A stretch of DNA of 63,702 nt, counting the filler, from Rhizaria sp. SCN 62-66 (lineage: Eukaryota), in NCBI GenBank assembly GCA_001724265.1. It is 4 parts of 4 records of this genome, joined end to end, with 100 filler letters (N's around TTAATTAATTAA, not from the genome) between each part and the next. Parts side by side here need not be neighbours in the genome. Positions count along the whole stretch, not along the records: positions 1 to 19,121 come from MEDY01000520.1; positions 19,222 to 37,697 come from MEDY01000521.1; positions 37,798 to 51,329 come from MEDY01000522.1; positions 51,430 to 63,702 come from MEDY01000535.1. One strand, given 5' to 3'. The notes under the pieces were generated by a model. It worked only from the letters and a program-made list of their open reading frames with translations. It searched no databases and had not been told where the DNA came from. Both the position numbers and the translations under genes were made by a program. Shown piece after piece: positions 1-63,702 of the stretch (position 1 is its first letter; each line of letters starts with the position of its first letter).

Positions 1-1
1 C

Positions 2-163
2 GTCGAGCCCAAGTTCCGTCTCGTCCGTCAGGAGCTTGCTGAGGCTGCTGGTGCCACCACCCGCAAGCTCCGCAAGGAGACCAAGAACAAGCGCAAGACC
101 CTCCGCGCCACCCAGAAGGACAAGGGAAAGAAGAAGCGCAGCAACGCCGGCGACGACGAGTAA
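2..163 (+). CDS. RPS24: 40S ribosomal protein S24 (eS24), C-terminal fragment, 5' truncated by window
   Basis: Frame 2 reads VEPKFRLVRQELAEAAGATTRKLRKETKNKRKTLRATQKDKGKKKRSNAGDDE then TAA (161-163), matching the eS24 EPKxRLxR...RKxRKExKNxxK C-terminal pattern. Not in the ORF track (no start codon in window). Confidence 0.85.
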   Translation, partial: VEPKFRLVRQELAEAAGATTRKLRKETKNKRKTLRATQKDKGKKKRSNAGDDE

Positions 164-1089
164 GCGCTCAACTTCCCCCACTTCAAAAACACTTCAACAA
201 CCTCATCACTCCCCACCTTCTACCGAGCGTAGCCGCCGCTCTCTCTCCACCGCTCTCTCGCGCTCCTTTCTCTCGATGCATGCCTCGTCTGTCTCTCTCT
301 TTCGCGCCCCGTCTCGTCTCTCCGCTGCACTGCCGCGCCCCTCTGGCGCGCGCGGTGTGTTGCTGAAGCGTCGAGCCGTGGCTATGCCGTCGCTCTGGCG
401 GCGGCGTGAGTCGGTCCGACTGATTTGCACCCGGTATAGGAGCAGCGTGAGAGTGTGAGAGTGTGTGACTCCGTTCATTCAATTGCTGCCATGAATACAA
501 AAAACAAACCTTAATATCTCTCTCCCTAGTCGCCTTTATTGTCCTCTACAACGTCCTCACGTACGCTGGCCCTGTGACTGCTTTGCCCTTACGGCTGCGA
601 GCTGGAATACAGAGGGTTCGTTACTCACACTTTAAAGCTGTTGTAGTACGGTATTGTGTCGTTGTTGCAGCAATTTGTTGCTACAAAGGTGTAATATAAT
701 GCGCATTTTACGTTGTTTTATTTTAAAAGTGGCATTTCGGGCTATTTTGACCTCTGTCTGCTCCGAGATATCACCCGGGCGTGTGCACTCCACTCATCTT
801 TTCTTCATCATGATCATCTCGCACTGTAAGACTTTCTTAGGCGATTATTTGTCCGTCATGCAACATCACTTCGTGACAACTTAGGCTATTGCACATCTTT
901 TTGTATCATTCCACTCACTCCCAGCGTATCTCCACCCGATTTTCTACGCCCTGCTCCTCCCCCTCAAGTCTTCTCTCTCTCGCGCCTCGCTTCCGCCCGC
1001 TCGCCTCCCACCGCTCTTCCCCCGCACTCCCGCCCGTCCCGCCCCGCCGCGCTCCTCCCCGCGCCCCCCGCGAGCGTGCCGCCCCCGCG

Positions 1090-2578
1090 ATGGACGCGTA
1101 CGACGTGGTCGACGTCGTCGGCGAAGGCACCTACGGCGTCGTGCACCGCGCCCGCCACCGCCACTCGGGGCTCCTCGTCGCCATCAAGCAGTTCAAAGAG
1201 GCCGACAACAACGAACAGGTCCGCAAAACGGCCATCCGTGAGATTCGCGTGCTCAAGCAGCTGCAGCACGACAACATTGTCTCGCTCTTCGACGTTTTCC
1301 GCGACAACGGCCGCCTCTACCTTGTGTTTGAGTACGTCGAGCGCGCGCTGCTGCAGGATCTCGAGCGATGCCCCAACGGACTCGACAAGGCCTTCGTGCG
1401 ACCCCTGCTGTACCAGCTCGTCTCGGCGCTCGACTTCATCCACACGCAGGGCTTTGTGCACCGCGACATCAAGCCCGAGAATGTGCTCCTCACCACGCAG
1501 GGCCTCGTCAAGCTTTGCGATTTCGGCTTCGCGCGCCCCTTGGCCGCGCACGCGGGGTCTAAGTACACAGACTACGTCGCCACGCGGTGGTACCGCGCGC
1601 CCGAGCTGCTGGTCGGCATCCCCGACTACGGCCCTGCCGTGGACGTCTGGGCCGTGGGCTGTCTGGCCGCAGAGCTCCTCACGGGGCAGCCCCTCTTCCC
1701 CGGTACGTTATCATGATACCGCAACTAAAACAAAAGATTTGAATGAATATATCGCATCTTATCTTTTTATTACTATATTATAATACGAATTAACACATTA
1801 TTTATTATTTTACTAATTTATATACTTTATTTTCATAATCCTTGTGCTCATATCTCCTCTTTTATGTTTCCACGTTCGTTTATATCTTTTCAGGCGAGAG
1901 CGACGCGGACCAAGTGCACCTGATCACCGCCACGCTGGGCGCGCTGCCGGAGCGTCTGGCGCGCGCTTTCTACGCGAACCCGCTGTACTCGGGCGCCGTG
2001 CTGCCCACCCCTGCGCTGGGCGAGCCCCTCTCGCGGCGTCTGCGCCAGACGAGCAAGTCGACTCTCGCCTTCGTCATCGCGTGTCTGCAGCTCGACCCCG
2101 CGCACCGGCCGACGTGCGCGCAGTTGCTCAAGCACCCGTTCTTCCACGCCGCGTTCGTGCAGTCGTTCGAGGGCGACTATAAGCTCGCCGCGGCCAAGGA
2201 CCGCGAGATGCGCGCTAAGTGCCGCGCCTCGTGTGCGCCACACCTCTTCGCTCAGCCCCCCGTGCAACAGCCCTCTCAGCAGCCCGCTCCCGTCACGTCT
2301 ACTGCTGCTGCTGGCGCGATCGCGCCGCCGCCGGGGCCGGTTGCGATGTCCACTGCCGGGCTTAACCAGCAGCAACAGCAGCAACAGCAACAGCAGATGC
2401 AGATGCAACAGCAGCAGCAATTGCGTCAGCAGCAGCAACAGATGCAATTACAGCAGCAACAGCAGCAACAGCAGCAGCAGATGCAGCAGCAGTTTGCTTC
2501 GATGGCGCTGTCTCAGTCACCACCGCAGTCGCAGCTCTCGTTCCAGCAGCAACAATTGCAGCAACAGCTCCAGCAACA

Positions 2579-2629
<51 letters not shown>

Positions 2630-3541
2630 GGGCAGGGCTAAGGCCGGTCAGCTGTCACCGACTGGCGCGGCGACACAGCAACAGCAGTTCGCCTACAGTA
2701 CCGTCCCCAACCAACAGCTGCCGCCGCAGCAGCAGCAGCAGGCTCAGCAGGCTCAGCAGCAGCAATACATGCCACAGCAGGGTTACGGCGTTGGCGCTGG
2801 CCACGTTGGCGGTGTAAGTAGCCTGAGTGTAAGGGGCCACTCGCTCAGCCCCGATCGTGACACTGCTCACAGTCACTCACACGCTCACATCAACAACAAT
2901 ATCAGCAACAACAATAACATGATGATGACAGCGACCAGTGCCAACGGCAACGCTTTCTACGACAGCAACAACAGCACTGGTGGCGTCAACCGGTTCGGCT
3001 CAGTGACCGTGAGCAACAACACCAGCAGCGGCGTGCATGGGAATGCGGCCAGTCAGGGCCAGTTCCACGCCCCGGCCCCCGGCTCTCTGTTCCGTGCCCC
3101 GCCCCCTCTCCAGCAGCAGCAACAACAGCAGCAGCAGTCTCTGCAGCAGCAGCAGCAGCTGCAGCAGGCGGGTTCTGTTGTCACTGGCTCTCAGCCCGGC
3201 GCTCTCAGCCAGCAGGGCCTGGGGCTGCCGCAGTCCTTCTGCCAGACCCAGGGCTTCACCGCACCAGGCACTGCAAACCCCGCGGGTCCCACGGGCCCCG
3301 CGGGTACCGCTAGCTTTGGCGTTAGTGGTGGCGGTCTGCGGTCGTCGGCCTCGGTGTCGCAGCTCGTCCTCACGTCGCTGCCGCACCCCAACTTCGGCGC
3401 CACCAACGGCGGCATCGGCAGCAACAACATCATGTACACGAGCCGGCCCTACAACGTCACCGCGGCGGGGAACAACGCCGGTCTCATGATCACCGGCACG
3501 GGCGCGATGAACGCTAACGCCACCACTGGCTCTGTCGGCGG

Positions 3542-3586
<45 letters not shown>

Positions 3587-4768
3587 GCAGCAGCCGCTGT
3601 CTTTGGCCCACTCGATGTCGCAGACGCGTGACCGCGAGCACTCCGTCCCCCGCGACCCCCTCCAGCAGCAGCAGCAGTTGTGGCAGCCTGGCTCGCAGCA
3701 CCCCCAGGGTGACCGTGAGCACGCGTTGCCGACGGCGCCCCGCGAGTACGGCCAGCTGGACCGGGCACTCACGCTCACGGTTCTTTCGGGCCGGCAGCGC
3801 CGCAAGCAGGCCGGCCAGCTCTACTCCGAGGTGCCACACATCACGCTATACCAGCAGCAGCAGCAGTTGCTGCAGCAACAACAGCAGCTGCAGCAGCAGC
3901 AGCAGGGTGGCGTGGGGGCCAACGCCAGCGGCGGCGCCACGGGCCACCACAGTCCGAGCCGTTTCACCGTGAACGCGGCCAGCATCAGCAGCAGCAACAC
4001 CGCGGGCGGCATGTTCAACCGGTCGGTCAGCGGCGCCGTCGTCCTCAACGCCGGCGGCAACAACGCTGCTGCTGGAACGGTGGGCGGCGACGCGCAGGCG
4101 CGGCTTAACTTGGAGGCGACCGGCGTCGCGTTTTTCAACCCCAACGTGAGCGCTACTACCGCCGCCGCCGCCGCCGCCGCCGCTGCCGCAGCTGGTAACG
4201 CCAACGGCTCCGCGTCCGTCGGCAACTCCCCCGTCCGTGGGCGGCCTCACTTCAGTCCCCAGCAGCCGCAGCCGCAGGGGACGACTGACCGCGAGCAGTC
4301 TCCTAACAGGAGCCTTTCGAGGCACCGCAAAAGACTAGCTCTCAACGGTAACAACAACACCACTAGCAGCTCTCGAGTCTCGTCGCAGTTGCCGTTGCAG
4401 CAACAGCAGCAGAACGGCGGCTTCACTGCGGCGAACGGCGTCGGCGCGAACAGCTTTGGCACCTCTGGAGGTCCTAACACCCAGGGCGCCGCGATTGGCA
4501 ACGCTGGCGGCGGCGGCGGCGGCGGCGGCAGCGGCAGCGGCAGCGGCGATTACGAGCTCGAGTGCGAGGTTGCTGAGGAGCTTGACACCAGTCTCACAGT
4601 CAGTGGCAGCAGCCGGAACAACATCGCCGTTGCCGTCGGGACGAATTCCAACAACATCAACAACAACAGCAGTGCAAAGGACGACGACGAGGACGAGGAC
4701 GAAGGACTTGATGAGCGCCTCGTGTGGCTGCAGCTGCAGCAGCAACAGCAGCAGCAGGAGCAGCAGCA

Positions 4769-4839
<71 letters not shown>

Positions 4840-5351
4840 AGCAGCTGCAGCAGCAGCAGCTGCAGGCTACGCAGCCTGGCGTCCCCAGCTACAGCGGCGA
4901 CGGCGATCTAGCGAGCTACGCAGGCGGCCTAACCTCCTACGCGCGCTCCGTTGCGGCAAACAACAACATGAGCGGCAGCATCGTGTACGACAACAGCGCC
5001 TTCAGCACCACGGCGGTTGGGCTCGGCAGCCTCAGCCCTTCGGCCTCGTACAATGCCAACGGCGCAAATGCCAACAACACGGGTAGTAACGGCATTAACA
5101 GCAGCGGTGGAGGCGTGAGTGTGAATGCCAACGCTGTTGGGGCTGTGAACGGCGGTGTGATTAGCAGTGACATTGAGGAGGAGTATTGCTTTGAGCAACA
5201 ACAGTCCTCCCACTCGCCGCCGCACTTGCAGTCACTGATGCAGTCGCAGTTAGCAGTCGCAGATAACGTGGCGCCGGCGATGACTGCGGGCGGCGCGAAT
5301 AGCAGTGAGGTTATTGAGGAGATCCCTACTGCGATTGCCGATGATTATTAA
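1090..5351 (+). CDS. Cyclin-dependent kinase-like (CDKL family) kinase with a ~1,000-aa Q/N/G/A-rich tail; 2 exons, 1356 aa
   Basis: Exons 1090-1702 and 1894-5351 (intron GTACGT...TTTCAG) join PLFP-G-ESDADQ. Motifs GEGTYGVV, VAIKQFKE, VRKTAIREIR, HRDIKPEN, DFGFAR and YTDYVATRWYRAPELLVG (TDY activation loop) are typical of CDKL. Stop TAA. Confidence 0.92.
2367..2627 (+). repeat. CAG/CAA polyglutamine tracts in the CDKL tail (further tracts at about 3111-3165, 3546-3593, 3852-3905 and 4731-4866)
   Basis: Long (CAG)n runs interspersed with CAA, read directly from the sequence. Confidence 0.95.
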
Positions 5352-5760
5352 GTAATAACACAAAACAAGTGTTGGTGATCTTACCAGAGCTCAAATAACT
5401 TAGGTTGTTTTGAGGAAAGAGAGGATTTAACGCGGTTGCTGCGCGTTTTACGAGTTTTATATAGATTTTTTAGATTTCAAGATTAATGTACTCCTGTTAA
5501 TACATCCATTAATTATTTTCGTGTTTGTTTCAGTTGACTTATCTCTTAGTTTATAGACTGGCAGCGCGTGTGTGGTCAGGCGTTTTTTTAGGAACCGCAG
5601 CCTCGTAATTGGGACAGCGAGCGAGCAAGTCGGCCGGCCGGCGCGGGCTGCGCGCACTCGCACGGTGGGACTCATTTTCCGTGGTTTAGTTATGATCTGG
5701 TGCTGCTTTAGACCATCGTCATAGCTACGTGCTTTCTTTTTAAAGTCGCTCGTACCCACC

Positions 5761-8535
5761 ATGTCGTCTACCGTGTCTGATTTGCCCGTGCAGCGCATTG
5801 AGGAGCTTAATGTTGAGACCCTCGACCCCTACAACCTTACCGTCATGGCCCACCAGGTTCGTCCCGCTTCTCCTTCCTTCCCGTCTCGTCATCCTACCAT
5901 GATTTCTTTTGCAATAACGTGCCAGCTACTGTAGCTATCTATTCGTCTTTGCAACTACTCCATCTGTCGCTGTTATCATGTGGAAAGTAACGTGCGAAGA
6001 GGTTGACTTGCTCCTCTCCCCTCGCTTTCCACTCCTCCATCTTCACCCCATCGCTCTCCGCTCCATGATCCTCCGCAATGATCTCACGCATCATTCTCGC
6101 AACTCTCCCACTAACTTTACCATATCCACCTCCTTTCTGCTCATTTCCCCCTCTTCTCCCCTCCCCCGCACGCTCCGCAACGCTTGCGCCCTCCCTGCTG
6201 TCTCGCTTGTCTCTTGTTTTCCCGCGCGCGCTCTCCTCCTCTGTCGCTTCTCAACGTCACCACAGGCTACCGTCAACATCGGTACCATTGGCCACGTCCA
6301 GCACGGCAAGTCCACCGTCGTCAAGTCCATCTCCGGCACCAACGTACGTCTGCCTCGACCACACACAACATCGAACGAAGCTCAACGCTGAGCCAGGAAG
6401 CTAGACTCTCTTAGCGACGTTATCTCTCGACTCATCCGCGCCACATCGCGCTAATTTCTACACCACGCCCCTATCCGACATGTTTTCTCACGGTCCAACT
6501 TCCCATCGTGTCATTTCCTCTTTTCTGTGCCCCTACGCACTCAACCCCTCCACACAACTTGCACACAACTTACTCTACTACCACAACTACAGACCATTCG
6601 TTTCAAGGATGAGCGTTACATGAACATCACCATCAAGCTCGGCTACGCCAACGCCAAGATCTACAAGTGCGACAACCCCAAGTGCCTGCGCCCCGACAAC
6701 TACCGCAGCTTCCCGTCGTCGATGAACCAGATGAAGCCGGCCTGCCTCAAGTGTCAGTCGCCCATGACCCTGCAGCGCCACGTGTCCTTCGTCGACTGTC
6801 CCGGCCACGAGCTTCTCATGGCTACCATGCTCAACGGCGCCGCCGTCATGGACGCCGCGCTGCTGCTCATCGCCGGCAACGAAGCGTGCCCGCAGCTCCA
6901 GACCTCGGAGCACTTGGCCGCCGTCGAGATCATGAAGCTGCGCAATATCATCATCCTGCAGAACAAGATCGACCTCGTCAAGGAGAAGGAGGCCGCCTCG
7001 CAGTACGATGAGATTCTCAACTTCGTCCGCGGCACCGTCGCCGATGGCGCCCCCATCATCCCCATCTCGGCCCAGCTCCGGTACGTTGTAGCATTTATCA
7101 AAACAAATATAGACGAGATAGTAGTAGTGTGTTTTTATAATCTAGGCATTGTTGTGAGTTATTTCATGTAGTTTTATGTTATTTAGACCAATATTACATC
7201 ATTTAACTCACATATACCTCTTGAATTTCCTTATTTTGGCTTTTTAGCTACAACATCGAGGTCGTGTGCGAGTACATCTGCACCAAGATCCCTAAGCCCA
7301 TCCGCGACTTCACTTCCTCGCCCCGCTTCGTGGTCATCCGCTCCTTCGACGTCAACCTCCCCGGTGACGATGTCGAGAACCTCAAGGGTGGCGTCGCCGG
7401 CGGCTCCGTGCTGCGCGGTGTGCTCAAGCTCGGCCAGGCCATCGAGGTCCGCCCCGGTACGTGCCTCGAGCAAACAAACAAAGAAACAACAAGATATCCG
7501 CGTTATACCCAACATATACGCGTTAATTCTATGATTTTTCTCGACAATAATGTAATTGGTGTCTTTTTGTCAAGTTTTGCGTTAGTCAAATATTCTCACC
7601 AACCACATCACACTTCTGTTAATGCTTTTCGTAGGTTTCATCACCCGTGACGCGGACAACCAGACCAAGTGCCTGACGATCTACTCGAACGTGCTCTCGC
7701 TTAAGGCCGAGGCCAACTCGCTCCAGTACGCTGTGCCCGGCGGGCTCATCGGCGTTGGCACTCGCATCGACCCCAACCTCACCCGCGCCGACCGTCTCGT
7801 CGGACAGGTACGTGCTGCATTTCTCTCTCATATCACGAAATTACGCCTTTTATTGGGCAATGGGTCGACCAGCGAGACGAGACTTCGGGTTTTGTATTGT
7901 TTTCGGCTCTCGAGCGCTATCATATCTCTCACTGTATCTCACACATCCCTTGCTCACCTTCACTGCTGTCTCTTTTTTTCTTCATTGTTATCCTCTGGCT
8001 CACGACAGGTCATCGGCGAGGTCGGCAAGCTGCCCGAGGTCTTCACCGAGATCGAAATCTCCTACTTCCTGCTGCGTCACCTGCTCGGCGTGCGCACGGA
8101 CCCCACGCAGAAGAAGTCTGGCCGCATCGCCAAGCTCGCTCGCGGCGAGGTACGCCCGAATCCCACATCCTCACATGTTATATCTATTAATCCAGTGTGT
8201 TGTTTTGTATCGTTTTCAATTTTTGATTTCTCTCTTTCTCTCGTGACATGTATCTCACTTTTCATACTTTACAATTATTGTTCATCGATTATATTCAGGT
8301 GCTCATGGTCAACATCGGCTCCACCTCGACCGGCGCGCGCGTGCTCTCGGTCAAGGGTGACCTGGCCAAGTTCGTGCTGACGACGCCTGTGTGCTCGTTC
8401 GAGGGCGAGAAGCTCGCGCTTTCGCGCCGCGTGGAGAAGCACTGGCGCCTCATCGGCTGGGGCATCATCCGCCGCGGCGTCTCGGTCGCCGAGGAGGGCG
8501 AGGAGGAGGACGAGGAGGTCGAGGCAAACGCCTAA
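5761..8535 (+). CDS. EIF2S3: Translation initiation factor eIF2 gamma subunit; 7 exons, 473 aa
   Basis: Exons 5761-5856, 6266-6343, 6593-7080, 7248-7456, 7635-7807, 8009-8149 and 8299-8535; all introns GT-AG and phase-consistent (1422 nt). Motifs [66 protein letters not shown] and [15 protein letters not shown]. Stop TAA. Confidence 0.97.
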
Positions 8536-9140
8536 GTTAGATCTCTAGCTCACGGCGCCACCGCCGGACTCGCGGGGTAGGCTTAAGAGGGGGGGCTCGC
8601 GGGCAGTCTCTTCAGGAAAGGGTATTGAGGTGCGGTCTGTCTAAGCGAAAGAGAGAGACAAATGGAATAGCTTTCTTTGAGCTATCTGTTTTGTTGCTGT
8701 TTATTAAACAGCATCGACAGTGTCTGTCTGTTTAGAAGTATGACTTAAGAGGAGAAAGAGATTGTCGAGTCGCCCTTTGTGATGATGATAATGGTGATTT
8801 ACTAAAGCAAAGAAAATTAGCGTAAAACGCGTAAAACTAAAAGAAATATGTAACTAAAATAGCAAAGATATACGTATTTACAGTTAGTCGTATTGTAATA
8901 TTAGCCAATAATACAGAACAATGTTATCAAATGGATGTTGAGTTTGATCAATTCAAGTTCCGGGTTTTACTTGAATTTCGATGCTGTCATAAACAAATCT
9001 TCTTAATTATAGCACAATGAGAAAGTCGAGTTGCAAGCATTATTGATTAAATATTGGTAGCATAATTAAAATGTACTTTTATTTTTAATTATCAATCTCT
9101 AACTATATAAATCCATTCCAAAAAAATGCTTAAAGATGTT

Positions 9141-12100
9141 TTAAGGAGTCGCAGTCGTTTCAGCAGCTGCCGGCTCAACGTCGTCGTCCTCATTGATGCT
9201 GCTGCCGTCGTGGTTGACCTCACTCATGTTGCTCGCAACGTTGTCTGCAGTGGGACTGAGAAGCTCCGCGTCTAACAACTTCGCCACTGAGTTGTCGTCA
9301 GCAGAAGCAGAAGCAGCGAGCGTCGTGCCGCCACCGTCGCCGTCGGTGTTATCGACTGCAGCAGCAGTAGTAACAGCGATGTCAGCCTCAGTCTCAGACT
9401 CAGCAACGGCGCTCGCAGCGGCAACAGCAGCGGAGGGAGACTTTGGTTCTAGCTGAGACTGCTGAGCGTTTGCGTCATCGTTGTTCTCACTCTGAGTGAC
9501 TGTGACGGCGCCAACCGGAATGTCGGTGTTGCCCGCAGCCGCGGCCCGGGGGCTAGCGAGGGGCCGCGGCTGCGACGGCGGCCGGGACTGCGGCCGGGAC
9601 GGCGACTGCGACTGCGAGCTCGGGGTGGCCAGCGCACTGACGTCTGAGCGATGCCGCTGGTGGTCACCGTCTAAGTGCCCCTTGAACGAGTCCTCGGAGT
9701 CTAAGGCGGCGCCACTTGCGTCTAAGGGCAGCGGTGCAAGTGAGAGAGCAAGCGAGGGCTCTTGAGTGTCGTTGCCGCCGTCGCCGCTGTTGCTAGCGGG
9801 CAACGGCTGCGCGCTGGGAGCTGGCGACGGCGAACGCGAGCGGGAACGGTGCTTAGATTTACCACTAGCGCCTTTAGAGCCAGCGCTGGAGCCCTTAGAT
9901 GCCGCCGAGGCACTCTTTGCGCCTGCACTGTGACCACTGACGGCCCCAGCTTTAGCGCCCGCGCGACTCGTGTTCGCAGCGGTCGCAGCGGCGGCCACAG
10001 CACCAGTGGCGCCATGAGCAGGAGCAGCAGCAGAGCGGCCGCGAGCGCTGCCGGCGCCACTGTCCGCGTGAGCCCCAGCGCCAGCACCGCCGGCAACAGT
10101 AACAACAGCGGGTGCAGCGGGTGTAGCGGCGCTTCTGCCGCTCCTGACGTGGCTGGCACTGCCGCCGCTGCCGTGGCCGCCGCCGCCGCCGTGGCCGCCG
10201 CCGCTCGCGCCGCCGGCGCCGTGCACGACGACGCGGCGCTTGCGAGGGGACTTGCCGTTGCTGCTGCTCGCCTCAGCTGCCGCGGCAGCAGCGGCCGCGG
10301 CCGCAGCGGCCTCGGCCTCCGCCGCGGCAGTAGCCGCAGTCGCAGCAGCAGCTTCGGCCTCTGCAGCCGCCGCGGCCTCAGCCTCCGCCTCCGCCTCCGC
10401 CGCCAGCAGCACAGTTGTCAGCGGCGCATTGAGCCGCGCGCCCGAGCCGTTCGCGCCACTGCTGTTGCTGTTGTTGCCGGCCGTGTGGTCGTGCACAGTG
10501 GCGAGGGCGCGCGCGCGGGCGCCGGCGGAGGGGCGGGCCCTGCTGTTGCGGTCGCCAGGGGCCATAGAGTTGACACTCAAACCAACATGGAAGTTGCGAT
10601 TGTTGTTGTCGCCGTCGTCATCGTTACTGTTGTTGGCAAACTGAACGAGGTTCTCGCTGCTGCGGACACCATGGAGAGCGTTGTCGTCGTTCGCCATGGG
10701 ATCGCTGCCGAACAGGTCGTTGCTCCGCCGCGAGGTGTCCCGGTGGAAGTCGTCGATGTCGTCAGCAGCGTCATCGTGGTCGTCATCGTCGCCGCCGCCG
10801 CCGCTGTTAGCGCGGGCGACCGCGTTCTCCCGCATCACGTTCACGTTGGTGTCATAGTGCTTGTCGCTGTTGCTGTTGTTGCCGCTTTTGCCGATGTCGT
10901 CGTCGTCGTCGTCGTGGCCGTTGTGGTCGTCAGATAGCAGGTCCATCAGCGTCGCCTTGGTCTTGGCGCTCACGCGGCTGCTGTTGGCGATCACACCCAC
11001 ATCGCCCGCTGGAGCAGCGTCGTCATTCGCAGCGTCCGCCGCGTCGCTCGTGCTCGCGTTGGAGCTACCCACGTTCGCCGCCGCTGCTGCCGCCGCCGCC
11101 GTAGCCGCGGCCACGACCGCCGCGGCGGTCTCGGCCTCGGCCTCGGCCTCAGCCGCGCGCGCCGCTGCAGCCGCCTCGGCCTCCGCCTCCGCCTCGGCCT
11201 TGGCCCGCTTGGCGCGGCGCCGCTCTGCCTTGCGCGCCGCGGCCGCCGCGGCCGCCACGGCTTCGGCCTCGGCCGCGGCGGCCGCCTGGCCCGCTGGACT
11301 GGCCCGCGCGGCTGCGGCGGCCGCGGCGGCGCGCGCGGTGGCCTCCTCGAGCGCGACCAGGGGGCTGGGCCGCGGCTCCAAGGGCGCCACGGCCCGCAGC
11401 CGCGCCGGGATGCGCGCGGCCGCGGAGGCGGCGTTGGCCGCAGAGCCAGCAGCGGCCGTGCCGCCCCCGCCGGCGCCGCTGCTGCCGCCGGTGAGAAGAT
11501 GGTGCTTGAGCGCGCGCGCGATGGGCAGCGTGGGCAGCAGATCCTGCAGCGCGGCGGCGCGCGCCACGGCCGCCGCGTCGGGCGGCGGCGGCGGCGGCAG
11601 GCGCGGCGGTTTGGTCGAGAACGAGAGCTGCGTCGCCAGGTCGTTGCTGATGTCGACGTTCGGCGGCAGCACGAAGAAGCTGCTGTCGCTGCCGTTCTTA
11701 CCGCCGCTGCCATTGCTCGAGGCAGCAGCAGCCGCAGAAGCAGCGGCGGCCGCAGCGTCTGCGTGAGCGCCGGTACTGCTGCCGCTGGGCAGGGCCGTGT
11801 CGGTGGTCTCCCCGCTGCCGTCGTTGCTCTCGCCGCCCGCAGCGATGAACCGGCGCCACGCCCCCGTCACGGCCACGGCGCCGTTGGCGGGCGTTCCGAG
11901 CCCCGCGCCCGCGCCCGCGCCGGCGCTCTTGGAGAGAGCCGTCGTGCCGGTGGCCCCGGCGCCGCGCGCGCTCGAGAGGCCGCGGACACCAGCGGTCCCG
12001 GAACGCGTGCCCGCGCCTGCGCCCGCGCCAGAGCCGGTGTTGGCGGCGGGGAGCGCGCCGACCGAGAGGTAGGCCTTGTGGAACAGGCGTGCGAGCGCGA

Positions 12101-12994
12101 CGGGGTCCAGGTGGCTCATGCCGCTGGGCGTGCCAGAGCCCGATCCCGCGCCTGCGCCCGCGCCCGCGCCTGTGCCGGGCTTGGGGGCCGCGCCGAGAGC
12201 CACGCGGGGCGTGCTTGCACCGCCCAAGGCGGCCAGCGCGGCGGAGGAGCCGAGGACCGCCGTGCCGGCGTGGCCGCGCGCGGTGAGGGGGTGTGCCTGG
12301 CCGTGGCCGTGGCCGTGGCCGCCGAGGTCGCCGTCGGCCCCGTCCATCGCAGCAGCGGCTGCCGCAGCACCGTCGACGTGACCGCTGTCGTGGTGGTTGC
12401 CGCTGCAGCTACCGTAGCCGTCGTGGGTAGCGGGGAAGCTGACCGTGACGGGCACCGGCGGCGGCGCCAGCGCGGCCAGCCGCGGCTCCCACAGGCGCGG
12501 TTGCACGTACCAAGCGCCGTAGCCGCGGCGCCGGATCTCGCGCGCCTCGTTGCGCAGCGTGGCGAGTAGGTGCGCGCGCGCCGTCGCCGCCAGCGGATCA
12601 AGACTCGCACCGCGCACGTGCGTGTACGCGCTCGCGCCCGTGCGGCGCGACTGCAGAGCAGCCAAGTCGGCGCTCGCCGCGGCGGCGTCGGCGTCACCGG
12701 CGTCACCGCCGCCGGCGGTACTGCTGCCACTGGCGGCCGAGTTGGCGTTGGGGTCGGCGTTGACGCTGAACAGCAGCGCGAGCTGCGGCGGCAGGTCGCG
12801 GGCCACGGTAAGGCGGGCCGAGGCGCGGGTGACGATCGACACGCGCGCGCTGGAGGAGGAGCTAGAGCTGGAGCTGGAGCCAGACTTGCATGGCTTGGAC
12901 ATGGCCTTGGCCTTGGATTTAGGCTTGTTAGGGTTGTCAACCTTGTTCCTATCACCGTCGCTGTCGCCGCCGTCACTGTCGAGACCATCATTGC

Positions 12995-13046
<52 letters not shown>

Positions 13047-13672
13047 GCTGTGGTTGTTGTTGTGGTTTGGGTCGCTGCTGTAACGGCGACGCTTGTCTTG
13101 CTCCGGGAAATGGTCGTTGTCGCCGTCACCGCCGTTCTTGGTATCGTCGCCACCGTTGTAGCCGCTGCCGCCGCCGTCGTCGTCGCTGTCACCGTTCGAC
13201 TCGAACTCGCTCTCCGTGTCCGAGTGCAGCAGCGGCACCAGCGCCTCGGCGCCCACCAGCACGGCCCGCGCCGTCGTGTCGCCCCAGTTCGAACCCAGGG
13301 CCATGCCAGCGCCCGTGTCTGCGCCTGCGGCCGCGGCAGCAGCGGCGGCGGCGGTCGTCGCCCTTGTCCCGCTGCTGCCCCCACTCGCACTGGCGCTGAT
13401 GCTGGCTAGGAGCGAGTGCGCAGCGGCCGTGGTCGTGGCCGAGGGCCGCGAGTCGAGCTGAGCCAGCAGTGACAGCAACGCACCATTGCTCGCGCCCTTG
13501 CTCGCGCCGCCGCCCGCGCCGCCGCCGGGTGCGAGAAAGGCGAGGACGGTGTCCAGCGTGACGGCGTCCGAGTTTGCGCCCGTGCTCACATTGTGTCCGC
13601 TGTGAGCAGTCGCATTGGCGCCCGAGGTGTTCCCAGGAGTGACTGTCTGTGACTTGTTGTAATTGTTGTTGC

Positions 13673-13760
<88 letters not shown>

Positions 13761-14424
13761 CAGAGTTAGGGCTTGAGCTCGAGCTAGAGCTGTTGTACAT
13801 GTTCGCGCTGGCGTTACTCGGAGTGGAGACAGGTTGAATGGGGCCAAATACAATGCCCCGCATCCCCCCTTTGTGCTTGCCAGTGCGGCTCGACTCAGAA
13901 GCATCGGCGGCGTTAGAGCTAGAGCTCGCGCCGTTGCTTGTGCTGTTGTTGTACAAAGCCGGGAGCACAGCAGGAGGCACAGCGCTGCCGTAGCTACTGT
14001 TCACGCCGCTGTTGTTGCTACTGCCCGCAACATTGCCGTTGTTGCCCTCGCCGGTCGGGGCGAGCGTGCCCGCGGCCGAGGCGGGGGCGGGGGCATAGGG
14101 CCTGCCGGAAGTCGACACCGCGGCGGCCGTCACGCGGTCGATCTTGGCTGTCTGGCGCCGGATGTTCGCCGTCGCCGCGTGTGTCGACCGCGGCACGCTA
14201 CCGGCGGCGTTCGCGCCAGAGACGGAGCCAAGGGCGGCGGCAGCGGTGGTTGTAGAGGGCGTGAACGGGTAGGGATCGGCGGAGGCGGCGTCAGGGGGCA
14301 GAAAGCGCCATTTCACATCCATCAGAGGTGTGTGCAGAAGCGGGGTGCCACGCATAGAGCTCGTTGCCGTCGAAAGAGCGTATGGGGATGATGACGATGC
14401 GTGGGGGCGCGAGGGGTGGCTCAT
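9141..14424 (-). CDS. Large Ala/Gly/Asn-rich hypothetical protein with an apparent frameshift at the (AAC)n tract near 13760
   Basis: The ATG-initiated frame (14424 to about 13761) and the long frame (about 13760 to 9141, stop TAA) each have host-like codon usage only on their own side of the microsatellite. Short globular islands: LRNEAREIRRRGYGAWYVQPRLWEP and LQDLLPTLPIARALKHHLL. Confidence 0.7.
12995..13047 (-). repeat. (AAC)n microsatellite encoding poly-Asn
   Basis: (GTT)n run on the plus strand. Confidence 0.95.
13663..13760 (-). repeat. (AAC)n microsatellite of about 30 units (poly-Asn, or poly-Gln in the upstream frame)
   Basis: (GTT)n run on the plus strand, coinciding with the frame switch. 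Confidence 0.95.
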
Positions 14425-14919
14425 GGTGAGCTGGGGAAGCGTAGAGGAATGCGCAGTGGCAGAGAGAGAAACGGAAACACGCGAGAGATCTGTCCAAGGG
14501 AGAGAGGAGCTGTAAAGAAAATGTTAAATACAGAATTTTAGTATTAGCAAACCTATTTTCTCATGGCGTCAAGATATCCTTGCTGGCGATTGAAGGAGTG
14601 AGAACTTCGCCTTTTTGTTAAGCGATCGTTTCTTGCTTGACCTGGTCATCAATGGTATGTCTTGATGATGAGGCTTACATAATCACGTCGTCCATCTATC
14701 TTCATGCTAGTTATTGCTATCGTTTTCAAAGCCATTGTCATCATAAATATATTTATACATTTATTTGATATTCGCTCTATCGTGTACAATCCCGCTTCAA
14801 ACTCTCTAAGTCGACCCTCGAAGTGACAGAATCATCAGGCTCACTTTTCCAAATTCATATGAATCTTTTTCGACACAGTCACATTTTATTTTGACATCTA
14901 ATATCCTTGACACTGGAGA

Positions 14920-15951
14920 ATGCAAGCTATCATCGATGTCCGTCGCGGTGGCCAGGATGCAGCACAGCTGACTGTGCTTGTGACGAAGGATGGTGCTCTC
15001 TACACTGGCGCAGTTTCGAGTAAGCGTCACGGCGATGGCCGCTGCAAGTTCTCCGACGGCCGCGTGTACGAGGGCTCTTGGGTTGACGACGTGTGTCATG
15101 GCCATGGTAAGATGACATTTCCCTGCGGCAAAGTGTATGAGGGTGAGTGGGCTAACGGCATGCGCAGCTCTGGTAAGATGACCTACGCCAATGGCCCAGT
15201 ATTAGTGTACGACGGCCAATGGGCCAACAACAGTCCGCACGGTATCGGAAAGGTAACTTACGCTGGCGGTTACGTGTATGACGGCGAGTTGGCTCGCGGC
15301 AAGAGGTGCGGTCAAGGCAAGATGACCTTCCCTGATGGTGCGGTCTATTAATATGACGGCGCGTGGGCTGACAGGAGGTGCGGTCAAGGCAAGATGACCT
15401 ACGCCGACGGCGACGTTTACGAAGGCGAGTGGACTGACGGCGAGCATAACGGAGAAGGGACCATGTGGTACTACAACGGCAATGTGTACGAGGGCTCATG
15501 GCGATCCGGGTTGCGCGCGGGCCGGGGTAAGTGTACGTTTGCGAACGGCGGCTACTACAAAGGTCAGTGGGAGGATGATGCGATGTCCGGCAAGGGCAAG
15601 CGCGTATACGGCGATGGTAAGCGCATCTACAAAGGCATGTTCAGGCACGGTAAGCGCAATGGAAGGGGTGTGTGCCACTACGACGCGTCATACAAGTGGA
15701 CGTCGTTTGATGGCGTCTGGATTTCCGACGGGTGGAACGAGGGGAAGATCACGTACAATAATGGCGACACATATAACGGCAAGACTTGCGGCTTTCGGCG
15801 CCATGGAACAGGCACCCATAGGTGGGCCAACGGTGACACATATGAGGGAGAGTGGGTGAAAGACATGCGCGAAGGTCAGGGCACGTGCACTTACAGTGGC
15901 CGTGACATCATCAGTGGCATTTGGAAGGAGGACAAACTTGTGAACGTGTAA
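14920..15951 (+). CDS. MORN-repeat protein interrupted by an in-frame TAA at 15349-15351 (pseudogene, or rescued by a small intron)
   Basis: ORFs 14920-15351 and 15394-15951 are in the same frame. Repeated YxGxWxxGxxxGxGxxxYxxG units run across the TAA (DGAVY*YDGAW). Final stop TAA. Confidence 0.85.
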
Positions 15952-16409
15952 CTCAAAATGAGAGGAACAACTTTATATACTGATATCTAGCGATCTATTT
16001 TACATATAAGCTTAAAATACAACACATATGACATTTGAACTCATCGGACAGGACGATAAATCATGAGTGGCAGGGCAGGTATTTATGTACGTACATGTAA
16101 ACACAGTTATCACCAAGCGATATTTTCACGTGACAATAACGCACGTCTGACAATAAATTAAGTTATCAATCTATGACAATATACAAGTTGTTAAGTCCAA
16201 TGTGGCTCAGATGCGCTTAGCTCATAGTTGCATGATAAGCTTATAACACAACTTGCTACACCCAAAAATAAGATTAGATCACAATGTTTAAACTATGTTA
16301 ACATCGGTGTATTCGAATATATTAAGAGTCTCTTAATTTACATATAAAAGCTATCTATCCTGTCGATTCTGTTATGAAATTAAACATATCCAGTTACGCT
16401 CCGCAGCAC

Positions 16410-19121
16410 TTACTCTGACCGCTTCTTGATCTTGATTTCCAGTCCAGTCCTCATATCGATGAAGCGTCCGTCCTTGGTCTTCTTGACCCGCACCTTATTC
16501 TTGACCTTATCTGGCGCTGGCACAGCCTTCCTCGGCGTGGGTACGGGCTCCGGCTCGGGCTCCGACTCCGTCTCTGGCTCCGGCGGCGGCGGCGGCGGCT
16601 TGGTCACGACTGGCCGCGGGGCCGGCGCGGGGATCGGGCTCCGCGCCTTGGTGTTCTCCTCCTCCTCGTACTCCTTGTCCGTCTTCCTCCTGCGGGGCGA
16701 TGCCATGGCCGAGACCAGCGGCTCCGGGTCCGACTCCGAGTCTGCCACCACGGGCAGCTTCGCCGGGATCTTGACGAAGCTGGCCGACGTGTTGACCGGC
16801 GTCTTGGGCGGCGCAGGCTTCGGCTTCGGCTTCTCGTCCTCCGAGTCAGTGTCGCTGAGGAAGCGGCGCGCGCCGGCAGCCTTGGCAGCCTTCTCCGCCT
16901 TGGCCTTCTCGGCCTTCTCTTTGCGCGCCTTCTCGAGCTCGCGCTCACGCTCCCGCTCCCGCTCGCGCTCGCGCTCTTTCTCGCGCTGCCGCTCGCGCTC
17001 CTTTTCGCGCTCGCGCTCTTTCTCCCGCTCCGCCGCGCGCGCCGCGGCGGCCTCAGCGCGCGCGGCTGTGCGCCGGCCGCTGCTCTCGCCGGGCGACGCC
17101 ACGGGGATCGGCACAGGCACGGCCGCGGGCTTCGGCTCCGGCTTTGGCTCGGGCGCAGGCTTCGGCTTCGGCGGCGCCGGGGCCACCACGGGCGCGGGCG
17201 CGGGTGCCACGGGGATGACGGGCTTCCGGTCGCCGCGCGCCGCCGCCCGCGCCTCGGCCGCCGCAGCCGCCGCGACGGCGGCCGCGCGCGCCGCGGCGGC
17301 TGCGACGGCGTCGCGGTGACGCTCGGCCTCGGCCTTGGCCTCGCGCGCGCGCGCAGCCGCTGCGGCCGCACTACGCTCGCGCTGCGCGCGCTCCGCTGCG
17401 GCCGCCGCGGCCAGCACTGCGGCGCGCGCGCGCTTGCTGGCGCCAGCCGCGGGCGGCGCGAAGGACTGGAACAGGCACGCGCACGCCGCGACGGCGTCGC
17501 CGACCGCTTTGTCGAGCGCGGCGGGCGTCATGGGCGTGTCAGTGGCAAGCGCCTGCGCTGCCGCGGCGGCGGCCGCGGTCGCGGCGGCCGTGGCGCTGGT
17601 GCTGGTGGGATAGCACGGCGCGAGCCCCGCCGTGACGGCGGCGGCTGCGGCCGAGGCGGCGGCGTTGGCCGTGGCGGTGTCGTCGCCCGCCGCGAGCAGC
17701 GCCTGGCGGACCTTGTCGGCCAGCTTCTCGCCCTCGGGGCTGAAGCAGCCGCTCACGATGCCGGTGCTGTTCAAGCTACTCTTTGAAGAGCTCGAGCTCG
17801 AGCTGGAGCTGGAGAGCGAGAGCGAAGACAGCGAGCCTGCGTTGCGCGAGCTGGTGGGTGTGAAGGCCGCCGCCTCGGCCGCAGCCGCCTCGGTCGCCGC
17901 GTCAAGCACCATCTCCAGCTCCTCGAGCCGCGTGATGGCGGCGGGCCCCGCGGCGGCGGGCCCCAGCACCAGCCGGAGCACGCGCGCCTCGAGTCGCAGC
18001 TGGTCGCAGCCGCGCGCACCGAGCTGCGGCAGCTGCGTCGCGGCCACGGCCAGCGCGCCCGCCGCGTGCGCCGCGAGCGCGCGCAGCAGCGGCCGCGTCA
18101 CGCGCGAGCGCGAGAGCACCGCGTCGCCGTGCGCGGCCGAGAGCTCCAGCAGCAGCGACGTGAGGTACGGGCGCGGGGCCGTGACGGGGTGCGCCGCGCC
18201 GTGCTGCCAGGGCAGGCCGGACCGCAGCACGCCGTTGGTCACGATCGCTGTGATGGCCTGCGACTTGACCGAGAGGATGGCGTTGTATAGCAGCGTCTGC
18301 AGCGTCACGAAACGTGACGTGACGTACCGGTACCCCAGGTCCACCGACTGCGTGACCCATGCGCCGCCCAAGTCGCTGCCGCTGTCGCCGTCGTCGCGCG
18401 GCCGGCCCGGCGTGCCCCTGCTGCCGCCGCGGGTCTTGGTGTTGCCCTCAGCGCAGATGGCCGCGGCGGCGGCCCAGAGCCGGGGCAGCACGGCGGTCAG
18501 CACGAAGGTCGTGTTGCGCAACAGCAGCTGCAGCCGCCGGTCCCAGTCCTCGCCGACCACGCTCGCGCTGCCGCCGCCGCTGCCGCCGCCCGCGCCGCCG
18601 CTGCTGTCGATCGCGCCGCCAGAGCCCGCGCCGGCGCCGCCCGGGGCCGCTGCGGCGGTGCTGCTGCGGAGACTGAGCCCGAGGCCGAGCCCGGCGTAGA
18701 CGGTGCAGTAGCCCGCGCCGCCGCCGCTGCCGCCGCTGCCGCCCCCGCCGTCACCGCCCGCGCTGCCCGCACCCGCGGCGCCGTTGATGAGCCCCGAGTT
18801 GGTGAGGTGGCCGCTGGTGGCGCTGGTGAGCGCGTTGATGTTGTTGCTGCCGCTGCTGTTGCTCGACGCCGTGCCCGCCGCAGCCGAGGCGGCGGCGGCA
18901 GCGGCGGCGGCGGCGGCGTGCGCGCGCGCGTGCGCCAGCGGCTCGAAGGCGAGGCTGTGCGTGACGTCGGCGTAGGCGAGCAGCATCTCGGCCACAAGAG
19001 GCAGCAGCAGGCGCGGCAGCCAGCGCGGCGGGCGCGGAGCTGCGCGCGGGGCCGCCTGCTGCGCCTGTTCGATGGCCGCGGCGGCGATGTCGCGGAACAG
19101 CAGCGGAAGACTGGTGATGCC
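16410..19121 (-). CDS. EXOC2: Exocyst subunit Sec5/EXOC2-like, C-terminal part, 5' truncated at the contig end, with a long Pro-rich and charged tail
   Basis: Open to the contig edge. RRLQLLLRN...LPRLW and GVLRSGLPW...PRPYLTSLLLELSAAHGDA...RPLLRAL...GCDQLRLEARVLRLVL resemble the Sec5 C-terminal helical bundle (DW...VRxYLxEALxxLxxVHAEV...GxLQAxLE). Recognised from memory, not by search. Stop TAA. Confidence 0.7.
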   Translation of the reverse strand, partial: GITSLPLLFRDIAAAAIEQAQQAAPRAAPRPPRWLPRLLLPLVAEMLLAYADVTHSLAFEPLAHARAHAAAAAAAAAASAAAGTASSNSSGSNNINALTSATSGHLTNSGLINGAAGAGSAGGDGGGGSGGSGGGAGYCTVYAGLGLGLSLRSSTAAAAPGGAGAGSGGAIDSSGGAGGGSGGGSASVVGEDWDRRLQLLLRNTTFVLTAVLPRLWAAAAAICAEGNTKTRGGSRGTPGRPRDDGDSGSDLGGAWVTQSVDLGYRYVTSRFVTLQTLLYNAILSVKSQAITAIVTNGVLRSGLPWQHGAAHPVTAPRPYLTSLLLELSAAHGDAVLSRSRVTRPLLRALAAHAAGALAVAATQLPQLGARGCDQLRLEARVLRLVLGPAAAGPAAITRLEELEMVLDAATEAAAAEAAAFTPTSSRNAGSLSSLSLSSSSSSSSSSKSSLNSTGIVSGCFSPEGEKLADKVRQALLAAGDDTATANAAASAAAAAVTAGLAPCYPTSTSATAAATAAAAAAAQALATDTPMTPAALDKAVGDAVAACACLFQSFAPPAAGASKRARAAVLAAAAAAERAQRERSAAAAAARAREAKAEAERHRDAVAAAAARAAAVAAAAAAEARAAARGDRKPVIPVAPAPAPVVAPAPPKPKPAPEPKPEPKPAAVPVPIPVASPGESSGRRTAARAEAAAARAAEREKEREREKERERQREKERERERERERERELEKARKEKAEKAKAEKAAKAAGARRFLSDTDSEDEKPKPKPAPPKTPVNTSASFVKIPAKLPVVADSESDPEPLVSAMASPRRRKTDKEYEEEENTKARSPIPAPAPRPVVTKPPPPPPEPETESEPEPEPVPTPRKAVPAPDKVKNKVRVKKTKDGRFIDMRTGLEIKIKKRSE

Positions 19122-19221
19122 NNNNNNNNNNNNNNNNNNNNNNNNNNNNNNNNNNNNNNNNNNNNTTAATTAATTAANNNNNNNNNNNNNNNNNNNNNNN
19201 NNNNNNNNNNNNNNNNNNNNN
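19122..19221. other. Artificial contig spacer (N44-TTAATTAATTAA-N44)
   Basis: Six-frame stop linker flanked by Ns. Confidence 0.99.
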
Positions 19222-22200
19222 CCGCCGCGGCCGCCGAGACCCCGAGCGGCATCGTCGCGGCGCTGGCTGCGTCGCAGCGCGCGCTGGCGGGCGACGGCGC
19301 CGCGGCGGCCGTGTCGCCCGCGGAAGCGCTGGCGCGCGTGACTGCCGCGACACAGGCGCTGAGGGCGTCGGAGCGGGCGCGCGCGGCCGCCGAGGGCGAC
19401 CTGGCGCGGCTGCGCGCTGAACTGGAGTCGCGGCGCCCAGCGCTGCTGGAGCAGAAGCAGCAGCTGCAGCGCCTGACACAGGCGCACGCGGCGCAGTCGG
19501 TGCAGCTGCAGCACGCGACGGCGCGCGCGGAGTCCGCCGAGGCCGAGCTGGCCGCGCTGCGCAGCACCACCGAGCGCGCGACGGCGACGGCCGCGGCCGC
19601 CGAGGCTGAGGCCACGGACCTGGCGCGGCAGGTGCGCGCGCTGCTGCGTGCGCAGGTGCAGCAGGGCGACGCGGCGCTCGTGCGCGCCGTGGAGCAGCGC
19701 GCCGCGACGGGCGCCGCGCCGGCCGACGTGGCCGTGTCGGAGCGGCTCGTGCTCTTCGACAGCGTCGACGAGCTGCAGCGGCGCAACCAGCAGCTGCTTG
19801 TGCTCGCGCGCCGCCTCGCGGCCCAGGTCGAGGGTGCCAAGCGCGAGCGCGAGGAGACGGCCGCCGCGCTGGCCGCCGCCAGGCAGGATGCCGCAAAGGC
19901 GGAGCAGTTGCTGGCGGTGGTGGACCAGCTGCAGCAGCAGCGCACTGGGCTTGAGACGCGGCTCCGCGCGCTCGAGCAGAGCCAGAGGTCGGGCCGTGCA
20001 CGCAGGCAGTCGATGAGCGACGAAGGCAATGCCGACGCCATTAACGCCGACTCCGACGACGCTGCCAACCAGCAGCAACAACAGGGCGGCAACAACAATG
20101 CCGACGGCGCCGGCGCCTTTGCCGCGGGCACCGGCTCCGCGTCCGTCGCGGCCGCCGTCTCTGCCAGTGCGGCCAAGGCCGTCTCCGAGGCCGAGCTCAG
20201 GGCCAGCATCACGCTCGTTCAAGTCGAGGCGCGGCTCTCGACGTCGCAGTCCGACCTGGCGGCGGCGCGCGCGCGGCTGGCTGAGTTGGCGGCCGCGGCC
20301 GACGCCGCGCACGCCGACGCGGCCGCGGCGCGCGAGGAGCTGGCCGCCACCACGGCCGCCGCGCGCGCCGAGGCCGCCGAGGCGGAGCGCGACGCGGCCC
20401 TGCTGCGGCAGCAGGTCGACTCGGAGCGCGACGCCGCCGTGGAGCTGCGTCTGCGCCTCGCGCGCGCGGAGGCTGAGGCCCGCAGCGCGGCCGAGGCGGC
20501 GGGCCAGCTGCGGCAGCGGCTCGAGGCCGTGGCGGCCGACGCGGCCGAGGTGCAGTCTGCGCACGCGGCGCTGCAGCTCGCGCTCAACCGCACGCATGCC
20601 GAGCTGGAGAGCGCCGTCGCCGCGCGCGCCGCCGCCGAGGACGCCGCGCGCACCGCCCGCGACGAGCTGGAGCGCGCGCGGACGGCGCTGGCGGCCGCGG
20701 CCGAGGCCGAGACGCGCCTGGGCCGCGAGAACGCGGTGCTGGCGGCGCGTATGGAGCGCCAGGAGGCGCTGCTCGCGTCGATGCAGAGCGTACAGACGAC
20801 GCTCAAGGAGGCCGACCTGGACCTCAAGCGGCGCCTCATCGCTGAGAAGGACGACGCGCGCACCGATGCCGTGGCCGCGCGCCGTGCGCTCGAGGACGAG
20901 CGCGTGCGGGCCCGCGAGGCCGTCGCCGCCGCCGAGGCCGAGGCCGCCGCGGCGCGCGCGCGCGCCCAAGACGCCTCCGCGGCCGCGACCGCCGCGGGCG
21001 CCGAAGTGGCCCGCCTGACGGCACAGGTGGCGCACGCCGAGGCCGACGCGGCGCGGCAGAACGCGCTCATCGCCGACCTGGAGGAGCGCGTGACCGCCGC
21101 GGTGCTCTCGGCTACGAGCGCGAGCGGCGCCAGCGCCGGCGCGCTCACCCCGCGCTCACTGTCCGGTGTGGCCCACCACAGTGGCGGCGGCGGGGAGACG
21201 CCCCGCGCGGCGGCCGAGGCGGAGCGCCAGCGTGCGCGCGCCGCCGCGGCCGACGCCGAGGCCGCGCGCGCGGCGGCGGCGCTGTCGGCGGCGACCGCGG
21301 AGCTGGACGAGACGCGCGCGCTGCTGGACGCGGCGCACGCGCTGGCCCGCGGACACGAGGCCGCGCTCACCGAGCTTACGGCGCGCGCCGCCGAGGCCGA
21401 GGTCGAGCACGCGCGCGAGGCCGCCGAGCTGCGTGCCGCCCGCGAGGGGCTCACGGCGCGCGTCGAGACGCTGCTCGCGCAGTGCAGGGAGGCCGACGCT
21501 GCTGTGGACACCGCCAGGTACGGACGCGAACGAAACAAGACTTAAACAATGCAGAATTAAACAATGCTTTTTCAATGATGTATATTTCAGTCATGTTTAT
21601 TTTGATGTCTTTTTCCCCACGTTTTTCACATTAAATATTTTTTCTTATCTTTTGTTTCTTTTCTTTTGTTTAGGGCTGCTGCGGAGGACCAGCGCGCGGC
21701 CCTGGAGGCTGCCAAGGCTTCCGCGGCTAAGACGGTCGCGGCGCACCAGGAGGACGCGGCCGCGGCGCGCGCCGAGACGGAGCGCGCGCAGGCGCAGCTG
21801 AAGGAGGCCTCGGAGGCGACACTAGCGGCGCAAGCCAACTACCAGCGCGAGCTGCGGCAGCACGCGGCGACGGTGGCCGCGCTCGACGCTGCGCGCGCCG
21901 ACGCCGCCGCCGCGCGCGACGCCGCGGGCGCCGAGACGGTCGCGCTCAAGGACGCGCTCTCGGCCGCGCAGACGGCCGCGGCGACGGGCGAGATCAAGCT
22001 GCGCGCCGCCGAGGCCGCCGCGGCCGCGGCCGAGGCGCGCGCGGCGCAGGTGGCGGCGCAGAACGAACGGCTCATGGACAGCCTGGAGCTGCAGACGGCC
22101 GAGCAGCGCCGCAAGTACGTCGAGTCGGGCGAGTACGCTCCCTCCGCGGTCGCTGCTGCCGGAGCCGAGGCCGACGAGAACGGCGAGTCCGCCGAATCCA

Positions 22201-24532
22201 CCGAGTCCGCCCAGTCCGGTGAGTCCGGCGCGGCGGCGACCGACGCTGCCGAGGGTTCCGGTGCCGTGTCCGCGGCGTCGGCGCACGGGCTGAAGGAGGC
22301 ACTGTCTTTCCTGCGGCGCGAGAACGACGTGCGCACGCTCGAGACGAGCCGCGCGCGCCAGGAGGCGGCGGCGCTGCGCCACGAGGTGCAGCAGCGGGCC
22401 GCTGAGGCCGCCGCGCTGCGTGACAAGGTCGTGCGGCTCACGCTGCGCCTGCAGGAGTCCGAAGCGGAGCTCGGCTTTGACCTCGACGGCGCCGCCGACG
22501 ACGGCGACAACACCATGGGCGACGGCGACGGCGACAGCGCCAGCGCGGACGCCATGGCGACGCCGGCCAAGAGCGGCGCGGCGCGCTTCGGCGGCCGCAC
22601 GCCGGCTCGGTCGTCCCCCGGCTCAGCGTCAGCGTCCTCGTCCTCCGCGGCCGCCGCCGCCGCCGCGGCCGCCGACTCGGCGAACCAGATCACGCTGATC
22701 CGCGAGTCCAACGTGGTGCTGCGCAACGACGCCGCGGCGGCCCGCGCCCGCGCGCGCGCCGCCGAGGCCGCGACAGACGCGCTGCGGCGCGAGATGGCGC
22801 CGCTCGAGGCGCGCGCGGCGGCGCTGGAGGGCGAGAAGGCCGCGCTGGAGCTGCGCGTGACGTCGCTCACGGGCGAACTGGCGCTGTGGCGGCAGCGCAA
22901 CAAGCACCTGCTCGAGGCGTACCAGCATGTGGACCCCGAGGTGCACGCGCAACTGCAGCGCGAGCGCGACGGGCTCGAGGCCAAGCTCGCCGCTGCCGTC
23001 GCCGCGCGCGCCACCGCCGAGGCCGCGGCCGCCGCGGGCGAGGCCGCCGCCGCGGCGGCCAGCGCGCGCGCAGCTGAGGCCGAGAAGCGCGTCGCCGTCG
23101 CCGCCGCCGAGGCCGCCGAGGCCGGCAGCGCGATCGCGGCCGCGACCGAGCGCGCCCGCCTGCTCACTCTGGCCGAGGCCGAGCTCAAGCAGCTGCGCGC
23201 GGATAAGGCCACGCTGGACCAGCGACTGGCGACCGCGCTCGCGGCGGCCGGCAGTACCGCGGGGCAGGGCTCCGCGGCGGCGGCGCTGGCGCGCGCGCTG
23301 GCGGCGGACAAGAAGGAGCTCGAGTCGCGTCTGCGCGGCGTCATCAGCGTCGGCAACAACCTCGAGGCGCAGCTGCAGGCGGCGACCGCGGCTGTGGCCG
23401 ACGCGGGCCGCGCGCTGACGGCTAAGACGGCGGCGCTGGCGGCGGCCACGGCGGCCGAGGCGGCGGCCGCGGCGCGCGTCAAGGCCGCCGAGGCGCGCGC
23501 GAGCGAGGCTGGCGAGGCGGCCGCGCGCGAGACGGCGGCGGCGACGCGCAGGGCCGAGGCGGCCGCGCGCGCGCTCGAGGCCGCGCGCGCCGAGGCCAGG
23601 GCCAGCGAGGCGAGGGCCGGCGCGGTGCAGAAGGAGCTCGCGGATGTCAAGGCCGCTTCCGCTGCTACTGCCGCCGCCGCCGCTGCTGCCGCCGCTGCCG
23701 TTGCTGCGCCTTCGCCTGCTGCCACTAAGCCTGTCGCCAAGCCCGGTAATGTTGCTGTGAGCAGCATCGGCGGCAGCGGCAGCGGCAGTAAGGACGAGGA
23801 GGAGGCCCAGCTGCCTCTGCCTGCCCCCTCATCCGCCCCCGCGCCCGCGACCTCGGCCCCCGCGCCCGCGCCTGGGGCTGCCTCGGCCAGCGCGTCCCGC
23901 AAGCGCCCGCTGGCTCTGGACACCAGCGCCGCCGCGACCGCCTCCGCCGCCGCTGCGGCGGCCGCCGCTGCGTCCGCGGCTGCCGGCGCCGCTGGGCCCG
24001 CCACGCCAGTCGCCGGCGCCGTCAAGCGGGCCCGTCCCGCGCCCGCTGCCGCCGCTGCCGCTGCGCCTGCCGCTGCGCCTGAACCTGCGCCTGCGCCCGT
24101 GTCGGTGCCTGCGGCGCCTGCGCCTGCGGCGACTGCGGCGACTACGACGACGGGCTCGACCTCGAGTTCGAGCTCGGGCGCCGCCTCGCCCGCTGCCGCC
24201 GCTGCGCCTGCTGCTGCTGGTGGTGGTGCGGCCCCGCCGCGCCGCCGCGTCATCGCGACCACGGCCCCTGCCGCCGCTGCGCCTGCCGCGGCCCTGCTCG
24301 CCGCCGCCGCGCCCGCCCCCGCCCTCGTCCCCGTCGTCGTCCCTGTGCCAGTGTCAATGCCAGCCTCGGCGACTGTGTCCGCGGTCGGCTCCGGTGCCGC
24401 GTCCCCCGCCGCTGCTCCCACTGCCGCCGCCGCCGCTGCCCCCGCCACTGAGATTGATGCTGATGCTTTCAGCACAAGCCTCACGGTGGAGGGCTCACCC
24501 CTCGCCGCGCCCGCTGCGCCCGCCGCAGCCGC

Positions 24533-24566
<34 letters not shown>

Positions 24567-25646
24567 GCGCGCGCCGCTGCCGCTGCTGAGCCGCAGCCGT
24601 CGCCGATGGCCAGCTTTGCGCCCGCGCCCGCGGCCGTGGCCGTCATGACTGACGCAGACGCGGAGGCCGAGGCCGAGGCTGAGGCTGCCGAGGAAGAGCA
24701 GGACCAGGAGCAGATGGTCGACGACGACGACGACGACGACACCGCTGCCGCCGTTTTTGACGCCGAGGCTGAGGCTGAGGCTGAAGTTGAAGCTGAGGCT
24801 GAGACCGAGACTGAGGCTGAGGCTGAGGCCGAAACTGAGGCCGAGAATGAGGCCGAGGTCGCGCCTGTGTTCGACTCCGAGGACGAGGCGACCGAGCACG
24901 AGCACGACGACGAGGCCGGCCAAGCGCAAGAGCGGGAGCAGGAGCGTGAGCAGCGCGACGGCGACGACAACGATGATCACGAGCTTGAGGGTACAGCCGA
25001 GTCTGAGGCCGAGGCCGAGGCTGAGGCCATGTCCGACACCGAGCAGGAGCGCGAGCAGGACGATTCTGCTGATGCTAATGCTGATGTTGATGCTGAAGCT
25101 GATGCTGAAGCTGATGCTGATGCTGATGCTGATGGCGATGCTGATGCAGAGGCTGATGCAGAGGCTGAAGCTGAGGCTGAGGCTGAGGCAGAGGCTGAGG
25201 ATGCTGATGCCGAGGCTGCGGCGAGTTCTGACTACGAGAACGACGGCGACGGCGACGGCGACGGCCAGAACCATGACCAGGCCGGCAACAGCAACAGCAA
25301 CGACCACAACGCGACTGAGCACCAAGAGCAGGAGCAGCAGCAGGATGATGAGGTTGAGGCTGAGGACGACGGTCTACCTTAGGCCGAGGCCGAGGCCGAG
25401 GCCGACGCCGACGCCGACGCTGACGCCGACGCTGACGCCGACGCTGACGCTGACGCTGACGCTGACGCTGACGCTGACGCTGACGCTGACGACGTCCAGG
25501 AGCAGGAACATGAGCAGGACGGTGCTGCAGCTGTTGACGCTGATGCTGATGCCGTGGAGGCCGAGGCTGCGGAGGCCGAGGCTGATGACGAGGAGCAGGA
25601 GCAGGAGCGTGACGACGAACTCTACGTCGACGAGGACGCGGCATAA
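19222..25646 (+). CDS. TPR: Nuclear basket nucleoporin TPR/Mlp1/NUA-like coiled-coil protein, 5' truncated; in-frame TAG at 25380-25382, probable true stop TAA at 25644-25646
   Basis: Exons <19222-21517 and 21674-25646 (intron GTACGG...TTTAG). TPR-family motifs LVLFDSVDELQRRNQQLL, AQANYQRELRQHA, LSFLRRENDV, QITLIRESNVVLRND and WRQRNKHLLEAYQHVDPE, followed by an acidic low-complexity tail. Confidence 0.88.
25383..25490 (+). repeat. GCYGAG/GCYGAC hexamer tandem repeat (Ala-Glu/Ala-Asp) downstream of the TAG
   Basis: gccgag x3, then gccgac/gctgac units, in the same phase and dipeptide style as the repeats at 24763-24845 and 25068-25215 upstream of the TAG. Confidence 0.9.
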
Positions 25647-27132
25647 TTTCGAGCGATAACCCCTCCCGTGACGTTTTCTATTTTAGTGATATCATTTGAG
25701 AGTGCTGTGTGTAGCCCATGGATGGAGGCGCGACATGGCGTACGTAATATTTCTACTTCATTAGTATTTTCTTTTGGACATCGTGCACATTTGTGCACAT
25801 GCTATTTCAACACCAATAAACGCAATCATTATCATCGTTCAACAAGTTTCAACGTTTAATGGAATTAAAAATGTCGAATAGTTATCACAAGGTTTATTTT
25901 TTTCCGCAGGCCAAATCATGCTGCGTCGCGTCGGCATGTTTATGTTTGATGATGACGCTGAAAACAATGTACAACTGGTTTAATATCTTTTGCAAGAGAA
26001 TCAATCGATGTATAGTATGGACAATAGATTATGACAAGAAAAACATTTTCAACACTGAACTGATCGGCTTAAGAGGCGTGAGTTCGATTCACAGAAAACA
26101 GCGATTCGGGCATGCTAACATAAACAGGAGGAACGTACGTGTTTGTCACGTTATTTGTCATAATCAGTCTTGGTGCATAACACATCACACAAAATAAGCG
26201 AGCTTGGGAATAAGCCTTACTAAAACACAGCTAACAACACACGATGTATTAATCCTAATAACTACATCAAACAATTTCACAGTTCTGATACAATATGCTA
26301 TGAAGTACGGCTGTACTCGTCAGTAATGAAGTACTTGGAGCTTACGCTGCATCATCGTGAAGTGCACTGCTTTTATAACTGAACCCGCTAAATGTACAGG
26401 TATTGGCCTGATCGTAGTTGAGTTCTGTTGGTTTTTCGGCGTTGTACTGTCAATTTTGTGGTTGTTGTTGGTGCTTACCGGCACGTCCGTCGGGTCAACC
26501 GAAGCGCATTTGTCTCAGTGATAACGGCAGAGGTTGTCGGAGCTGGCGGCGCGCGCTGTGGCGGCACGCCTAGCCGTAACGACATGCCGTGGAGCTGTCT
26601 TGGTAAAGGCGAGGCCCGTGGCTGTGCGTCCGGACACGGGCGGCTTGACTGGGGCTGATGCGGGAAAGCCATGCTTGTTAGAGGACATAATAGAATGTTT
26701 CTCTGACTCTACTTCAAATTTTTCCGCGGAATAATCAAACTTGTGTTTGTCAAATCCATGAGAACACAAACCTCTGTCACCGCGCACGGTCATTTGGTCG
26801 GTCCAAGTGCCAGCAACACGTCCGGATTGACAAAATTTTCCACAAGCAAATGCGCAATGAAGTCGTCGTCAATAGACGTATCTACTTAAAGAAATATTGT
26901 TCAAGTCATTCTTGTATAAGTATTAAATTATTTCTGCGTCAGACTTTGCTCACTACAAAATAATCACATGATTTTACCGGAGCCGGTTCTTGGCTCTCTC
27001 GACTATCTTCATCGCAAAATCATCACTCACATCCACAGATTTGTTAGTCACAGTGACAACAAGTGCACACAAAACAGCTTGAAACATTAGCCAAAACGAC
27101 ATTGCCGCGTTCTGCTGCAACTATCGAGTGGA

Positions 27133-30100
27133 ATGAACCACTTGCCGCTCGCATCAGTTATCGAGCGAGGTGGTCCGCAACCAGCCTCCATTTTTTCTCA
27201 CAGGAACAGTAGCGGTCCCCAGAGCATTAGCCCACGCATGCTATTATCACCAAGCAGCACACATATGTTTGCCTATACAACCCCTGCTGATAACACTGAT
27301 GTCAGTGCCGCCTCAAGAGCCACTGCTTCTTTATTCTTTTCATCAGCTCTGCCCTCACCTTCAGCTCAGTACAGCTCAACCTTTGCGGTCAACACAAATC
27401 CAAGCAACTATTGCACAGCCGCTCCCGTTCCGACAACGAGCAACAATAATGAACCCAAGGACGTCAGCAGCGCCGCTAATGCAACTGTATTCACCGCATT
27501 TGGACTGTCTCCGTTTGCCATCATGGCGACTCACATTGGCGCGCTTCCAACGACCGATACTAGCGGTGTCCCCGGCCTGTTTTCGCCAACAGGAGACGCA
27601 CTTGCGCATGCGTTGGCTTCATCACCAATCTTTAGCACACGCTCGTCGCCTACGTTTGCTCAGACCGCAACAGCTTTCCCGCTGGCAATGACTCTGACCA
27701 GAGGAGCGGCACCGATGACAGATTTTGGCGACAGCGTCGATGCAATTACCGAGCTACACAACACACATCAAGCGCCGTACGTGCCAGGTGGCCCAGGCTA
27801 TGTTGTCCGCAACGGTTGCTCCCGCAGCAGCGTTACCGGAAGTGATAGTGACTGCAGCTACGCTGATGATGAGAACGAAGACGAAGGGAGAAACTCAATC
27901 TTTGAAGAGAGTACTGGGACGTCGGTACAGCTGCCACCATTGCCGCCACCGATGGTATCCACACAGAGTTTCAGCGGCCACGCATACTCTCTGAGTAACA
28001 GCAGCACTCTGAGCAATAGCGGAAGCCCATTCATTTGCTCAGAGACAGGCAACAATGTGAGCGTGCGCGTTGATGGCAACGCTCGCGTTCTTGCAAACAT
28101 CACCAGTGACCAGCGCCGGTTGTACAAACGCGCAGACTGTGGGCAGCACGAACATGCCTGTGACCAGACGCAGGGCAGTGACTATGAGATTAGTGACTGT
28201 CAGCAAGACGCAGGAGAAACTGTGATGCACACAATGAAGCGCGCGCGCACGCACACACAGCTTCGCTCACTGCGGCACCCGCCGTCCACACAGTTGCAGC
28301 AGCCTGATCAACATCTCGGTCATCATAACCGAGTTATTGAGCTCGAACAAAAGCACTCATTAGAGGAAATTCACAGTCGTAGTCAGAACAATCCCCCCAT
28401 GTGCACACAGAACACAAAAAATCATTCTGGTGGTGACACAGGCAACCGCGAAGACGTTGCCCCCAGGACAAGTCGCATTTGGGTTCGGTCGGCAGCAGCG
28501 CCGTTTCCACCGCCGCGCTCGCGCGTGCACGCGAACAACGCCGTTCACGGCGTTGCACACAATCCCATCACTAACACAAATACAACCGTAGCCAACGAAG
28601 CCTCTAATTCCGTTGTAAGCATCATCAACGGCGCACATGTAAACAACGGCACAGTTGTTGCAGCTGTGGCTAACACATCAATGTTTACACCAGCAACCGC
28701 TGATGCCCACACATACGCTGGCACTACTACCGGAGGCGCTGCTTGCCACAATGTGACATCAACTCAGGGACATGTCACCATCAACACCAGCCCGCATGCT
28801 GACGACCGCGCTCACACATCATTGCTTAAGGGAGCTCTTGCTGACGCATGCGCACCGCTTAACACCAACAGTCGGAGCGGTAACACGTTGTTCAGTGTTG
28901 TTGGCTATTCAGCGGACTGCCTCCTCGTTAACGCGACTGGCACAAACGCCTCTTCTGACAACTCAACATTCACAGCTAACAACAGTAGCAACGTTGACGT
29001 TGCAGGCGTCAGCGCTGTGAGCAGTCAAATAGACTATAATGCTGATGAACACGAACAAAAATACGCAAAGTCTCAGTTTTCCCCCGTTGAAGACCGTGTG
29101 AGTGGCTTTACTGGTGGTTTAAGCACTAAAACACACACTGATATACGCCCTCGTGCAATTACTTACGCTATGGTACACCAGGAGTGCGACACCGCAGCAT
29201 TGTTGGCGCCAGCAACAACAACTGAAGCAGCGCAGTTGGGCGATGGGTTTATGAGCATCACGCCCATTGCAAACGGCGATGAAGCGTATGATTCAGAGTT
29301 TGGTGCGATTGTTACTGGTGCAGTTGGTGTATACAGCACTGTCATTGGCACTTGTCATCAAAATTTCGACAGCAGCGTTGGCAAAACCAATATTAACCAG
29401 GGTACTGGCATGGGTATCGACGGTATGTACACCTCAAGCACTGATCGTCACGATGTCGCCTTTCATAAAGCAGAAGCATCGGGCGTTGCTCACACTGGAA
29501 AATTCGCCGCTCACAGGATCGGCGCATACGACGAAGAGTCGTATTCTGGTGATGCGTATACTGTGGATACTTATAATGAAGGCAGTTACACTGCGACAGC
29601 ACTTAATCAAAGCATGACGCAGCACAATCCAAGCACAAGTGCATCTGCTGCTGCCACGTCACAGGGTTTGCCGAACAACCAAACACCGCATCACAGCGGC
29701 GTAGTGAGCACGGAACAACTGACAAGCGATTTGCAACACTACCACAACTATCGCCCACATCCCATGGCTGACACTACCCAACCGCAAAGTCACATCAAAC
29801 AGCATCATGCGCAGTTGCATCAACAGCAGAGGCAGCAGGGCGAGATTAAATGCAGTCGTCAGTCTGAGTCCGCTGCTAGCGCTGCGACCAGTAGCAACAT
29901 TGGCGGTGGCCGCCGCACACTGAACCCTCATTATCAGGAGTTCTTAAACAGTAACACTCAGTTCCAATTCCGCTACACAAGTGCAAACAGGTTGAACCAA
30001 CACTCAGCCGGCAGTGAGCCGAATATGACCACAACTAACAACAGTGGTAGCTTTGCACACCTGCCAGCAACTCTTCCTGCGCCGGTTCCCCTTCCCCAGT

Positions 30101-31293
30101 CCGCTCCTGCCACGAAGACGTTGCCAGCCTCTGCATCAGTCCCTGCTTCTGCTTCTACACATGCACTTGCTCCCACAGCTTTCGAAATCCCTTTCAATCA
30201 CAGTGAAGAAGGTGTGCCAAGAGAGCTCGCTCAACAGTTTTCTACGAGCAGTTACACGACTGGTGTTGCTGCTGCAGGAGTAAATTCAATTGTGACAGGG
30301 CTGCCATCACAGTTGCCGGTGACAACGATTACAACGCGGTATCCAAACAACAGAAGCAGCTCTACCACGCGCACAAGCGCCCGCATCAGTAGCGCCGGTA
30401 GCAGCATAAACTACAGCAACAGAAGTAGATACTCGCGCCGCAACAGCACTGGCAACAATAACAGGGCTGTCATCGCCAGCATCGGCGCAAACACAGCTGT
30501 ACCGCAGCAACAAAACGCATTCTCAATGCAGAACCAGCAACCTCCGCTCCAGCAACAGCATTACCACCAGCAGCAGCGCCTTCCGTACGCGCCTTCGATG
30601 TTCACAGCGCCCGTGCATGGAAACCTTGTGCATACAGCAACAGCTATGAACAGCGCAGCGCTGCCTTACGCACGAGCAAACGGCTCCGGCCCTGGCACAG
30701 CAGCTGTTCTTGTAGCGCCACCAGTTGCGCGGCTGCCGCTGTTGGTCTCCATTAACAACGGTGTCAAGCGGTTTCACTGCCGCGAGTGCAACAAGGTTTT
30801 CTCACAACGCGGGGGCTTGCACATCCACATGCGCACGCACACAAACCAGCGGCCGTACGTGTGCGATATTTGCCAGGCGGCCTTTTCGCAGGCCTGCAAC
30901 CTCAAGCGCCACGTGCGCGGACACACAGGTGAGAAGCCCTGGGCCTGTCCTGTGTGTAACAAGCGCTTCAACCGCAAGTTTAGCGTTGCCAAGCACATTG
31001 AAACGCAGCACGCAAACGGAAACAACAACGCCGCAAGTGCGGGTGCGGGTGCAAACAACGAGGCCAACAACAACGGCAAAAAGCGCACACGCGGTGGCAC
31101 CCAAGCTGTAGGCGCGACGCCAGCGGTGTCTACGTCTTCGGGCTTAGTTGCGACTGCGGCAGCGGCGGCGGCGGGAACTGGCGGCCCTGGCCTTCCTCGC
31201 GCAGTTTTTGATGACGATGATGATGATGATGATGAGGAGGAGGAGGACGGCGAGGAATACGAAGACAACAACGACCAGCAGCTACAGCAATAA
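27133..31293 (+). CDS. C2H2 zinc-finger transcription factor, apparently intronless, 1386 aa, with three C-terminal fingers
   Basis: FHCRECNKVFSQRGGLHIHMRTH-TNQRP-YVCDICQAAFSQACNLKRHVRGH-TGEKP-WACPVCNKRFNRKFSVAKHIETQH at about 30772-31011; long S/T/N/Q-rich N-terminus. Stop TAA. Confidence 0.9.
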   Translation: MNHLPLASVIERGGPQPASIFSHRNSSGPQSISPRMLLSPSSTHMFAYTTPADNTDVSAASRATASLFFSSALPSPSAQYSSTFAVNTNPSNYCTAAPVPTTSNNNEPKDVSSAANATVFTAFGLSPFAIMATHIGALPTTDTSGVPGLFSPTGDALAHALASSPIFSTRSSPTFAQTATAFPLAMTLTRGAAPMTDFGDSVDAITELHNTHQAPYVPGGPGYVVRNGCSRSSVTGSDSDCSYADDENEDEGRNSIFEESTGTSVQLPPLPPPMVSTQSFSGHAYSLSNSSTLSNSGSPFICSETGNNVSVRVDGNARVLANITSDQRRLYKRADCGQHEHACDQTQGSDYEISDCQQDAGETVMHTMKRARTHTQLRSLRHPPSTQLQQPDQHLGHHNRVIELEQKHSLEEIHSRSQNNPPMCTQNTKNHSGGDTGNREDVAPRTSRIWVRSAAAPFPPPRSRVHANNAVHGVAHNPITNTNTTVANEASNSVVSIINGAHVNNGTVVAAVANTSMFTPATADAHTYAGTTTGGAACHNVTSTQGHVTINTSPHADDRAHTSLLKGALADACAPLNTNSRSGNTLFSVVGYSADCLLVNATGTNASSDNSTFTANNSSNVDVAGVSAVSSQIDYNADEHEQKYAKSQFSPVEDRVSGFTGGLSTKTHTDIRPRAITYAMVHQECDTAALLAPATTTEAAQLGDGFMSITPIANGDEAYDSEFGAIVTGAVGVYSTVIGTCHQNFDSSVGKTNINQGTGMGIDGMYTSSTDRHDVAFHKAEASGVAHTGKFAAHRIGAYDEESYSGDAYTVDTYNEGSYTATALNQSMTQHNPSTSASAAATSQGLPNNQTPHHSGVVSTEQLTSDLQHYHNYRPHPMADTTQPQSHIKQHHAQLHQQQRQQGEIKCSRQSESAASAATSSNIGGGRRTLNPHYQEFLNSNTQFQFRYTSANRLNQHSAGSEPNMTTTNNSGSFAHLPATLPAPVPLPQSAPATKTLPASASVPASASTHALAPTAFEIPFNHSEEGVPRELAQQFSTSSYTTGVAAAGVNSIVTGLPSQLPVTTITTRYPNNRSSSTTRTSARISSAGSSINYSNRSRYSRRNSTGNNNRAVIASIGANTAVPQQQNAFSMQNQQPPLQQQHYHQQQRLPYAPSMFTAPVHGNLVHTATAMNSAALPYARANGSGPGTAAVLVAPPVARLPLLVSINNGVKRFHCRECNKVFSQRGGLHIHMRTHTNQRPYVCDICQAAFSQACNLKRHVRGHTGEKPWACPVCNKRFNRKFSVAKHIETQHANGNNNAASAGAGANNEANNNGKKRTRGGTQAVGATPAVSTSSGLVATAAAAAAGTGGPGLPRAVFDDDDDDDDEEEEDGEEYEDNNDQQLQQ

Positions 31294-31914
31294 TGCTATG
31301 AGTGACAACGGCAGCTACGTGAGTCCCGATTCTTGGTACACGGCGGCTAAAATTATAGATCACTCGTAGAGACAATGCTAGGAAAAACAACACTTAGTTA
31401 CTAAAAGCAACGACACAAGACCTTCAAAACAATTTACCACGACTATTGAACAAACATATTGCGCCCTGTGAAAGCACAGGGACACTTTCAACGCAATAAA
31501 CAAAGAATTGAGTTGACTGGCTGCTAATACAAGTCATACGTGTATTGATACAAGTCGATTTTATGTTAAGGCTTAAGTTACGTTAGATCAACACCAGGCA
31601 GAGACTACAAGGTGATATCACTCAACGCAGGTTTCTTGAGAATGGTCTACTCAAAAAAGAAGAACTCATAAAAAGTGGTGGGAATAAAACGGAGCAAAGT
31701 TGACAACCAGATAAGCTACATACATTGAGATGTAAAGCTAGATATCAGTGTGATTATATGTGCAGCGCAGTGCGTGTTCTAGTTGCCATGCGCCGCCATA
31801 CAGCGTGTCTAAAGATATTGGGGTACATAAACTTTAGAATTAAAAACACAAACTTTTGTTGCGTTACATTTTGATTTGGAGCGGAAGTGCATGTGTCCGT
31901 GCTTGCTACGGCGC

Positions 31915-34900
31915 TTAAAAAGCATTGTCAGCAGCAGCGGCGACAATACGCAAAGGCAGCACAAGTGCTGTGGGCAGCACAATCTTATGACCCTGACTGT
32001 GAGTGTCGCTGTTAGAATTGGCAACAGCAGAACCGCTCTCGCACTCTCTCTTAATGCTCTTGCTGTCGCTGTGGTAGTAATTGTGACTCACAGTCTCGGT
32101 CACAACAGCAGTAGCAGCAGAGCCATTACTTTGAGTCACATTCTCTTGCTGCTGTTGCTGCTGCTGCAGCTGCTGGAAGCGCCACCGGAGGCGCACACCA
32201 GACTCGCTGTCACTGCTGCTGCCACAGTCCTGGGAGCCGGGCACAGTGGCCGTGACGGCGACGGTGAGCGCGCTGGCCTCGTCCTCGCTCAGCGGCACGA
32301 GCAGCTGCCACAGCAGCGCGCCATCGCACATGTTGAGCGCGAGGTTGGACACCAGCACGTCTAAGGGTGTACTTACATCAACCGCGGAAAACGCGGTGCC
32401 ATCAAGAGCGAGGCCCTTAGCCGCGGCGTCGCGGAGTAGGTGTTCCTTGGCGGCCGCGATGTAAGGGGCCGCGAAGGGATTCGCAGCGAAGAGGCGTGCA
32501 AACGCAGCGTTGGCCACGACATAGAGACGCGACACAGGCGCCGTAGTAGTGCCGGAGCAAGTAATAGTCAGCTGAGACGCAAGCTCCGGTGACTGTGACG
32601 GCGCCTGCGGCTGACTAAAGGTAAGCGGGAACACGCTAGAATCGGCATCAGTGTTACTGGCATAGTTATTATTGTTGCTTGTTGGGAAGAGAGGCAGGTC
32701 GATGTTGACAACGACCGTGGGCGTCCTCTTGTCGTTGGAGTCTGTCTCGGCCATGAAGCGCTGCAAGTGCGACAGAAGCACGTAAGTGCCTTTGTTCGCA
32801 GAGCTGACACCGAGACTGTGGTTGTGGCTGTGGCCGCGGGCGGCGGCGGGGCTGTCCGAGGAGGCGGCGCGGGACGGCAGCTGGCACTCGAGCTCGCTGT
32901 CAGCGTCCGCGGCCGCGTCGGCAGCATTGCGAACGCGCTTCACAGTGTGACCCGCGCCAGCAGCGCCGCCATCACTGCTCTCTGTCTTGACAACGACAAC
33001 GACCTCGGCCTTCGTGTCGGCGCCGGCGCCGGCGTCGGCGTCAGCCTCGGTCTTGGTATCGGCATTGGCACTGGCACTTGCCGTGTCGCACGCGGGCCGC
33101 TTCACGCCGCGCGCGCAGTTGCCGTGCGAGTTGGCGAGCGCAACGAGGTGGCTGATAAGCAGCGCCTTGCGCAGCACCACGTCCGTGTCCAGGTAGCTGT
33201 TCGCGGCGGCGGGGGACGCAATGCTGCGCGTGTCGCTGCCTGCGCTAGACAGGGGCGACACGGGCAGCGAGCCGCTGCTGTTGACGTCGCTCGCGCTGGG
33301 AACCGGCGAGCGCGAGCGCGGCGAGCGCGCGGGCGAGGCCCTCAGCACCGGCGAGGACTGCTGCGTCAGCAGCGAGTACAGCAGCGCCGCGGCGGCCTGG
33401 CCCCACTGGCGCGCGACCACGCCCGCCGCGTCGCCGCCTTCGTCGCTCTGGCCGGCCGCCTGCGTATGGCCGGTTTGCGCGGGGCTCAATACCGCCTTGG
33501 TGCGCGCGAGCGTCTCGGTGAGCGCGGCGGTGGCCACCTGGCCAAGAGCGCGGCACACCGCGTGGCTCGACGACGCCACCGACAGCCGCGGCGACGCAGA
33601 CCGAGACTGCGCTTGCGACTGTGAGCCCGCGGGGGACTGCGCGCCGCCGCCGGTCAGCTCGGCGGCCGCGGCCGCAGAACGCGGCGAAGGCCACGAGGAG
33701 GGTGAGCCGCTGCCGTTGCCATTGACGGAGATCGGAGCGACCGTCGCTCCCGTGCTCTTGTTCACGACAACCTGCTGCGCCTGCGCCTGCGACTGTGAGA
33801 GCGAGGTGGAAAGCGCGAGCGCGAGGGCGCTCTTCTCGGCCGCGGGCAGCCGGCCCAGCAGTGCCAGCGCCGCGCTCGCCGTCGTGGGCGCCAGCGGGAT
33901 CGTGGGCGACAGCGGCGGCAGGACGGGCAGCATCAGGCCGGGAGCAGGCACACCAGTGGCCGCCGCAGTAGCGGCCGCCACCGCAGCGGGCGAGGCGGCG
34001 GAGGAGGTGACAGAGGGAGTCGAACTCGGAATGCGCACGGAGGCTAAGCCGCTAATGGAGCGGCGCGAAGGCAGTTCGACAGTTGGCATCGGCGCAGCCT
34101 TGTTTGCAACAGCGCTCGCGCTTTCACTGCCGTTCGATTTGACAGCAGCGGCAGCCGCAGCCCCAGGGGCGTTGCTGGCCGAGTCGAGACCGTTGTTCTT
34201 GTGAACGGGGTCCGCGTGGCCGCAGACCCCGCTTTCCTTACAGTCCTTGTCGCAGCCCTCTGCATCGTCGACTTCGCCGTCAACCTCGGCGTCGGCGTCA
34301 GCGTCTTCGTGCTCGTCGTCGTCTTCCTCGTCATCCTCGTACTCTTCGTCGTCGTCCTCGGCCTCGGCATTGACGTCGTCCGTCATCGGCAGCGAAGCCG
34401 CGGCCGCGGCGGCATTCGCGGCGGCGGCAGCAGCAGCGGCAGCGGCGGCGGCCGCGCGTCCCTTGGCGCCGCGGCCGCCGAGCCCTAACAGCTGCTGTTG
34501 CTGCTGATGCTGTTGCTGCAAGAGCTGCTGCTGCTGCACCTGCTGTTGCAGCGCACTATGCGCGTTCGCGTGCCCCGCCTGTCCGTGGCCGTGGCCGTTG
34601 CCGTGGCCGTGCGCGTGGCTGTGCGCGTGGTTGTGGTGGCTGTGGTGGTGGCTGTGGCGGCCGGGCTTCTTGCGGCCGCGGCTCACGGCCGGCGCGTCCA
34701 CGCACAGGTGTGCGCGGCCCGCGTTGGCGCAGCGCGAGCACGGCCGGTGGAAGTCGCACTTGAGCTTGCTGCTGCGGCAGTGGACGCACGCGCGCGACAC
34801 GCGCTCGCTGCTGCGCCCGCCGTTGCCGCCGCCCGCGGCCGCGGCGGCCGCGGAGCCTGCCGCCGCGGCGGCCGCGTCGCCGGCAGAGACTGCGGCGGCA

Positions 34901-36132
34901 GCGTTGGGGTGCATGTGGCCGTGGCCGTGGCCATGGCTGTGGACGAGGGCGTTGTAGTCCAGGTGACTGTGGGTGTGCAAATGGCCGTGGGCATGGTGAC
35001 CGTGAGCAGCGAAGTGACTGTGAGCGCTGGGGTGAAATGAGCCGTTGACAAACTGCTGCACCTGCGCCTGTGCCTGCGCTTGAGCCTGCTGTTGCTGCTG
35101 AAGCTGTTGCTGAGCAGCCGCCACGGCCGCCGCGGCAAAGAGACCGTGGGCAGGAGCGTGACCGTGGGCGGCGGCGGCGCGCGCGCCCGTGCTGGCGATG
35201 TTCGCGGCCGCGCTCGCGGGCAGAAATCGCGCCGTGCTATACGGCTGCTGCTGTTGTTGCTGCTGCTGACGGGCAGCGGAGCGTGACGTGTGACCGTGTA
35301 CGTTACCGTGACCGAGACTGTGACCGTGCGCAGCGGCAGCAGCGGCCAGCGCGTTCGACGGCGGACTGTTGCCGCCGGTGCTAGAACCCCCACGCGCCGC
35401 AGCGGCCGCGAGCGGCAGCGCTGCCGGGGGCGGCGTGTTGCCGTTGCTATTGGCGCTGCTGAGGGCGGACCCGGGACTGTTGGCCGCGGCCTCGGCCTCG
35501 GAGAGCTGCTTCTGCTGAGCGGACTGAATCACCTGCAACAGCTGCAACAGCTGCTGCTGTTGCTGTTGTTGCTGCTGGTGCTGCTGGTGCTGCTGGCTCA
35601 TCATGCTGGACCCTGTAACGGCTGCGGCGGCTGCTGCAGCGGCTGCAGCGGCGGCGGGCGCGGGCGCTGCCGAGCCCGGGGCGGCGACAGACCGCAGCAG
35701 ACTGCCGAGAGCGGAGTTGTTGAGCGCTGCCGCGGCAGCGGAGGCAGCGGCTGCAGTTGCAGTCGCGTTCGATGCGCCAGTCGCCGTCGTCACCGGCGTC
35801 GCAGATTGGGCAGAGGGGCCCACCGGACGCGCGCCGGACGCAGCAGCGGCGCCGGGAGCCGAAAAGGGGTTCTGGGTAAGGCGAGATGCCGCAACAAAAT
35901 GCGTGTTGAGATATGGTGCTGCCTGAGAACCTGAAGAAGGAACGGATGCAGCGACAGCGGCCGCTGCGGCGGAGCCGACAGAGGCCGAACTCGGGCCGGG
36001 GAAGGAGGCCGCGGAGGGGGCCCCTGGAATGGTAAGGTTCCCGCCTTGCGGCGCCCACATTGAACCACCAGGCGCCGCAGATAGAGGTTTTGGGGCGGTA
36101 ACTCCGGGATAGAAGCGCGGATGTGAGATCAT
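31915..36132 (-). CDS. Zn(II)2Cys6 (GAL4-type) zinc-cluster transcription factor with a possible C-terminal PAS-like region, 1405 aa
   Basis: RACVHCRSSKLKCDFHRPCSRCANAGRAHLCVD (C-x2-C-x6-C-x5-C-x2-C-x8-C) at about 34696-34791; RTPTVVVN...LYVVANAAFARLF near the C-terminus. Stop TAA. Confidence 0.88.
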   Translation of the reverse strand: MISHPRFYPGVTAPKPLSAAPGGSMWAPQGGNLTIPGAPSAASFPGPSSASVGSAAAAAVAASVPSSGSQAAPYLNTHFVAASRLTQNPFSAPGAAAASGARPVGPSAQSATPVTTATGASNATATAAAASAAAAALNNSALGSLLRSVAAPGSAAPAPAAAAAAAAAAAAVTGSSMMSQQHQQHQQQQQQQQQLLQLLQVIQSAQQKQLSEAEAAANSPGSALSSANSNGNTPPPAALPLAAAAARGGSSTGGNSPPSNALAAAAAAHGHSLGHGNVHGHTSRSAARQQQQQQQQPYSTARFLPASAAANIASTGARAAAAHGHAPAHGLFAAAAVAAAQQQLQQQQQAQAQAQAQVQQFVNGSFHPSAHSHFAAHGHHAHGHLHTHSHLDYNALVHSHGHGHGHMHPNAAAAVSAGDAAAAAAGSAAAAAAGGGNGGRSSERVSRACVHCRSSKLKCDFHRPCSRCANAGRAHLCVDAPAVSRGRKKPGRHSHHHSHHNHAHSHAHGHGNGHGHGQAGHANAHSALQQQVQQQQLLQQQHQQQQQLLGLGGRGAKGRAAAAAAAAAAAAANAAAAAASLPMTDDVNAEAEDDDEEYEDDEEDDDEHEDADADAEVDGEVDDAEGCDKDCKESGVCGHADPVHKNNGLDSASNAPGAAAAAAVKSNGSESASAVANKAAPMPTVELPSRRSISGLASVRIPSSTPSVTSSAASPAAVAAATAAATGVPAPGLMLPVLPPLSPTIPLAPTTASAALALLGRLPAAEKSALALALSTSLSQSQAQAQQVVVNKSTGATVAPISVNGNGSGSPSSWPSPRSAAAAAELTGGGAQSPAGSQSQAQSRSASPRLSVASSSHAVCRALGQVATAALTETLARTKAVLSPAQTGHTQAAGQSDEGGDAAGVVARQWGQAAAALLYSLLTQQSSPVLRASPARSPRSRSPVPSASDVNSSGSLPVSPLSSAGSDTRSIASPAAANSYLDTDVVLRKALLISHLVALANSHGNCARGVKRPACDTASASANADTKTEADADAGAGADTKAEVVVVVKTESSDGGAAGAGHTVKRVRNAADAAADADSELECQLPSRAASSDSPAAARGHSHNHSLGVSSANKGTYVLLSHLQRFMAETDSNDKRTPTVVVNIDLPLFPTSNNNNYASNTDADSSVFPLTFSQPQAPSQSPELASQLTITCSGTTTAPVSRLYVVANAAFARLFAANPFAAPYIAAAKEHLLRDAAAKGLALDGTAFSAVDVSTPLDVLVSNLALNMCDGALLWQLLVPLSEDEASALTVAVTATVPGSQDCGSSSDSESGVRLRWRFQQLQQQQQQQENVTQSNGSAATAVVTETVSHNYYHSDSKSIKRECESGSAVANSNSDTHSQGHKIVLPTALVLPLRIVAAAADNAF

Positions 36133-36533
36133 TGGGCGAGGTGCGAGTGGGGGGAGGAGATGATGCTATCGATGGTGTGCTTCAGGTAGGGCTACTAACA
36201 AGGGAGATAAAATGCATCATAGTGAGCGAATAGATCACAAAACAAATACCTTTTTCAGTAAAAAGATTGCAGGCGACAGTTGATTTTCGTATTATTAGAG
36301 CACATTAAGCGGTGTACATGCAGTGCACAAAGGCCGATTAATAAGCTTTCGGCTCGTCTTTCTGCCGAGTTGAGAATTTCAAAAATGGTGTGCACATGCG
36401 TAACTACGCATTCGGAATCTGAAATAATTTTCTAGCCAAATATGCTAAATATAAAAAAACCTGGCGAGCGTAGGCCAGTCAAACACATCGGTGATGCAGC
36501 TTGCTAGCGCTAAAAAACTGAACATGTACCTTT

Positions 36534-36671
36534 CGGGTTGACGTCATCGGGTAAAAGGCCACCAGCAGACCAGCCCGACGCCGGACCACCCGACCGACCG
36601 ACCCGATCGAATCACAACCACAAATCATTTTTGGCCACAAATCATTTTTAGGATCTTGTCGGGATCTTGTC
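36534..36671. promoter_or_regulatory. Candidate promoter module upstream of the zinc-cluster gene: TGACGTCA palindrome plus short direct repeats
   Basis: TGACGTCA at 36539-36546 flanked by CGGG on both sides; (CCGA)n at about 36590-36606; AAATCATTTTT twice (36621, 36638); GGATCTTGTC twice (36651, 36662). Function is inferred only. Confidence 0.3.
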
Positions 36672-37008
36672 ACACTTCTTCAACAGCTTGCATTCCACAT
36701 CATATCGCAACGTTTTTGAGGCTCGCGGATGAAAGAAATGGATGAAACATGTCTTCCTAAGTCCCAATCTTCCGTTTTTTATTACATTTTTTTCAAACCC
36801 CTTAGAAAGTATGCAAACCGAACTAATGTATTCACACGATAATCAGAAGATGAAAAAAAAGAAGAAAAAAACTGTAAAAATCAACCGTTATCTTGGTATT
36901 TTCGACTATTTCTCTACCCTCGACTGTAGGGGTCAGGCTTTGACTTGAAGTTATCTCTTGTCACTTCCTTTGACAGACACAAAACACCTGTCGCATTCTG
37001 ATTTTCAG

Positions 37009-37585
37009 CGCGGTCAAGCCTCTGGCGGCGCCACAGCGAAGAGCGGCGCGGCTGCAGGCAAGGGCGCGGCCGTGGTACTGTCCAACGCGGAGCGTGCGCT
37101 GGGCCGCACGCGGCTGGCGCTGCAGTACCAGGAGGCCGCGTGGGCGCGCGGAGAGGCCGCGCTGGGTGGGCTGCGCGGCGCGCAGGCGGCGCAGGCGGGC
37201 GAGTTGCTGGCCACGCGCGACGCGCTGCTGGGGCAGCTGGGCCGCTGCGAGCATATGCTGCAGACGGCGTTCACGCGCCTCGTGCGCAGGGGCAAGGAGA
37301 TGGCGGCGGGGCAGCTCGCTGCAGACAGCACGCTGCTGCCCCAGATTGGCAAGTGCGGGGGTGGACATGCGGTCGAGCGTCTCCTGCGCGGCGCACGCGG
37401 AGAAGGTCGGCAGCGAGACTAGGTGCAGCACGGCGTGCGCGGCGCGCAGGTTCGAGTGCACCGTCGTCACCGCGTCGCCGGGATGCAGCAAACGAGTCGC
37501 GCTGGACGTCCTCGCCCTTGAAGATGGCATCGACCTCCTTAAGAGTCGCGACTTGACAGCTACCAGTAGATTAAAACTTACGTAG
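37009..37585 (+). pseudogene. GC-rich exon-like fragment of an unknown helical protein, probably degenerate
   Basis: Follows a TTTTCAG acceptor-like site. Host-like codon usage (AERALGRTRLALQYQEAAWARGE...), but the most protein-like reading appears to change frame after about 37350 and no upstream exon is identifiable. Confidence 0.35.
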
Positions 37586-37600
37586 TACATGTAAGTACAC

Positions 37601-37697
37601 GTACCCCTGATGTAGAGGTTTATGAAAAAACGTGTTTTCCGCGATTTTCGCGCCTTGGTGCGCACTTTTCTATTTCACTACGAGCGAAATAGTCCAT
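37601..37697. repeat. Putative interspersed-repeat or transposon terminus at a contig end, related to 51430-51525
   Basis: The reverse complement shares ordered blocks CGTAGT, AAAGTGCGC, CAAxGxCGCxAAAA, CGTTTTTT and CTACAT(C)AGGGGT(T)AC with the start of the fourth contig. Confidence 0.4.
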
Positions 37698-37797
37698 NNN
37701 NNNNNNNNNNNNNNNNNNNNNNNNNNNNNNNNNNNNNNNNNTTAATTAATTAANNNNNNNNNNNNNNNNNNNNNNNNNNNNNNNNNNNNNNNNNNNN
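37698..37797. other. Artificial contig spacer
   Basis: N44-TTAATTAATTAA-N44. Confidence 0.99.
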
Positions 37798-38632
37798 GTA
37801 TTTTGTTGCCAACTTGACTTGAACGAAATCCCTCTGGGCTCCCTCCCCACGGCCCAGAGGCCGGTCCGCGCCATCCTACGACGGACCGATGGTTAATAAC
37901 AATTTGCATCATGAATGAACTATAAAATTGCACTTTTACGATTGAATCCTGTACAAATCCGCTTGTTCATTTGCATACAAGAGAGTGGACGATACCTATG
38001 TCTTGGAGGCTCTTGTTCTCCCTGTGTGTTGGTCGTTAACCTATGTATGTTTTTGCGCGGTTAGAGTCGACTAATAACGACTTTTGGACACTTGTGATCG
38101 AATCGGCTGTGAAGGTTGTTCTGGCACGACATTGTGTGACCAGGGTGACTCTGGCCGCGCGTCGAAGTGTACGATGTCCTGACAGTTACTTCCAGAGATA
38201 CTTTAAATAAAGCAAGAAAATAATATATCGACATGTATTTTTGAAACCCTGAAGTGGGAAGACAGTTGGATGATATGATTAATAAAATATCGTCTTGATC
38301 AATGTTACTCAAGTGCCTGTCCCGTGATAGGGTGATTCTCACACGAAATAGTCAAAATAACAGTTTATAAATACAAGTTCGATACACATACAACACACAC
38401 GCTCGCTGCCAACTCGTGCTGGAGATACGATCAAGTTGCTGTTCTGTCGTTGCGGTTAGCGTCAATATTGTGACTTGAAGTGTCTCATCGCATCCATCAC
38501 ATAGAACTCGTTGAGACAGATAACAGTAATCATCAACAGCTCCGCGGACAATTAATACATATCCAACAAGTGAGAAAATGTTAAATAAACAGAGTATCAT
38601 ATGATTCCCAAACATCGATGCGACACAACTCT

Positions 38633-40249
38633 TTAGTAGACAACGCCGACAACAACAGAGATATCGTCGACCTTCGGCTGCGTCATTGCGGAGCGAACAA
38701 CGAGTCCGGCAAAAAGCTCCGCGGCGTTACCGGCCGCCAATGCCTCTTGGTCAGCGCTGACGTTATCTGCGGCGCTCACCGCCGGCAGCGCCGCGACCCC
38801 GGGGCCGAAGAAGCCGCCGCGCGCGAGTGATAACGGCGCCATCCCAGTGGTCTTGAACACGACGGAGGAGTAGAGCGACGACAACGTCTGCGCAAACACT
38901 GGCCCCGGCAAGTTGTCGCTGACGCCATCGGTCATGACGACGATGACGTCGCCGCGCTTGAGCTCCGCCGTCGTCTCGGACGCCAGCCAGGGCGTCGGCT
39001 CGTCGGCGAAGGGGTCCACCCCCAAGTCCTCGCTGTCGAGTGGGATGCTCGTGCCGGCGCCGCGCTGCGTCACAAACTGCACGGGCGTCGGCACTTCGTT
39101 GCCCGGCGCGATGCCGTAGTCCATCGGCCACGACTGCGCCAACGGCACGGCGTGGCTGCGCGTGGCGAACTTGCCCGCGCGGCCCTCGGCCTCGGACGCC
39201 AGGTAGTATCGGGGGCGGAATGCAACGCAGATGCTGTCGCCGATTGACGCCGCAGTGAACCTCAGCCGCTCCGGGTCCGTGGGGTGCGGAGCGACCAGCG
39301 TGACGACGCCGGTGCACGCGCCGACGCGCGGCTTGCCTTCCTGGGTGAGCAGCGCGTAGGCGTCTGTGAGCACGGCCTTGGCCGAGGGCGAGTCGGGGCG
39401 CAGCACGCGGCGCACGTTGCGCATGAGCTCGTGCGACATCAGCGGCGTGTCGTTCTGCGGCTCGCCCTGCATGCCACCGACGCCGTCCGAGACGGAGAGC
39501 GCGACAGCCGACACGGCGTGCGCGCGCTCGGCAAGCACAGGCGCGGGCGTGAACGTGTGGTTGAAGTACAGCGCAGGGTCCGTGGCCTGCGCGGCCGTGG
39601 CGGCGTCGACGGTGGCGTACGGGTGCTCGACGACCGTCGCCGCGGCCGCGGGCACGACGGTGGCGTCGCCGCGCTGGAACGCGCATTGCGGCGTCGGGGG
39701 CGGGACCGCGGGGTTGCGCGACGCCGGCGCCGGCGACGCGTGCGCAATGCCCACGGCGTCGTCGCGCAAAGAGGCGGCCGCATCCTCGCCGAGCGCGGCA
39801 AAGTTAGGCAGCGCAGTGGGAGTCCAGCGCTGTGTGTTGAAGTTGAACTTGTCTTTGCTGATCCCCGTGGACGCGACGGCGATGCGCATTGGGGTGCGCG
39901 CGGCGGCGGCGGTAGTGTCGCCAGCAGCAGAGGGCGGGGGGACAAAGGATAGCGTCACGGACGGGGAAGAAAGGCGGAAAGGACGCAGCTCCGAGTCAAT
40001 GGTGGGCTTGGCCGGAGCGGACTCGGCGCCCTGGGACGCTGCGGAGTTCGAGGCTGCAGAAGAGGCCGAGGCCTCGGACGACGAGGTCTGCGAGGAAGAG
40101 AAGGCGCGCACGCCAAGTGCGGACAAAGCGGTGGCGGATACACCCGCGCCGGCAAGGTGAGCAGACGTGCGCTGTGTCGTAGGAACGCCGATGTGACGCA
40201 GGTACGCTGACAGGCGCGTTGACACGCGGGCTCCGATGGATGGGAGCAT
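38633..40249 (-). CDS. PP2C-family phosphatase, PTC7/PPTC7-like, with a probable mitochondrial presequence; 538 aa
   Basis: Motifs SVSDGVGG, GACTGVV, ASIGDS, LKRGDVIVVMTDGVSDNL and KVDDISVVV; Arg/Ser/Leu-rich N-terminus lacking acidic residues, ending ..VRAFSS. Stop TAA. Confidence 0.82.
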   Translation of the reverse strand: MLPSIGARVSTRLSAYLRHIGVPTTQRTSAHLAGAGVSATALSALGVRAFSSSQTSSSEASASSAASNSAASQGAESAPAKPTIDSELRPFRLSSPSVTLSFVPPPSAAGDTTAAAARTPMRIAVASTGISKDKFNFNTQRWTPTALPNFAALGEDAAASLRDDAVGIAHASPAPASRNPAVPPPTPQCAFQRGDATVVPAAAATVVEHPYATVDAATAAQATDPALYFNHTFTPAPVLAERAHAVSAVALSVSDGVGGMQGEPQNDTPLMSHELMRNVRRVLRPDSPSAKAVLTDAYALLTQEGKPRVGACTGVVTLVAPHPTDPERLRFTAASIGDSICVAFRPRYYLASEAEGRAGKFATRSHAVPLAQSWPMDYGIAPGNEVPTPVQFVTQRGAGTSIPLDSEDLGVDPFADEPTPWLASETTAELKRGDVIVVMTDGVSDNLPGPVFAQTLSSLYSSVVFKTTGMAPLSLARGGFFGPGVAALPAVSAADNVSADQEALAAGNAAELFAGLVVRSAMTQPKVDDISVVVGVVY

Positions 40250-41296
40250 CGTGGCGTTTAAAAGACCTTTGCGTTGGGAGCATATATGATGATTGAGAAG
40301 TTGTTAATTTGTCACAAGTTACAATTATAAACTTTGAATTCAATTCTAAATGATATAGTTTCACCTGACATTTTAAAGGCTCACAAATGGTCATTGCGTT
40401 CGACAGTGAAGTTGGGTCAGCTCAGTCTTTAAAGAAGAAAGAAAATTGTATTAGTTATGCTACTGCCAGAGTTATTATTGTGCAGTTGTGCGTGTATCTT
40501 TTAAAACAGTGAATTTTGGTGATATGGTATAGGAGAGCATAGTATCAATTTATATTCAAGTTCTTTTCCGAAGTTAAACGTTATACTGTGAGTTAGTTAC
40601 GACTTGCTGTACACTTGCACTTGCACAGTCTCCAACATGGAAGGAAAACATCAACACCATCGTTGTCACTGAATCACAAAAGCGAGGCAAAGCCGAGGAA
40701 CAGTTGTGTAACTGTGACTCTTGTGACTATTAAAGGTACTTAGCATCTTCATGGCATGACACTTTGAGCTTCACTTTTGCATCGAACGCGTCACTCAAAT
40801 GCAACAGCATGTCACTTGAAAACCTGTGAGCATTTTGTTTCGTACATTTACAATGTGTCTTTGTCCAGACTCATGTGTTATTTTTGATTGGAAACGTTAT
40901 ATATGAACTTGTTTTGTTCAGTACCAATACTGTGTATTATTGTTCAGTTCGCCTCTCGTTACATTCTGCTCCTATTGTCATTAGAGTCCAGACACCCCGA
41001 AACTCCTTACACGGGGAGCGCTGTGTGCCGACCAGACTGACAAGCAGGAGCGCCGCAGCTGTGACAACATTGTCTGTCATACCTGAGGAAGGGGGGTTTG
41101 GGAACCTTCGGTCCGTCACACCTGCCATGAAGGGGCACAGCCCTGCAGTGACAAGCAGAGAGACCAGACGGCAGCTACGGGAGCAGTACCTGTGACTCGC
41201 GTTGTCTGCGTGGGTAAGCAGAGTGCTTCGAGCGCATATACGGATTGTCACACGAACACCTTGGGTCAGGCTACGCCGAGTGCTGGGGCGTGTGGC

Positions 41297-43020
41297 TTAA
41301 AGCTTAGCGAGTGCGCCAGCACCCTCCGACTCGATACCGCACATATTAACGCCACGGACAATCCGGAAGTAACCACCCTCGCCCCTGTAAACGTGTATGT
41401 ATGAAAATAATGTGCGTTTGTAAGAGTTCAAGGCAAGAAAGAAGTGAAAGAGTCCAAAGGGCGAAAAAGAGTGAGTTGACATGTCACACAGGCAGAGCAG
41501 TTTACACACTCAAGATAGTCAGGACCGAATATATAATATATCTACTAAAATAAAGCAGAACACGTACCATGACTCATTCCAGCTATTCTGAATGCGCCAG
41601 TACTTCACGCCGTCCTCCGTGACGCCCCAGCCGACGAGGGTGACAGCGTGGCCGCCGAGCATGGAGCCGGTGGTGTGGGTGTAGACGCCGGACTTGTAGT
41701 CGAGGAAGTCGGAGTAGACGGAGAAGGCAACGGAGATCGGGCCGTTCGTCATGAGCTCGACCTGCATGTTCTTCTCGCCGTAGGCGCTGAAGGCAGACTT
41801 GAAGAACACCTTGTCCTGGTCGTAGGTGGTGGTGATCTTGGCCTAAGCACGAAACAACAACAATAACACAAGTGGCAACAAAATATACAGATGAGATGCA
41901 CTTCGCACATATTGAGATTATTATTTAATGATGAAGATTAAGATTATGAGATTAAACGCGCAACCACCTTTGTCATGGAGTCTTCGACTCAGTCAGTGCG
42001 AGGGTTCCCCGGTTGCAACTCAAAAAATGAGATTGTAGTAATTGAAGGTATGCAGTAAGCAAACGTACGTCAGTGTCGCAGGACTTCTGGCACTTGGGGG
42101 TATCGAAGTCGAGGGTGGAGCAGGCGGGGTCGAAGGTGTCGACGTGGTGGCCGCAGGGCTGGAAGGGGTAGCTGACGCAGCGGGAGAAGTCGTGGTAATT
42201 CTTGCCGGTCACGATACCAGTCTTGGTGAGCCAAGACCAGGCGGTGGAGGGGTAGCCACCCTGGCAGCCGAAGCCGCAGCTGGTGCAGCACGAGAGGAGG
42301 TCGCGGGCAGAGAGCTGGGTGGTGATGGCGCCGTTGCTAGCAATGCAGAGACGGTGCGAAGCAGCGCTAGAGACGGCCATAGCCCAGCAGGAACCGCAGG
42401 CGGACTGGTCAACGAGGGTGTTGATGACCTTGGCACACTGGGGGAAAGCCTCAGCAGCATCCCAGTTGGCGGGGATGTCGTCGTTGCTGTCCTCGTGGGA
42501 AACGGCAGGGAGCTTGTCGCCACCCTTGAGGGCACCGAGCTGACGCTGGATCTGCTCGAAGGTCATGCCATGGAAGCGCTCGTTGACACGGGCGGTCCAG
42601 CCAGCATTGGGGTTCTCGTTGATCTCAGTCTCGATGGACTTGAGGGTGGCACGAGCGGTCTAGAAAAAAACAGATCAGAGTTCGATATCCAGTTCGGGGT
42701 GTGAGGAGAAGTAAAGAATGAGCTTCTTGACCGACATAAATCAAGTACACACGATTTTTCTTTGCACATAAAAGTAGAGCATGTTCCAAACAAACATTAC
42801 ATAAATATAACATTCACTAGAAATGACGTGTTGTGCATCAAAACAGGAGGCGAGAACAGGGGCGAGAGTGGCTACTTCAGCATCATTCAGCACTCCATAA
42901 GAAAAGCATATCCCAACACGAAAAGCGCGCTGCGAACGCGAAACGTACCTCGGCATCGGTGAAGGGGCAAGCGGCGTAGACCGCGGCCACAAAGGCGAGG
43001 AAAACAAGAGAGAACTTCAT
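41297..43020 (-). CDS. CTSB: Cathepsin B (papain family C1A) preproenzyme; 4 exons, 341 aa
   Basis: Exons 43020-42949, 42659-42069, 41842-41568 and 41384-41297 (1026 nt). Signal peptide MKFSLVFLAFVAAVYA, DQSACGSCWA, occluding loop PCGHHV, GGHAV and [26 protein letters not shown]. Stop TAA. Confidence 0.95.
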
Positions 43021-44118
43021 GGTTCTAGCGTTGTTCAATGTTCCGTCTCAAGGGGCGTGAACATGACGCCCTACCTCCGGACGGACGACGTCGGCCCGAA
43101 CAAAATTTAAGCCGTGGGGCAGCGTTTCGGATGGCCGCAAATCTGTTTGTGGTGAGAACACTATTCTTTGCGTTTTATATACTATATTTCTTATAAAATC
43201 GAAAATATTTTAATATGTTGCCTTTATTTATTGCACACATCTCAAAACACATTATTATCATAATGTGACACATATAGTCAGATATATCCTTGTTAAACCG
43301 TTCATGCCTATCACGTATCTTTGATTGCAAAACCCGATTATGAATGTGGTTCTAGCAAGCGTGGCTTCATAACGCGCTCAGAGGTGCTCATTAGCGCCGA
43401 CTAGTTATTGCAGACACCGGAAGAGTCACAACATGACCCCAGTCTGTTGATTTGACCAGTGGTTCGTCGTCGCTGTTCTTTTGCGCACTCTCGGGACTAC
43501 ACTGCTTGTTGATGCGGTGTGGAGCCGAGTCTCACTGGATCAAATCGAAAACGATGCATCGTGACAGCTACTGTACCATAACCACCTTAACATCTGTTGC
43601 GACACCTTTGTTGTCTTCATTCTCGCATCATTCAGCGCAGTTGGATGCCTTGGGTACACACCTGAGATAAATACAAATATCACTTGAAAAACTCAGGATA
43701 TATTAAATTATGCCAATTTACGCTGTTGTTAAGTTGTATCAAGTCAAATAAAAGCTGATTAACCTACACAAATCGACAGGTAATATTATTTAGCGTTCCA
43801 TATGTGCCAAATCAATATGCACCACAAATCATTTCCTTGTCCGTCGCTGGTTCGACGACTGGAGATGCGTAGAGCAAAACGAGGTTCATTCAATCACAGA
43901 GCATTCCACATCAATCCTCACCGATAATGCCATCTCATCTTTTGTTATGGGCTGAAGACAATATATAATATCCAGATATTTGTTTCTTATCTTACGAACC
44001 CACCGTTGCACTTGCGAACAATCATGTGATGTGACGTGCATTCAGCTCACTCCTTCTCATCTTCGGTCATCTCTCTTTTCCACATACGACGTCTCGAACG
44101 TCAATATCCAGGCTGACG

Positions 44119-47100
44119 ATGGACTTATCCCAGTTCACCCAAGGCATGCTTCCGAAGGACCCTCGCTTCGCGGCCAAGTACCCCAACTTTGATGGTCGCG
44201 GCGTTACGGTCGCGATCTTCGACACCGGCTGCGACCCTTGCGCTCCTGGTTGCGGTCTCACCCCCGATGGCAAGGCCAAGTTTACGGACTTTGTCGACTC
44301 TACGGGCTCCGGTGACGTCGACATGTCCCTTGAGGTGACCCCCAACGCGGATAACGAGATCACCGGCCTCTCCGGCCGCACGCTCAAGCTAAGCGATACG
44401 TGGACGAACCCCACTGGCAAGTTCCGCGTCGGTCTCAAGGCCGCCTTCGACATTTTCCCCGGCCCGCTCGTCTCGCGCCTCAAGGCTACCCGCGCCGAGC
44501 TCCGCGCAAAGATTGAGGCGGAGCAAGAGGCCGCGCTGCTGCAGCAGATCTCCTCCCACCTTAAGGACTCGCCCGCGCACACCGAGGCGACGGCGCAGCT
44601 CAAGTCGCTTAAGGCGCTCTTCGCGGCCTACGCCGACAACGGGCCCGTGCTCGACTGCGTGTCGTTCCACGACGGCAAGCACTGGCGCGCTGTTATCGAC
44701 TGCAAGGAGGACGGCGACCTCACCGACGCCAAGCCCATGGCCGCATACAAGCACTTCTTCGAGTTCGCTGCTTTCTCCGTCGACTCTCAGCTTAACTACT
44801 CGTACAACTTCTATGAGGACGGCGACGTGCTCTCCATCGTCGTTGCCGCCGGCTCCCACGGCACGCACGTTGCCGGCATCGTCGGCGCTTACTTCCCCAA
44901 CGACCCCGACCGCTGCGGCAACGCGCCCGGCTGCCAGATGATCTCCGTCAAGATCGGTGACACCGCGCTGGGCACCATGGAGACGGGCCCCGGGCTGCTG
45001 CGCGGCGTCATCGCCGCCGCCGAGGCCGGCTGCGACCTCGTCAACATGTCCTACGGCGAGAAGACTTCGTCCCCCAACTACGGCCGCTTTGTTGAAGCCG
45101 CACAGGCGCTGGTCAAGAAGCATGGCATGATCTTCGTGTCCTCGGCTGGCAACGCCGGCCCCTGCCTCACCACCGTCGGCTCCCCAGGCGGCAATGAGGA
45201 GTACATGATTGGCGTCGGCGCGTTCGTGCTGCCCAGCATGACCTCGACGCAGTACGGGCTAGCCACCACGATCCCCGCGCCCGGCCTCAACTACCAGTGG
45301 TCCTCGCGCGGCCCCGCGGCCGACGGCGCCGCGGGCGTGTCGATCAGCGCGTGCGGCGGCGCCTACGCTCCCGTGCCCAACTGGACGCTGAACCACTCGC
45401 AGCAGATGAACGGCACGTCAATGTCGTCGCCCGCCGCGTGCGGTCTCATCGCGCTGCTGCTCAGCGGTATGAAGCAGTCGGGCATCAAGTACTCACCGGC
45501 CCGCGTCAAGGCCGTCATTGAGGCCACGGCCAACAAGGTTAAGGTCTCGGCCCCCACCGCGCTCGGTGCGGGCGTGCTCGACGTGCTGGCCGCGTTCGAG
45601 AAGCTCGTTGAGAGCAAGAACGAGGGCGCGCTCGACCTCTTCTACAAGATCGCCGTGTACAACGGCACGCTGCCTTCGGCCAGCAATACGCGCCCCGCGC
45701 GCGGCATCTACATCCGTGACGCCGGCGCCGCGTCGCTCGCTGCGCCCACGGTGTACGCCGTGTCCGTGCAGGCCGAGTTCCCCCAATGGCTGGACGAGAC
45801 CGAGGGCGTGACCGCCGGCCAGCAGTCGGCGGGCCCGAAGCCGCACCTGCCCAGCTTCACCACCGATGACAAGGTCAACATGCTGCAGTACATCACGCTC
45901 GAGTCCAACGAGCCTACGGGCGCCGTCGTCCCCGCGCCCTTTATGGTGCTGCCTCAGTGCGGCACCCGCTTCCAGGTCAAGATCGACACGTCGAAGCTCA
46001 GCCCCGGCCTGCACTACTCGACCATCACGGCGCGCCTCGCCGGCCACCCCGACGCGACCCCCGTGGCCGGTTCCGCGGAGAAGTTCAAGGCTCTGCCCGC
46101 GCTCTTCACTGTGCCCGTCACGATCGTGGTCCCGGAGCCCGTCCAGGTCCCCGCCCTCACCGCCGCGCCCTCGGTCAGCGCCACCAGCAGCAGCAAGTTC
46201 GCCTACACAGGCATCGTTATGCGCCACACCGAGATCATGTCCAAGTTCTTCGCCGTCCCGGCCCCCGCGACGTGGGCGCAGATCAAGGTCAAGGCCACCA
46301 ACGTCGACGCCGCGTACCGCTACTTCGTCCAGACGCAGCAGATGCTGCCGCAGCAGGCGTTGCCGCAGTTCTCTCTCGACCGCGTCGTCATTCTGCGTCA
46401 GGGCGTGGAGCAGGTCTTCGTCGTCCCCGTCGTCGGCGGCGTCACCATGGAGCTTTGCCTCGCGCCCGAGTGGGCGTCGGTGAACCCCATCACCGCGGAT
46501 GTCAGCGTCGAGTTCTACGGCGTGTCGGTCAACGGCGTCAACAATCCCATCTCCGGTGCCGCGCTCGCGGTCGACGCCTCGACTCCCGCACAGCCCCTCA
46601 CGGTCACTGTCCCGGCCCCGCTTCCGCCGCTCACCGTCGCGCTCTCGGCCGAGTTCGGCGCGCTGCAGCGCACGGTGTACCCCGCCGCCGCCTCGCTCGC
46701 GCCGCTGTCCGCGCGCGACACATTCCCGGGCGCCAAGGGCAGTTATGAGCTCACTCTCACCTACCCCATCTCGCTCTCGGCCGCCGCCGCGGTGACCCCG
46801 CGCGTGCCCGCGCTTAACGGTGTGCTGTACGAGGCGCCCTACGACGCGCAGATGACGCGTGTGTTCAACGAGCACAACGAGGCCGTCTTCACCGGCGACG
46901 CCTGGCCCTCGGCCAAGGGCTTCCGCGCCGCCGCCAACGCCAAGTACACGGCCGTCGTGTGCGTGCGCCAGGAGAGTTACAGCGCGCTGGAAAAGCTCGT
47001 CAACACGCCGATGATCATGGACATCACGCTGCCCGCCGCGGCTAAGGCGTCGTGCTACTTGACTCGTGCCGAGGCCATCGCAGGTTCTGGCGACGCCGCC

Positions 47101-48398
47101 ACGTTCCCCGCGCTCAGCGCCGCGTCCGTGGGCACCGCGTTCCTCGCCGCGCCCCAGTCCGTGCCTGCGTTTGCGGCCGCGGGCGACGTGCTTGTCGGCA
47201 CCCTCCGCGTCGTCGGCAAGAACTGCGAGGCCGCGCAGTCCACCAACGGCGGCCCCGCGGCCGAGACCGTCGGCGCCGTGCCTGTGCGCGCGCTCGTCAC
47301 CCGCGGCGGCGACTCCAAGGGCATCGAGGCCGAGACCAAGGCCGCGCCGAAGCTCTCCGCCTGCGCCGCCGCGCGCAAGGCTGTCTCCGCGACCGAGCCT
47401 GCTGCCGAGAAGGACCCCAAGGACTCCGCCAAGGATGCCCCCAAGGATGCCGCCAAGGATGCCAAGGCCGACGAGGTTAAGCCTGTCGACGCTGCCGAGG
47501 CCCAGCTCGACATGACCCTGAAGTATCTCTCTGGCACTGTCTCCAAGCCCACTGCTGCTTGGGCCATCGCCACGGCCCTGCCCCCACTACTCGCGACGCC
47601 GGCCAACGCGACCCACATCGCGCTCAACCAGGTATGTTCTCGAGCAAGATAAAACGCGGTTTGAAACACACTTTTTCCATTGCTACTACGTGTTTAAATC
47701 TCTTTTTTTCCTTACATTATTTCCTTTTCATTTTCCCCTGCTTTGTCATTGTTTAGGCCAACTTCAAGTGCATCACTGCTGTGACCCCTGCTGCTGAGCT
47801 CTACGCCGCTCTGTCCCCTGCTGTCGAGGCCTTTGTCAAGGCCATCGACGTGACTGCGCTTGCGCAGTACTTCGGCACTCAACGCGACGCCGCTGACCTC
47901 AGCGACGACGAGAAGGCCAAGGATAAGAAGTTCAAGGAGCAGCGTGCCGCCGTTGCTGACGCCTACGCTCAGCTCACTTCTGCCGCGATTGCCGCCGACC
48001 TTGCCGCTGTGCAGGCCAAGAGCAGCGGCGGCGCCGACGAGAGCGCGACGCTGGCCGCCGTCAAGGCTGCGTTGGCGCAGCTCCGCGCGTACGCGCAAGC
48101 GAGCGAGGCGGGCGTCAAGAGCTCGGCCGCGCTCTACGTCCACGCGCGTGAGGGCAAGAACGGCAAGGTGCTCGAGACCGTGGCGACGGGCAGCTCCGAC
48201 GCGCAGGACGCCGCCATCCTCGCCGCCGTGCTTGCCGTCGTCACCTCGGGCGCCGTGGGCAGCTCCGAGTCCAAGCAGCGTCTGTTTGCGCAGATCACCG
48301 CCGCCGTCGCCAAGAGCCTCGGTTGGGAGTACCTCGCCGGCGTCGTCGAGCGCAAGCTCATCACGGCCTACCCCTACGTGCGTGAGCGCTACTACTAA
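44119..48398 (+). CDS. TPP2: Tripeptidyl-peptidase II (subtilisin S8 family); 2 exons, 1384 aa
   Basis: Exons 44119-47631 and 47757-48398. Catalytic triad motifs AIFDTG, GSHGTHVAGI and MNGTSMSSP, plus TPPII-specific DSTGSGDVD, VKIGD..LGTMETG, VNMSYGE and SSAGNAGP. Stop TAA. Confidence 0.95.
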
Positions 48399-49163
48399 GC
48401 GGTCTGTAGCGCATGCGGCGCTTGCTGGAGTGGAGCTTTTGTAGTGTAGTTGTGTCGCGTTGTGGCAATGTGAGTGTAGCAATGTGACTTTGAAGTGAAA
48501 ACACTTCGAAGTAACTTCTTCTTCGACTGTCTTTTTGTTCTACTTTTAGCGCACAATTAACGAAAAAAACACGTTATGCGCGTTGTTGGGGCAAGTAGAC
48601 AGTCGACGTGTGTTTTGCCATTGTTTATAAGTTGTGAACAGTCAGTAATATAAATCCAGATTTATCTGCGTTTTTTTCGTGACGCAAACAAGTACCCAAC
48701 CAAGACGTGTTTCGGAACTTTTTTTCATTCTTTTCTTTCGATAAGTCAATTCAAACTAAATCAGCCTTCGGATAACCTTCAGACGTGCTTAAACTCGATG
48801 CATGTCTGTGATATAACAATACAGTTTAGTTTAACCTACAATCATTGATTTGCATGCAACGCAATATCAGTAGATTCAAACTCAGTTCCAATTGTTAGTG
48901 ATTTATAAAGCTAGTTTTTGTATTTATACGGGAGAAATAATACTAATATCATTTTGTTTTTGGTCAATATTCACTTTTTTTTCTTCATACTTTTGTTTTT
49001 GTTCGATAAAGATAAACATCTACTACGTAATCGTATCGCGCGAAGCGAGCAAGCTAGGTGACATAAGTCTTTTGAGACCTTCGCGTCAGGGTCGTAGCTT
49101 GCACAAACCTTGCGAAGACTTAGCAAGTAGCTTGTTTGCTACAGGTTGTGTTGCCTTGTTTGC

Positions 49164-50539
49164 TTACTTCCAGAACTGGATGAGCGACATGTCCTTCTCG
49201 CTGTCCTTCTTCATCACCTTGGACACGGCCATCTCGAAGTCCTCCTGCGTGACGTGCAGACGGCGCTCGCGCAGCGCGAACATGCCGGCCTCCGTGCACA
49301 CCGCCTTGGTCTCGGCGCCGGACGCGCCGTTCATGCCCGCGGCAATTTTCTTGAGGTTGATTCCGCGCATGAGGTTCATCTTGCGTGAGTGGATCTTGAG
49401 GATGTGCAGACGCGACGCCTCGCCGGGGTTCGGGAACTCGATCTTGCGGTCGATGCGGCCCGGACGCAGCAGCGCGGGGTCCAGAATGTCGATGCGGTTC
49501 GTGCACATCAGCACCTTGATGTTCTGCGAGGGCTCGAAACCGTCGAGCTGGTTGAGCAGCTCGAGCATCGTGCGCTGCACTTCAGAGTCACCGCGGCCGC
49601 CGGAGCCGCGCGCGCCGCCGATCGAGTCGATCTCGTCCATGAAGATGATCGACGGCGAGTGCTGGCGCGCCATGACGAAGAGCTCGCGGACCATGCGCGA
49701 GCCCTCGCCGATGTACTTCTGCACCAGCTCGGAGCCGGAGACGCGGATGAAGCAGCAGTCGGTGTGGTGTGCCACAGCGCGCGCCAGGAGCGTCTTGCCC
49801 GTGCCGGGGGGCCCGTAGAGGAGCACGCCCTTGGGTTGGGAGATGCCGAGCGACTCGAACAGCTCGGGGTGCTTGATCGGCAGCTCGATGACCTCCTTGA
49901 TCTCCTTGATCTGCTGGTCGAGGCCGCCGACCATGTCGTAGGTGGCGTCGGGCACGGCCTCGACGCGCATCAGCGACACAAGCGGGTCCACGAGCGTGGG
50001 CAGAACCTTGTGGATCTCGTAGCTGTCGCTGCGCAGCGCGACGCGGGTGCCGGCCTTGAGTGTGGTCGAGTCGATATCCTCGTGGATCTTGCAGATGTAC
50101 TTGCCCTCGGGGGGAAGCTTGACAAGCGCAGTCGTCTTGGTCATCACCTTGGCGATCTCGCCGACGGTCGACGACGACTGGTGCAGCATCAAGATCTCGT
50201 TCTTCAGACGACGGACTAAATGAAGGCAAGACAACAATCAGAGAGGGGATTAGGAGGAAGGAGATGAGCAAAGAACATCCAGAGCGAGGGATTATGTGCG
50301 ATTCCAACCTCGCATCACACATGGTGAGGCTGCGAGTGTTTAGATATGCGTGTTTAAGCAAAGAAAAAAACAAGATGCGTTGCAAGATAGGCGAAATGGA
50401 GCGTACCGCGAGCGTTGAGCTCGTTGCGCTGAGCCTCGAGACGGCGGAGGTTCTCAGTGCGGTCGTGCACCTGAATCCTCAGACCATCAATCTTGTTCTG
50501 GTAGTAGGCGGCGACGCCTTGAACCGGAACCGTGTCCAT
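49164..50539 (-). CDS. RPT6: 26S proteasome AAA-ATPase RPT6/PSMC5; 2 exons, 394 aa
   Basis: Exons 50539-50407 and 50215-49164. [71 protein letters not shown] and C-terminal ..FWK. Stop TAA. Confidence 0.97.
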
Positions 50540-51329
50540 GGTGAGGACGGAACGCTGTTCCTAAGCCAAATCATGTTGCAAGGGGCGACCGTTATTGATG
50601 CAAAAGGCGAGGCAGAGCGAGTGTGCAAGGGAGGGAGGAAGGAGGGCGAACAAGTTTGAGTTAGAGAATCGTTAGGGCAATCAGGGCGGGTGTAGCATAG
50701 GAAGGTCAGTAGAAATAGAGCCAGAACGGTCTGAGTAGGTACACATGACAATATTTAAGACATTGTTTGTGTCACAAAGCTAAATGCGAGTGCAGCAAGG
50801 TGAGGACAGAGCGGGGTAGCAACAAGTCGGTGGCGAACAAGTCGGGAGTTTGTGGTTCAACATTGAGGGGCATAGTGCAAAGGCAGCACAACGTTCCAGA
50901 AGGATCTAAAGAAAATCAGAGATAGATCCACCCGCAAACTGCGCAAGACATGCCTTAGAATACCAATCGACGGAGATCTGACCCCAAATCCGGCCCCAGA
51001 CAGCGCTGACTCAATTCGTTCGTTGAGACCCTGCACCAAAAGCTTTTGTGGCAACCAGGTGACCGTGAGCAAGCAGCAGGCGGCTTATCGCGACAGCCCC
51101 GAAAGCGTTTGTGGTGAAACATAAAAACAAGAATATACAAGTGAATTCAGAAGCTATATAGTTAATTTCAGTTGCAAGACATTTAAAAAGACACATCATT
51201 TGAGAAATACGAAAAAATGCAAGTAACTGATGTCACAACCGACATTCTGCATAAAACACCAAGTCTCACAGGCTCACACTGGGGCAAACACCACCCACGG
51301 TCGTTTCGGGGCGGGTATATAAAGGTGGC

Positions 51330-51429
51330 NNNNNNNNNNNNNNNNNNNNNNNNNNNNNNNNNNNNNNNNNNNNTTAATTAATTAANNNNNNNNNNNNNNN
51401 NNNNNNNNNNNNNNNNNNNNNNNNNNNNN
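51330..51429. other. Artificial contig spacer
   Basis: N44-TTAATTAATTAA-N44. Confidence 0.99.
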
Positions 51430-51525
51430 ATAAACCACGTAGTTTGATAACTTCTACGAAAGTGCGCCAAAGTCGCAAAAAAAGCGCGAATTCGCGTTTT
51501 TTAGTTGACGCTACATAGGGGTTAC
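51430..51525. repeat. Putative repeat or transposon terminus at a contig start, related to 37601-37697
   Basis: See the partner feature; includes the palindrome CGCGAATTCGCG at 51485-51496. Confidence 0.4.
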
Positions 51526-52264
51526 ATAGCCGAGCCGAAACAGGAGAGAGGTAAGGGGGGCCGTGCCGCTTTCTTTTGTGCCGTCGTTCCGCCGTTAAAC
51601 TCCGCGACTGCGTTCGGTATTCATCGTCGACAATTCATTATACTGGTATTTTTGAGGCACTCTTCACCTTTGTTGTTGTCGTTGTGCTGTGATGACGACA
51701 TGATGGTTGTAGGTTCTGTCGGTCTCGCACCTCTTCTCTCCGCGACGTACAATACTTTCGGCCGTAAATACGCTCTCCATAAGCTCTAAATTTCGAACTT
51801 GACACTTTTGTTTTGATTTTCACATAGTAATATATATTCCCACACTTTTGAAAAGTGCTGCACTATCATATTATGATCATACGCGTCAATCTTTCATCCT
51901 TTCCTATCTTCTTGCCCTTCTCTGACAGTCACGTCGCTCTCTGATCCCTGCCTCTAGAGTTGATCAACAAGAGCGTCGACACTCAGGGACACTCCATTCC
52001 GCAACTTTGTGATCTTTGTTAGTTTCCCACCGAACATCTCATCAGCTCGACAACAGCAAAACACATAACACCTTTGAAGAAGAGCGTTTTGCTCGCTTTG
52101 CTCACTTTCACTCAGCACACGCATTTGCTCAAGCTAGCGCGATGACTCTGACGGGCAGCTCTCTCTGTGCACCGTCGGGATGCTATCTGGTTATGGGAGC
52201 ATCTGCACCATTACACGTTCCCCACGCTTATCGCACCCGCAGCAACAGCAGCAGGAACTGGAGC

Positions 52265-55200
52265 ATGCTTTCATTCCTTCGGCCCCTCGCCCTGGCCATC
52301 TTGTTCCTCGCCTCACTCACGACTGCGATCAACACGTTCACGATGTCTAGTGGGGCCGCCGGCTTCTACGCCGGCTCCTCCGTGACGTTTCGCGGTTATT
52401 TGCAGACGTTGAGCTCTGGTGATACGAGCCTCCAGCTTGCTGCCAAGGATTCTGGATCAAACGTCGTTATTGCCACGAACTCGATGCGCAACTGCCGCGT
52501 CGAAACGACCGGCGTCGCTGTCAGCATCGTGAATATTTCCCTTGTCACCGATGGTGTTGCTTTGAATCTGAATGCAAAAGCCAACGTGACCAACGTCGTG
52601 GTGTCTTGCCAGATCACACTGCAGCCGACGCTGTCCGCAAGCTATAATCTCGTCGTAAACGTTGTCACCATCTTTGGCGGCGCCCCGATAGGCACCACCA
52701 TGGTCTCATTTGACGTGATCGGCCCGCATTTTCTGGGTGCCGCACTAGGCACCACTGCGTACTATGCGAACCAATGGCTCGGCGGCTCAGACTTCATCAA
52801 CATCCCGTTTTTATACTCAGGGAGTGTGAGGCGCTCGGCGACCTTGTTGGGCACGTCGTACTTCCAGTTGAAGATGAGCGCGAGCTCCACATTTCTGTTC
52901 AACGATACGAACATCCAGTGCTATCTTGACTATCGGCCTCTGATCAACAATGTCATCATGCTGGGTCTCCCCAGTATCCTGGATGCTGGACTCAGTGCTC
53001 AAATGTACATCCCAATCGATCATTTCCCCAGCGACCCCCCTGATCTGTACCCCGGCACGTTCATCTGCTCGGTGCCGTGGCGCTCGACGTCGGAGACCAC
53101 GGTGCCGAACACTGCGTTTACGCTGACGGCCGGGATCAACTTCAGCGGCTACAATGCCGTGCTACCCACGCTAACTCTCGACACCGTTGCGTCGGACACC
53201 AAGGACTGGCAAGTGTTGTCCAATTTCTTTTCGCCGTCCTGGACCATTACAAGCTACGGCATCCAGGGCGCCGGCAGCGGATACATCCAACTGGGCCTAA
53301 AGCGCATCAGCAGAAGCGAGATGTACCGCGGCGCCTAGGGCACCTTCTGCACCGTCAGTGCGCGACCTGCCAGCGCCGAAGCGGTCGGCGACGGCGGGTC
53401 CGTCACCGCGTCCTTGGTGCCGCCCGTCGCGCCCTCGATGATCATGTCCATGGGCTACTGTCACATTCCAATCGAGAGCATCCACATCCACGGCGTCGGC
53501 TTCACCTCCGCTATCGAGATCGTCGTGTCGATGTACTTCGCGTCGCTGCCCGCTGAGCTCTCGGGCAACACCACGCTAGGTTTTATCGACGGGTGGCTCT
53601 CGCGAACTTACACGCTCAACGTGGTACGCTCTATTTACACGGTGTATCTCCTCACTTGAACAAGAAAGAGTTGTCAGACTGTCTTTGGACACTCTTCCAG
53701 CACCCACCCAGACAATATCGTACCTTATTTCACCTCTATTTTCTCATGTCTTTTCTGTATATGTCTCATTATGACTTGTCTCAAACCATTGCCTATTAAT
53801 GTGTTGCACTTGCATTTACATCATGCAACAAACGCATCTTTCAACCCCAGCCGCTTACCGTGAAAGCGTTAGAAACGTCTACGGCCGTCGCCTCCATCTC
53901 GTCCTTCACGCCCCGCGGCTTCTACCAGCCGCACCGTGCGTCGTACCCGGGGGCCGCTGCGGTGCCGCTCGGCAGTCCGCTCCAGGACTGGTACTCGCTG
54001 CCGCCGCAGCTGCCGCTGTCCGTCTCATCCGCGCGCCCGACCCCACGCCCGCGCCCGCGCTATCTGCAGGCCACGGCGTCGGCCGCTGCCGCGGGCCCCA
54101 AGCTCGAGAACCTGTCCCCGTCGACAACAGGCCAGTACTCGTTCTTTTTTGGTGGCATCGCACTGCAGACGTACCCGTTCGCGTCGCCCGCCTTGTACCC
54201 ATGGGCGGAACCCGCGCTGCTGTCGGACCTGTGGATGGTCGACGCGCTGGCCAACACCACGACGCTGCTGCACGGCGACCCCGCGCAGACGGGCCTGCCT
54301 GCCGTCATCGGTACGCTGACTCCAGGTGTGTACGCGTCGACACTGCGGCCCGCGGCGCGGCACTCGGCCTCGCTTGCATACGACGCGTTCACGCGCACGA
54401 TTTGGCTTTTTGGCGGTGCGTATTACCCCATCATTGCCAATAACGCGGACAAACAGAAGTTTTTTGACGACTTGTGGTCGTTCAGTCTGGACAAGCGGCA
54501 GTGGGCGTATTGGCGCGGCATCGCGGAGCCGGTGCCGAGGCCCGAGATCTCACAGATCCTGAGCAACACAGCGCCGCCCCTGGCTACGGCCGCGGCGGCG
54601 ATGGCCGCGCACGAAGGGTATATTGTCATTTATGGTGGTACGTTCACTTGTTGCAACAAAGCTACAACAAAACCAAGCTGCATACCGATGACCCCAATTA
54701 GATTCCGGAATTATAATATTATAATATTATTGTTCGATCACTTCCGTTTCCCGCGTTATAATAGAAAAAATATCTCATGTCATATCCTTATTTTTTTTGT
54801 GTGTGGGTTGTGGTTGAACATCCTGTTTCGCCTACTTGCGCACTCTACAGGTTACATCTTGACATCCAAGCTTAACGCGTTGGGCTACAACCCCGTCATC
54901 GAGACCCCCGACGTCTACCTGGCCGACAACACCAATGGCACCAACATCACTTGGAAGCGCGTCTACGACATCATGACGTACACGGACGGCACGCACGCGT
55001 ACCCCGGCGTGGCCAACACCGAGCCCTGCGCGCGCGCCTACGCCGCGCTGGTGTGGGAGACGCATAATGCGGCCCCGGTCACTACGCTCGTCATGTACGG
55101 CGGCACGCTCTCGGCGCTGCTGCCGTCCGCGCCCTTGGTGACTGCGAGCACGACACTGCACACCGCGCCCTCGCCCGAGAACGACTCGGGCGTGCTGGCG

Positions 55201-58200
55201 GGGCTCTGGCGGCTCACCATCACGCTGCCCGGTACGGCTGTGTGGGAGCGCCTCGACGCGCTGCCGCTGGCGCCGACCGCGGCCGAGCGCGGGCAGCCGC
55301 GCCTGGTGTTCCCGTCCACGTCCAGCCTCGTATCTGCGCCCGGCGGCCGCGTGTTCCACGCCATGAACATCGCGGCCAACGGAGACATCTTCCTCTACGG
55401 CGGCCGTGGCCACGGCGCCGGCGCGTACGTGCGCCCCGATGCCGCGGAGACGATGGAGGTCATGCTCAACGCGCAGCCCGCCGCGGCGCCGTTCACGCTG
55501 CCGCTAGCGGGCCGGTTCGACATCTCGTCTGTGACGGAGCGCGGCGCGGTGTCGCTGCACGCGTTCCTGTACACGGTGGACGAGCTCGCGGCCGCGGGGC
55601 TGCCGGAGAAGCTGAACCTGCAGTCGCTCGACGTCATGGTGAAGCTGAATGAAGAGTCGCAGCTTGGCCTGACTGGAACATGGCAACCGGCCAGTCGTTT
55701 CCGTGTCCGGACGTGTCTGGCAGCGACAAGTCTGAATAATTTCTCCATTATGTCCGCTTCTTATCTTGATATCGCTGAGACCGCTATGCTTTCTCAGCCC
55801 GGCTTGCTGATCGATCCTGCTAAGTGGGCTCCGAAAACGTACATGGCCATCAACACTCCGTACATGAAGGATATGAATCTTGACGCTGCGTCTGTCATCG
55901 CGACGCATTCAAGTACCAACGTTATTTTCTTCATGTCTATTGAGTATGTCTTCGAAGGCTTTCCGACCGCTTCACAGTCAGTGGGTTTCGGACTTGAAAT
56001 GCGAGATAGCTCGGACACTCGCTCCATGTCCATCATCAAGGACGCAGTCTCCGTTAGTGGCCAGGGTTACCTCAATTTCGAAGTCTACACCGCGCGGCCC
56101 GTGCTGCTACTGCGGTCCCCGCTGCCCAGCCACCCGCTGACGCAGCCCCCCGTGACGATCTCGCGCCTCGCCGCGCCGCAGCTCGACGACCTGTGGCAGT
56201 TCTCGCGCGCAACCAACACCTGGCGTCTGCTGCGTGGCTTCTCGGGCCCCATCACGCGCAGCGGCTCCGCTGTCAACCGCGTCGGCTCGCCGGCGATCCC
56301 GCTGGCGATCAATGACTCCTTCTGGCCCGGCGCGCGCCTCGGCGCCACGCTGTCGATCCCGACGTCGAGCACGAAGCAGGCGCAGGTCGCGTCCGACACG
56401 TCGCTCTTCCTCCGCGGCGGCTGGACCGCGGGCTCGACCCCCGCGGCGGAGCGGGCCTTCTTCGCTGACCCCGCCGTGGAGCGCCACCTCGAGGACTGCG
56501 AGCTGCTCGCTGTGCACGACGACCTGTGGAGCATCGATATCGTCACAAACGCTGCGAACATCACGTGCATCGACAGTACGGCGTACGATAACACTGTCTG
56601 CCATCCGTCGACGGCCAACAACCTGACCGCGCCCTTCACCCCGTGGCTGCCGCAGGGCGACGTCGTCTACGGCGAAGAAGCCCGCGCCGCGCTGTCCTTC
56701 TCGAACGCTAACACGTGTCCGTCAGGGTTCGGCGCCAACTACTGCAACAACAAGGGTACCTGCGTCGCCGGCGGCGGCTCCGCCTTCTGCCACTGCAACA
56801 GCTACACACAGGGCGCGCAGTGCACGAGCGGCAACATCGCTGAGGTCAAAGCCAAGTTCCAGCTCAGCCACGGCTCCGTGCTGCTCAAGGGCGCGACCAG
56901 TCCGACCGTGCTGCCTTTCGCCGCCGTCGCTCACCGGCCCGGCACCGGCGAGGTCTACAGCTTCGGCGGCGCCGTGATCAACTCGTCGCTCGCCACTGCG
57001 TTCGCTAGCGCGGCCTTTACGCGCGTTGATCTCGTCGCCAACACTGTGACGGAGATCCCGCGCACGGCGGGCCACGCCGAGTCGCACGAGTACTCGCAGC
57101 TTCTGGTCGGCTCGTTTTTTTCCGGTGAGGTGTATGTGTCGCCTACGGCACCGCCGCCGTCCGTCGAGTCTCACGCTTGGTTTTCGCCAGATGGAGCCAA
57201 TATGTATTTGTACGCAGAAAGCTTCGTTGCACCGCCCGGTCTGTGGGTGTACACTGTTGCTCTTAAGGTATGCAATCGACTCACATTTTTTTCACTTTGA
57301 CCACACATGTTTATTGATCTCCATACTATACTATCGATTGTATGTCCCACTTTTCTTTTGTTTTAATGTGATTACAACTCACTTTCATTCTGCTTCTTAA
57401 TTATTATTATTTTCATTTTGTTTCGTATCACAGTCCTGGGAGACGGCAGGTTTCGACCATCTCAGCTACAACTCATCGTATCCGTTTGGTTTCGAGTATT
57501 ATTCTGGCGTTTCTGGCGATTTCGGCCAAAAAGGCCCCTCTTATCATCCTAGCGCACGCCAGGGCTTCGCCAAGGCGTCCTTCTCTCGCTCAACTTCTGG
57601 TGATAACGACTCGGTGTTCTGCATGTATTCTGGAGCAAAGATGTATTGGTCTGGGAGTTTCATTGAATCGTATAACACTGATCTTTGGTGTCTTTACACA
57701 AAGACGAATACCTCGTCCGGAGTTCATGACGCACAGTACGTTGATTTTGTAAAATAATGAAACAGTGTGAGCTCTTAATGTAATATCTCAAAGCACCGTG
57801 TCAAATTTCGCAATCCACTCACTAATCTTTACCTCTCTGATTCCTCTTCTGTATCGTGTTACATAGATGGGCGCTCATGTCTGGCTCCTTCAACTTGACC
57901 GCTAATGATCACCTGCCTTCTGCCTCTGCCCCCGGCGCCTTCAGTAGTTCTAACAGCCCCGGCGCCCGCCTCGGTGCCAGCATGACGTTTTCTCACGACG
58001 GCCGCTACCTCTACCTCTTCGGTGGCTCTCTTCGCGTCCAGCCAGGCAGCGCGATCCCGCAGCCCGCCCTCATGGCCGACCTGTGGGTGTTCTCTTTCTC
58101 CAAGATGCAGTGGGCGTACCTCTCCGGCCCGCTCACCTGGGCTGTGCAGGGCAGCGCGCACGCGCGCAGCACCGTCGCCACAGCCGGCGCGCCGTCGCGG

Positions 58201-61200
58201 CTGCAGGCGCCCGGCGCGCGCGCCTATGCCAGTATGACGGCCGACGCCGACGGGCTCGTGTATGTCGGCTACGGCATGCGGCTGCCGCTGACCACAGGGA
58301 CGACGATCAACGATGGGACCAGCGCGGACTCGCTCGACGAGTCGGCTCTCGAGGGCACGGTGTTCGCTGTCTACGCGGAGCAGCTGCACAATAGCACGTG
58401 GCTTCCGTCGGCCACGTCCATCACGGCGCTAGTCACTGCGCCGACGTCGCACAGCATCGGCAGCGAGGTCGCGGCCTGGGCGTGGTTGGTCAACCCGAAC
58501 ACCGTCGTCATCACCCCGTACCGCAGCTTCACGTGGGCGTCCACCAGCGACGACGCGCGCCTTGGCGCCTCGTTCCTCATGCTGCCCAACTCTCTTGGCA
58601 CCGCCAGCGAGACGTTCGCCAGCCCCTCCGCAGTCCTCCTGCGCACGGGCGGCCTGACGTACGCCACGGGCGCGATTATCGTTGGTTTGACGCCGGTGTA
58701 CCCGTTCTACTCGCACGGGAAGCTGACGTCCGGCGCCGACCAGTCAGCGCTCGTGGCGCTGACGACTCCTTGCGCTCGCAACCCCTGCGTCAACGGCGGC
58801 GTGTGCGGCATCCAGCCGGTATCTCAAACGCCGGTGACGCTCTTGGTCGGTCTGACCTCAAAGAGCTACCGCTGCACGTGCCCCGCCGGGTACTTTGGCG
58901 AGCACTGCCAGACGGCGCGCGCCCAGTTCGCCCCGCCCACGGCCCCGGCGGTGAAGGCCCTCAAGTGCGTCGCCACGGGTACCAATCAGACCAACTCGCT
59001 CTCGGCGCCCTGCGACTGCGGCACCGTGCGCTCGTCTGGCACGCTCTGCTCGCCGCTGACCGTGCGCGCGCTGGTGGACAACCCGTACGGGTCGGCGCAG
59101 CCGGGCACGGTGCCGCGCATATTCGCCGCCAGCGCCACGACCCACAGTCTCTCGGTCACGGCGGCCGCGACGCTGGGGCTGCCCGCGGGCTCGACCGTGA
59201 CCTTCGTCGCCGGCGGCGCGAGCAACGTGAACATGCTCGGCATGACGGCCATCGTTGTCGCCAACTCGCTCTCCGCGCGCACCAGCGTCACGCTCGTCGC
59301 GGAGAAGACCACGGATGCGTCCACGCCAGTGCTGGAGACCAACTTTACTGCCGGCACGGTGGCCTACACGGGGCAGCACATGGGCGCCTCGCTGGTATAC
59401 TTCCCGCAGGGCAACTGCTTGTTCCTGTTCGGTGGCATCGTCAGCAACGGCGGCACAAACGTACGTACCTTTATATCATATTTTTCGCGTCATATGTTCT
59501 CCTGGAATGCATGTGTTGACTTAGAACATTGTACCATGTATAATTTATATGTATTGTCACAGCCAATGATATAGTCGATGATTGTTCAAATACTAACCCC
59601 TCTTTCATTCATCAATTGTTCGCTCCCATTGCTGCATAAACAATTTTTAATCCCTTCTCAATGACATGGGGGCAGCGAGAGTACTACGAGCGTCTCTGGC
59701 GCATCCCTGTCACGGCATCGTCGCTCAACATCCCGCCCGAGCTCGTCCCTGGCCGCGGCACAGACGCGAAGTTGAACCCGATCATCTCTGACCCCGTCCA
59801 AATTGTCTCCGTGGGCACGGTGGGCCACCAACGCCGCGCATCGGCCACGGTCTACCCGGCCGGCTTCCCCGGCTCCCGTGCCTTCCACAGCTCCGTGATT
59901 GTCACGCTGGGCGGCGGCGCCGAGAGCTGGGTTTACACCTACGGCGGCCTCATTCCCTCGTCCACCACTGACCTGGCCTTCCGCGGCGATCTGTGGCGCT
60001 ACCGGGCCACCGTCTCAGGCACAGTCACCTGGCAGTATGTCGGCTGCTCGACGGGTCTCAACTTCGTCCCGGATACGGCTGTCACGGTTGGCAGCGCGGT
60101 GCCGATGGCTGACTACTGCCCGTCGGGCCGCGCGCGCGCGTCACTCGTGGCGGTTGGCGAGACGCTTGTTCTCAGCGGCGGCGTCGGTTTCTTCGGCGCA
60201 CTCGACGACATTTGGAGCTTCAGTCTGCTGACGGAGATGTGGACTCTGATCGCCGGCAAGAGCCGCAAGTTCGCGCCTTTGACGTATGACCTCGCCACTC
60301 CCCCCGTCTTCACTGGTTCGGTGATCACGCGCACGATGGGCTCGCGTTACGACCACAGCTGCGACGTCACACCCGGCAGCACCACGGTGTACTGCTTCGG
60401 CGGCATGACGGCGCGCGGCGTGTACGTCGACATCTACCGGGCTGTGGCACCCGCTGTGCTGTCGAACGCGTACTTTTACAACGCGACGCAGCCGACGCAG
60501 CTGGCGTACCCGTTCCGCGACATCAAGGGCGACGGCACGACGGGCAGCAAGGTGGCGAGCTATCTGGCGAGGGCGCTGCTCTAGCAGGCGGGGCTGCTGA
60601 CGTACATGTCCGTGCGCGCCGTCACGTTCTACCTTACACGGCCCGTGGACGCGTCTGTGTCCGTGTTCGTTAAGCTCAGGGTCGTTCCCGTGACCGCGAC
60701 GCCGACAGGGAAGCTGACGGACACATCGACTGGCACGCTGATGGTCAAAACCCTGAAGTACGCTGACTTTGGCACAACGGGCACCGAGTTCACGATTGTC
60801 TTAGGCGCCGCTGTCACACTCTTACCCTCAGCTGTCGGTGTAATCATCGTCCTCGAAGTCGTCGTGATGAACAAAGACGATTTGCCAGGGTTTGGCAGCG
60901 GTGGGCGCGTTGAGGAGTCGCTTGCCTACGGTGTTTCGTCCGCCGCCGTCGGGGCCGAGGTATTCACTCTTTTTAGCGCGAGCGCGAATCGGACCAAAAC
61001 TACACACTTCACAACCACTTCCGATAGTGGGGACGTGTATGAGACCTATTTGATTCCGCAAATGCGTTTCCGTGCTTCCCCCGCGGCCGGCGGCCTTACC
61101 ATGGGCCACGCCGCGTCGTCGGACATGTTCAGCATCGACACGGCCAATGGCGAGATTGCACCCCTCTTCGCGCCGCCTGACGGCGCTGCCCCGTCCGCGG

Positions 61201-63702
61201 CCGTACTCACCATGGCTATCTTCGACGGCGGGGCCGACCCCGGTCTGCGCAGCGACAACGTCATCGAGGACGCAGAGCTCGGCTACGGCACTGTCTGGAC
61301 CAAGACCGTTTCCGGCGATAGCGATGAGACGGCGCCGTCGACCTATGGCACGCTGGCGCTCACGCTGCCCGCGCTGGCGGCGCACACATTCGCGCTGGTG
61401 AACGACCCCACTTCGCAGTACTCGATGGACGGAACCCCCGCGTTTTCGGTCTACGGCGGCCGGTGGGTGCAGGAGACGCCTTACGCGACCAACTCGACCC
61501 CAACTGTGGACCAGATCTCCGGGTTCAAAACATTTTTAGCGACGACGGCTTCGACAGCTGCTCCGGAATCGAAGTACGTGCTAACTTTGAACAACAGAAA
61601 TATGCATATTTTACGTGACTGACTATCTCCAACTTTTTATTTGTACACATGTATCACTCATACTCACCCTTCAACTTCACTTTTGCTGCTTGCTCTGGAT
61701 CCGTTTCACCGTGTTCGTTTTACGCTACAGCACATACGCGTTCAGGAACCTGTTCAACTACCACGGTGGCAGCGTCCTGCCTCCCTACACCCAGCTGGTC
61801 ACGCCCTCAGTATCGTATCCGCGCCCCCTGTCCGCGAGCTTCACGACTGCGATGAACGAAGTGCGGGTCACCTTCGACTTGGCGACGCAACAGCCGCGCA
61901 ACACGACATCCGCGTCGACCGAAAACTGCGCCGTCGTGCTCGACCAAACTACGCTGTTGCCATTCGGGGATGGGGCTGTCTGCGCATGGATTTCGCCCAC
62001 AGGTACGTTAATACTCAGTGCTACTCTGTTCAGCGTTGGGATTATGAATCAACCAACGACCCGGCCACGCCCCTCGACTCGGCTCGAAATCTGTGCACTC
62101 TCATTTCCCTTGTCTTCAATCTCACGCCTATTTATTTCGTTATTCTTTCTTGCTCTTTGTTCCCTCATTTTTTGCCGACACGCACAGTCTTCAGCATGGT
62201 ACTCGGCGTATCCTTCACGGTCCGCGTCAACTTCCAACTCGCCTTTCTCGGCAACGTAGTCCGGCGCGCCGGCACCGAGGGTGCCGCTTACCTTCCGTTT
62301 ACTCTGCTTCCTCTCACCGCGCCCGCAATCAGCCCTCTCGCCCCGGTGCCCGTCATCACAACGCAAACCACGGTGGGGCCCTGCGATGGCCTCACGCTGT
62401 CGACCGCAGCCAGCACCAACAACGGTGGCCTCGCCTTCATTTATGTGTGGTCAGTCACGGGCAATACGTCACAGACCACTGCGTTTGCGACTTATTTGAA
62501 TGATACTTTCGGCGAATACAACGCGGGCGCGGTGTTCCGTGCGACTAAGTCCCCGATGTACGCGCCACTGCTCACGCTCACTCCCGCCGTGCTGGCCTCG
62601 ATCGTGGGCGACGGCCAGACCAGCACTTTCACGCTGAATCTGACGACTTGGTATGGTACTTCGCAGCAAACGAGCGTTTCCGTGACACGGGCCGCTGCAC
62701 CGCTGCCGCAAATTGCCATTGCGGGCAGCAAGTCCGTCGCCACATTGCCGCCGCGCAACGTGCTTGTAAATGCGCTGATTTCGCGTGTTGGTGTGTGCGA
62801 TACCACGACGGTGCGCGCGAATATCACGTACACGTGGGAGCAGGTGTTCGTGCCTGCAGATAGTAACATCACTGTCGAGGCCACGGGTGACTTAGCGTCA
62901 CTGCGCATCCGCGCCTATGCGATGAAGGCGCGTGCAGAGCCGTACCAGTTTAAGGTCTCTGTGTTCGACAACGCCAACGGCAACGAGTACAACAACTCTG
63001 ACATCGTGTACGTGACCGTGAGCGCATCACCGTTGCGTGCATCGTTGACTGGCGGTGACCGTGTTCACACGACGCAACTACCCCTCACTCTCTCTGCTGC
63101 AGCCTCTCGCGACCCCGACGTTAACCCAGCAACCGACGCACCGTCTGCGGGCTTAACCTTTGTGTGGACGTGCGTGAACAACCTAACACCCACTGAACTT
63201 TGTTTCGGTGTCAACACAGCTATGCTCTTGGCGAATCTTACTTCAGCGACACCCAGCGTACTCACTGTGCCTGCGGAAAGGTTGACTTTCAACGTACCCG
63301 AAGGGATGACTTCACTTCGTTTCTCTGTTACCGTGGGCAAGGAGGCTGGCCGCCCCACTGTTAGCGCAGTGACTGTTGTAACCCTTGTGCCTATTCGCCC
63401 TCAGTATGCGCTAGCAGTCGCCCCGCCAGACCGAGCGCAGTTGCTCCAGCAGAACCCCGTGGTACTGACTGCATACGTGTCGCGCGTAGACATCGGTCCC
63501 AGCACCGCCGCGAATGAAACGCGCAAACCAATCGCATTTTGGTCGTGCGACACGCGCAATGCGAACCTGGACGAGCCCGGACTGGTGTTGCACCGCAGCG
63601 CGACGCCCGCGAGCGACGGCTCGGGCCGCATGGTGCACACGCTTACCCTCGCCGGCGAGAAGCTCCTGCCCGGCGTAGTCTACACGATGCGTCTCTCGCT
63701 GT
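52265..63702 (+). CDS. Giant secreted or surface protein: signal peptide, kelch-type repeats, EGF-like modules and a REJ (polycystin-1-like) region; about 3,380 codons visible, 3' truncated, two in-frame TAG codons
   Basis: Exons 52265-53623, 53851-54637, 54851-57267, 57434-57735, 57867-59460, 59676-61573, 61731-62002 and 62188->63702, all GT-AG and phase-consistent. Signal MLSFLRPLALAILFLASLTTA; PGARxGA...LFGG...DLW blades; EGF modules CNNKGTC..CHC and CARNPCVNGGVC...CTCPAGYFGEHC; REJ-like VGPCDGLTLS..S..NGG...YVWSV and SPLRASLTGGDR...SRDPD...LTFVWTC. TAG at 53336 and 60582. Confidence 0.85.

What the first reader, a model, noticed from the sequence alone, without database searches (positions are those of the whole stretch)
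161..60584. Candidate variant nuclear genetic code: UAA-only termination with UAG read as a rare sense codon
Seen: RPS24, CDKL, eIF2-gamma, the 9141 gene, MORN, Sec5, C2H2, the zinc-cluster gene, PTC7, cathepsin B, TPP2 and RPT6 all end in TAA (12 of 12), and TPR does too if its TAG is read through. No confident gene ends in TAG or TGA, which is unexpected for such GC-rich coding DNA. TAG occurs three times in frame, on two contigs, each followed by same-frame coding-like sequence (25380, 53336, 60582), with no shared downstream readthrough motif (TAG-GCC, TAG-GGC, TAG-CAG). Established: decoupling UAG from UAA is very rare in nuclear codes (Iotanema spirale UAG=Gln; an uncultured rhizarian UAG=Leu). 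Inference: UAG is reassigned or efficiently read through here. Caveats: only three codons; none lies in the hundreds of polyQ CAG codons (a weak argument against Gln); the amino acid cannot be assigned from this window; and one in-frame TAA also exists (MORN).
Basis: partly seen in the sequence, partly recalled or inferred. Interest (0 to 1): 0.92.

Follow-up and report, generated by a model that had tools for sequence, protein, structure and literature searches.

The report
Possible UAG read-through, UAA-only stops
An uncultured, GC-rich wastewater protist ends every recognisable gene with TAA and carries three real in-frame TAG codons after which the proteins clearly continue, so UAG may not stop translation here, though this one window cannot prove it.

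Summary
The window is four metagenome contigs of one GC-rich, intron-bearing eukaryote. All 13 recognisable gene ends are TAA. The three in-frame TAGs (25380, 53336, 60582) are real: the same sequence appears in other runs and assemblies, and none lies in an intron.

- Two of the three TAGs lie in one huge Kelch/EGF/REJ receptor gene.
- The TAA at 47650 is intron read-in. TPP2 probably ends at TAA 48396.
- The MORN in-frame TAA is also real, on 7 contigs.

New evidence:
- Homologues at about 56% identity align without a gap across both receptor TAGs, and are as similar after them as before.
- Relatives' copies of the gene also break mid-exon, with no intron-type tail.

Evidence against a settled reassignment:
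- Only 2 of about 15 genes hold a TAG. In established UAG-sense lineages the figure is at least 78% of genes.
- The aligned residues are variable (P/P/T and R/T).
- TAG is the expected product of about 66% of random nonsense mutations.
- The window holds no tRNA, and eRF1 is not in it.

Odds: UAG translated, about 0.5; nonsense alleles under a standard code with extreme TAA preference, about 0.3.

The parts
25380..25382 (+). In-frame TAG near the C-terminus of the nucleoprotein TPR gene
   Evidence: Sequence. Pfam TPR and TPR_MLP1_2 hits on the ORFs 19224-21542 and 21606-25379. Intron at 21518-21674.
25383..25646 (+). Same-frame acidic tail of 87 codons ending in TAA 25644-25646, at the GC-rich/AT-rich boundary
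   Evidence: Codon score of 0.463 per codon, as high as that of the best genes in the window. Sequence. About half of it is a GAC/GCY repeat, so an open frame alone says little.
52265..53623 (+). Exon 1 of a giant receptor gene with a signal peptide; it holds the TAG at 53336
   Evidence: Translation. GTACGC splice donor at 53624 and an acceptor ending at 53850. Homologues P0124, P0125 and P0130.
53336..53338 (+). In-frame TAG number 1 of the receptor gene
   Evidence: It aligns to P, P and T in three homologues, inside the block YRG.x..CTVSARPA, with no gap. The ORF that ends at this TAG (P0123) was seen on 6 contigs. DNA contigs of another run are identical here.
53851..57267 (+). Exon 2 (Kelch repeats), joined to exon 1 in phase 0
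   Evidence: Pfam Kelch hits. P0130 reads across the junction without an intron. Sequence.
57434..57735 (+). Exon 3
   Evidence: Acceptor ...acag and donor GTACGT.
57867..59460 (+). Exon 4 (Kelch, EGF)
   Evidence: Pfam. Donor GTACGT at 59461, in phase 0. The frame is open throughout.
59676..61573 (+). Exon 5 (Kelch); it holds the TAG at 60582
   Evidence: Homologues P0121 (637 aa) and P0122 (561 aa) at 56-57% identity over the whole exon. Donor GTACGT at 61574.
60582..60584 (+). In-frame TAG number 2 of the receptor gene
   Evidence: It aligns to R and T between LL and QAGLL, with no gap. L001 and the run contigs are identical here. The flanking ORFs P0138 and P0139 were seen on 7 and 4 contigs. 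The 99%-identical variant P0140 starts at the same Met. A contig from an RNA library spans 60442-60692.
61623..63702 (+). Later exons of the same gene (REJ domain), running off the contig end
   Evidence: Pfam REJ, E 6.9e-20. The TGA at 61620 lies in the intron that starts at 61574.
15349..15351 (+). In-frame TAA inside a MORN repeat. It is part of a 6-nt insertion (TAT TAA) relative to the neighbouring repeat units.
   Evidence: Sequence. MORN repeats on both sides. The ORF that ends here (P0141) was seen on 7 contigs.
49164..49166 (-). Example of a homology-verified TAA terminator (RPT6)
   Evidence: RPT6 domains by Pfam. Homologues cover 98% of the query to the C-terminus. Stop context.
161..163 (+). 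TAA terminator of ribosomal protein eS24
   Evidence: The peptide matches eS24 residues 89-133 of 136.

Best explanation
In this organism, and probably in its close relatives, UAG is not an effective stop codon. Ribosomes translate it, through a suppressor or near-cognate tRNA combined with weak eRF1 recognition of UAG, and UAA is the only terminator in use. UAG is still a rare codon, about 3 in 15,000, and is found only at variable positions of long, probably weakly expressed genes. That would make this an early or inefficient stage rather than a settled reassignment.

Shown: the TAGs are real, they are not in introns, conserved coding sequence continues in frame after them, and every recognisable gene ends in TAA.

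Inferred: that the TAGs are translated, the mechanism (tRNA and eRF1), and that the mid-exon ORF breaks in relatives are also UAG.
For: 1. Homologues at 56-57% identity align across both receptor-gene TAGs with exactly one residue opposite the TAG.

2. Identity after the TAG equals identity before it. P0121: 169 of 290 before, 176 of 325 after. P0122: 138 of 229 before, 180 of 326 after. P0124: 98 of 190 before, 61 of 94 after.

3. The gene is otherwise intact over at least 3,400 codons. It has five phased exons with GTAYGY...AG introns, no frameshift and no other in-frame stop. One strain variant differs by an in-frame 12-nt deletion.

4. The TAGs recur elsewhere. DNA contigs of another run are identical over both sites. 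L001 is identical over 2,925 nt. The ORFs cut at the TAGs were seen on 6 and 7 contigs. A 99%-identical variant starts at the same Met after the TAG.

5. All 13 of 13 gene ends are TAA although GC3 is 0.78.

6. The TPR tail after the TAG has full coding bias and ends in TAA exactly at the compositional boundary.

7. In relatives, four ORFs of the same gene stop mid-exon with homology running to their last residue: P0133 ...TYTLN, P0127 ...TLFP, P0135 ...NSSNV and P0131 ...FGAP. For P0135 the next ORF, P0134, has the same longest contig (31,294 nt) and resumes about 15 codons later. Five known intron read-ins carry tails of 2 to about 70 residues. The end of P0133 cannot be produced by a GT donor in any phase.

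8. There is precedent. UAA-dominated termination accompanies UAG reassignment in the rhizarian exLh and in phyllopharyngean ciliates (PMC5304391 passages; PMC11687900 section 10). The best named RPT6 matches are rhizarians.
Against: - Only 2 of about 15 genes hold a TAG, and two of the three TAGs are in one gene.
- None of the conserved genes examined holds one (RPT6, TPP2, eIF2-gamma, eS24, cathepsin B, the CDKL kinase domain). In established UAG-sense lineages 78-91% of genes hold an internal UAG, and exLh has 384 in 71 genes.
- The residues opposite the TAGs are P, P, T and R, T. They are not conserved and point to neither Leu nor Gln.
- With this codon usage 66% of random nonsense mutations give TAG, so three of three has p of about 0.29.
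- A reproducible in-frame TAA in the MORN gene shows that premature stops of another kind exist in this genome.
- The window holds no tRNA. eRF1 is not in the window and no genome is held.
- The identity of the stop codon at the relatives' ORF ends is unknown, because their DNA could not be fetched.
- Two of the four tail-less ends could come from atypical donors (GTAAGT or GTGAGT in phase 2; GTATGA in phase 0). One (P0131) may be a contig end.
- The few strain differences shown in the exons (positions 57110, 57491, 57595, 57599) fall at codon positions 2, 1, 3 and 1. That shows no sign of purifying selection, but with four sites it means little.
Confidence: 0.5

Rival explanations
1. The code is standard, with an extreme preference for UAA as terminator, as reported for the rhizarian Guttulinopsis. 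The in-frame TAGs are ordinary nonsense mutations. The giant receptor gene is a young pseudogene or null allele with two hits. TPR has recently lost its 87-residue acidic tail, or truly ends at the TAG. MORN is truncated by a TAA-bearing insertion.
For: - In Guttulinopsis vulgaris all but one transcript end in UAA without any reassignment (PMC5304391 passage).
- TAG is the expected outcome of 66% of nonsense mutations here.
- Two of the three TAGs share one gene, as expected once a gene is dead.
- The MORN TAA shows that premature stops occur in this genome.
- No housekeeping gene holds a TAG.
- The positions hit are variable ones.
- All the assemblies that hold the TAGs are near-identical, so this may be one clone.
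Against: - Three of about 15 genes with fixed premature stops is far above what free-living protists show.
- The receptor gene has no frameshift, no lost splice site and undiminished conservation downstream.
- The relatives' orthologues also seem to be interrupted while keeping ORFs of 561-637 aa in later exons. That would need independent inactivation in several lineages.
- TPR is normally an essential single-copy gene.
Confidence: 0.3
2. The code is ambiguous: both UAG and UAA can be read as sense inside genes, and UAA terminates only near the true mRNA end, as in Blastocrithidia or Condylostoma. On this reading the MORN TAA is translated as well.
For: - In-frame TAG:TAA is 3:1, close to the G:A ratio at third positions of two-fold codons here: CAG:CAA 604:139 and GAG:GAA 589:95.
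- The MORN TAA is reproducible on 7 contigs, with MORN repeats on both sides.
- Every genuine stop is TAA, as in Blastocrithidia (PMC12153298 abstract passage).
Against: - There is only one in-frame TAA, and it is part of a 6-nt AT-only insertion rather than a codon substitution.
- There is no in-frame TGA.
- Known ambiguous codes occur in AT-rich genomes with abundant in-frame stops.
- No enrichment of in-frame TAA after the genuine stops is visible in 13 genes.
Confidence: 0.08
3. The TAGs are repaired in the mRNA by A-to-I editing (UAG to UIG, read as Trp), as in the sexual stage of some filamentous fungi. That precedent is recalled and was not looked up in any call.
For: - Such editing is specific for UAG, which would explain why only TAG is found in conserved coding sequence.
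- The RNA-library run shows one A>G place somewhere on contig 4, and its contig over 60442-60692 has two unlisted differences. The places were not shown.
Against: - No editing event was seen.
- The organism groups with Rhizaria rather than fungi in the RPT6 matches.
- W is not among the residues aligned to the TAGs.
- There is no significant local RNA structure after the TAGs.
Confidence: 0.05
4. The TAGs are an artefact: assembly or sequencing errors, or TAGs lying in unrecognised introns.
For: Coverage in the runs is low, with a word depth of about 5-8.
Against: - The sequence is identical in another run and in a separate assembly, and the cut ORFs were seen on 6-7 contigs from three sources.
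- Homologues align gap-free across both sites, so no intron can remove them.
- The real introns here are AT-rich, 130-230 nt long and start with GTAYGY. The surroundings of the TAGs are GC-rich.
Confidence: 0.02

Closest known systems
Rhizarian exLh (Sainouroidea), UAG = Leu (Panek et al. 2017, PMC5304391; passages read)
   Same: A non-ciliate nuclear genome in which UAG occurs in frame while UAA terminates. There is no UAG among the genuine stops. It is of probable rhizarian affinity, like this window's organism.
   Different: exLh has 384 in-frame UAG in 71 genes, including proteasome genes, at conserved Leu positions, and it also uses UGA (15 of 71 stops). Here there are 3 TAG in about 15,000 codons, none in RPT6, none at a conserved Leu, and no TGA stop in 13 genes.
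Phyllopharyngean ciliates with UAG = Leu or Gln (McGowan et al. 2024, PMC11687900; abstract and section 10 read)
   Same: UAG is decoupled from UAA. UAA terminates 92-98% of genes after the change. The lineages were discovered in metagenome-assembled genomes.
   Different: These are ciliates. 78-91% of their genes hold an internal UAG, and suppressor tRNAs were found. Here the density is about a hundred times lower and no tRNA is available.
Iotanema spirale, UAG = Gln (PMC5304391)
   Same: UAG is sense while UAA and UGA are stops.
   Different: It is a fornicate with many UAG at Gln positions. Here none of the several hundred Gln codons in the polyQ tracts is TAG.
Guttulinopsis vulgaris (Sainouroidea): near-exclusive UAA termination with the canonical code (PMC5304391 passage)
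   Same: Almost all genes end in UAA without proof of reassignment. This is the null model for the 13 of 13 TAA seen here.
   Different: No confirmed in-frame stops are reported there. Here three reproducible TAGs interrupt conserved coding sequence.
Blastocrithidia nonstop and relatives (PMC12153298; passages read)
   Same: UAA is the only terminator. In-frame reassigned codons are avoided in highly expressed genes.
   Different: All three stops are reassigned, the genome is AT-rich, and in-frame stops are very frequent. Here the coding DNA is GC-rich and there is no in-frame TGA.

Membership tests
Nuclear code with UAG as sense and UAA as stop (exLh, Iotanema, phyllopharyngean type) | In-frame UAG in many genes, including conserved housekeeping genes | tested here: not met
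   TAG occurs in 2 of about 15 genes. There is none in RPT6, TPP2, eIF2-gamma, eS24, cathepsin B or the kinase domain. Known lineages show it in 78-91% of genes.
Nuclear code with UAG as sense and UAA as stop (exLh, Iotanema, phyllopharyngean type) | Homologous coding sequence continues in frame across the UAG | tested here: met
   Gap-free alignments across the TAGs at 53336 and 60582, with equal identity on both sides. For the TAG at 25380 the support is compositional only.
Nuclear code with UAG as sense and UAA as stop (exLh, Iotanema, phyllopharyngean type) | UAG is never a genuine terminator | tested here: met
   0 of 13 recognisable gene ends are TAG if TPR is read through to 25644. The sample is small.
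Nuclear code with UAG as sense and UAA as stop (exLh, Iotanema, phyllopharyngean type) | UAG aligns preferentially with one conserved amino acid | tested here: inconclusive
   The residues opposite are P, P, T and R, T, from two sites at variable positions.
Nuclear code with UAG as sense and UAA as stop (exLh, Iotanema, phyllopharyngean type) | A suppressor tRNA with a CUA anticodon | tested here: inconclusive
   ARAGORN and Rfam find no tRNA of any kind in the 63.7 kb. No genome is held.
Nuclear code with UAG as sense and UAA as stop (exLh, Iotanema, phyllopharyngean type) | eRF1 N-domain changes that weaken UAG recognition | not testable with these tools
   eRF1 is not in the window and the rest of the genome could not be reached.
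Ambiguous stop/sense codes (Condylostoma, Blastocrithidia) | The terminator codon itself also occurs in frame as sense in many genes | tested here: inconclusive
   There is one in-frame TAA (MORN 15349), reproducible on 7 contigs but part of a 6-nt insertion.
Pseudogene or nonsense allele | Accompanying frameshifts, lost splice sites or decayed conservation downstream of the stop | tested here: not met
   Five exons join in phase with GT...AG introns. There is no frameshift or other stop, and identity downstream equals identity upstream. A very recent inactivation would look the same.
Programmed stop-codon read-through | A shared 3' motif (for example UAG-CARYYA) or a stable downstream RNA structure | tested here: not met
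   The contexts are GCC-GAG, GGC-ACC and CAG-GCG. Folding z-scores of the 120 nt after each TAG are +4.17, -1.24 and +1.14.

The most novel reading that the evidence does not exclude
A clade of uncultured, GC-rich, probably rhizarian wastewater protists is caught at an early stage of stop-codon capture. UAG and UGA have vanished from gene ends, UAA is the sole terminator, and UAG is re-entering coding sequence as a rare, tolerated sense codon, so far only at unconstrained positions of long genes. The relatives may already carry more of them. This would be a living intermediate of a nuclear code change, and in a GC-rich genome where AT mutation pressure cannot be the driver.
Probability: 0.35. 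Interest if true: 0.85.

Novelty: new member of a known kind. Interest (0 to 1): 0.62.

Why it matters
Known nuclear lineages that read UAG as sense while keeping UAA as a stop are few: one rhizarian, one fornicate and three ciliate events. All of them are settled reassignments.

If this organism translates UAG at only about 0.02% of codons while already terminating exclusively at UAA, it would show what the start of a reassignment looks like. It would also test whether loss of a stop codon from gene ends comes before its capture. And it would do so in GC-rich coding DNA, where the usual AT-pressure explanation fails.

There is a practical side too. Gene callers cut such genes into pieces, as the public ORF sets already do for this gene.

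Tried and rejected
- Whole genome: none is held.
- tRNA and Rfam scans of the window found nothing.
- The metagenome-contig scan with exon 5 gave only one locus. L001 is identical to window 58369-61293, so it added no relatives' DNA.
- The genome-contig scan with alignment A1 found no relative. With RPT6 it returned 80 loci at 40-50% identity whose record titles name archaeal or bacterial MAGs, and none from this eukaryote.
- The viral-contig scan with A1 found nothing.
- The third homologue search (exon 1) returned only the window's own ORF, so no strain variant that reads through the TAG could be looked for.
- Exact look-ups of the MORN downstream ORF (from ATG 15394) and of the TPR ORF (from ATG 22074) were not in the collection, probably because the gene caller chose other starts. 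The TPR TAG is therefore confirmed only by the window itself.
- Reads. The divergent strain X4 covers the TAG at 53336, and the contig from the RNA library covers the TAG at 60582. The letters at those places were among the 157 differences not shown, so neither conservation nor editing could be read. The same RNA library also holds a contig that spans the intron 57268-57433 unspliced, so its contigs may be pre-mRNA or DNA. X2 and X3 give identical figures throughout and count as one data set.
- RNA structure after the TAGs is not significant.
- A possible TGA-terminated gene on the minus strand at 36961 was rejected as a counter-example. Codon scores favour the plus strand over 36975-37330, and that gene runs off the contig. 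It stays unresolved.
- Rosculus as the source organism was rejected: its genome is 37.7% GC (PMC10770858 passages).
- A literature search for a wastewater protist with a changed code found nothing relevant (terms: eukaryotic MAGs, genetic code, stop codon, activated sludge, protist). The search with Cercozoa, UAG and stop codon reassignment listed no cercozoan case after 2017.
- Supplementary tables of the papers cited were not opened. They may hold per-gene stop-codon counts that would sharpen the comparison.


Full report
WHAT THE WINDOW IS

The 63,702 bases are four contigs joined by artificial spacers of 44 N, TTAATTAATTAA and 44 N: 1-19121, 19222-37697, 37798-51329 and 51430-63702. No whole genome is held.

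The DNA is found almost complete in bioreactor and wastewater metagenome runs: three rows hold 0.91-0.98 of the sampled words, from two studies.

Exons are GC-rich. GC3 is 0.78 over about 15,200 codons of approximate gene models. Introns and spacers are AT-rich. The introns I traced are 130-230 nt long, start with GTAYGY and end in YAG.

The best named matches of the RPT6 protein are rhizarians at 81-82% identity: Lapot gusevi, Amorphochlora and Plasmodiophora. An unnamed relative reaches 96%. This is a hint of rhizarian affinity, not a placement. Rosculus, the only sainouroid with a genome, has 37.7% GC and is not the source (PMC10770858 passages).

THE GENE ENDS

- eS24, with the peptide matching residues 89-133 of 136
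- a CDKL-type kinase, eIF2-gamma, a MORN protein, TPP2 and RPT6
- a Sec5-like protein, TPR and cathepsin B
- a C2H2 protein, a Zn-cluster protein and a weak PP2C-like protein

All 13 of 13 recognisable ends are TAA.

Two corrections. The TAA at 47650 directly follows CAG|GTATGT and is intron read-in. The strongly coding ORF 47757-48398, probably the last TPP2 exon, ends in TAA as well; PDB sequences did not confirm that assignment. The ORF ends in TGA or TAG on contig 4 (57300, 59574, 61622) all lie in introns.

One partial gene at the end of contig 2 could end in TGA at 36961 if it lies on the minus strand. Codon scores favour the plus strand, so it is not a usable counter-example.

With equal stop usage, 13 of 13 TAA has p of about 6e-7. 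At the UAA:UGA ratio of exLh (56:15) it has p of about 0.05. The TAA bias is therefore real. It is not unique, though: in Guttulinopsis all but one transcript end in UAA under a canonical code (PMC5304391 passage).

THE THREE TAGs

Contig 4 is a single giant gene. It has a signal peptide, Kelch repeats, an EGF domain and a REJ domain. Its exons are 52265-53623, 53851-57267, 57434-57735, 57867-59460, 59676-61573 and further ones to the contig end, all joined in phase. The TAGs at 53336 and 60582 therefore share one gene.

Codon bias continues in the same frame after both.

Homologues from other metagenome assemblies settle that coding continues. P0121 and P0122 (56-57% identity) run through the TAG at 60582, reading LL-R-QAGLL and LL-T-QAGLL. 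P0124, P0125 and P0130 run through the TAG at 53336, reading YRGA-P-GTFCTVSARPA and similar. There is no gap, so no intron can remove either TAG. Identity after the TAG is as high as before it.

The TPR TAG at 25380 is followed by 87 codons of acidic tail. Their codon score is as high as that of the best genes. The tail ends in TAA 25644, exactly where the AT-rich DNA begins. Half of this tail is a GAC/GCY repeat, so the evidence is compositional only.

ARE THEY REAL?

DNA contigs of another run are identical over 52030-53755 and 59367-61307. X2 and X3 give the same figures throughout and count as one data set.

A separately assembled contig, L001, is identical over 58369-61293.

The ORF that ends at the TAG at 53336 was seen on 6 contigs. 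The ORFs before and after the TAG at 60582 were seen on 7 and 4 contigs, from three sources. A variant that is 244 of 246 identical starts at the same Met just after the TAG, as expected if it has the stop too.

A contig from a poly(A) RNA library spans 60442-60692 without a joint. The same library also holds an unspliced intron, so this is weak evidence of expression.

The TPR TAG could not be checked in other data.

RELATIVES

The public ORF sets also cut the relatives' copies of exon 1 into pieces. Four ORFs end with homology running to their last residue: P0133 ...TYTLN, P0127 ...TLFP, P0135 ...NSSNV and P0131 ...FGAP. For P0135 the next ORF, P0134, has the same longest contig (31,294 nt) and resumes about 15 codons later, at the first ATG.

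The five intron read-ins I could recognise carry tails of 2, 8, 11, about 15 and about 70 residues.

The end of P0133 cannot come from a GT donor in any phase. P0127 and P0135 would need donors unlike the GTAYGY seen in this clade. P0131 may be a contig end.

The simplest reading is that the orthologues of at least one relative, and probably three, also hold in-frame stops while keeping later exons as ORFs of 561-637 aa. Which stop codon it is remains unknown, because their DNA could not be fetched.

WHAT SPEAKS AGAINST A CHANGED CODE

- Density is very low: 3 TAG in about 15,000 codons, in 2 of about 15 genes, and none in the conserved housekeeping genes. exLh has 384 in 71 genes. In UAG-sense ciliates 78-91% of genes hold one.
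- The residues opposite the TAGs (P, P, T; R, T) identify no amino acid.
- Given this codon usage, 66% of random nonsense mutations would create TAG, so a TAG-only pattern is not informative.
- The MORN gene holds a reproducible in-frame TAA, seen on 7 contigs. It looks like a 6-nt insertion (TAT TAA) into an otherwise regular repeat. Premature stops of another kind therefore do occur here.
- My scan for stops flanked on both sides by same-frame coding signal listed 27 candidates out of 433 stops examined. I dropped by eye those that lie antisense to a better-scoring ORF or in the introns traced above, and one weak site at 882 that I did not follow. The four sites already known remain. They are three TAG, one TAA and no TGA.
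- There is no read-through motif and no significant RNA structure after the TAGs.

WEIGHING

Under a standard code, three of about 15 genes would carry fixed premature stops. One of them would have two hits but no frameshift and undiminished conservation. The same gene would also have to be hit independently in its relatives.

Under translation of UAG, one cause explains the three TAGs, the absence of TAG terminators and probably the relatives' broken ORFs. The MORN TAA stays a separate event, and the very low density has to be read as an early or inefficient state.

My odds:
- translation of UAG: about 0.5
- nonsense alleles under a standard code with extreme TAA preference: about 0.3
- an ambiguous UAR code: about 0.08
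- mRNA editing of UAG: about 0.05
- artefact: about 0.02

COMPARISON AND NOVELTY

UAG as sense with UAA as terminator is a known kind. Its members are exLh, Iotanema and three phyllopharyngean events.

If true, this would be a further, non-ciliate member. It would be unusual for its GC-rich coding DNA, for the absence of UGA terminators in the sample, and for a density about a hundred times lower than in the settled cases.

The decisive data exist publicly: long contigs of this organism and of its relatives, and DNA and RNA reads.

Noticed in passing
19122-19221, 37698-37797, 51330-51429: The window is four contigs joined by spacers of 44 N, TTAATTAATTAA and 44 N. Features must not be read across them.
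   Followed up: yes
15340-15357: The in-frame TAA of the MORN gene is part of a 6-nt AT-only insertion (TAT TAA) into a recently duplicated 69-nt repeat unit. It could be a transposon-excision footprint. The ORF cut by it was seen on 7 contigs.
   Followed up: partly
52357 and 61616: A strain about 4.5% divergent (run X4) has a 12-nt in-frame deletion in exon 1 and a 4-nt deletion inside the intron that starts at 61574. Frame is kept in the exon and not in the intron.
   Followed up: no
36949-37697: A partial gene at the end of contig 2 with ambiguous strand. Plus-strand codon scores are best over 36975-37330, and a minus-strand frame is best over 37335-37470. There is a weak Fy-3 hit on the minus strand, and a possible frame switch near 37470.
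   Followed up: partly
1839-5351 and 9141-14000: Very long low-complexity tails (polyQ, polyN, polyA, GA-type repeats) in the CDKL kinase and in an unnamed 1,619-codon ORF. They make up a large share of the 'coding' codons counted.
   Followed up: no
56902-57465: A contig from the poly(A) RNA library keeps the intron 57268-57433 and continues upstream into sequence unlike the window. Contigs from the RNA library are therefore not clean mature mRNA.
   Followed up: no
L001 and public ORF sets (P0123, P0126, P0138, P0139): Public gene calls made with the bacterial code split this eukaryotic gene at introns and at the TAGs. Such fragments are how the relatives' breaks became visible.
   Followed up: yes

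Follow-up and report, generated by a model that had tools for sequence, protein, structure and literature searches.

The TAG at 60582-60584 (+ strand; context CTC TAG CAG GCG) raises the question of whether a stop codon inside a very large gene is read as sense, has disabled the gene, is removed or altered in the mRNA, or is an error of the sequence. The window (the whole stretch of DNA that was analysed, 63,702 nucleotides) was found to contain this giant gene at 52265-63702 on the + strand, where eight exons are present and the gene continues past the window end. The TAG was found to be in the frame of the gene, being the sole stop of that frame across 59640-61619, with 302 codons preceding it and, as an earlier note on this DNA had stated, about 330 open codons following it up to the canonical donor at 61574.

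The giant gene was found to encode a signal peptide, Kelch repeats, EGF and a REJ domain, and the Pfam matches were above the curated cut-offs for REJ (71.5 bits, cut-off 25, E 6.9e-20), Kelch_6 (29.9-32 bits, cut-off 25.3) and EGF (25 bits, cut-off 21.5). REJ, Kelch and EGF domains together with a signal peptide are shared with the REJ-domain receptors of the PKD1 or sea-urchin REJ type and with Kelch/EGF proteins such as attractin, whereas the giant gene has several Kelch propellers and beta-sandwich inserts ahead of the REJ domain. Relatives with this architecture were metagenome-derived proteins only, the C-terminal part of the gene being beyond the window. Four long homologues, P0010 (3754 aa), P0011, P0012 and P0014, were colinear with the gene over the eight exons and without frameshift in tblastn. 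The first coding exon (52265-53623, +) is followed by a GTACGC donor at 53624, and the exon that contains TAG 60582 (59676-61573, +) is bounded by an acceptor AG at 59674-59675 and a GTACGT donor at 61574. The GT..AG ends were checked for four introns (53624-53850, 57268-57432, 59461-59675 and 61574-61745), which were 165-227 nt in length with GTACGT, GTACGC or GTATGC donors, and three further introns were placed approximately. The exon at 59676-61573 was found to contain the last Kelch blades followed by a predicted beta-sandwich region, and all its Pfam Kelch matches were upstream of the TAG, with none in the part of the exon downstream of it. The AF2 model of 60225-61571 was poor (mean pLDDT 43, with residues about 105-285 at 50-83), and the fold search with it returned generic beta-sandwich, lectin or CBM-like matches only, the best having Z 8.5 and rmsd 3.8 over 137 residues, within the range that the tool terms common. 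The model weakly suggests that the TAG may lie between the first two strands of a beta-sandwich domain.

The stop was common to every assembly seen. Two sets of DNA contigs, those of run X1 (59367-61479, at a depth of about 36) and those of run X3, which belongs to a separate study (59367-61307), matched without a differing letter, and the JGI metagenome contig L001 was 100% identical over 58369-61293, TAG included. The ORF terminating exactly at the TAG (P0005) was found on seven contigs, the contigs that carry the ORFs including one of 147 kb, and the ORF of a variant strain (P0006, 99% identical) begins directly after it; the contigs of the X4 strain end at 60516, short of the TAG. Among ORFs of 363-1155 aa, the length range searched, none was both uninterrupted and near-identical to this stretch of the giant gene. 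No relative of the gene was found in scans of genome contigs and viral contigs, and the metagenome scan gave only L001 and one relative, L002, which has about 509 codons without an in-frame stop and ends short of the TAG column. As for the doubt about the base call raised in the earlier note, the TAG is real and not peculiar to one assembly, the assembled contigs of X1, X3 and L001 having identical letters there. No point in favour of a base-call or assembly error was found, and such an error is scarcely credible.

At the TAG column the homologues were found to contain R, T, T, L, D and N, and all six were ungapped there with conserved flanks on both sides. Two of the relatives (P0003 and P0004) were 56-57% identical to the exon over 85-94% of its length. 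From these alignments, the TAG is inside conserved coding sequence, at a position that is sense in all the homologues. The conserved motif spanning the TAG had earlier been derived from an internal repeat with a unit at about 55550-55640; the motif is real by way of the homologues from other contigs, and the repeat was statistically undetectable. BLASTP of 60300-61573 against 55000-57270 gave a best E of 0.42, located elsewhere in a Kelch piece, and the exon profile, aligned by hhalign to 54901-57270, gave only a 25-column Kelch motif. The proposal that the residue could be read from a homologue alignment was not borne out, no single amino acid being present in the column.

The same homologues bear on a 33-nt in-frame micro-intron at 60552-60584 (GTGGCG...CTAG), which would remove the TAG by splicing and which has GT and AG ends and a length that is a multiple of three. 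The segment was found to be ungapped in six of six homologues, so the micro-intron was rejected: the 11 residues that would be lost are kept in all six and several of them are conserved, and the length and the GTGGCG donor are unlike those of the four checked introns. An RNA contig of the polyA metatranscriptome X6 was also continuous across the segment (a weak point, since X6 retains a real intron as well), and splicing here would leave the other TAG of the gene unexplained. The earlier note had judged the micro-intron the inferior alternative, and it is now very improbable.

That other TAG is at 53336-53338 (+; codon 358; context GCC TAG GGC), in the first coding exon. Its column was found to contain Pro in four of four homologues (P0008, P0009, P0010 and P0014) within a conserved YRG-x-P-G motif, and the ORF that begins at the signal-peptide Met and ends at this TAG (P0007) was present on six contigs. 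The coding frames of the giant gene in the window contained these two TAG codons (53336 and 60582) and no TAA, TGA or frameshift in the approximately 3,000 codons after the first of them. The earlier statement of two TAGs without TAA, TGA or frameshift and with seven intact introns therefore stands for the stops and the frame, and for the introns it holds as four checked and three approximate.

A third in-frame TAG was found in a different gene, at 25380-25382 (+), where it follows a coiled-coil, TPR/MLP1-like ORF (21606-25379; Pfam TPR_MLP1_2 E 9e-6, under the curated cut-off). It replaces a GAG of a (GAG GCC)n repeat, and the acidic repeats continue in frame past it for 87 more codons (25383-25646, +) up to a TAA at 25644-25646, beyond which the sequence is AT-rich. 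The end of this gene is thus TAG 25380, or TAA 25644 if the TAG is read through. A coding-score scan covered the 283 stops flanked on each side by 40 open codons, and TAG 25380 was the top scorer on both sides. The other high scorers of the scan were rejected as antisense shadows (38871, 25376 on the - strand, and 17611) or as lying in non-coding frames (882, 20221 on the - strand, and 47754). The base at +4 was G for TAG 25380 and TAG 53336 and C for TAG 60582, so a leaky context is present for the last alone. A MORN-repeat gene contained an in-frame TAA at 15349 in the assembled sequence, which is beyond the reach of a TAG reassignment, and one or more genes of this contig are accordingly broken, as it appears.

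For each of the 12 ORF ends examined the stop was TAA, and for none was it UGA, at 5349, 8533, 15949, 31291, 47650 and 48396 on the + strand and at 9143, 16412, 31917, 38635, 41299 and 49166 on the - strand, a small sample in which 47650 and 48396 may share one gene and two ends are backed by homology. The alignment extended to the last residue at the end of the Rpt6-like gene and to residue 466 of the 472-residue chain for eIF2-gamma. GC3 was about 0.8 in the genes with TAA ends, and the first in-frame stops within introns were TGA in four cases and TAG in two. The density of in-frame TAG in the 64-kb window was 3 per 13,647 coding codons, and no in-frame TAG was found in the Rpt6-like, eIF2-gamma, TPPII and cathepsin-B-like genes of the window. 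No tRNA gene and no Rfam family was found within the window.

Downstream of TAG 60582, identity to the outgroups P0010/P0011 was 26.6/31.5% for the window, 26.6/31.1% for P0003 and 26.9/33.1% for P0004. Of the columns invariant in the other four sequences, the window retained 49 of 51 on the upstream side and 32 of 37 on the downstream side, where P0003 and P0004 each retained 32 of 34. Neither comparison points to constraint having long been relaxed past the TAG, the window being apparently not accelerated relative to the outgroups. Between the window and the X4/X6 strain, the one fully listed contig (56934-58020) contained three nonsynonymous changes and one synonymous exonic change, tiny counts whose 3:1 proportion hints at weak constraint. 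The X4 strain differed at 84 of 1873 and 30 of 413 letters in parts of the gene and at 0-7 letters per contig elsewhere, and this uneven divergence suggests a mosaic gene family. The RNA check that had been advised across the TAG was partly answered by an X6 contig at 60442-60692, which was continuous with 0 gaps and two other letters at unlisted places. Another contig of the same run retained the intron 57268-57432, and cover in X6 is for that reason no proof of splicing, editing or mature mRNA. X6 was uninformative over regions without cover such as 51500-53941.

The reading that we favour, tentatively and at a little under an even chance, is that UAG is translated in the giant gene, by reassignment or by efficient suppression. 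TAG 60582 would then be a codon of a functional exon and the Kelch/EGF/REJ protein would be made at full length. In such a protist UAG would no longer be an efficient terminator, as an early, low-density stop-to-sense reassignment, or it would be efficiently suppressed by a tRNA with anticodon CUA, with UAA as the working terminator; passage of the ribosome through UAG by a cognate tRNA or with an altered eRF1 would be the presumed step. The basis is the presence of sense codons, ungapped, in six of six homologues at TAG 60582 and four of four at TAG 53336, together with the third TAG, past which the acidic repeats stay in frame. A change from a Pro codon to TAG also takes two base changes and is thus hard to obtain from one recent hit. 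The counterpoints are the low density, the absence from housekeeping genes, the in-frame TAA of the MORN gene and the disagreement among the three columns, which were Pro at 53336, Glu-like by repeat register at 25380 and variable at 60582, so that they agree on no one meaning of TAG. The earlier preference for recoding over decay consequently holds in part, with the extra TAGs, the lack of any other lesion, the TAA ends, the stop in all assemblies seen, the lack of acceleration and the UAG-only precedents for it, and the density, the discordant residues, the MORN TAA, the strain differences and the window's lack of a tRNA gene against it.

The main rival, a serious possibility to which we give rather more than one chance in three, is that the stops at 53336 and 60582 record the recent disabling of one copy in a fast-evolving, mosaic, multi-copy surface-protein family, which would make it either a young pseudogene or an allele cut short, and that the coiled-coil gene simply ends at TAG 25380 today, a GAG of its acidic tail having mutated to TAG. 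In large surface-protein families, nonsense alleles and young pseudogenes carry stops at arbitrary and even invariant positions; they are restricted to fast-evolving genes, show mosaic strain divergence and usually have frameshifts and broken splice sites too. TAG 53336 abolishes a Pro invariant in the homologues, as an unselected hit would, and the in-frame stops are confined to repetitive or fast-evolving genes, with an independent TAA in the MORN gene. Relatives at 47-62% identity (P0003, P0004, P0008, P0009 and L002) were found in like samples, the divergence of X4 is patchy in the manner of a mosaic family, and three of the four exonic strain differences are nonsynonymous. The exclusive use of TAG, which had been offered as an argument for recoding, has little weight, since random nonsense point mutations with this codon usage give TAG in 66-69% of cases, so that two TAGs at two sites have a probability of about 0.45 and TAG alone at three sites about 30% under decay. 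In-frame TAG is moreover far less dense here than in the known reassignments given in PMC5304391. Against a nonsense allele stand the lack of a frameshift, TAA or TGA over the approximately 3,000 codons that follow the first stop and of any splice-site loss in the four introns whose ends were checked, by which the giant gene differs from young surface-family pseudogenes, as well as the lack of acceleration against the outgroups. An intact allele was not found in any assembly, with the stops on six to seven contigs; the Pro-to-TAG step needs its two base changes; truncating changes would be needed in two or three of about 13 genes on 64 kb; and the 12 TAA ends at GC3 of about 0.8 are left unexplained. 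If this rival is true, the locus is an ordinary young pseudogene of a surface-protein family.

An erasure of UAG at the RNA level, by A-to-I editing to UGG or by another change in the mRNA, would suit a gene interrupted by UAG-type stops only, and the two unlisted differences of the X6 contig near TAG 60582 are in its favour. Predicted local folds place the A of TAG 60582 in a hairpin loop of 6 nt and have TAG 53336 form a loop of 3 nt, and the window encodes a Zn2Cys6 domain of fungal type. A preference for hairpin loops, as well as for U at -1, is described for fungal editing, by which premature stops are corrected in 71 pseudogenes of Fusarium graminearum (PMC11156358, PMC10776026 and PMC4817773). 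The likeness to this restorative editing of ascomycetes is in pseudogene-looking genes with in-frame UAG, which there give full-length products. The orthologues there indicate Trp, whereas Trp was found in none of the ten homologue residues at the two sites, and restorative editing usually returns the ancestral residue; the fold stability was no better than that of shuffled sequences (z +1.59 and +0.33), a hairpin signal at chance level. Such editing is known only from filamentous ascomycetes in their sexual stages. Nothing assigns the organism to that group, and this explanation is improbable.

Returning to a translated UAG, the closest known systems are the rhizarian exLh (UAG = Leu; ends UAA 56, UGA 15) and Iotanema spirale (UAG = Gln; ends UAA 104, UGA 15), and of the UAG-only cases given, one contains 384 UAG across 71 genes and the other 204 across 126 (PMC5304391). 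The window is alike in having in-frame UAG at sense positions of the homologues and, in the small sample of 12 ORF ends, UAG unseen as terminator and UAA dominant. It differs from what that source gives for the two, in which UAG is frequent, is present in housekeeping genes and stands for one amino acid, whereas here it is rare, lacking from the housekeeping genes and discordant; both also end in UGA. UAG is reassigned in phyllopharyngean ciliates (PMC11687900), and Blastocrithidia nonstop terminates with UAA alone (PMC12152300, PMC12153298). The loss of UAG as a terminator has thus arisen independently on several occasions. In-frame stops are abundant in those ciliate and Blastocrithidia genomes as described, in contrast to the window with its GC-rich exons, spliceosomal introns and lack of in-frame TGA.

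A more specific and speculative form, which we consider unlikely though worth stating, is that of an uncultured, GC-rich wastewater protist in early codon capture, in which UAG would have been purged from gene ends, UAA would be the sole working terminator, and a tRNA(CUA) would decode a few UAG that re-emerged in long, weakly constrained genes. Its habitat and UAA-only ends would be in keeping with kinship to the sainouroid Rhizaria, among which one UAG = Leu code has been described: the related amoeba Guttulinopsis is described as using UAA almost exclusively and without reassignment (PMC5304391), and Rosculus and Guttulinopsis, relatives of that group, are reported from wastewater plants (PMC8827150). 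An Atlas search with TPPII resolved no further than Eukaryota, and the PDB matches of the Rpt6-like protein were uninformative as to taxonomy. In its boldest form the internal UAA of the MORN gene (15349) would also be read through, and termination would depend on position in the mRNA.

If UAG is decoded, the independent nuclear UAG-only reassignments would gain one more case, in a lineage that is GC-rich and has introns, at a density 25-60 times under the known cases. Such a low density, if true, would be the transitional state that is predicted by codon-capture and ambiguous-intermediate models and is seldom observed. Gene calls made with the standard code would then split the largest genes of an organism common in several wastewater data sets, and the database entries of the giant gene were found to be separate ORFs of 357, 307 and 246 aa.

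The giant gene (52265 to the window end, + strand) was found to open with a signal peptide and to encode Kelch repeats together with EGF and REJ domains (Pfam). Its eight exons, approximately 52265-53623, 53851-54564, 54850-57267, 57433-57735, 57867-59460, 59676-61573, 61746-62037 and 62178 to the window end, were colinear, without any frameshift (tblastn), with four long metagenome-derived homologues from a representative search (P0010, 3754 aa; P0011, 3391 aa; P0012; P0014). Four introns (53624-53850, 57268-57432, 59461-59675 and 61574-61745, +) had canonical ends when checked. The window is eukaryotic, with GC-rich exons (GC3 ~0.8) and AT-rich introns of the GT..AG type.

The TAG at 60582-60584 (+), codon 303 of exon 59676-61573, is a real observation, beyond chance. 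It was the sole in-frame stop between 59640 and 61619, and the frame was found to remain open for about 330 codons more, as far as the GTACGT donor at 61574, as the earlier note had stated. The base call was identical in DNA contigs of two different studies, X1 (59367-61479) and X3 (59367-61307), neither of which had any other letter against the window, and in the JGI metagenome contig L001, 100% identical over 58369-61293. An ORF ending exactly at this TAG (P0005, 307 aa) was recorded on 7 contigs, and the ORF of a variant strain (P0006, 99% identical, differing in two residues) takes the next ATG downstream as its start; no near-identical uninterrupted ORF was returned in the searched length range of 363-1155 aa. 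The contig identities and the recurrence of P0005 rule out an assembly artefact.

The metagenome ORFs P0003 and P0004 (56-57% identical) were stop-free through this position and, together with the four long homologues, contained a residue in the TAG column in all six cases without a gap (R, T, T, L, D, N), flanked by conserved Leu and Gly-Leu residues. The alignment thus marks a sense column, but names no residue, because the column is variable. The 33-nt micro-intron offered earlier as an alternative was rejected, since the 11 residues that it would delete are kept by all six homologues; an intron or an error, taken together, can hardly be credited. The internal repeat unit previously placed at about 55550-55640 was undetectable. 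A low-confidence AF2 model (mean pLDDT 43; 50-83 over residues ~105-285) weakly suggests that the TAG lies in a turn between strands 1 and 2 of a generic beta-sandwich following the Kelch blades.

Across 13,647 codons counted as coding, three TAG, one TAA and no TGA in-frame stops were found. The TAG at 53336-53338 (+, codon 358 of the giant gene) occupies a position that is Pro in 4/4 homologues, in a conserved YRG-x-P-G motif, followed by 95 further open codons to the donor at 53624; it sits in a 6-bp palindrome, CCTAGG. The TAG at 25380 (+), near the end of a coiled-coil gene (TPR/MLP1-like), replaces GAG in a (GAG GCC)n acidic repeat and is followed by 87 in-frame acidic-repeat codons, TAA at 25644 and then AT-rich sequence. 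The TAA at 15349-15351 (+), in the MORN-repeat gene 14920-15948 (context GTC TAT TAA TAT GAC), looks like a 6-nt insertion. MORN repeats flank it (Pfam E 1e-26 and 3.6e-34), with six more past the TAA in an open frame ended by TAA at 15949; judged from sequence, either the gene would be broken or the internal UAA read through.

The ORF-terminal stop was TAA in 12/12 ORFs examined (5349, 8533, 15949, 31291, 47650 and 48396, +; 9143, 16412, 31917, 38635, 41299 and 49166, -), despite the high coding GC3, with no TGA or unambiguous TAG terminator among them; our own arithmetic on these ORFs puts TAA use at ~0.78 or above (95% lower bound). The stops at 47650 and 48396 possibly belong to one gene, because ORF 47757-48395 (+), ~100 AT-rich bases after the TPPII ORF, lacks a Met; this ORF could be the terminal TPPII exon, the TAA at 47650 then being intronic. 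The Rpt6-like end was confirmed by an alignment extending to the last residue of both sequences, and the eIF2-gamma alignment reached within six residues of the chain end. Within introns the first in-frame stops were TGA (4) and TAG (2), so AT-rich flanks do not account for the run of TAA at gene ends.

A translated UAG is only narrowly preferred to a fixed nonsense allele. Translation of the TAG at 60582, by reassignment or efficient suppression, falls a little short of an even chance; UAA would act as terminator where UAG is read as sense. In its favour are three TAGs at sense positions, the lack of any other lesion over ~3,000 codons past the first TAG of the giant gene, the two base changes needed from Pro to TAG, and the presence of the stops in every assembly seen. 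The window lineage was not accelerated: its downstream identity to P0010/P0011 was 26.6/31.5%, against 26.6/31.1% and 26.9/33.1% for the closest two relatives, and it kept 49/51 otherwise invariant columns upstream and 32/37 downstream, where those two relatives each kept 32/34. Termination in the ORFs examined is by TAA alone; PMC5304391 describes two UAG-only codes in which it likewise dominates, and their relative Guttulinopsis, which relies on it almost entirely. Against translation, in-frame TAG is 25-60 times sparser here than under those two codes, no housekeeping gene in the window was affected, and the residues opposite the TAGs (Pro; Glu-like; variable) point to no single meaning. 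The window contained no tRNA genes, and the one RNA contig covering this TAG belongs to a run with intron retention.

A young pseudogene or truncated allele is a serious possibility, though short of probable. With the codon usage of the window, 66-69% of nonsense mutations striking at random would yield TAG; which stop codon is seen therefore does not discriminate, and the earlier argument that two TAGs without TAA or TGA favour recoding carries little weight. Decay is favoured by the MORN TAA at 15349, which gives the contig at least one apparently broken gene, by nonsynonymous change in 3/4 placed exonic strain differences, and by the mosaic, probably multi-copy family to which the giant gene belongs. 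RNA editing is very improbable.

The mosaic divergence follows from uneven differences along the gene in the X4 strain (2025 study), which contained 84 differing letters in 1873 and an in-frame 12-nt deletion (at 52357) over 51500-53384, 30 in 413 over 55773-56185, and just 0-7 in each of its contigs from other parts of the gene. A contig of the X6 polyA metatranscriptome was 99.7% identical over 61089-61480, beyond which its letters encode the peptide of P0003 and not that of the window; the switch indicates a hypervariable patch, conversion among genes of the family or chimeric assembly of the contig. The X1 contigs break nearby, at 61451-61479.

DNA near-identical to the window was found in bioreactor, wastewater and activated-sludge metagenomes of several studies. 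A Zn2Cys6 binuclear cluster domain of fungal type (E 1.5e-6) was found in the 1416-aa ORF 31918-36165 (-) and may hint at where the organism belongs. Paired 44-N runs with 12 bases between them, interpreted as masked or withheld sequence, were found at 19122-19221, 37698-37797 and 51330-51429, one pair falling within the long ORF 16413-21155 (-).
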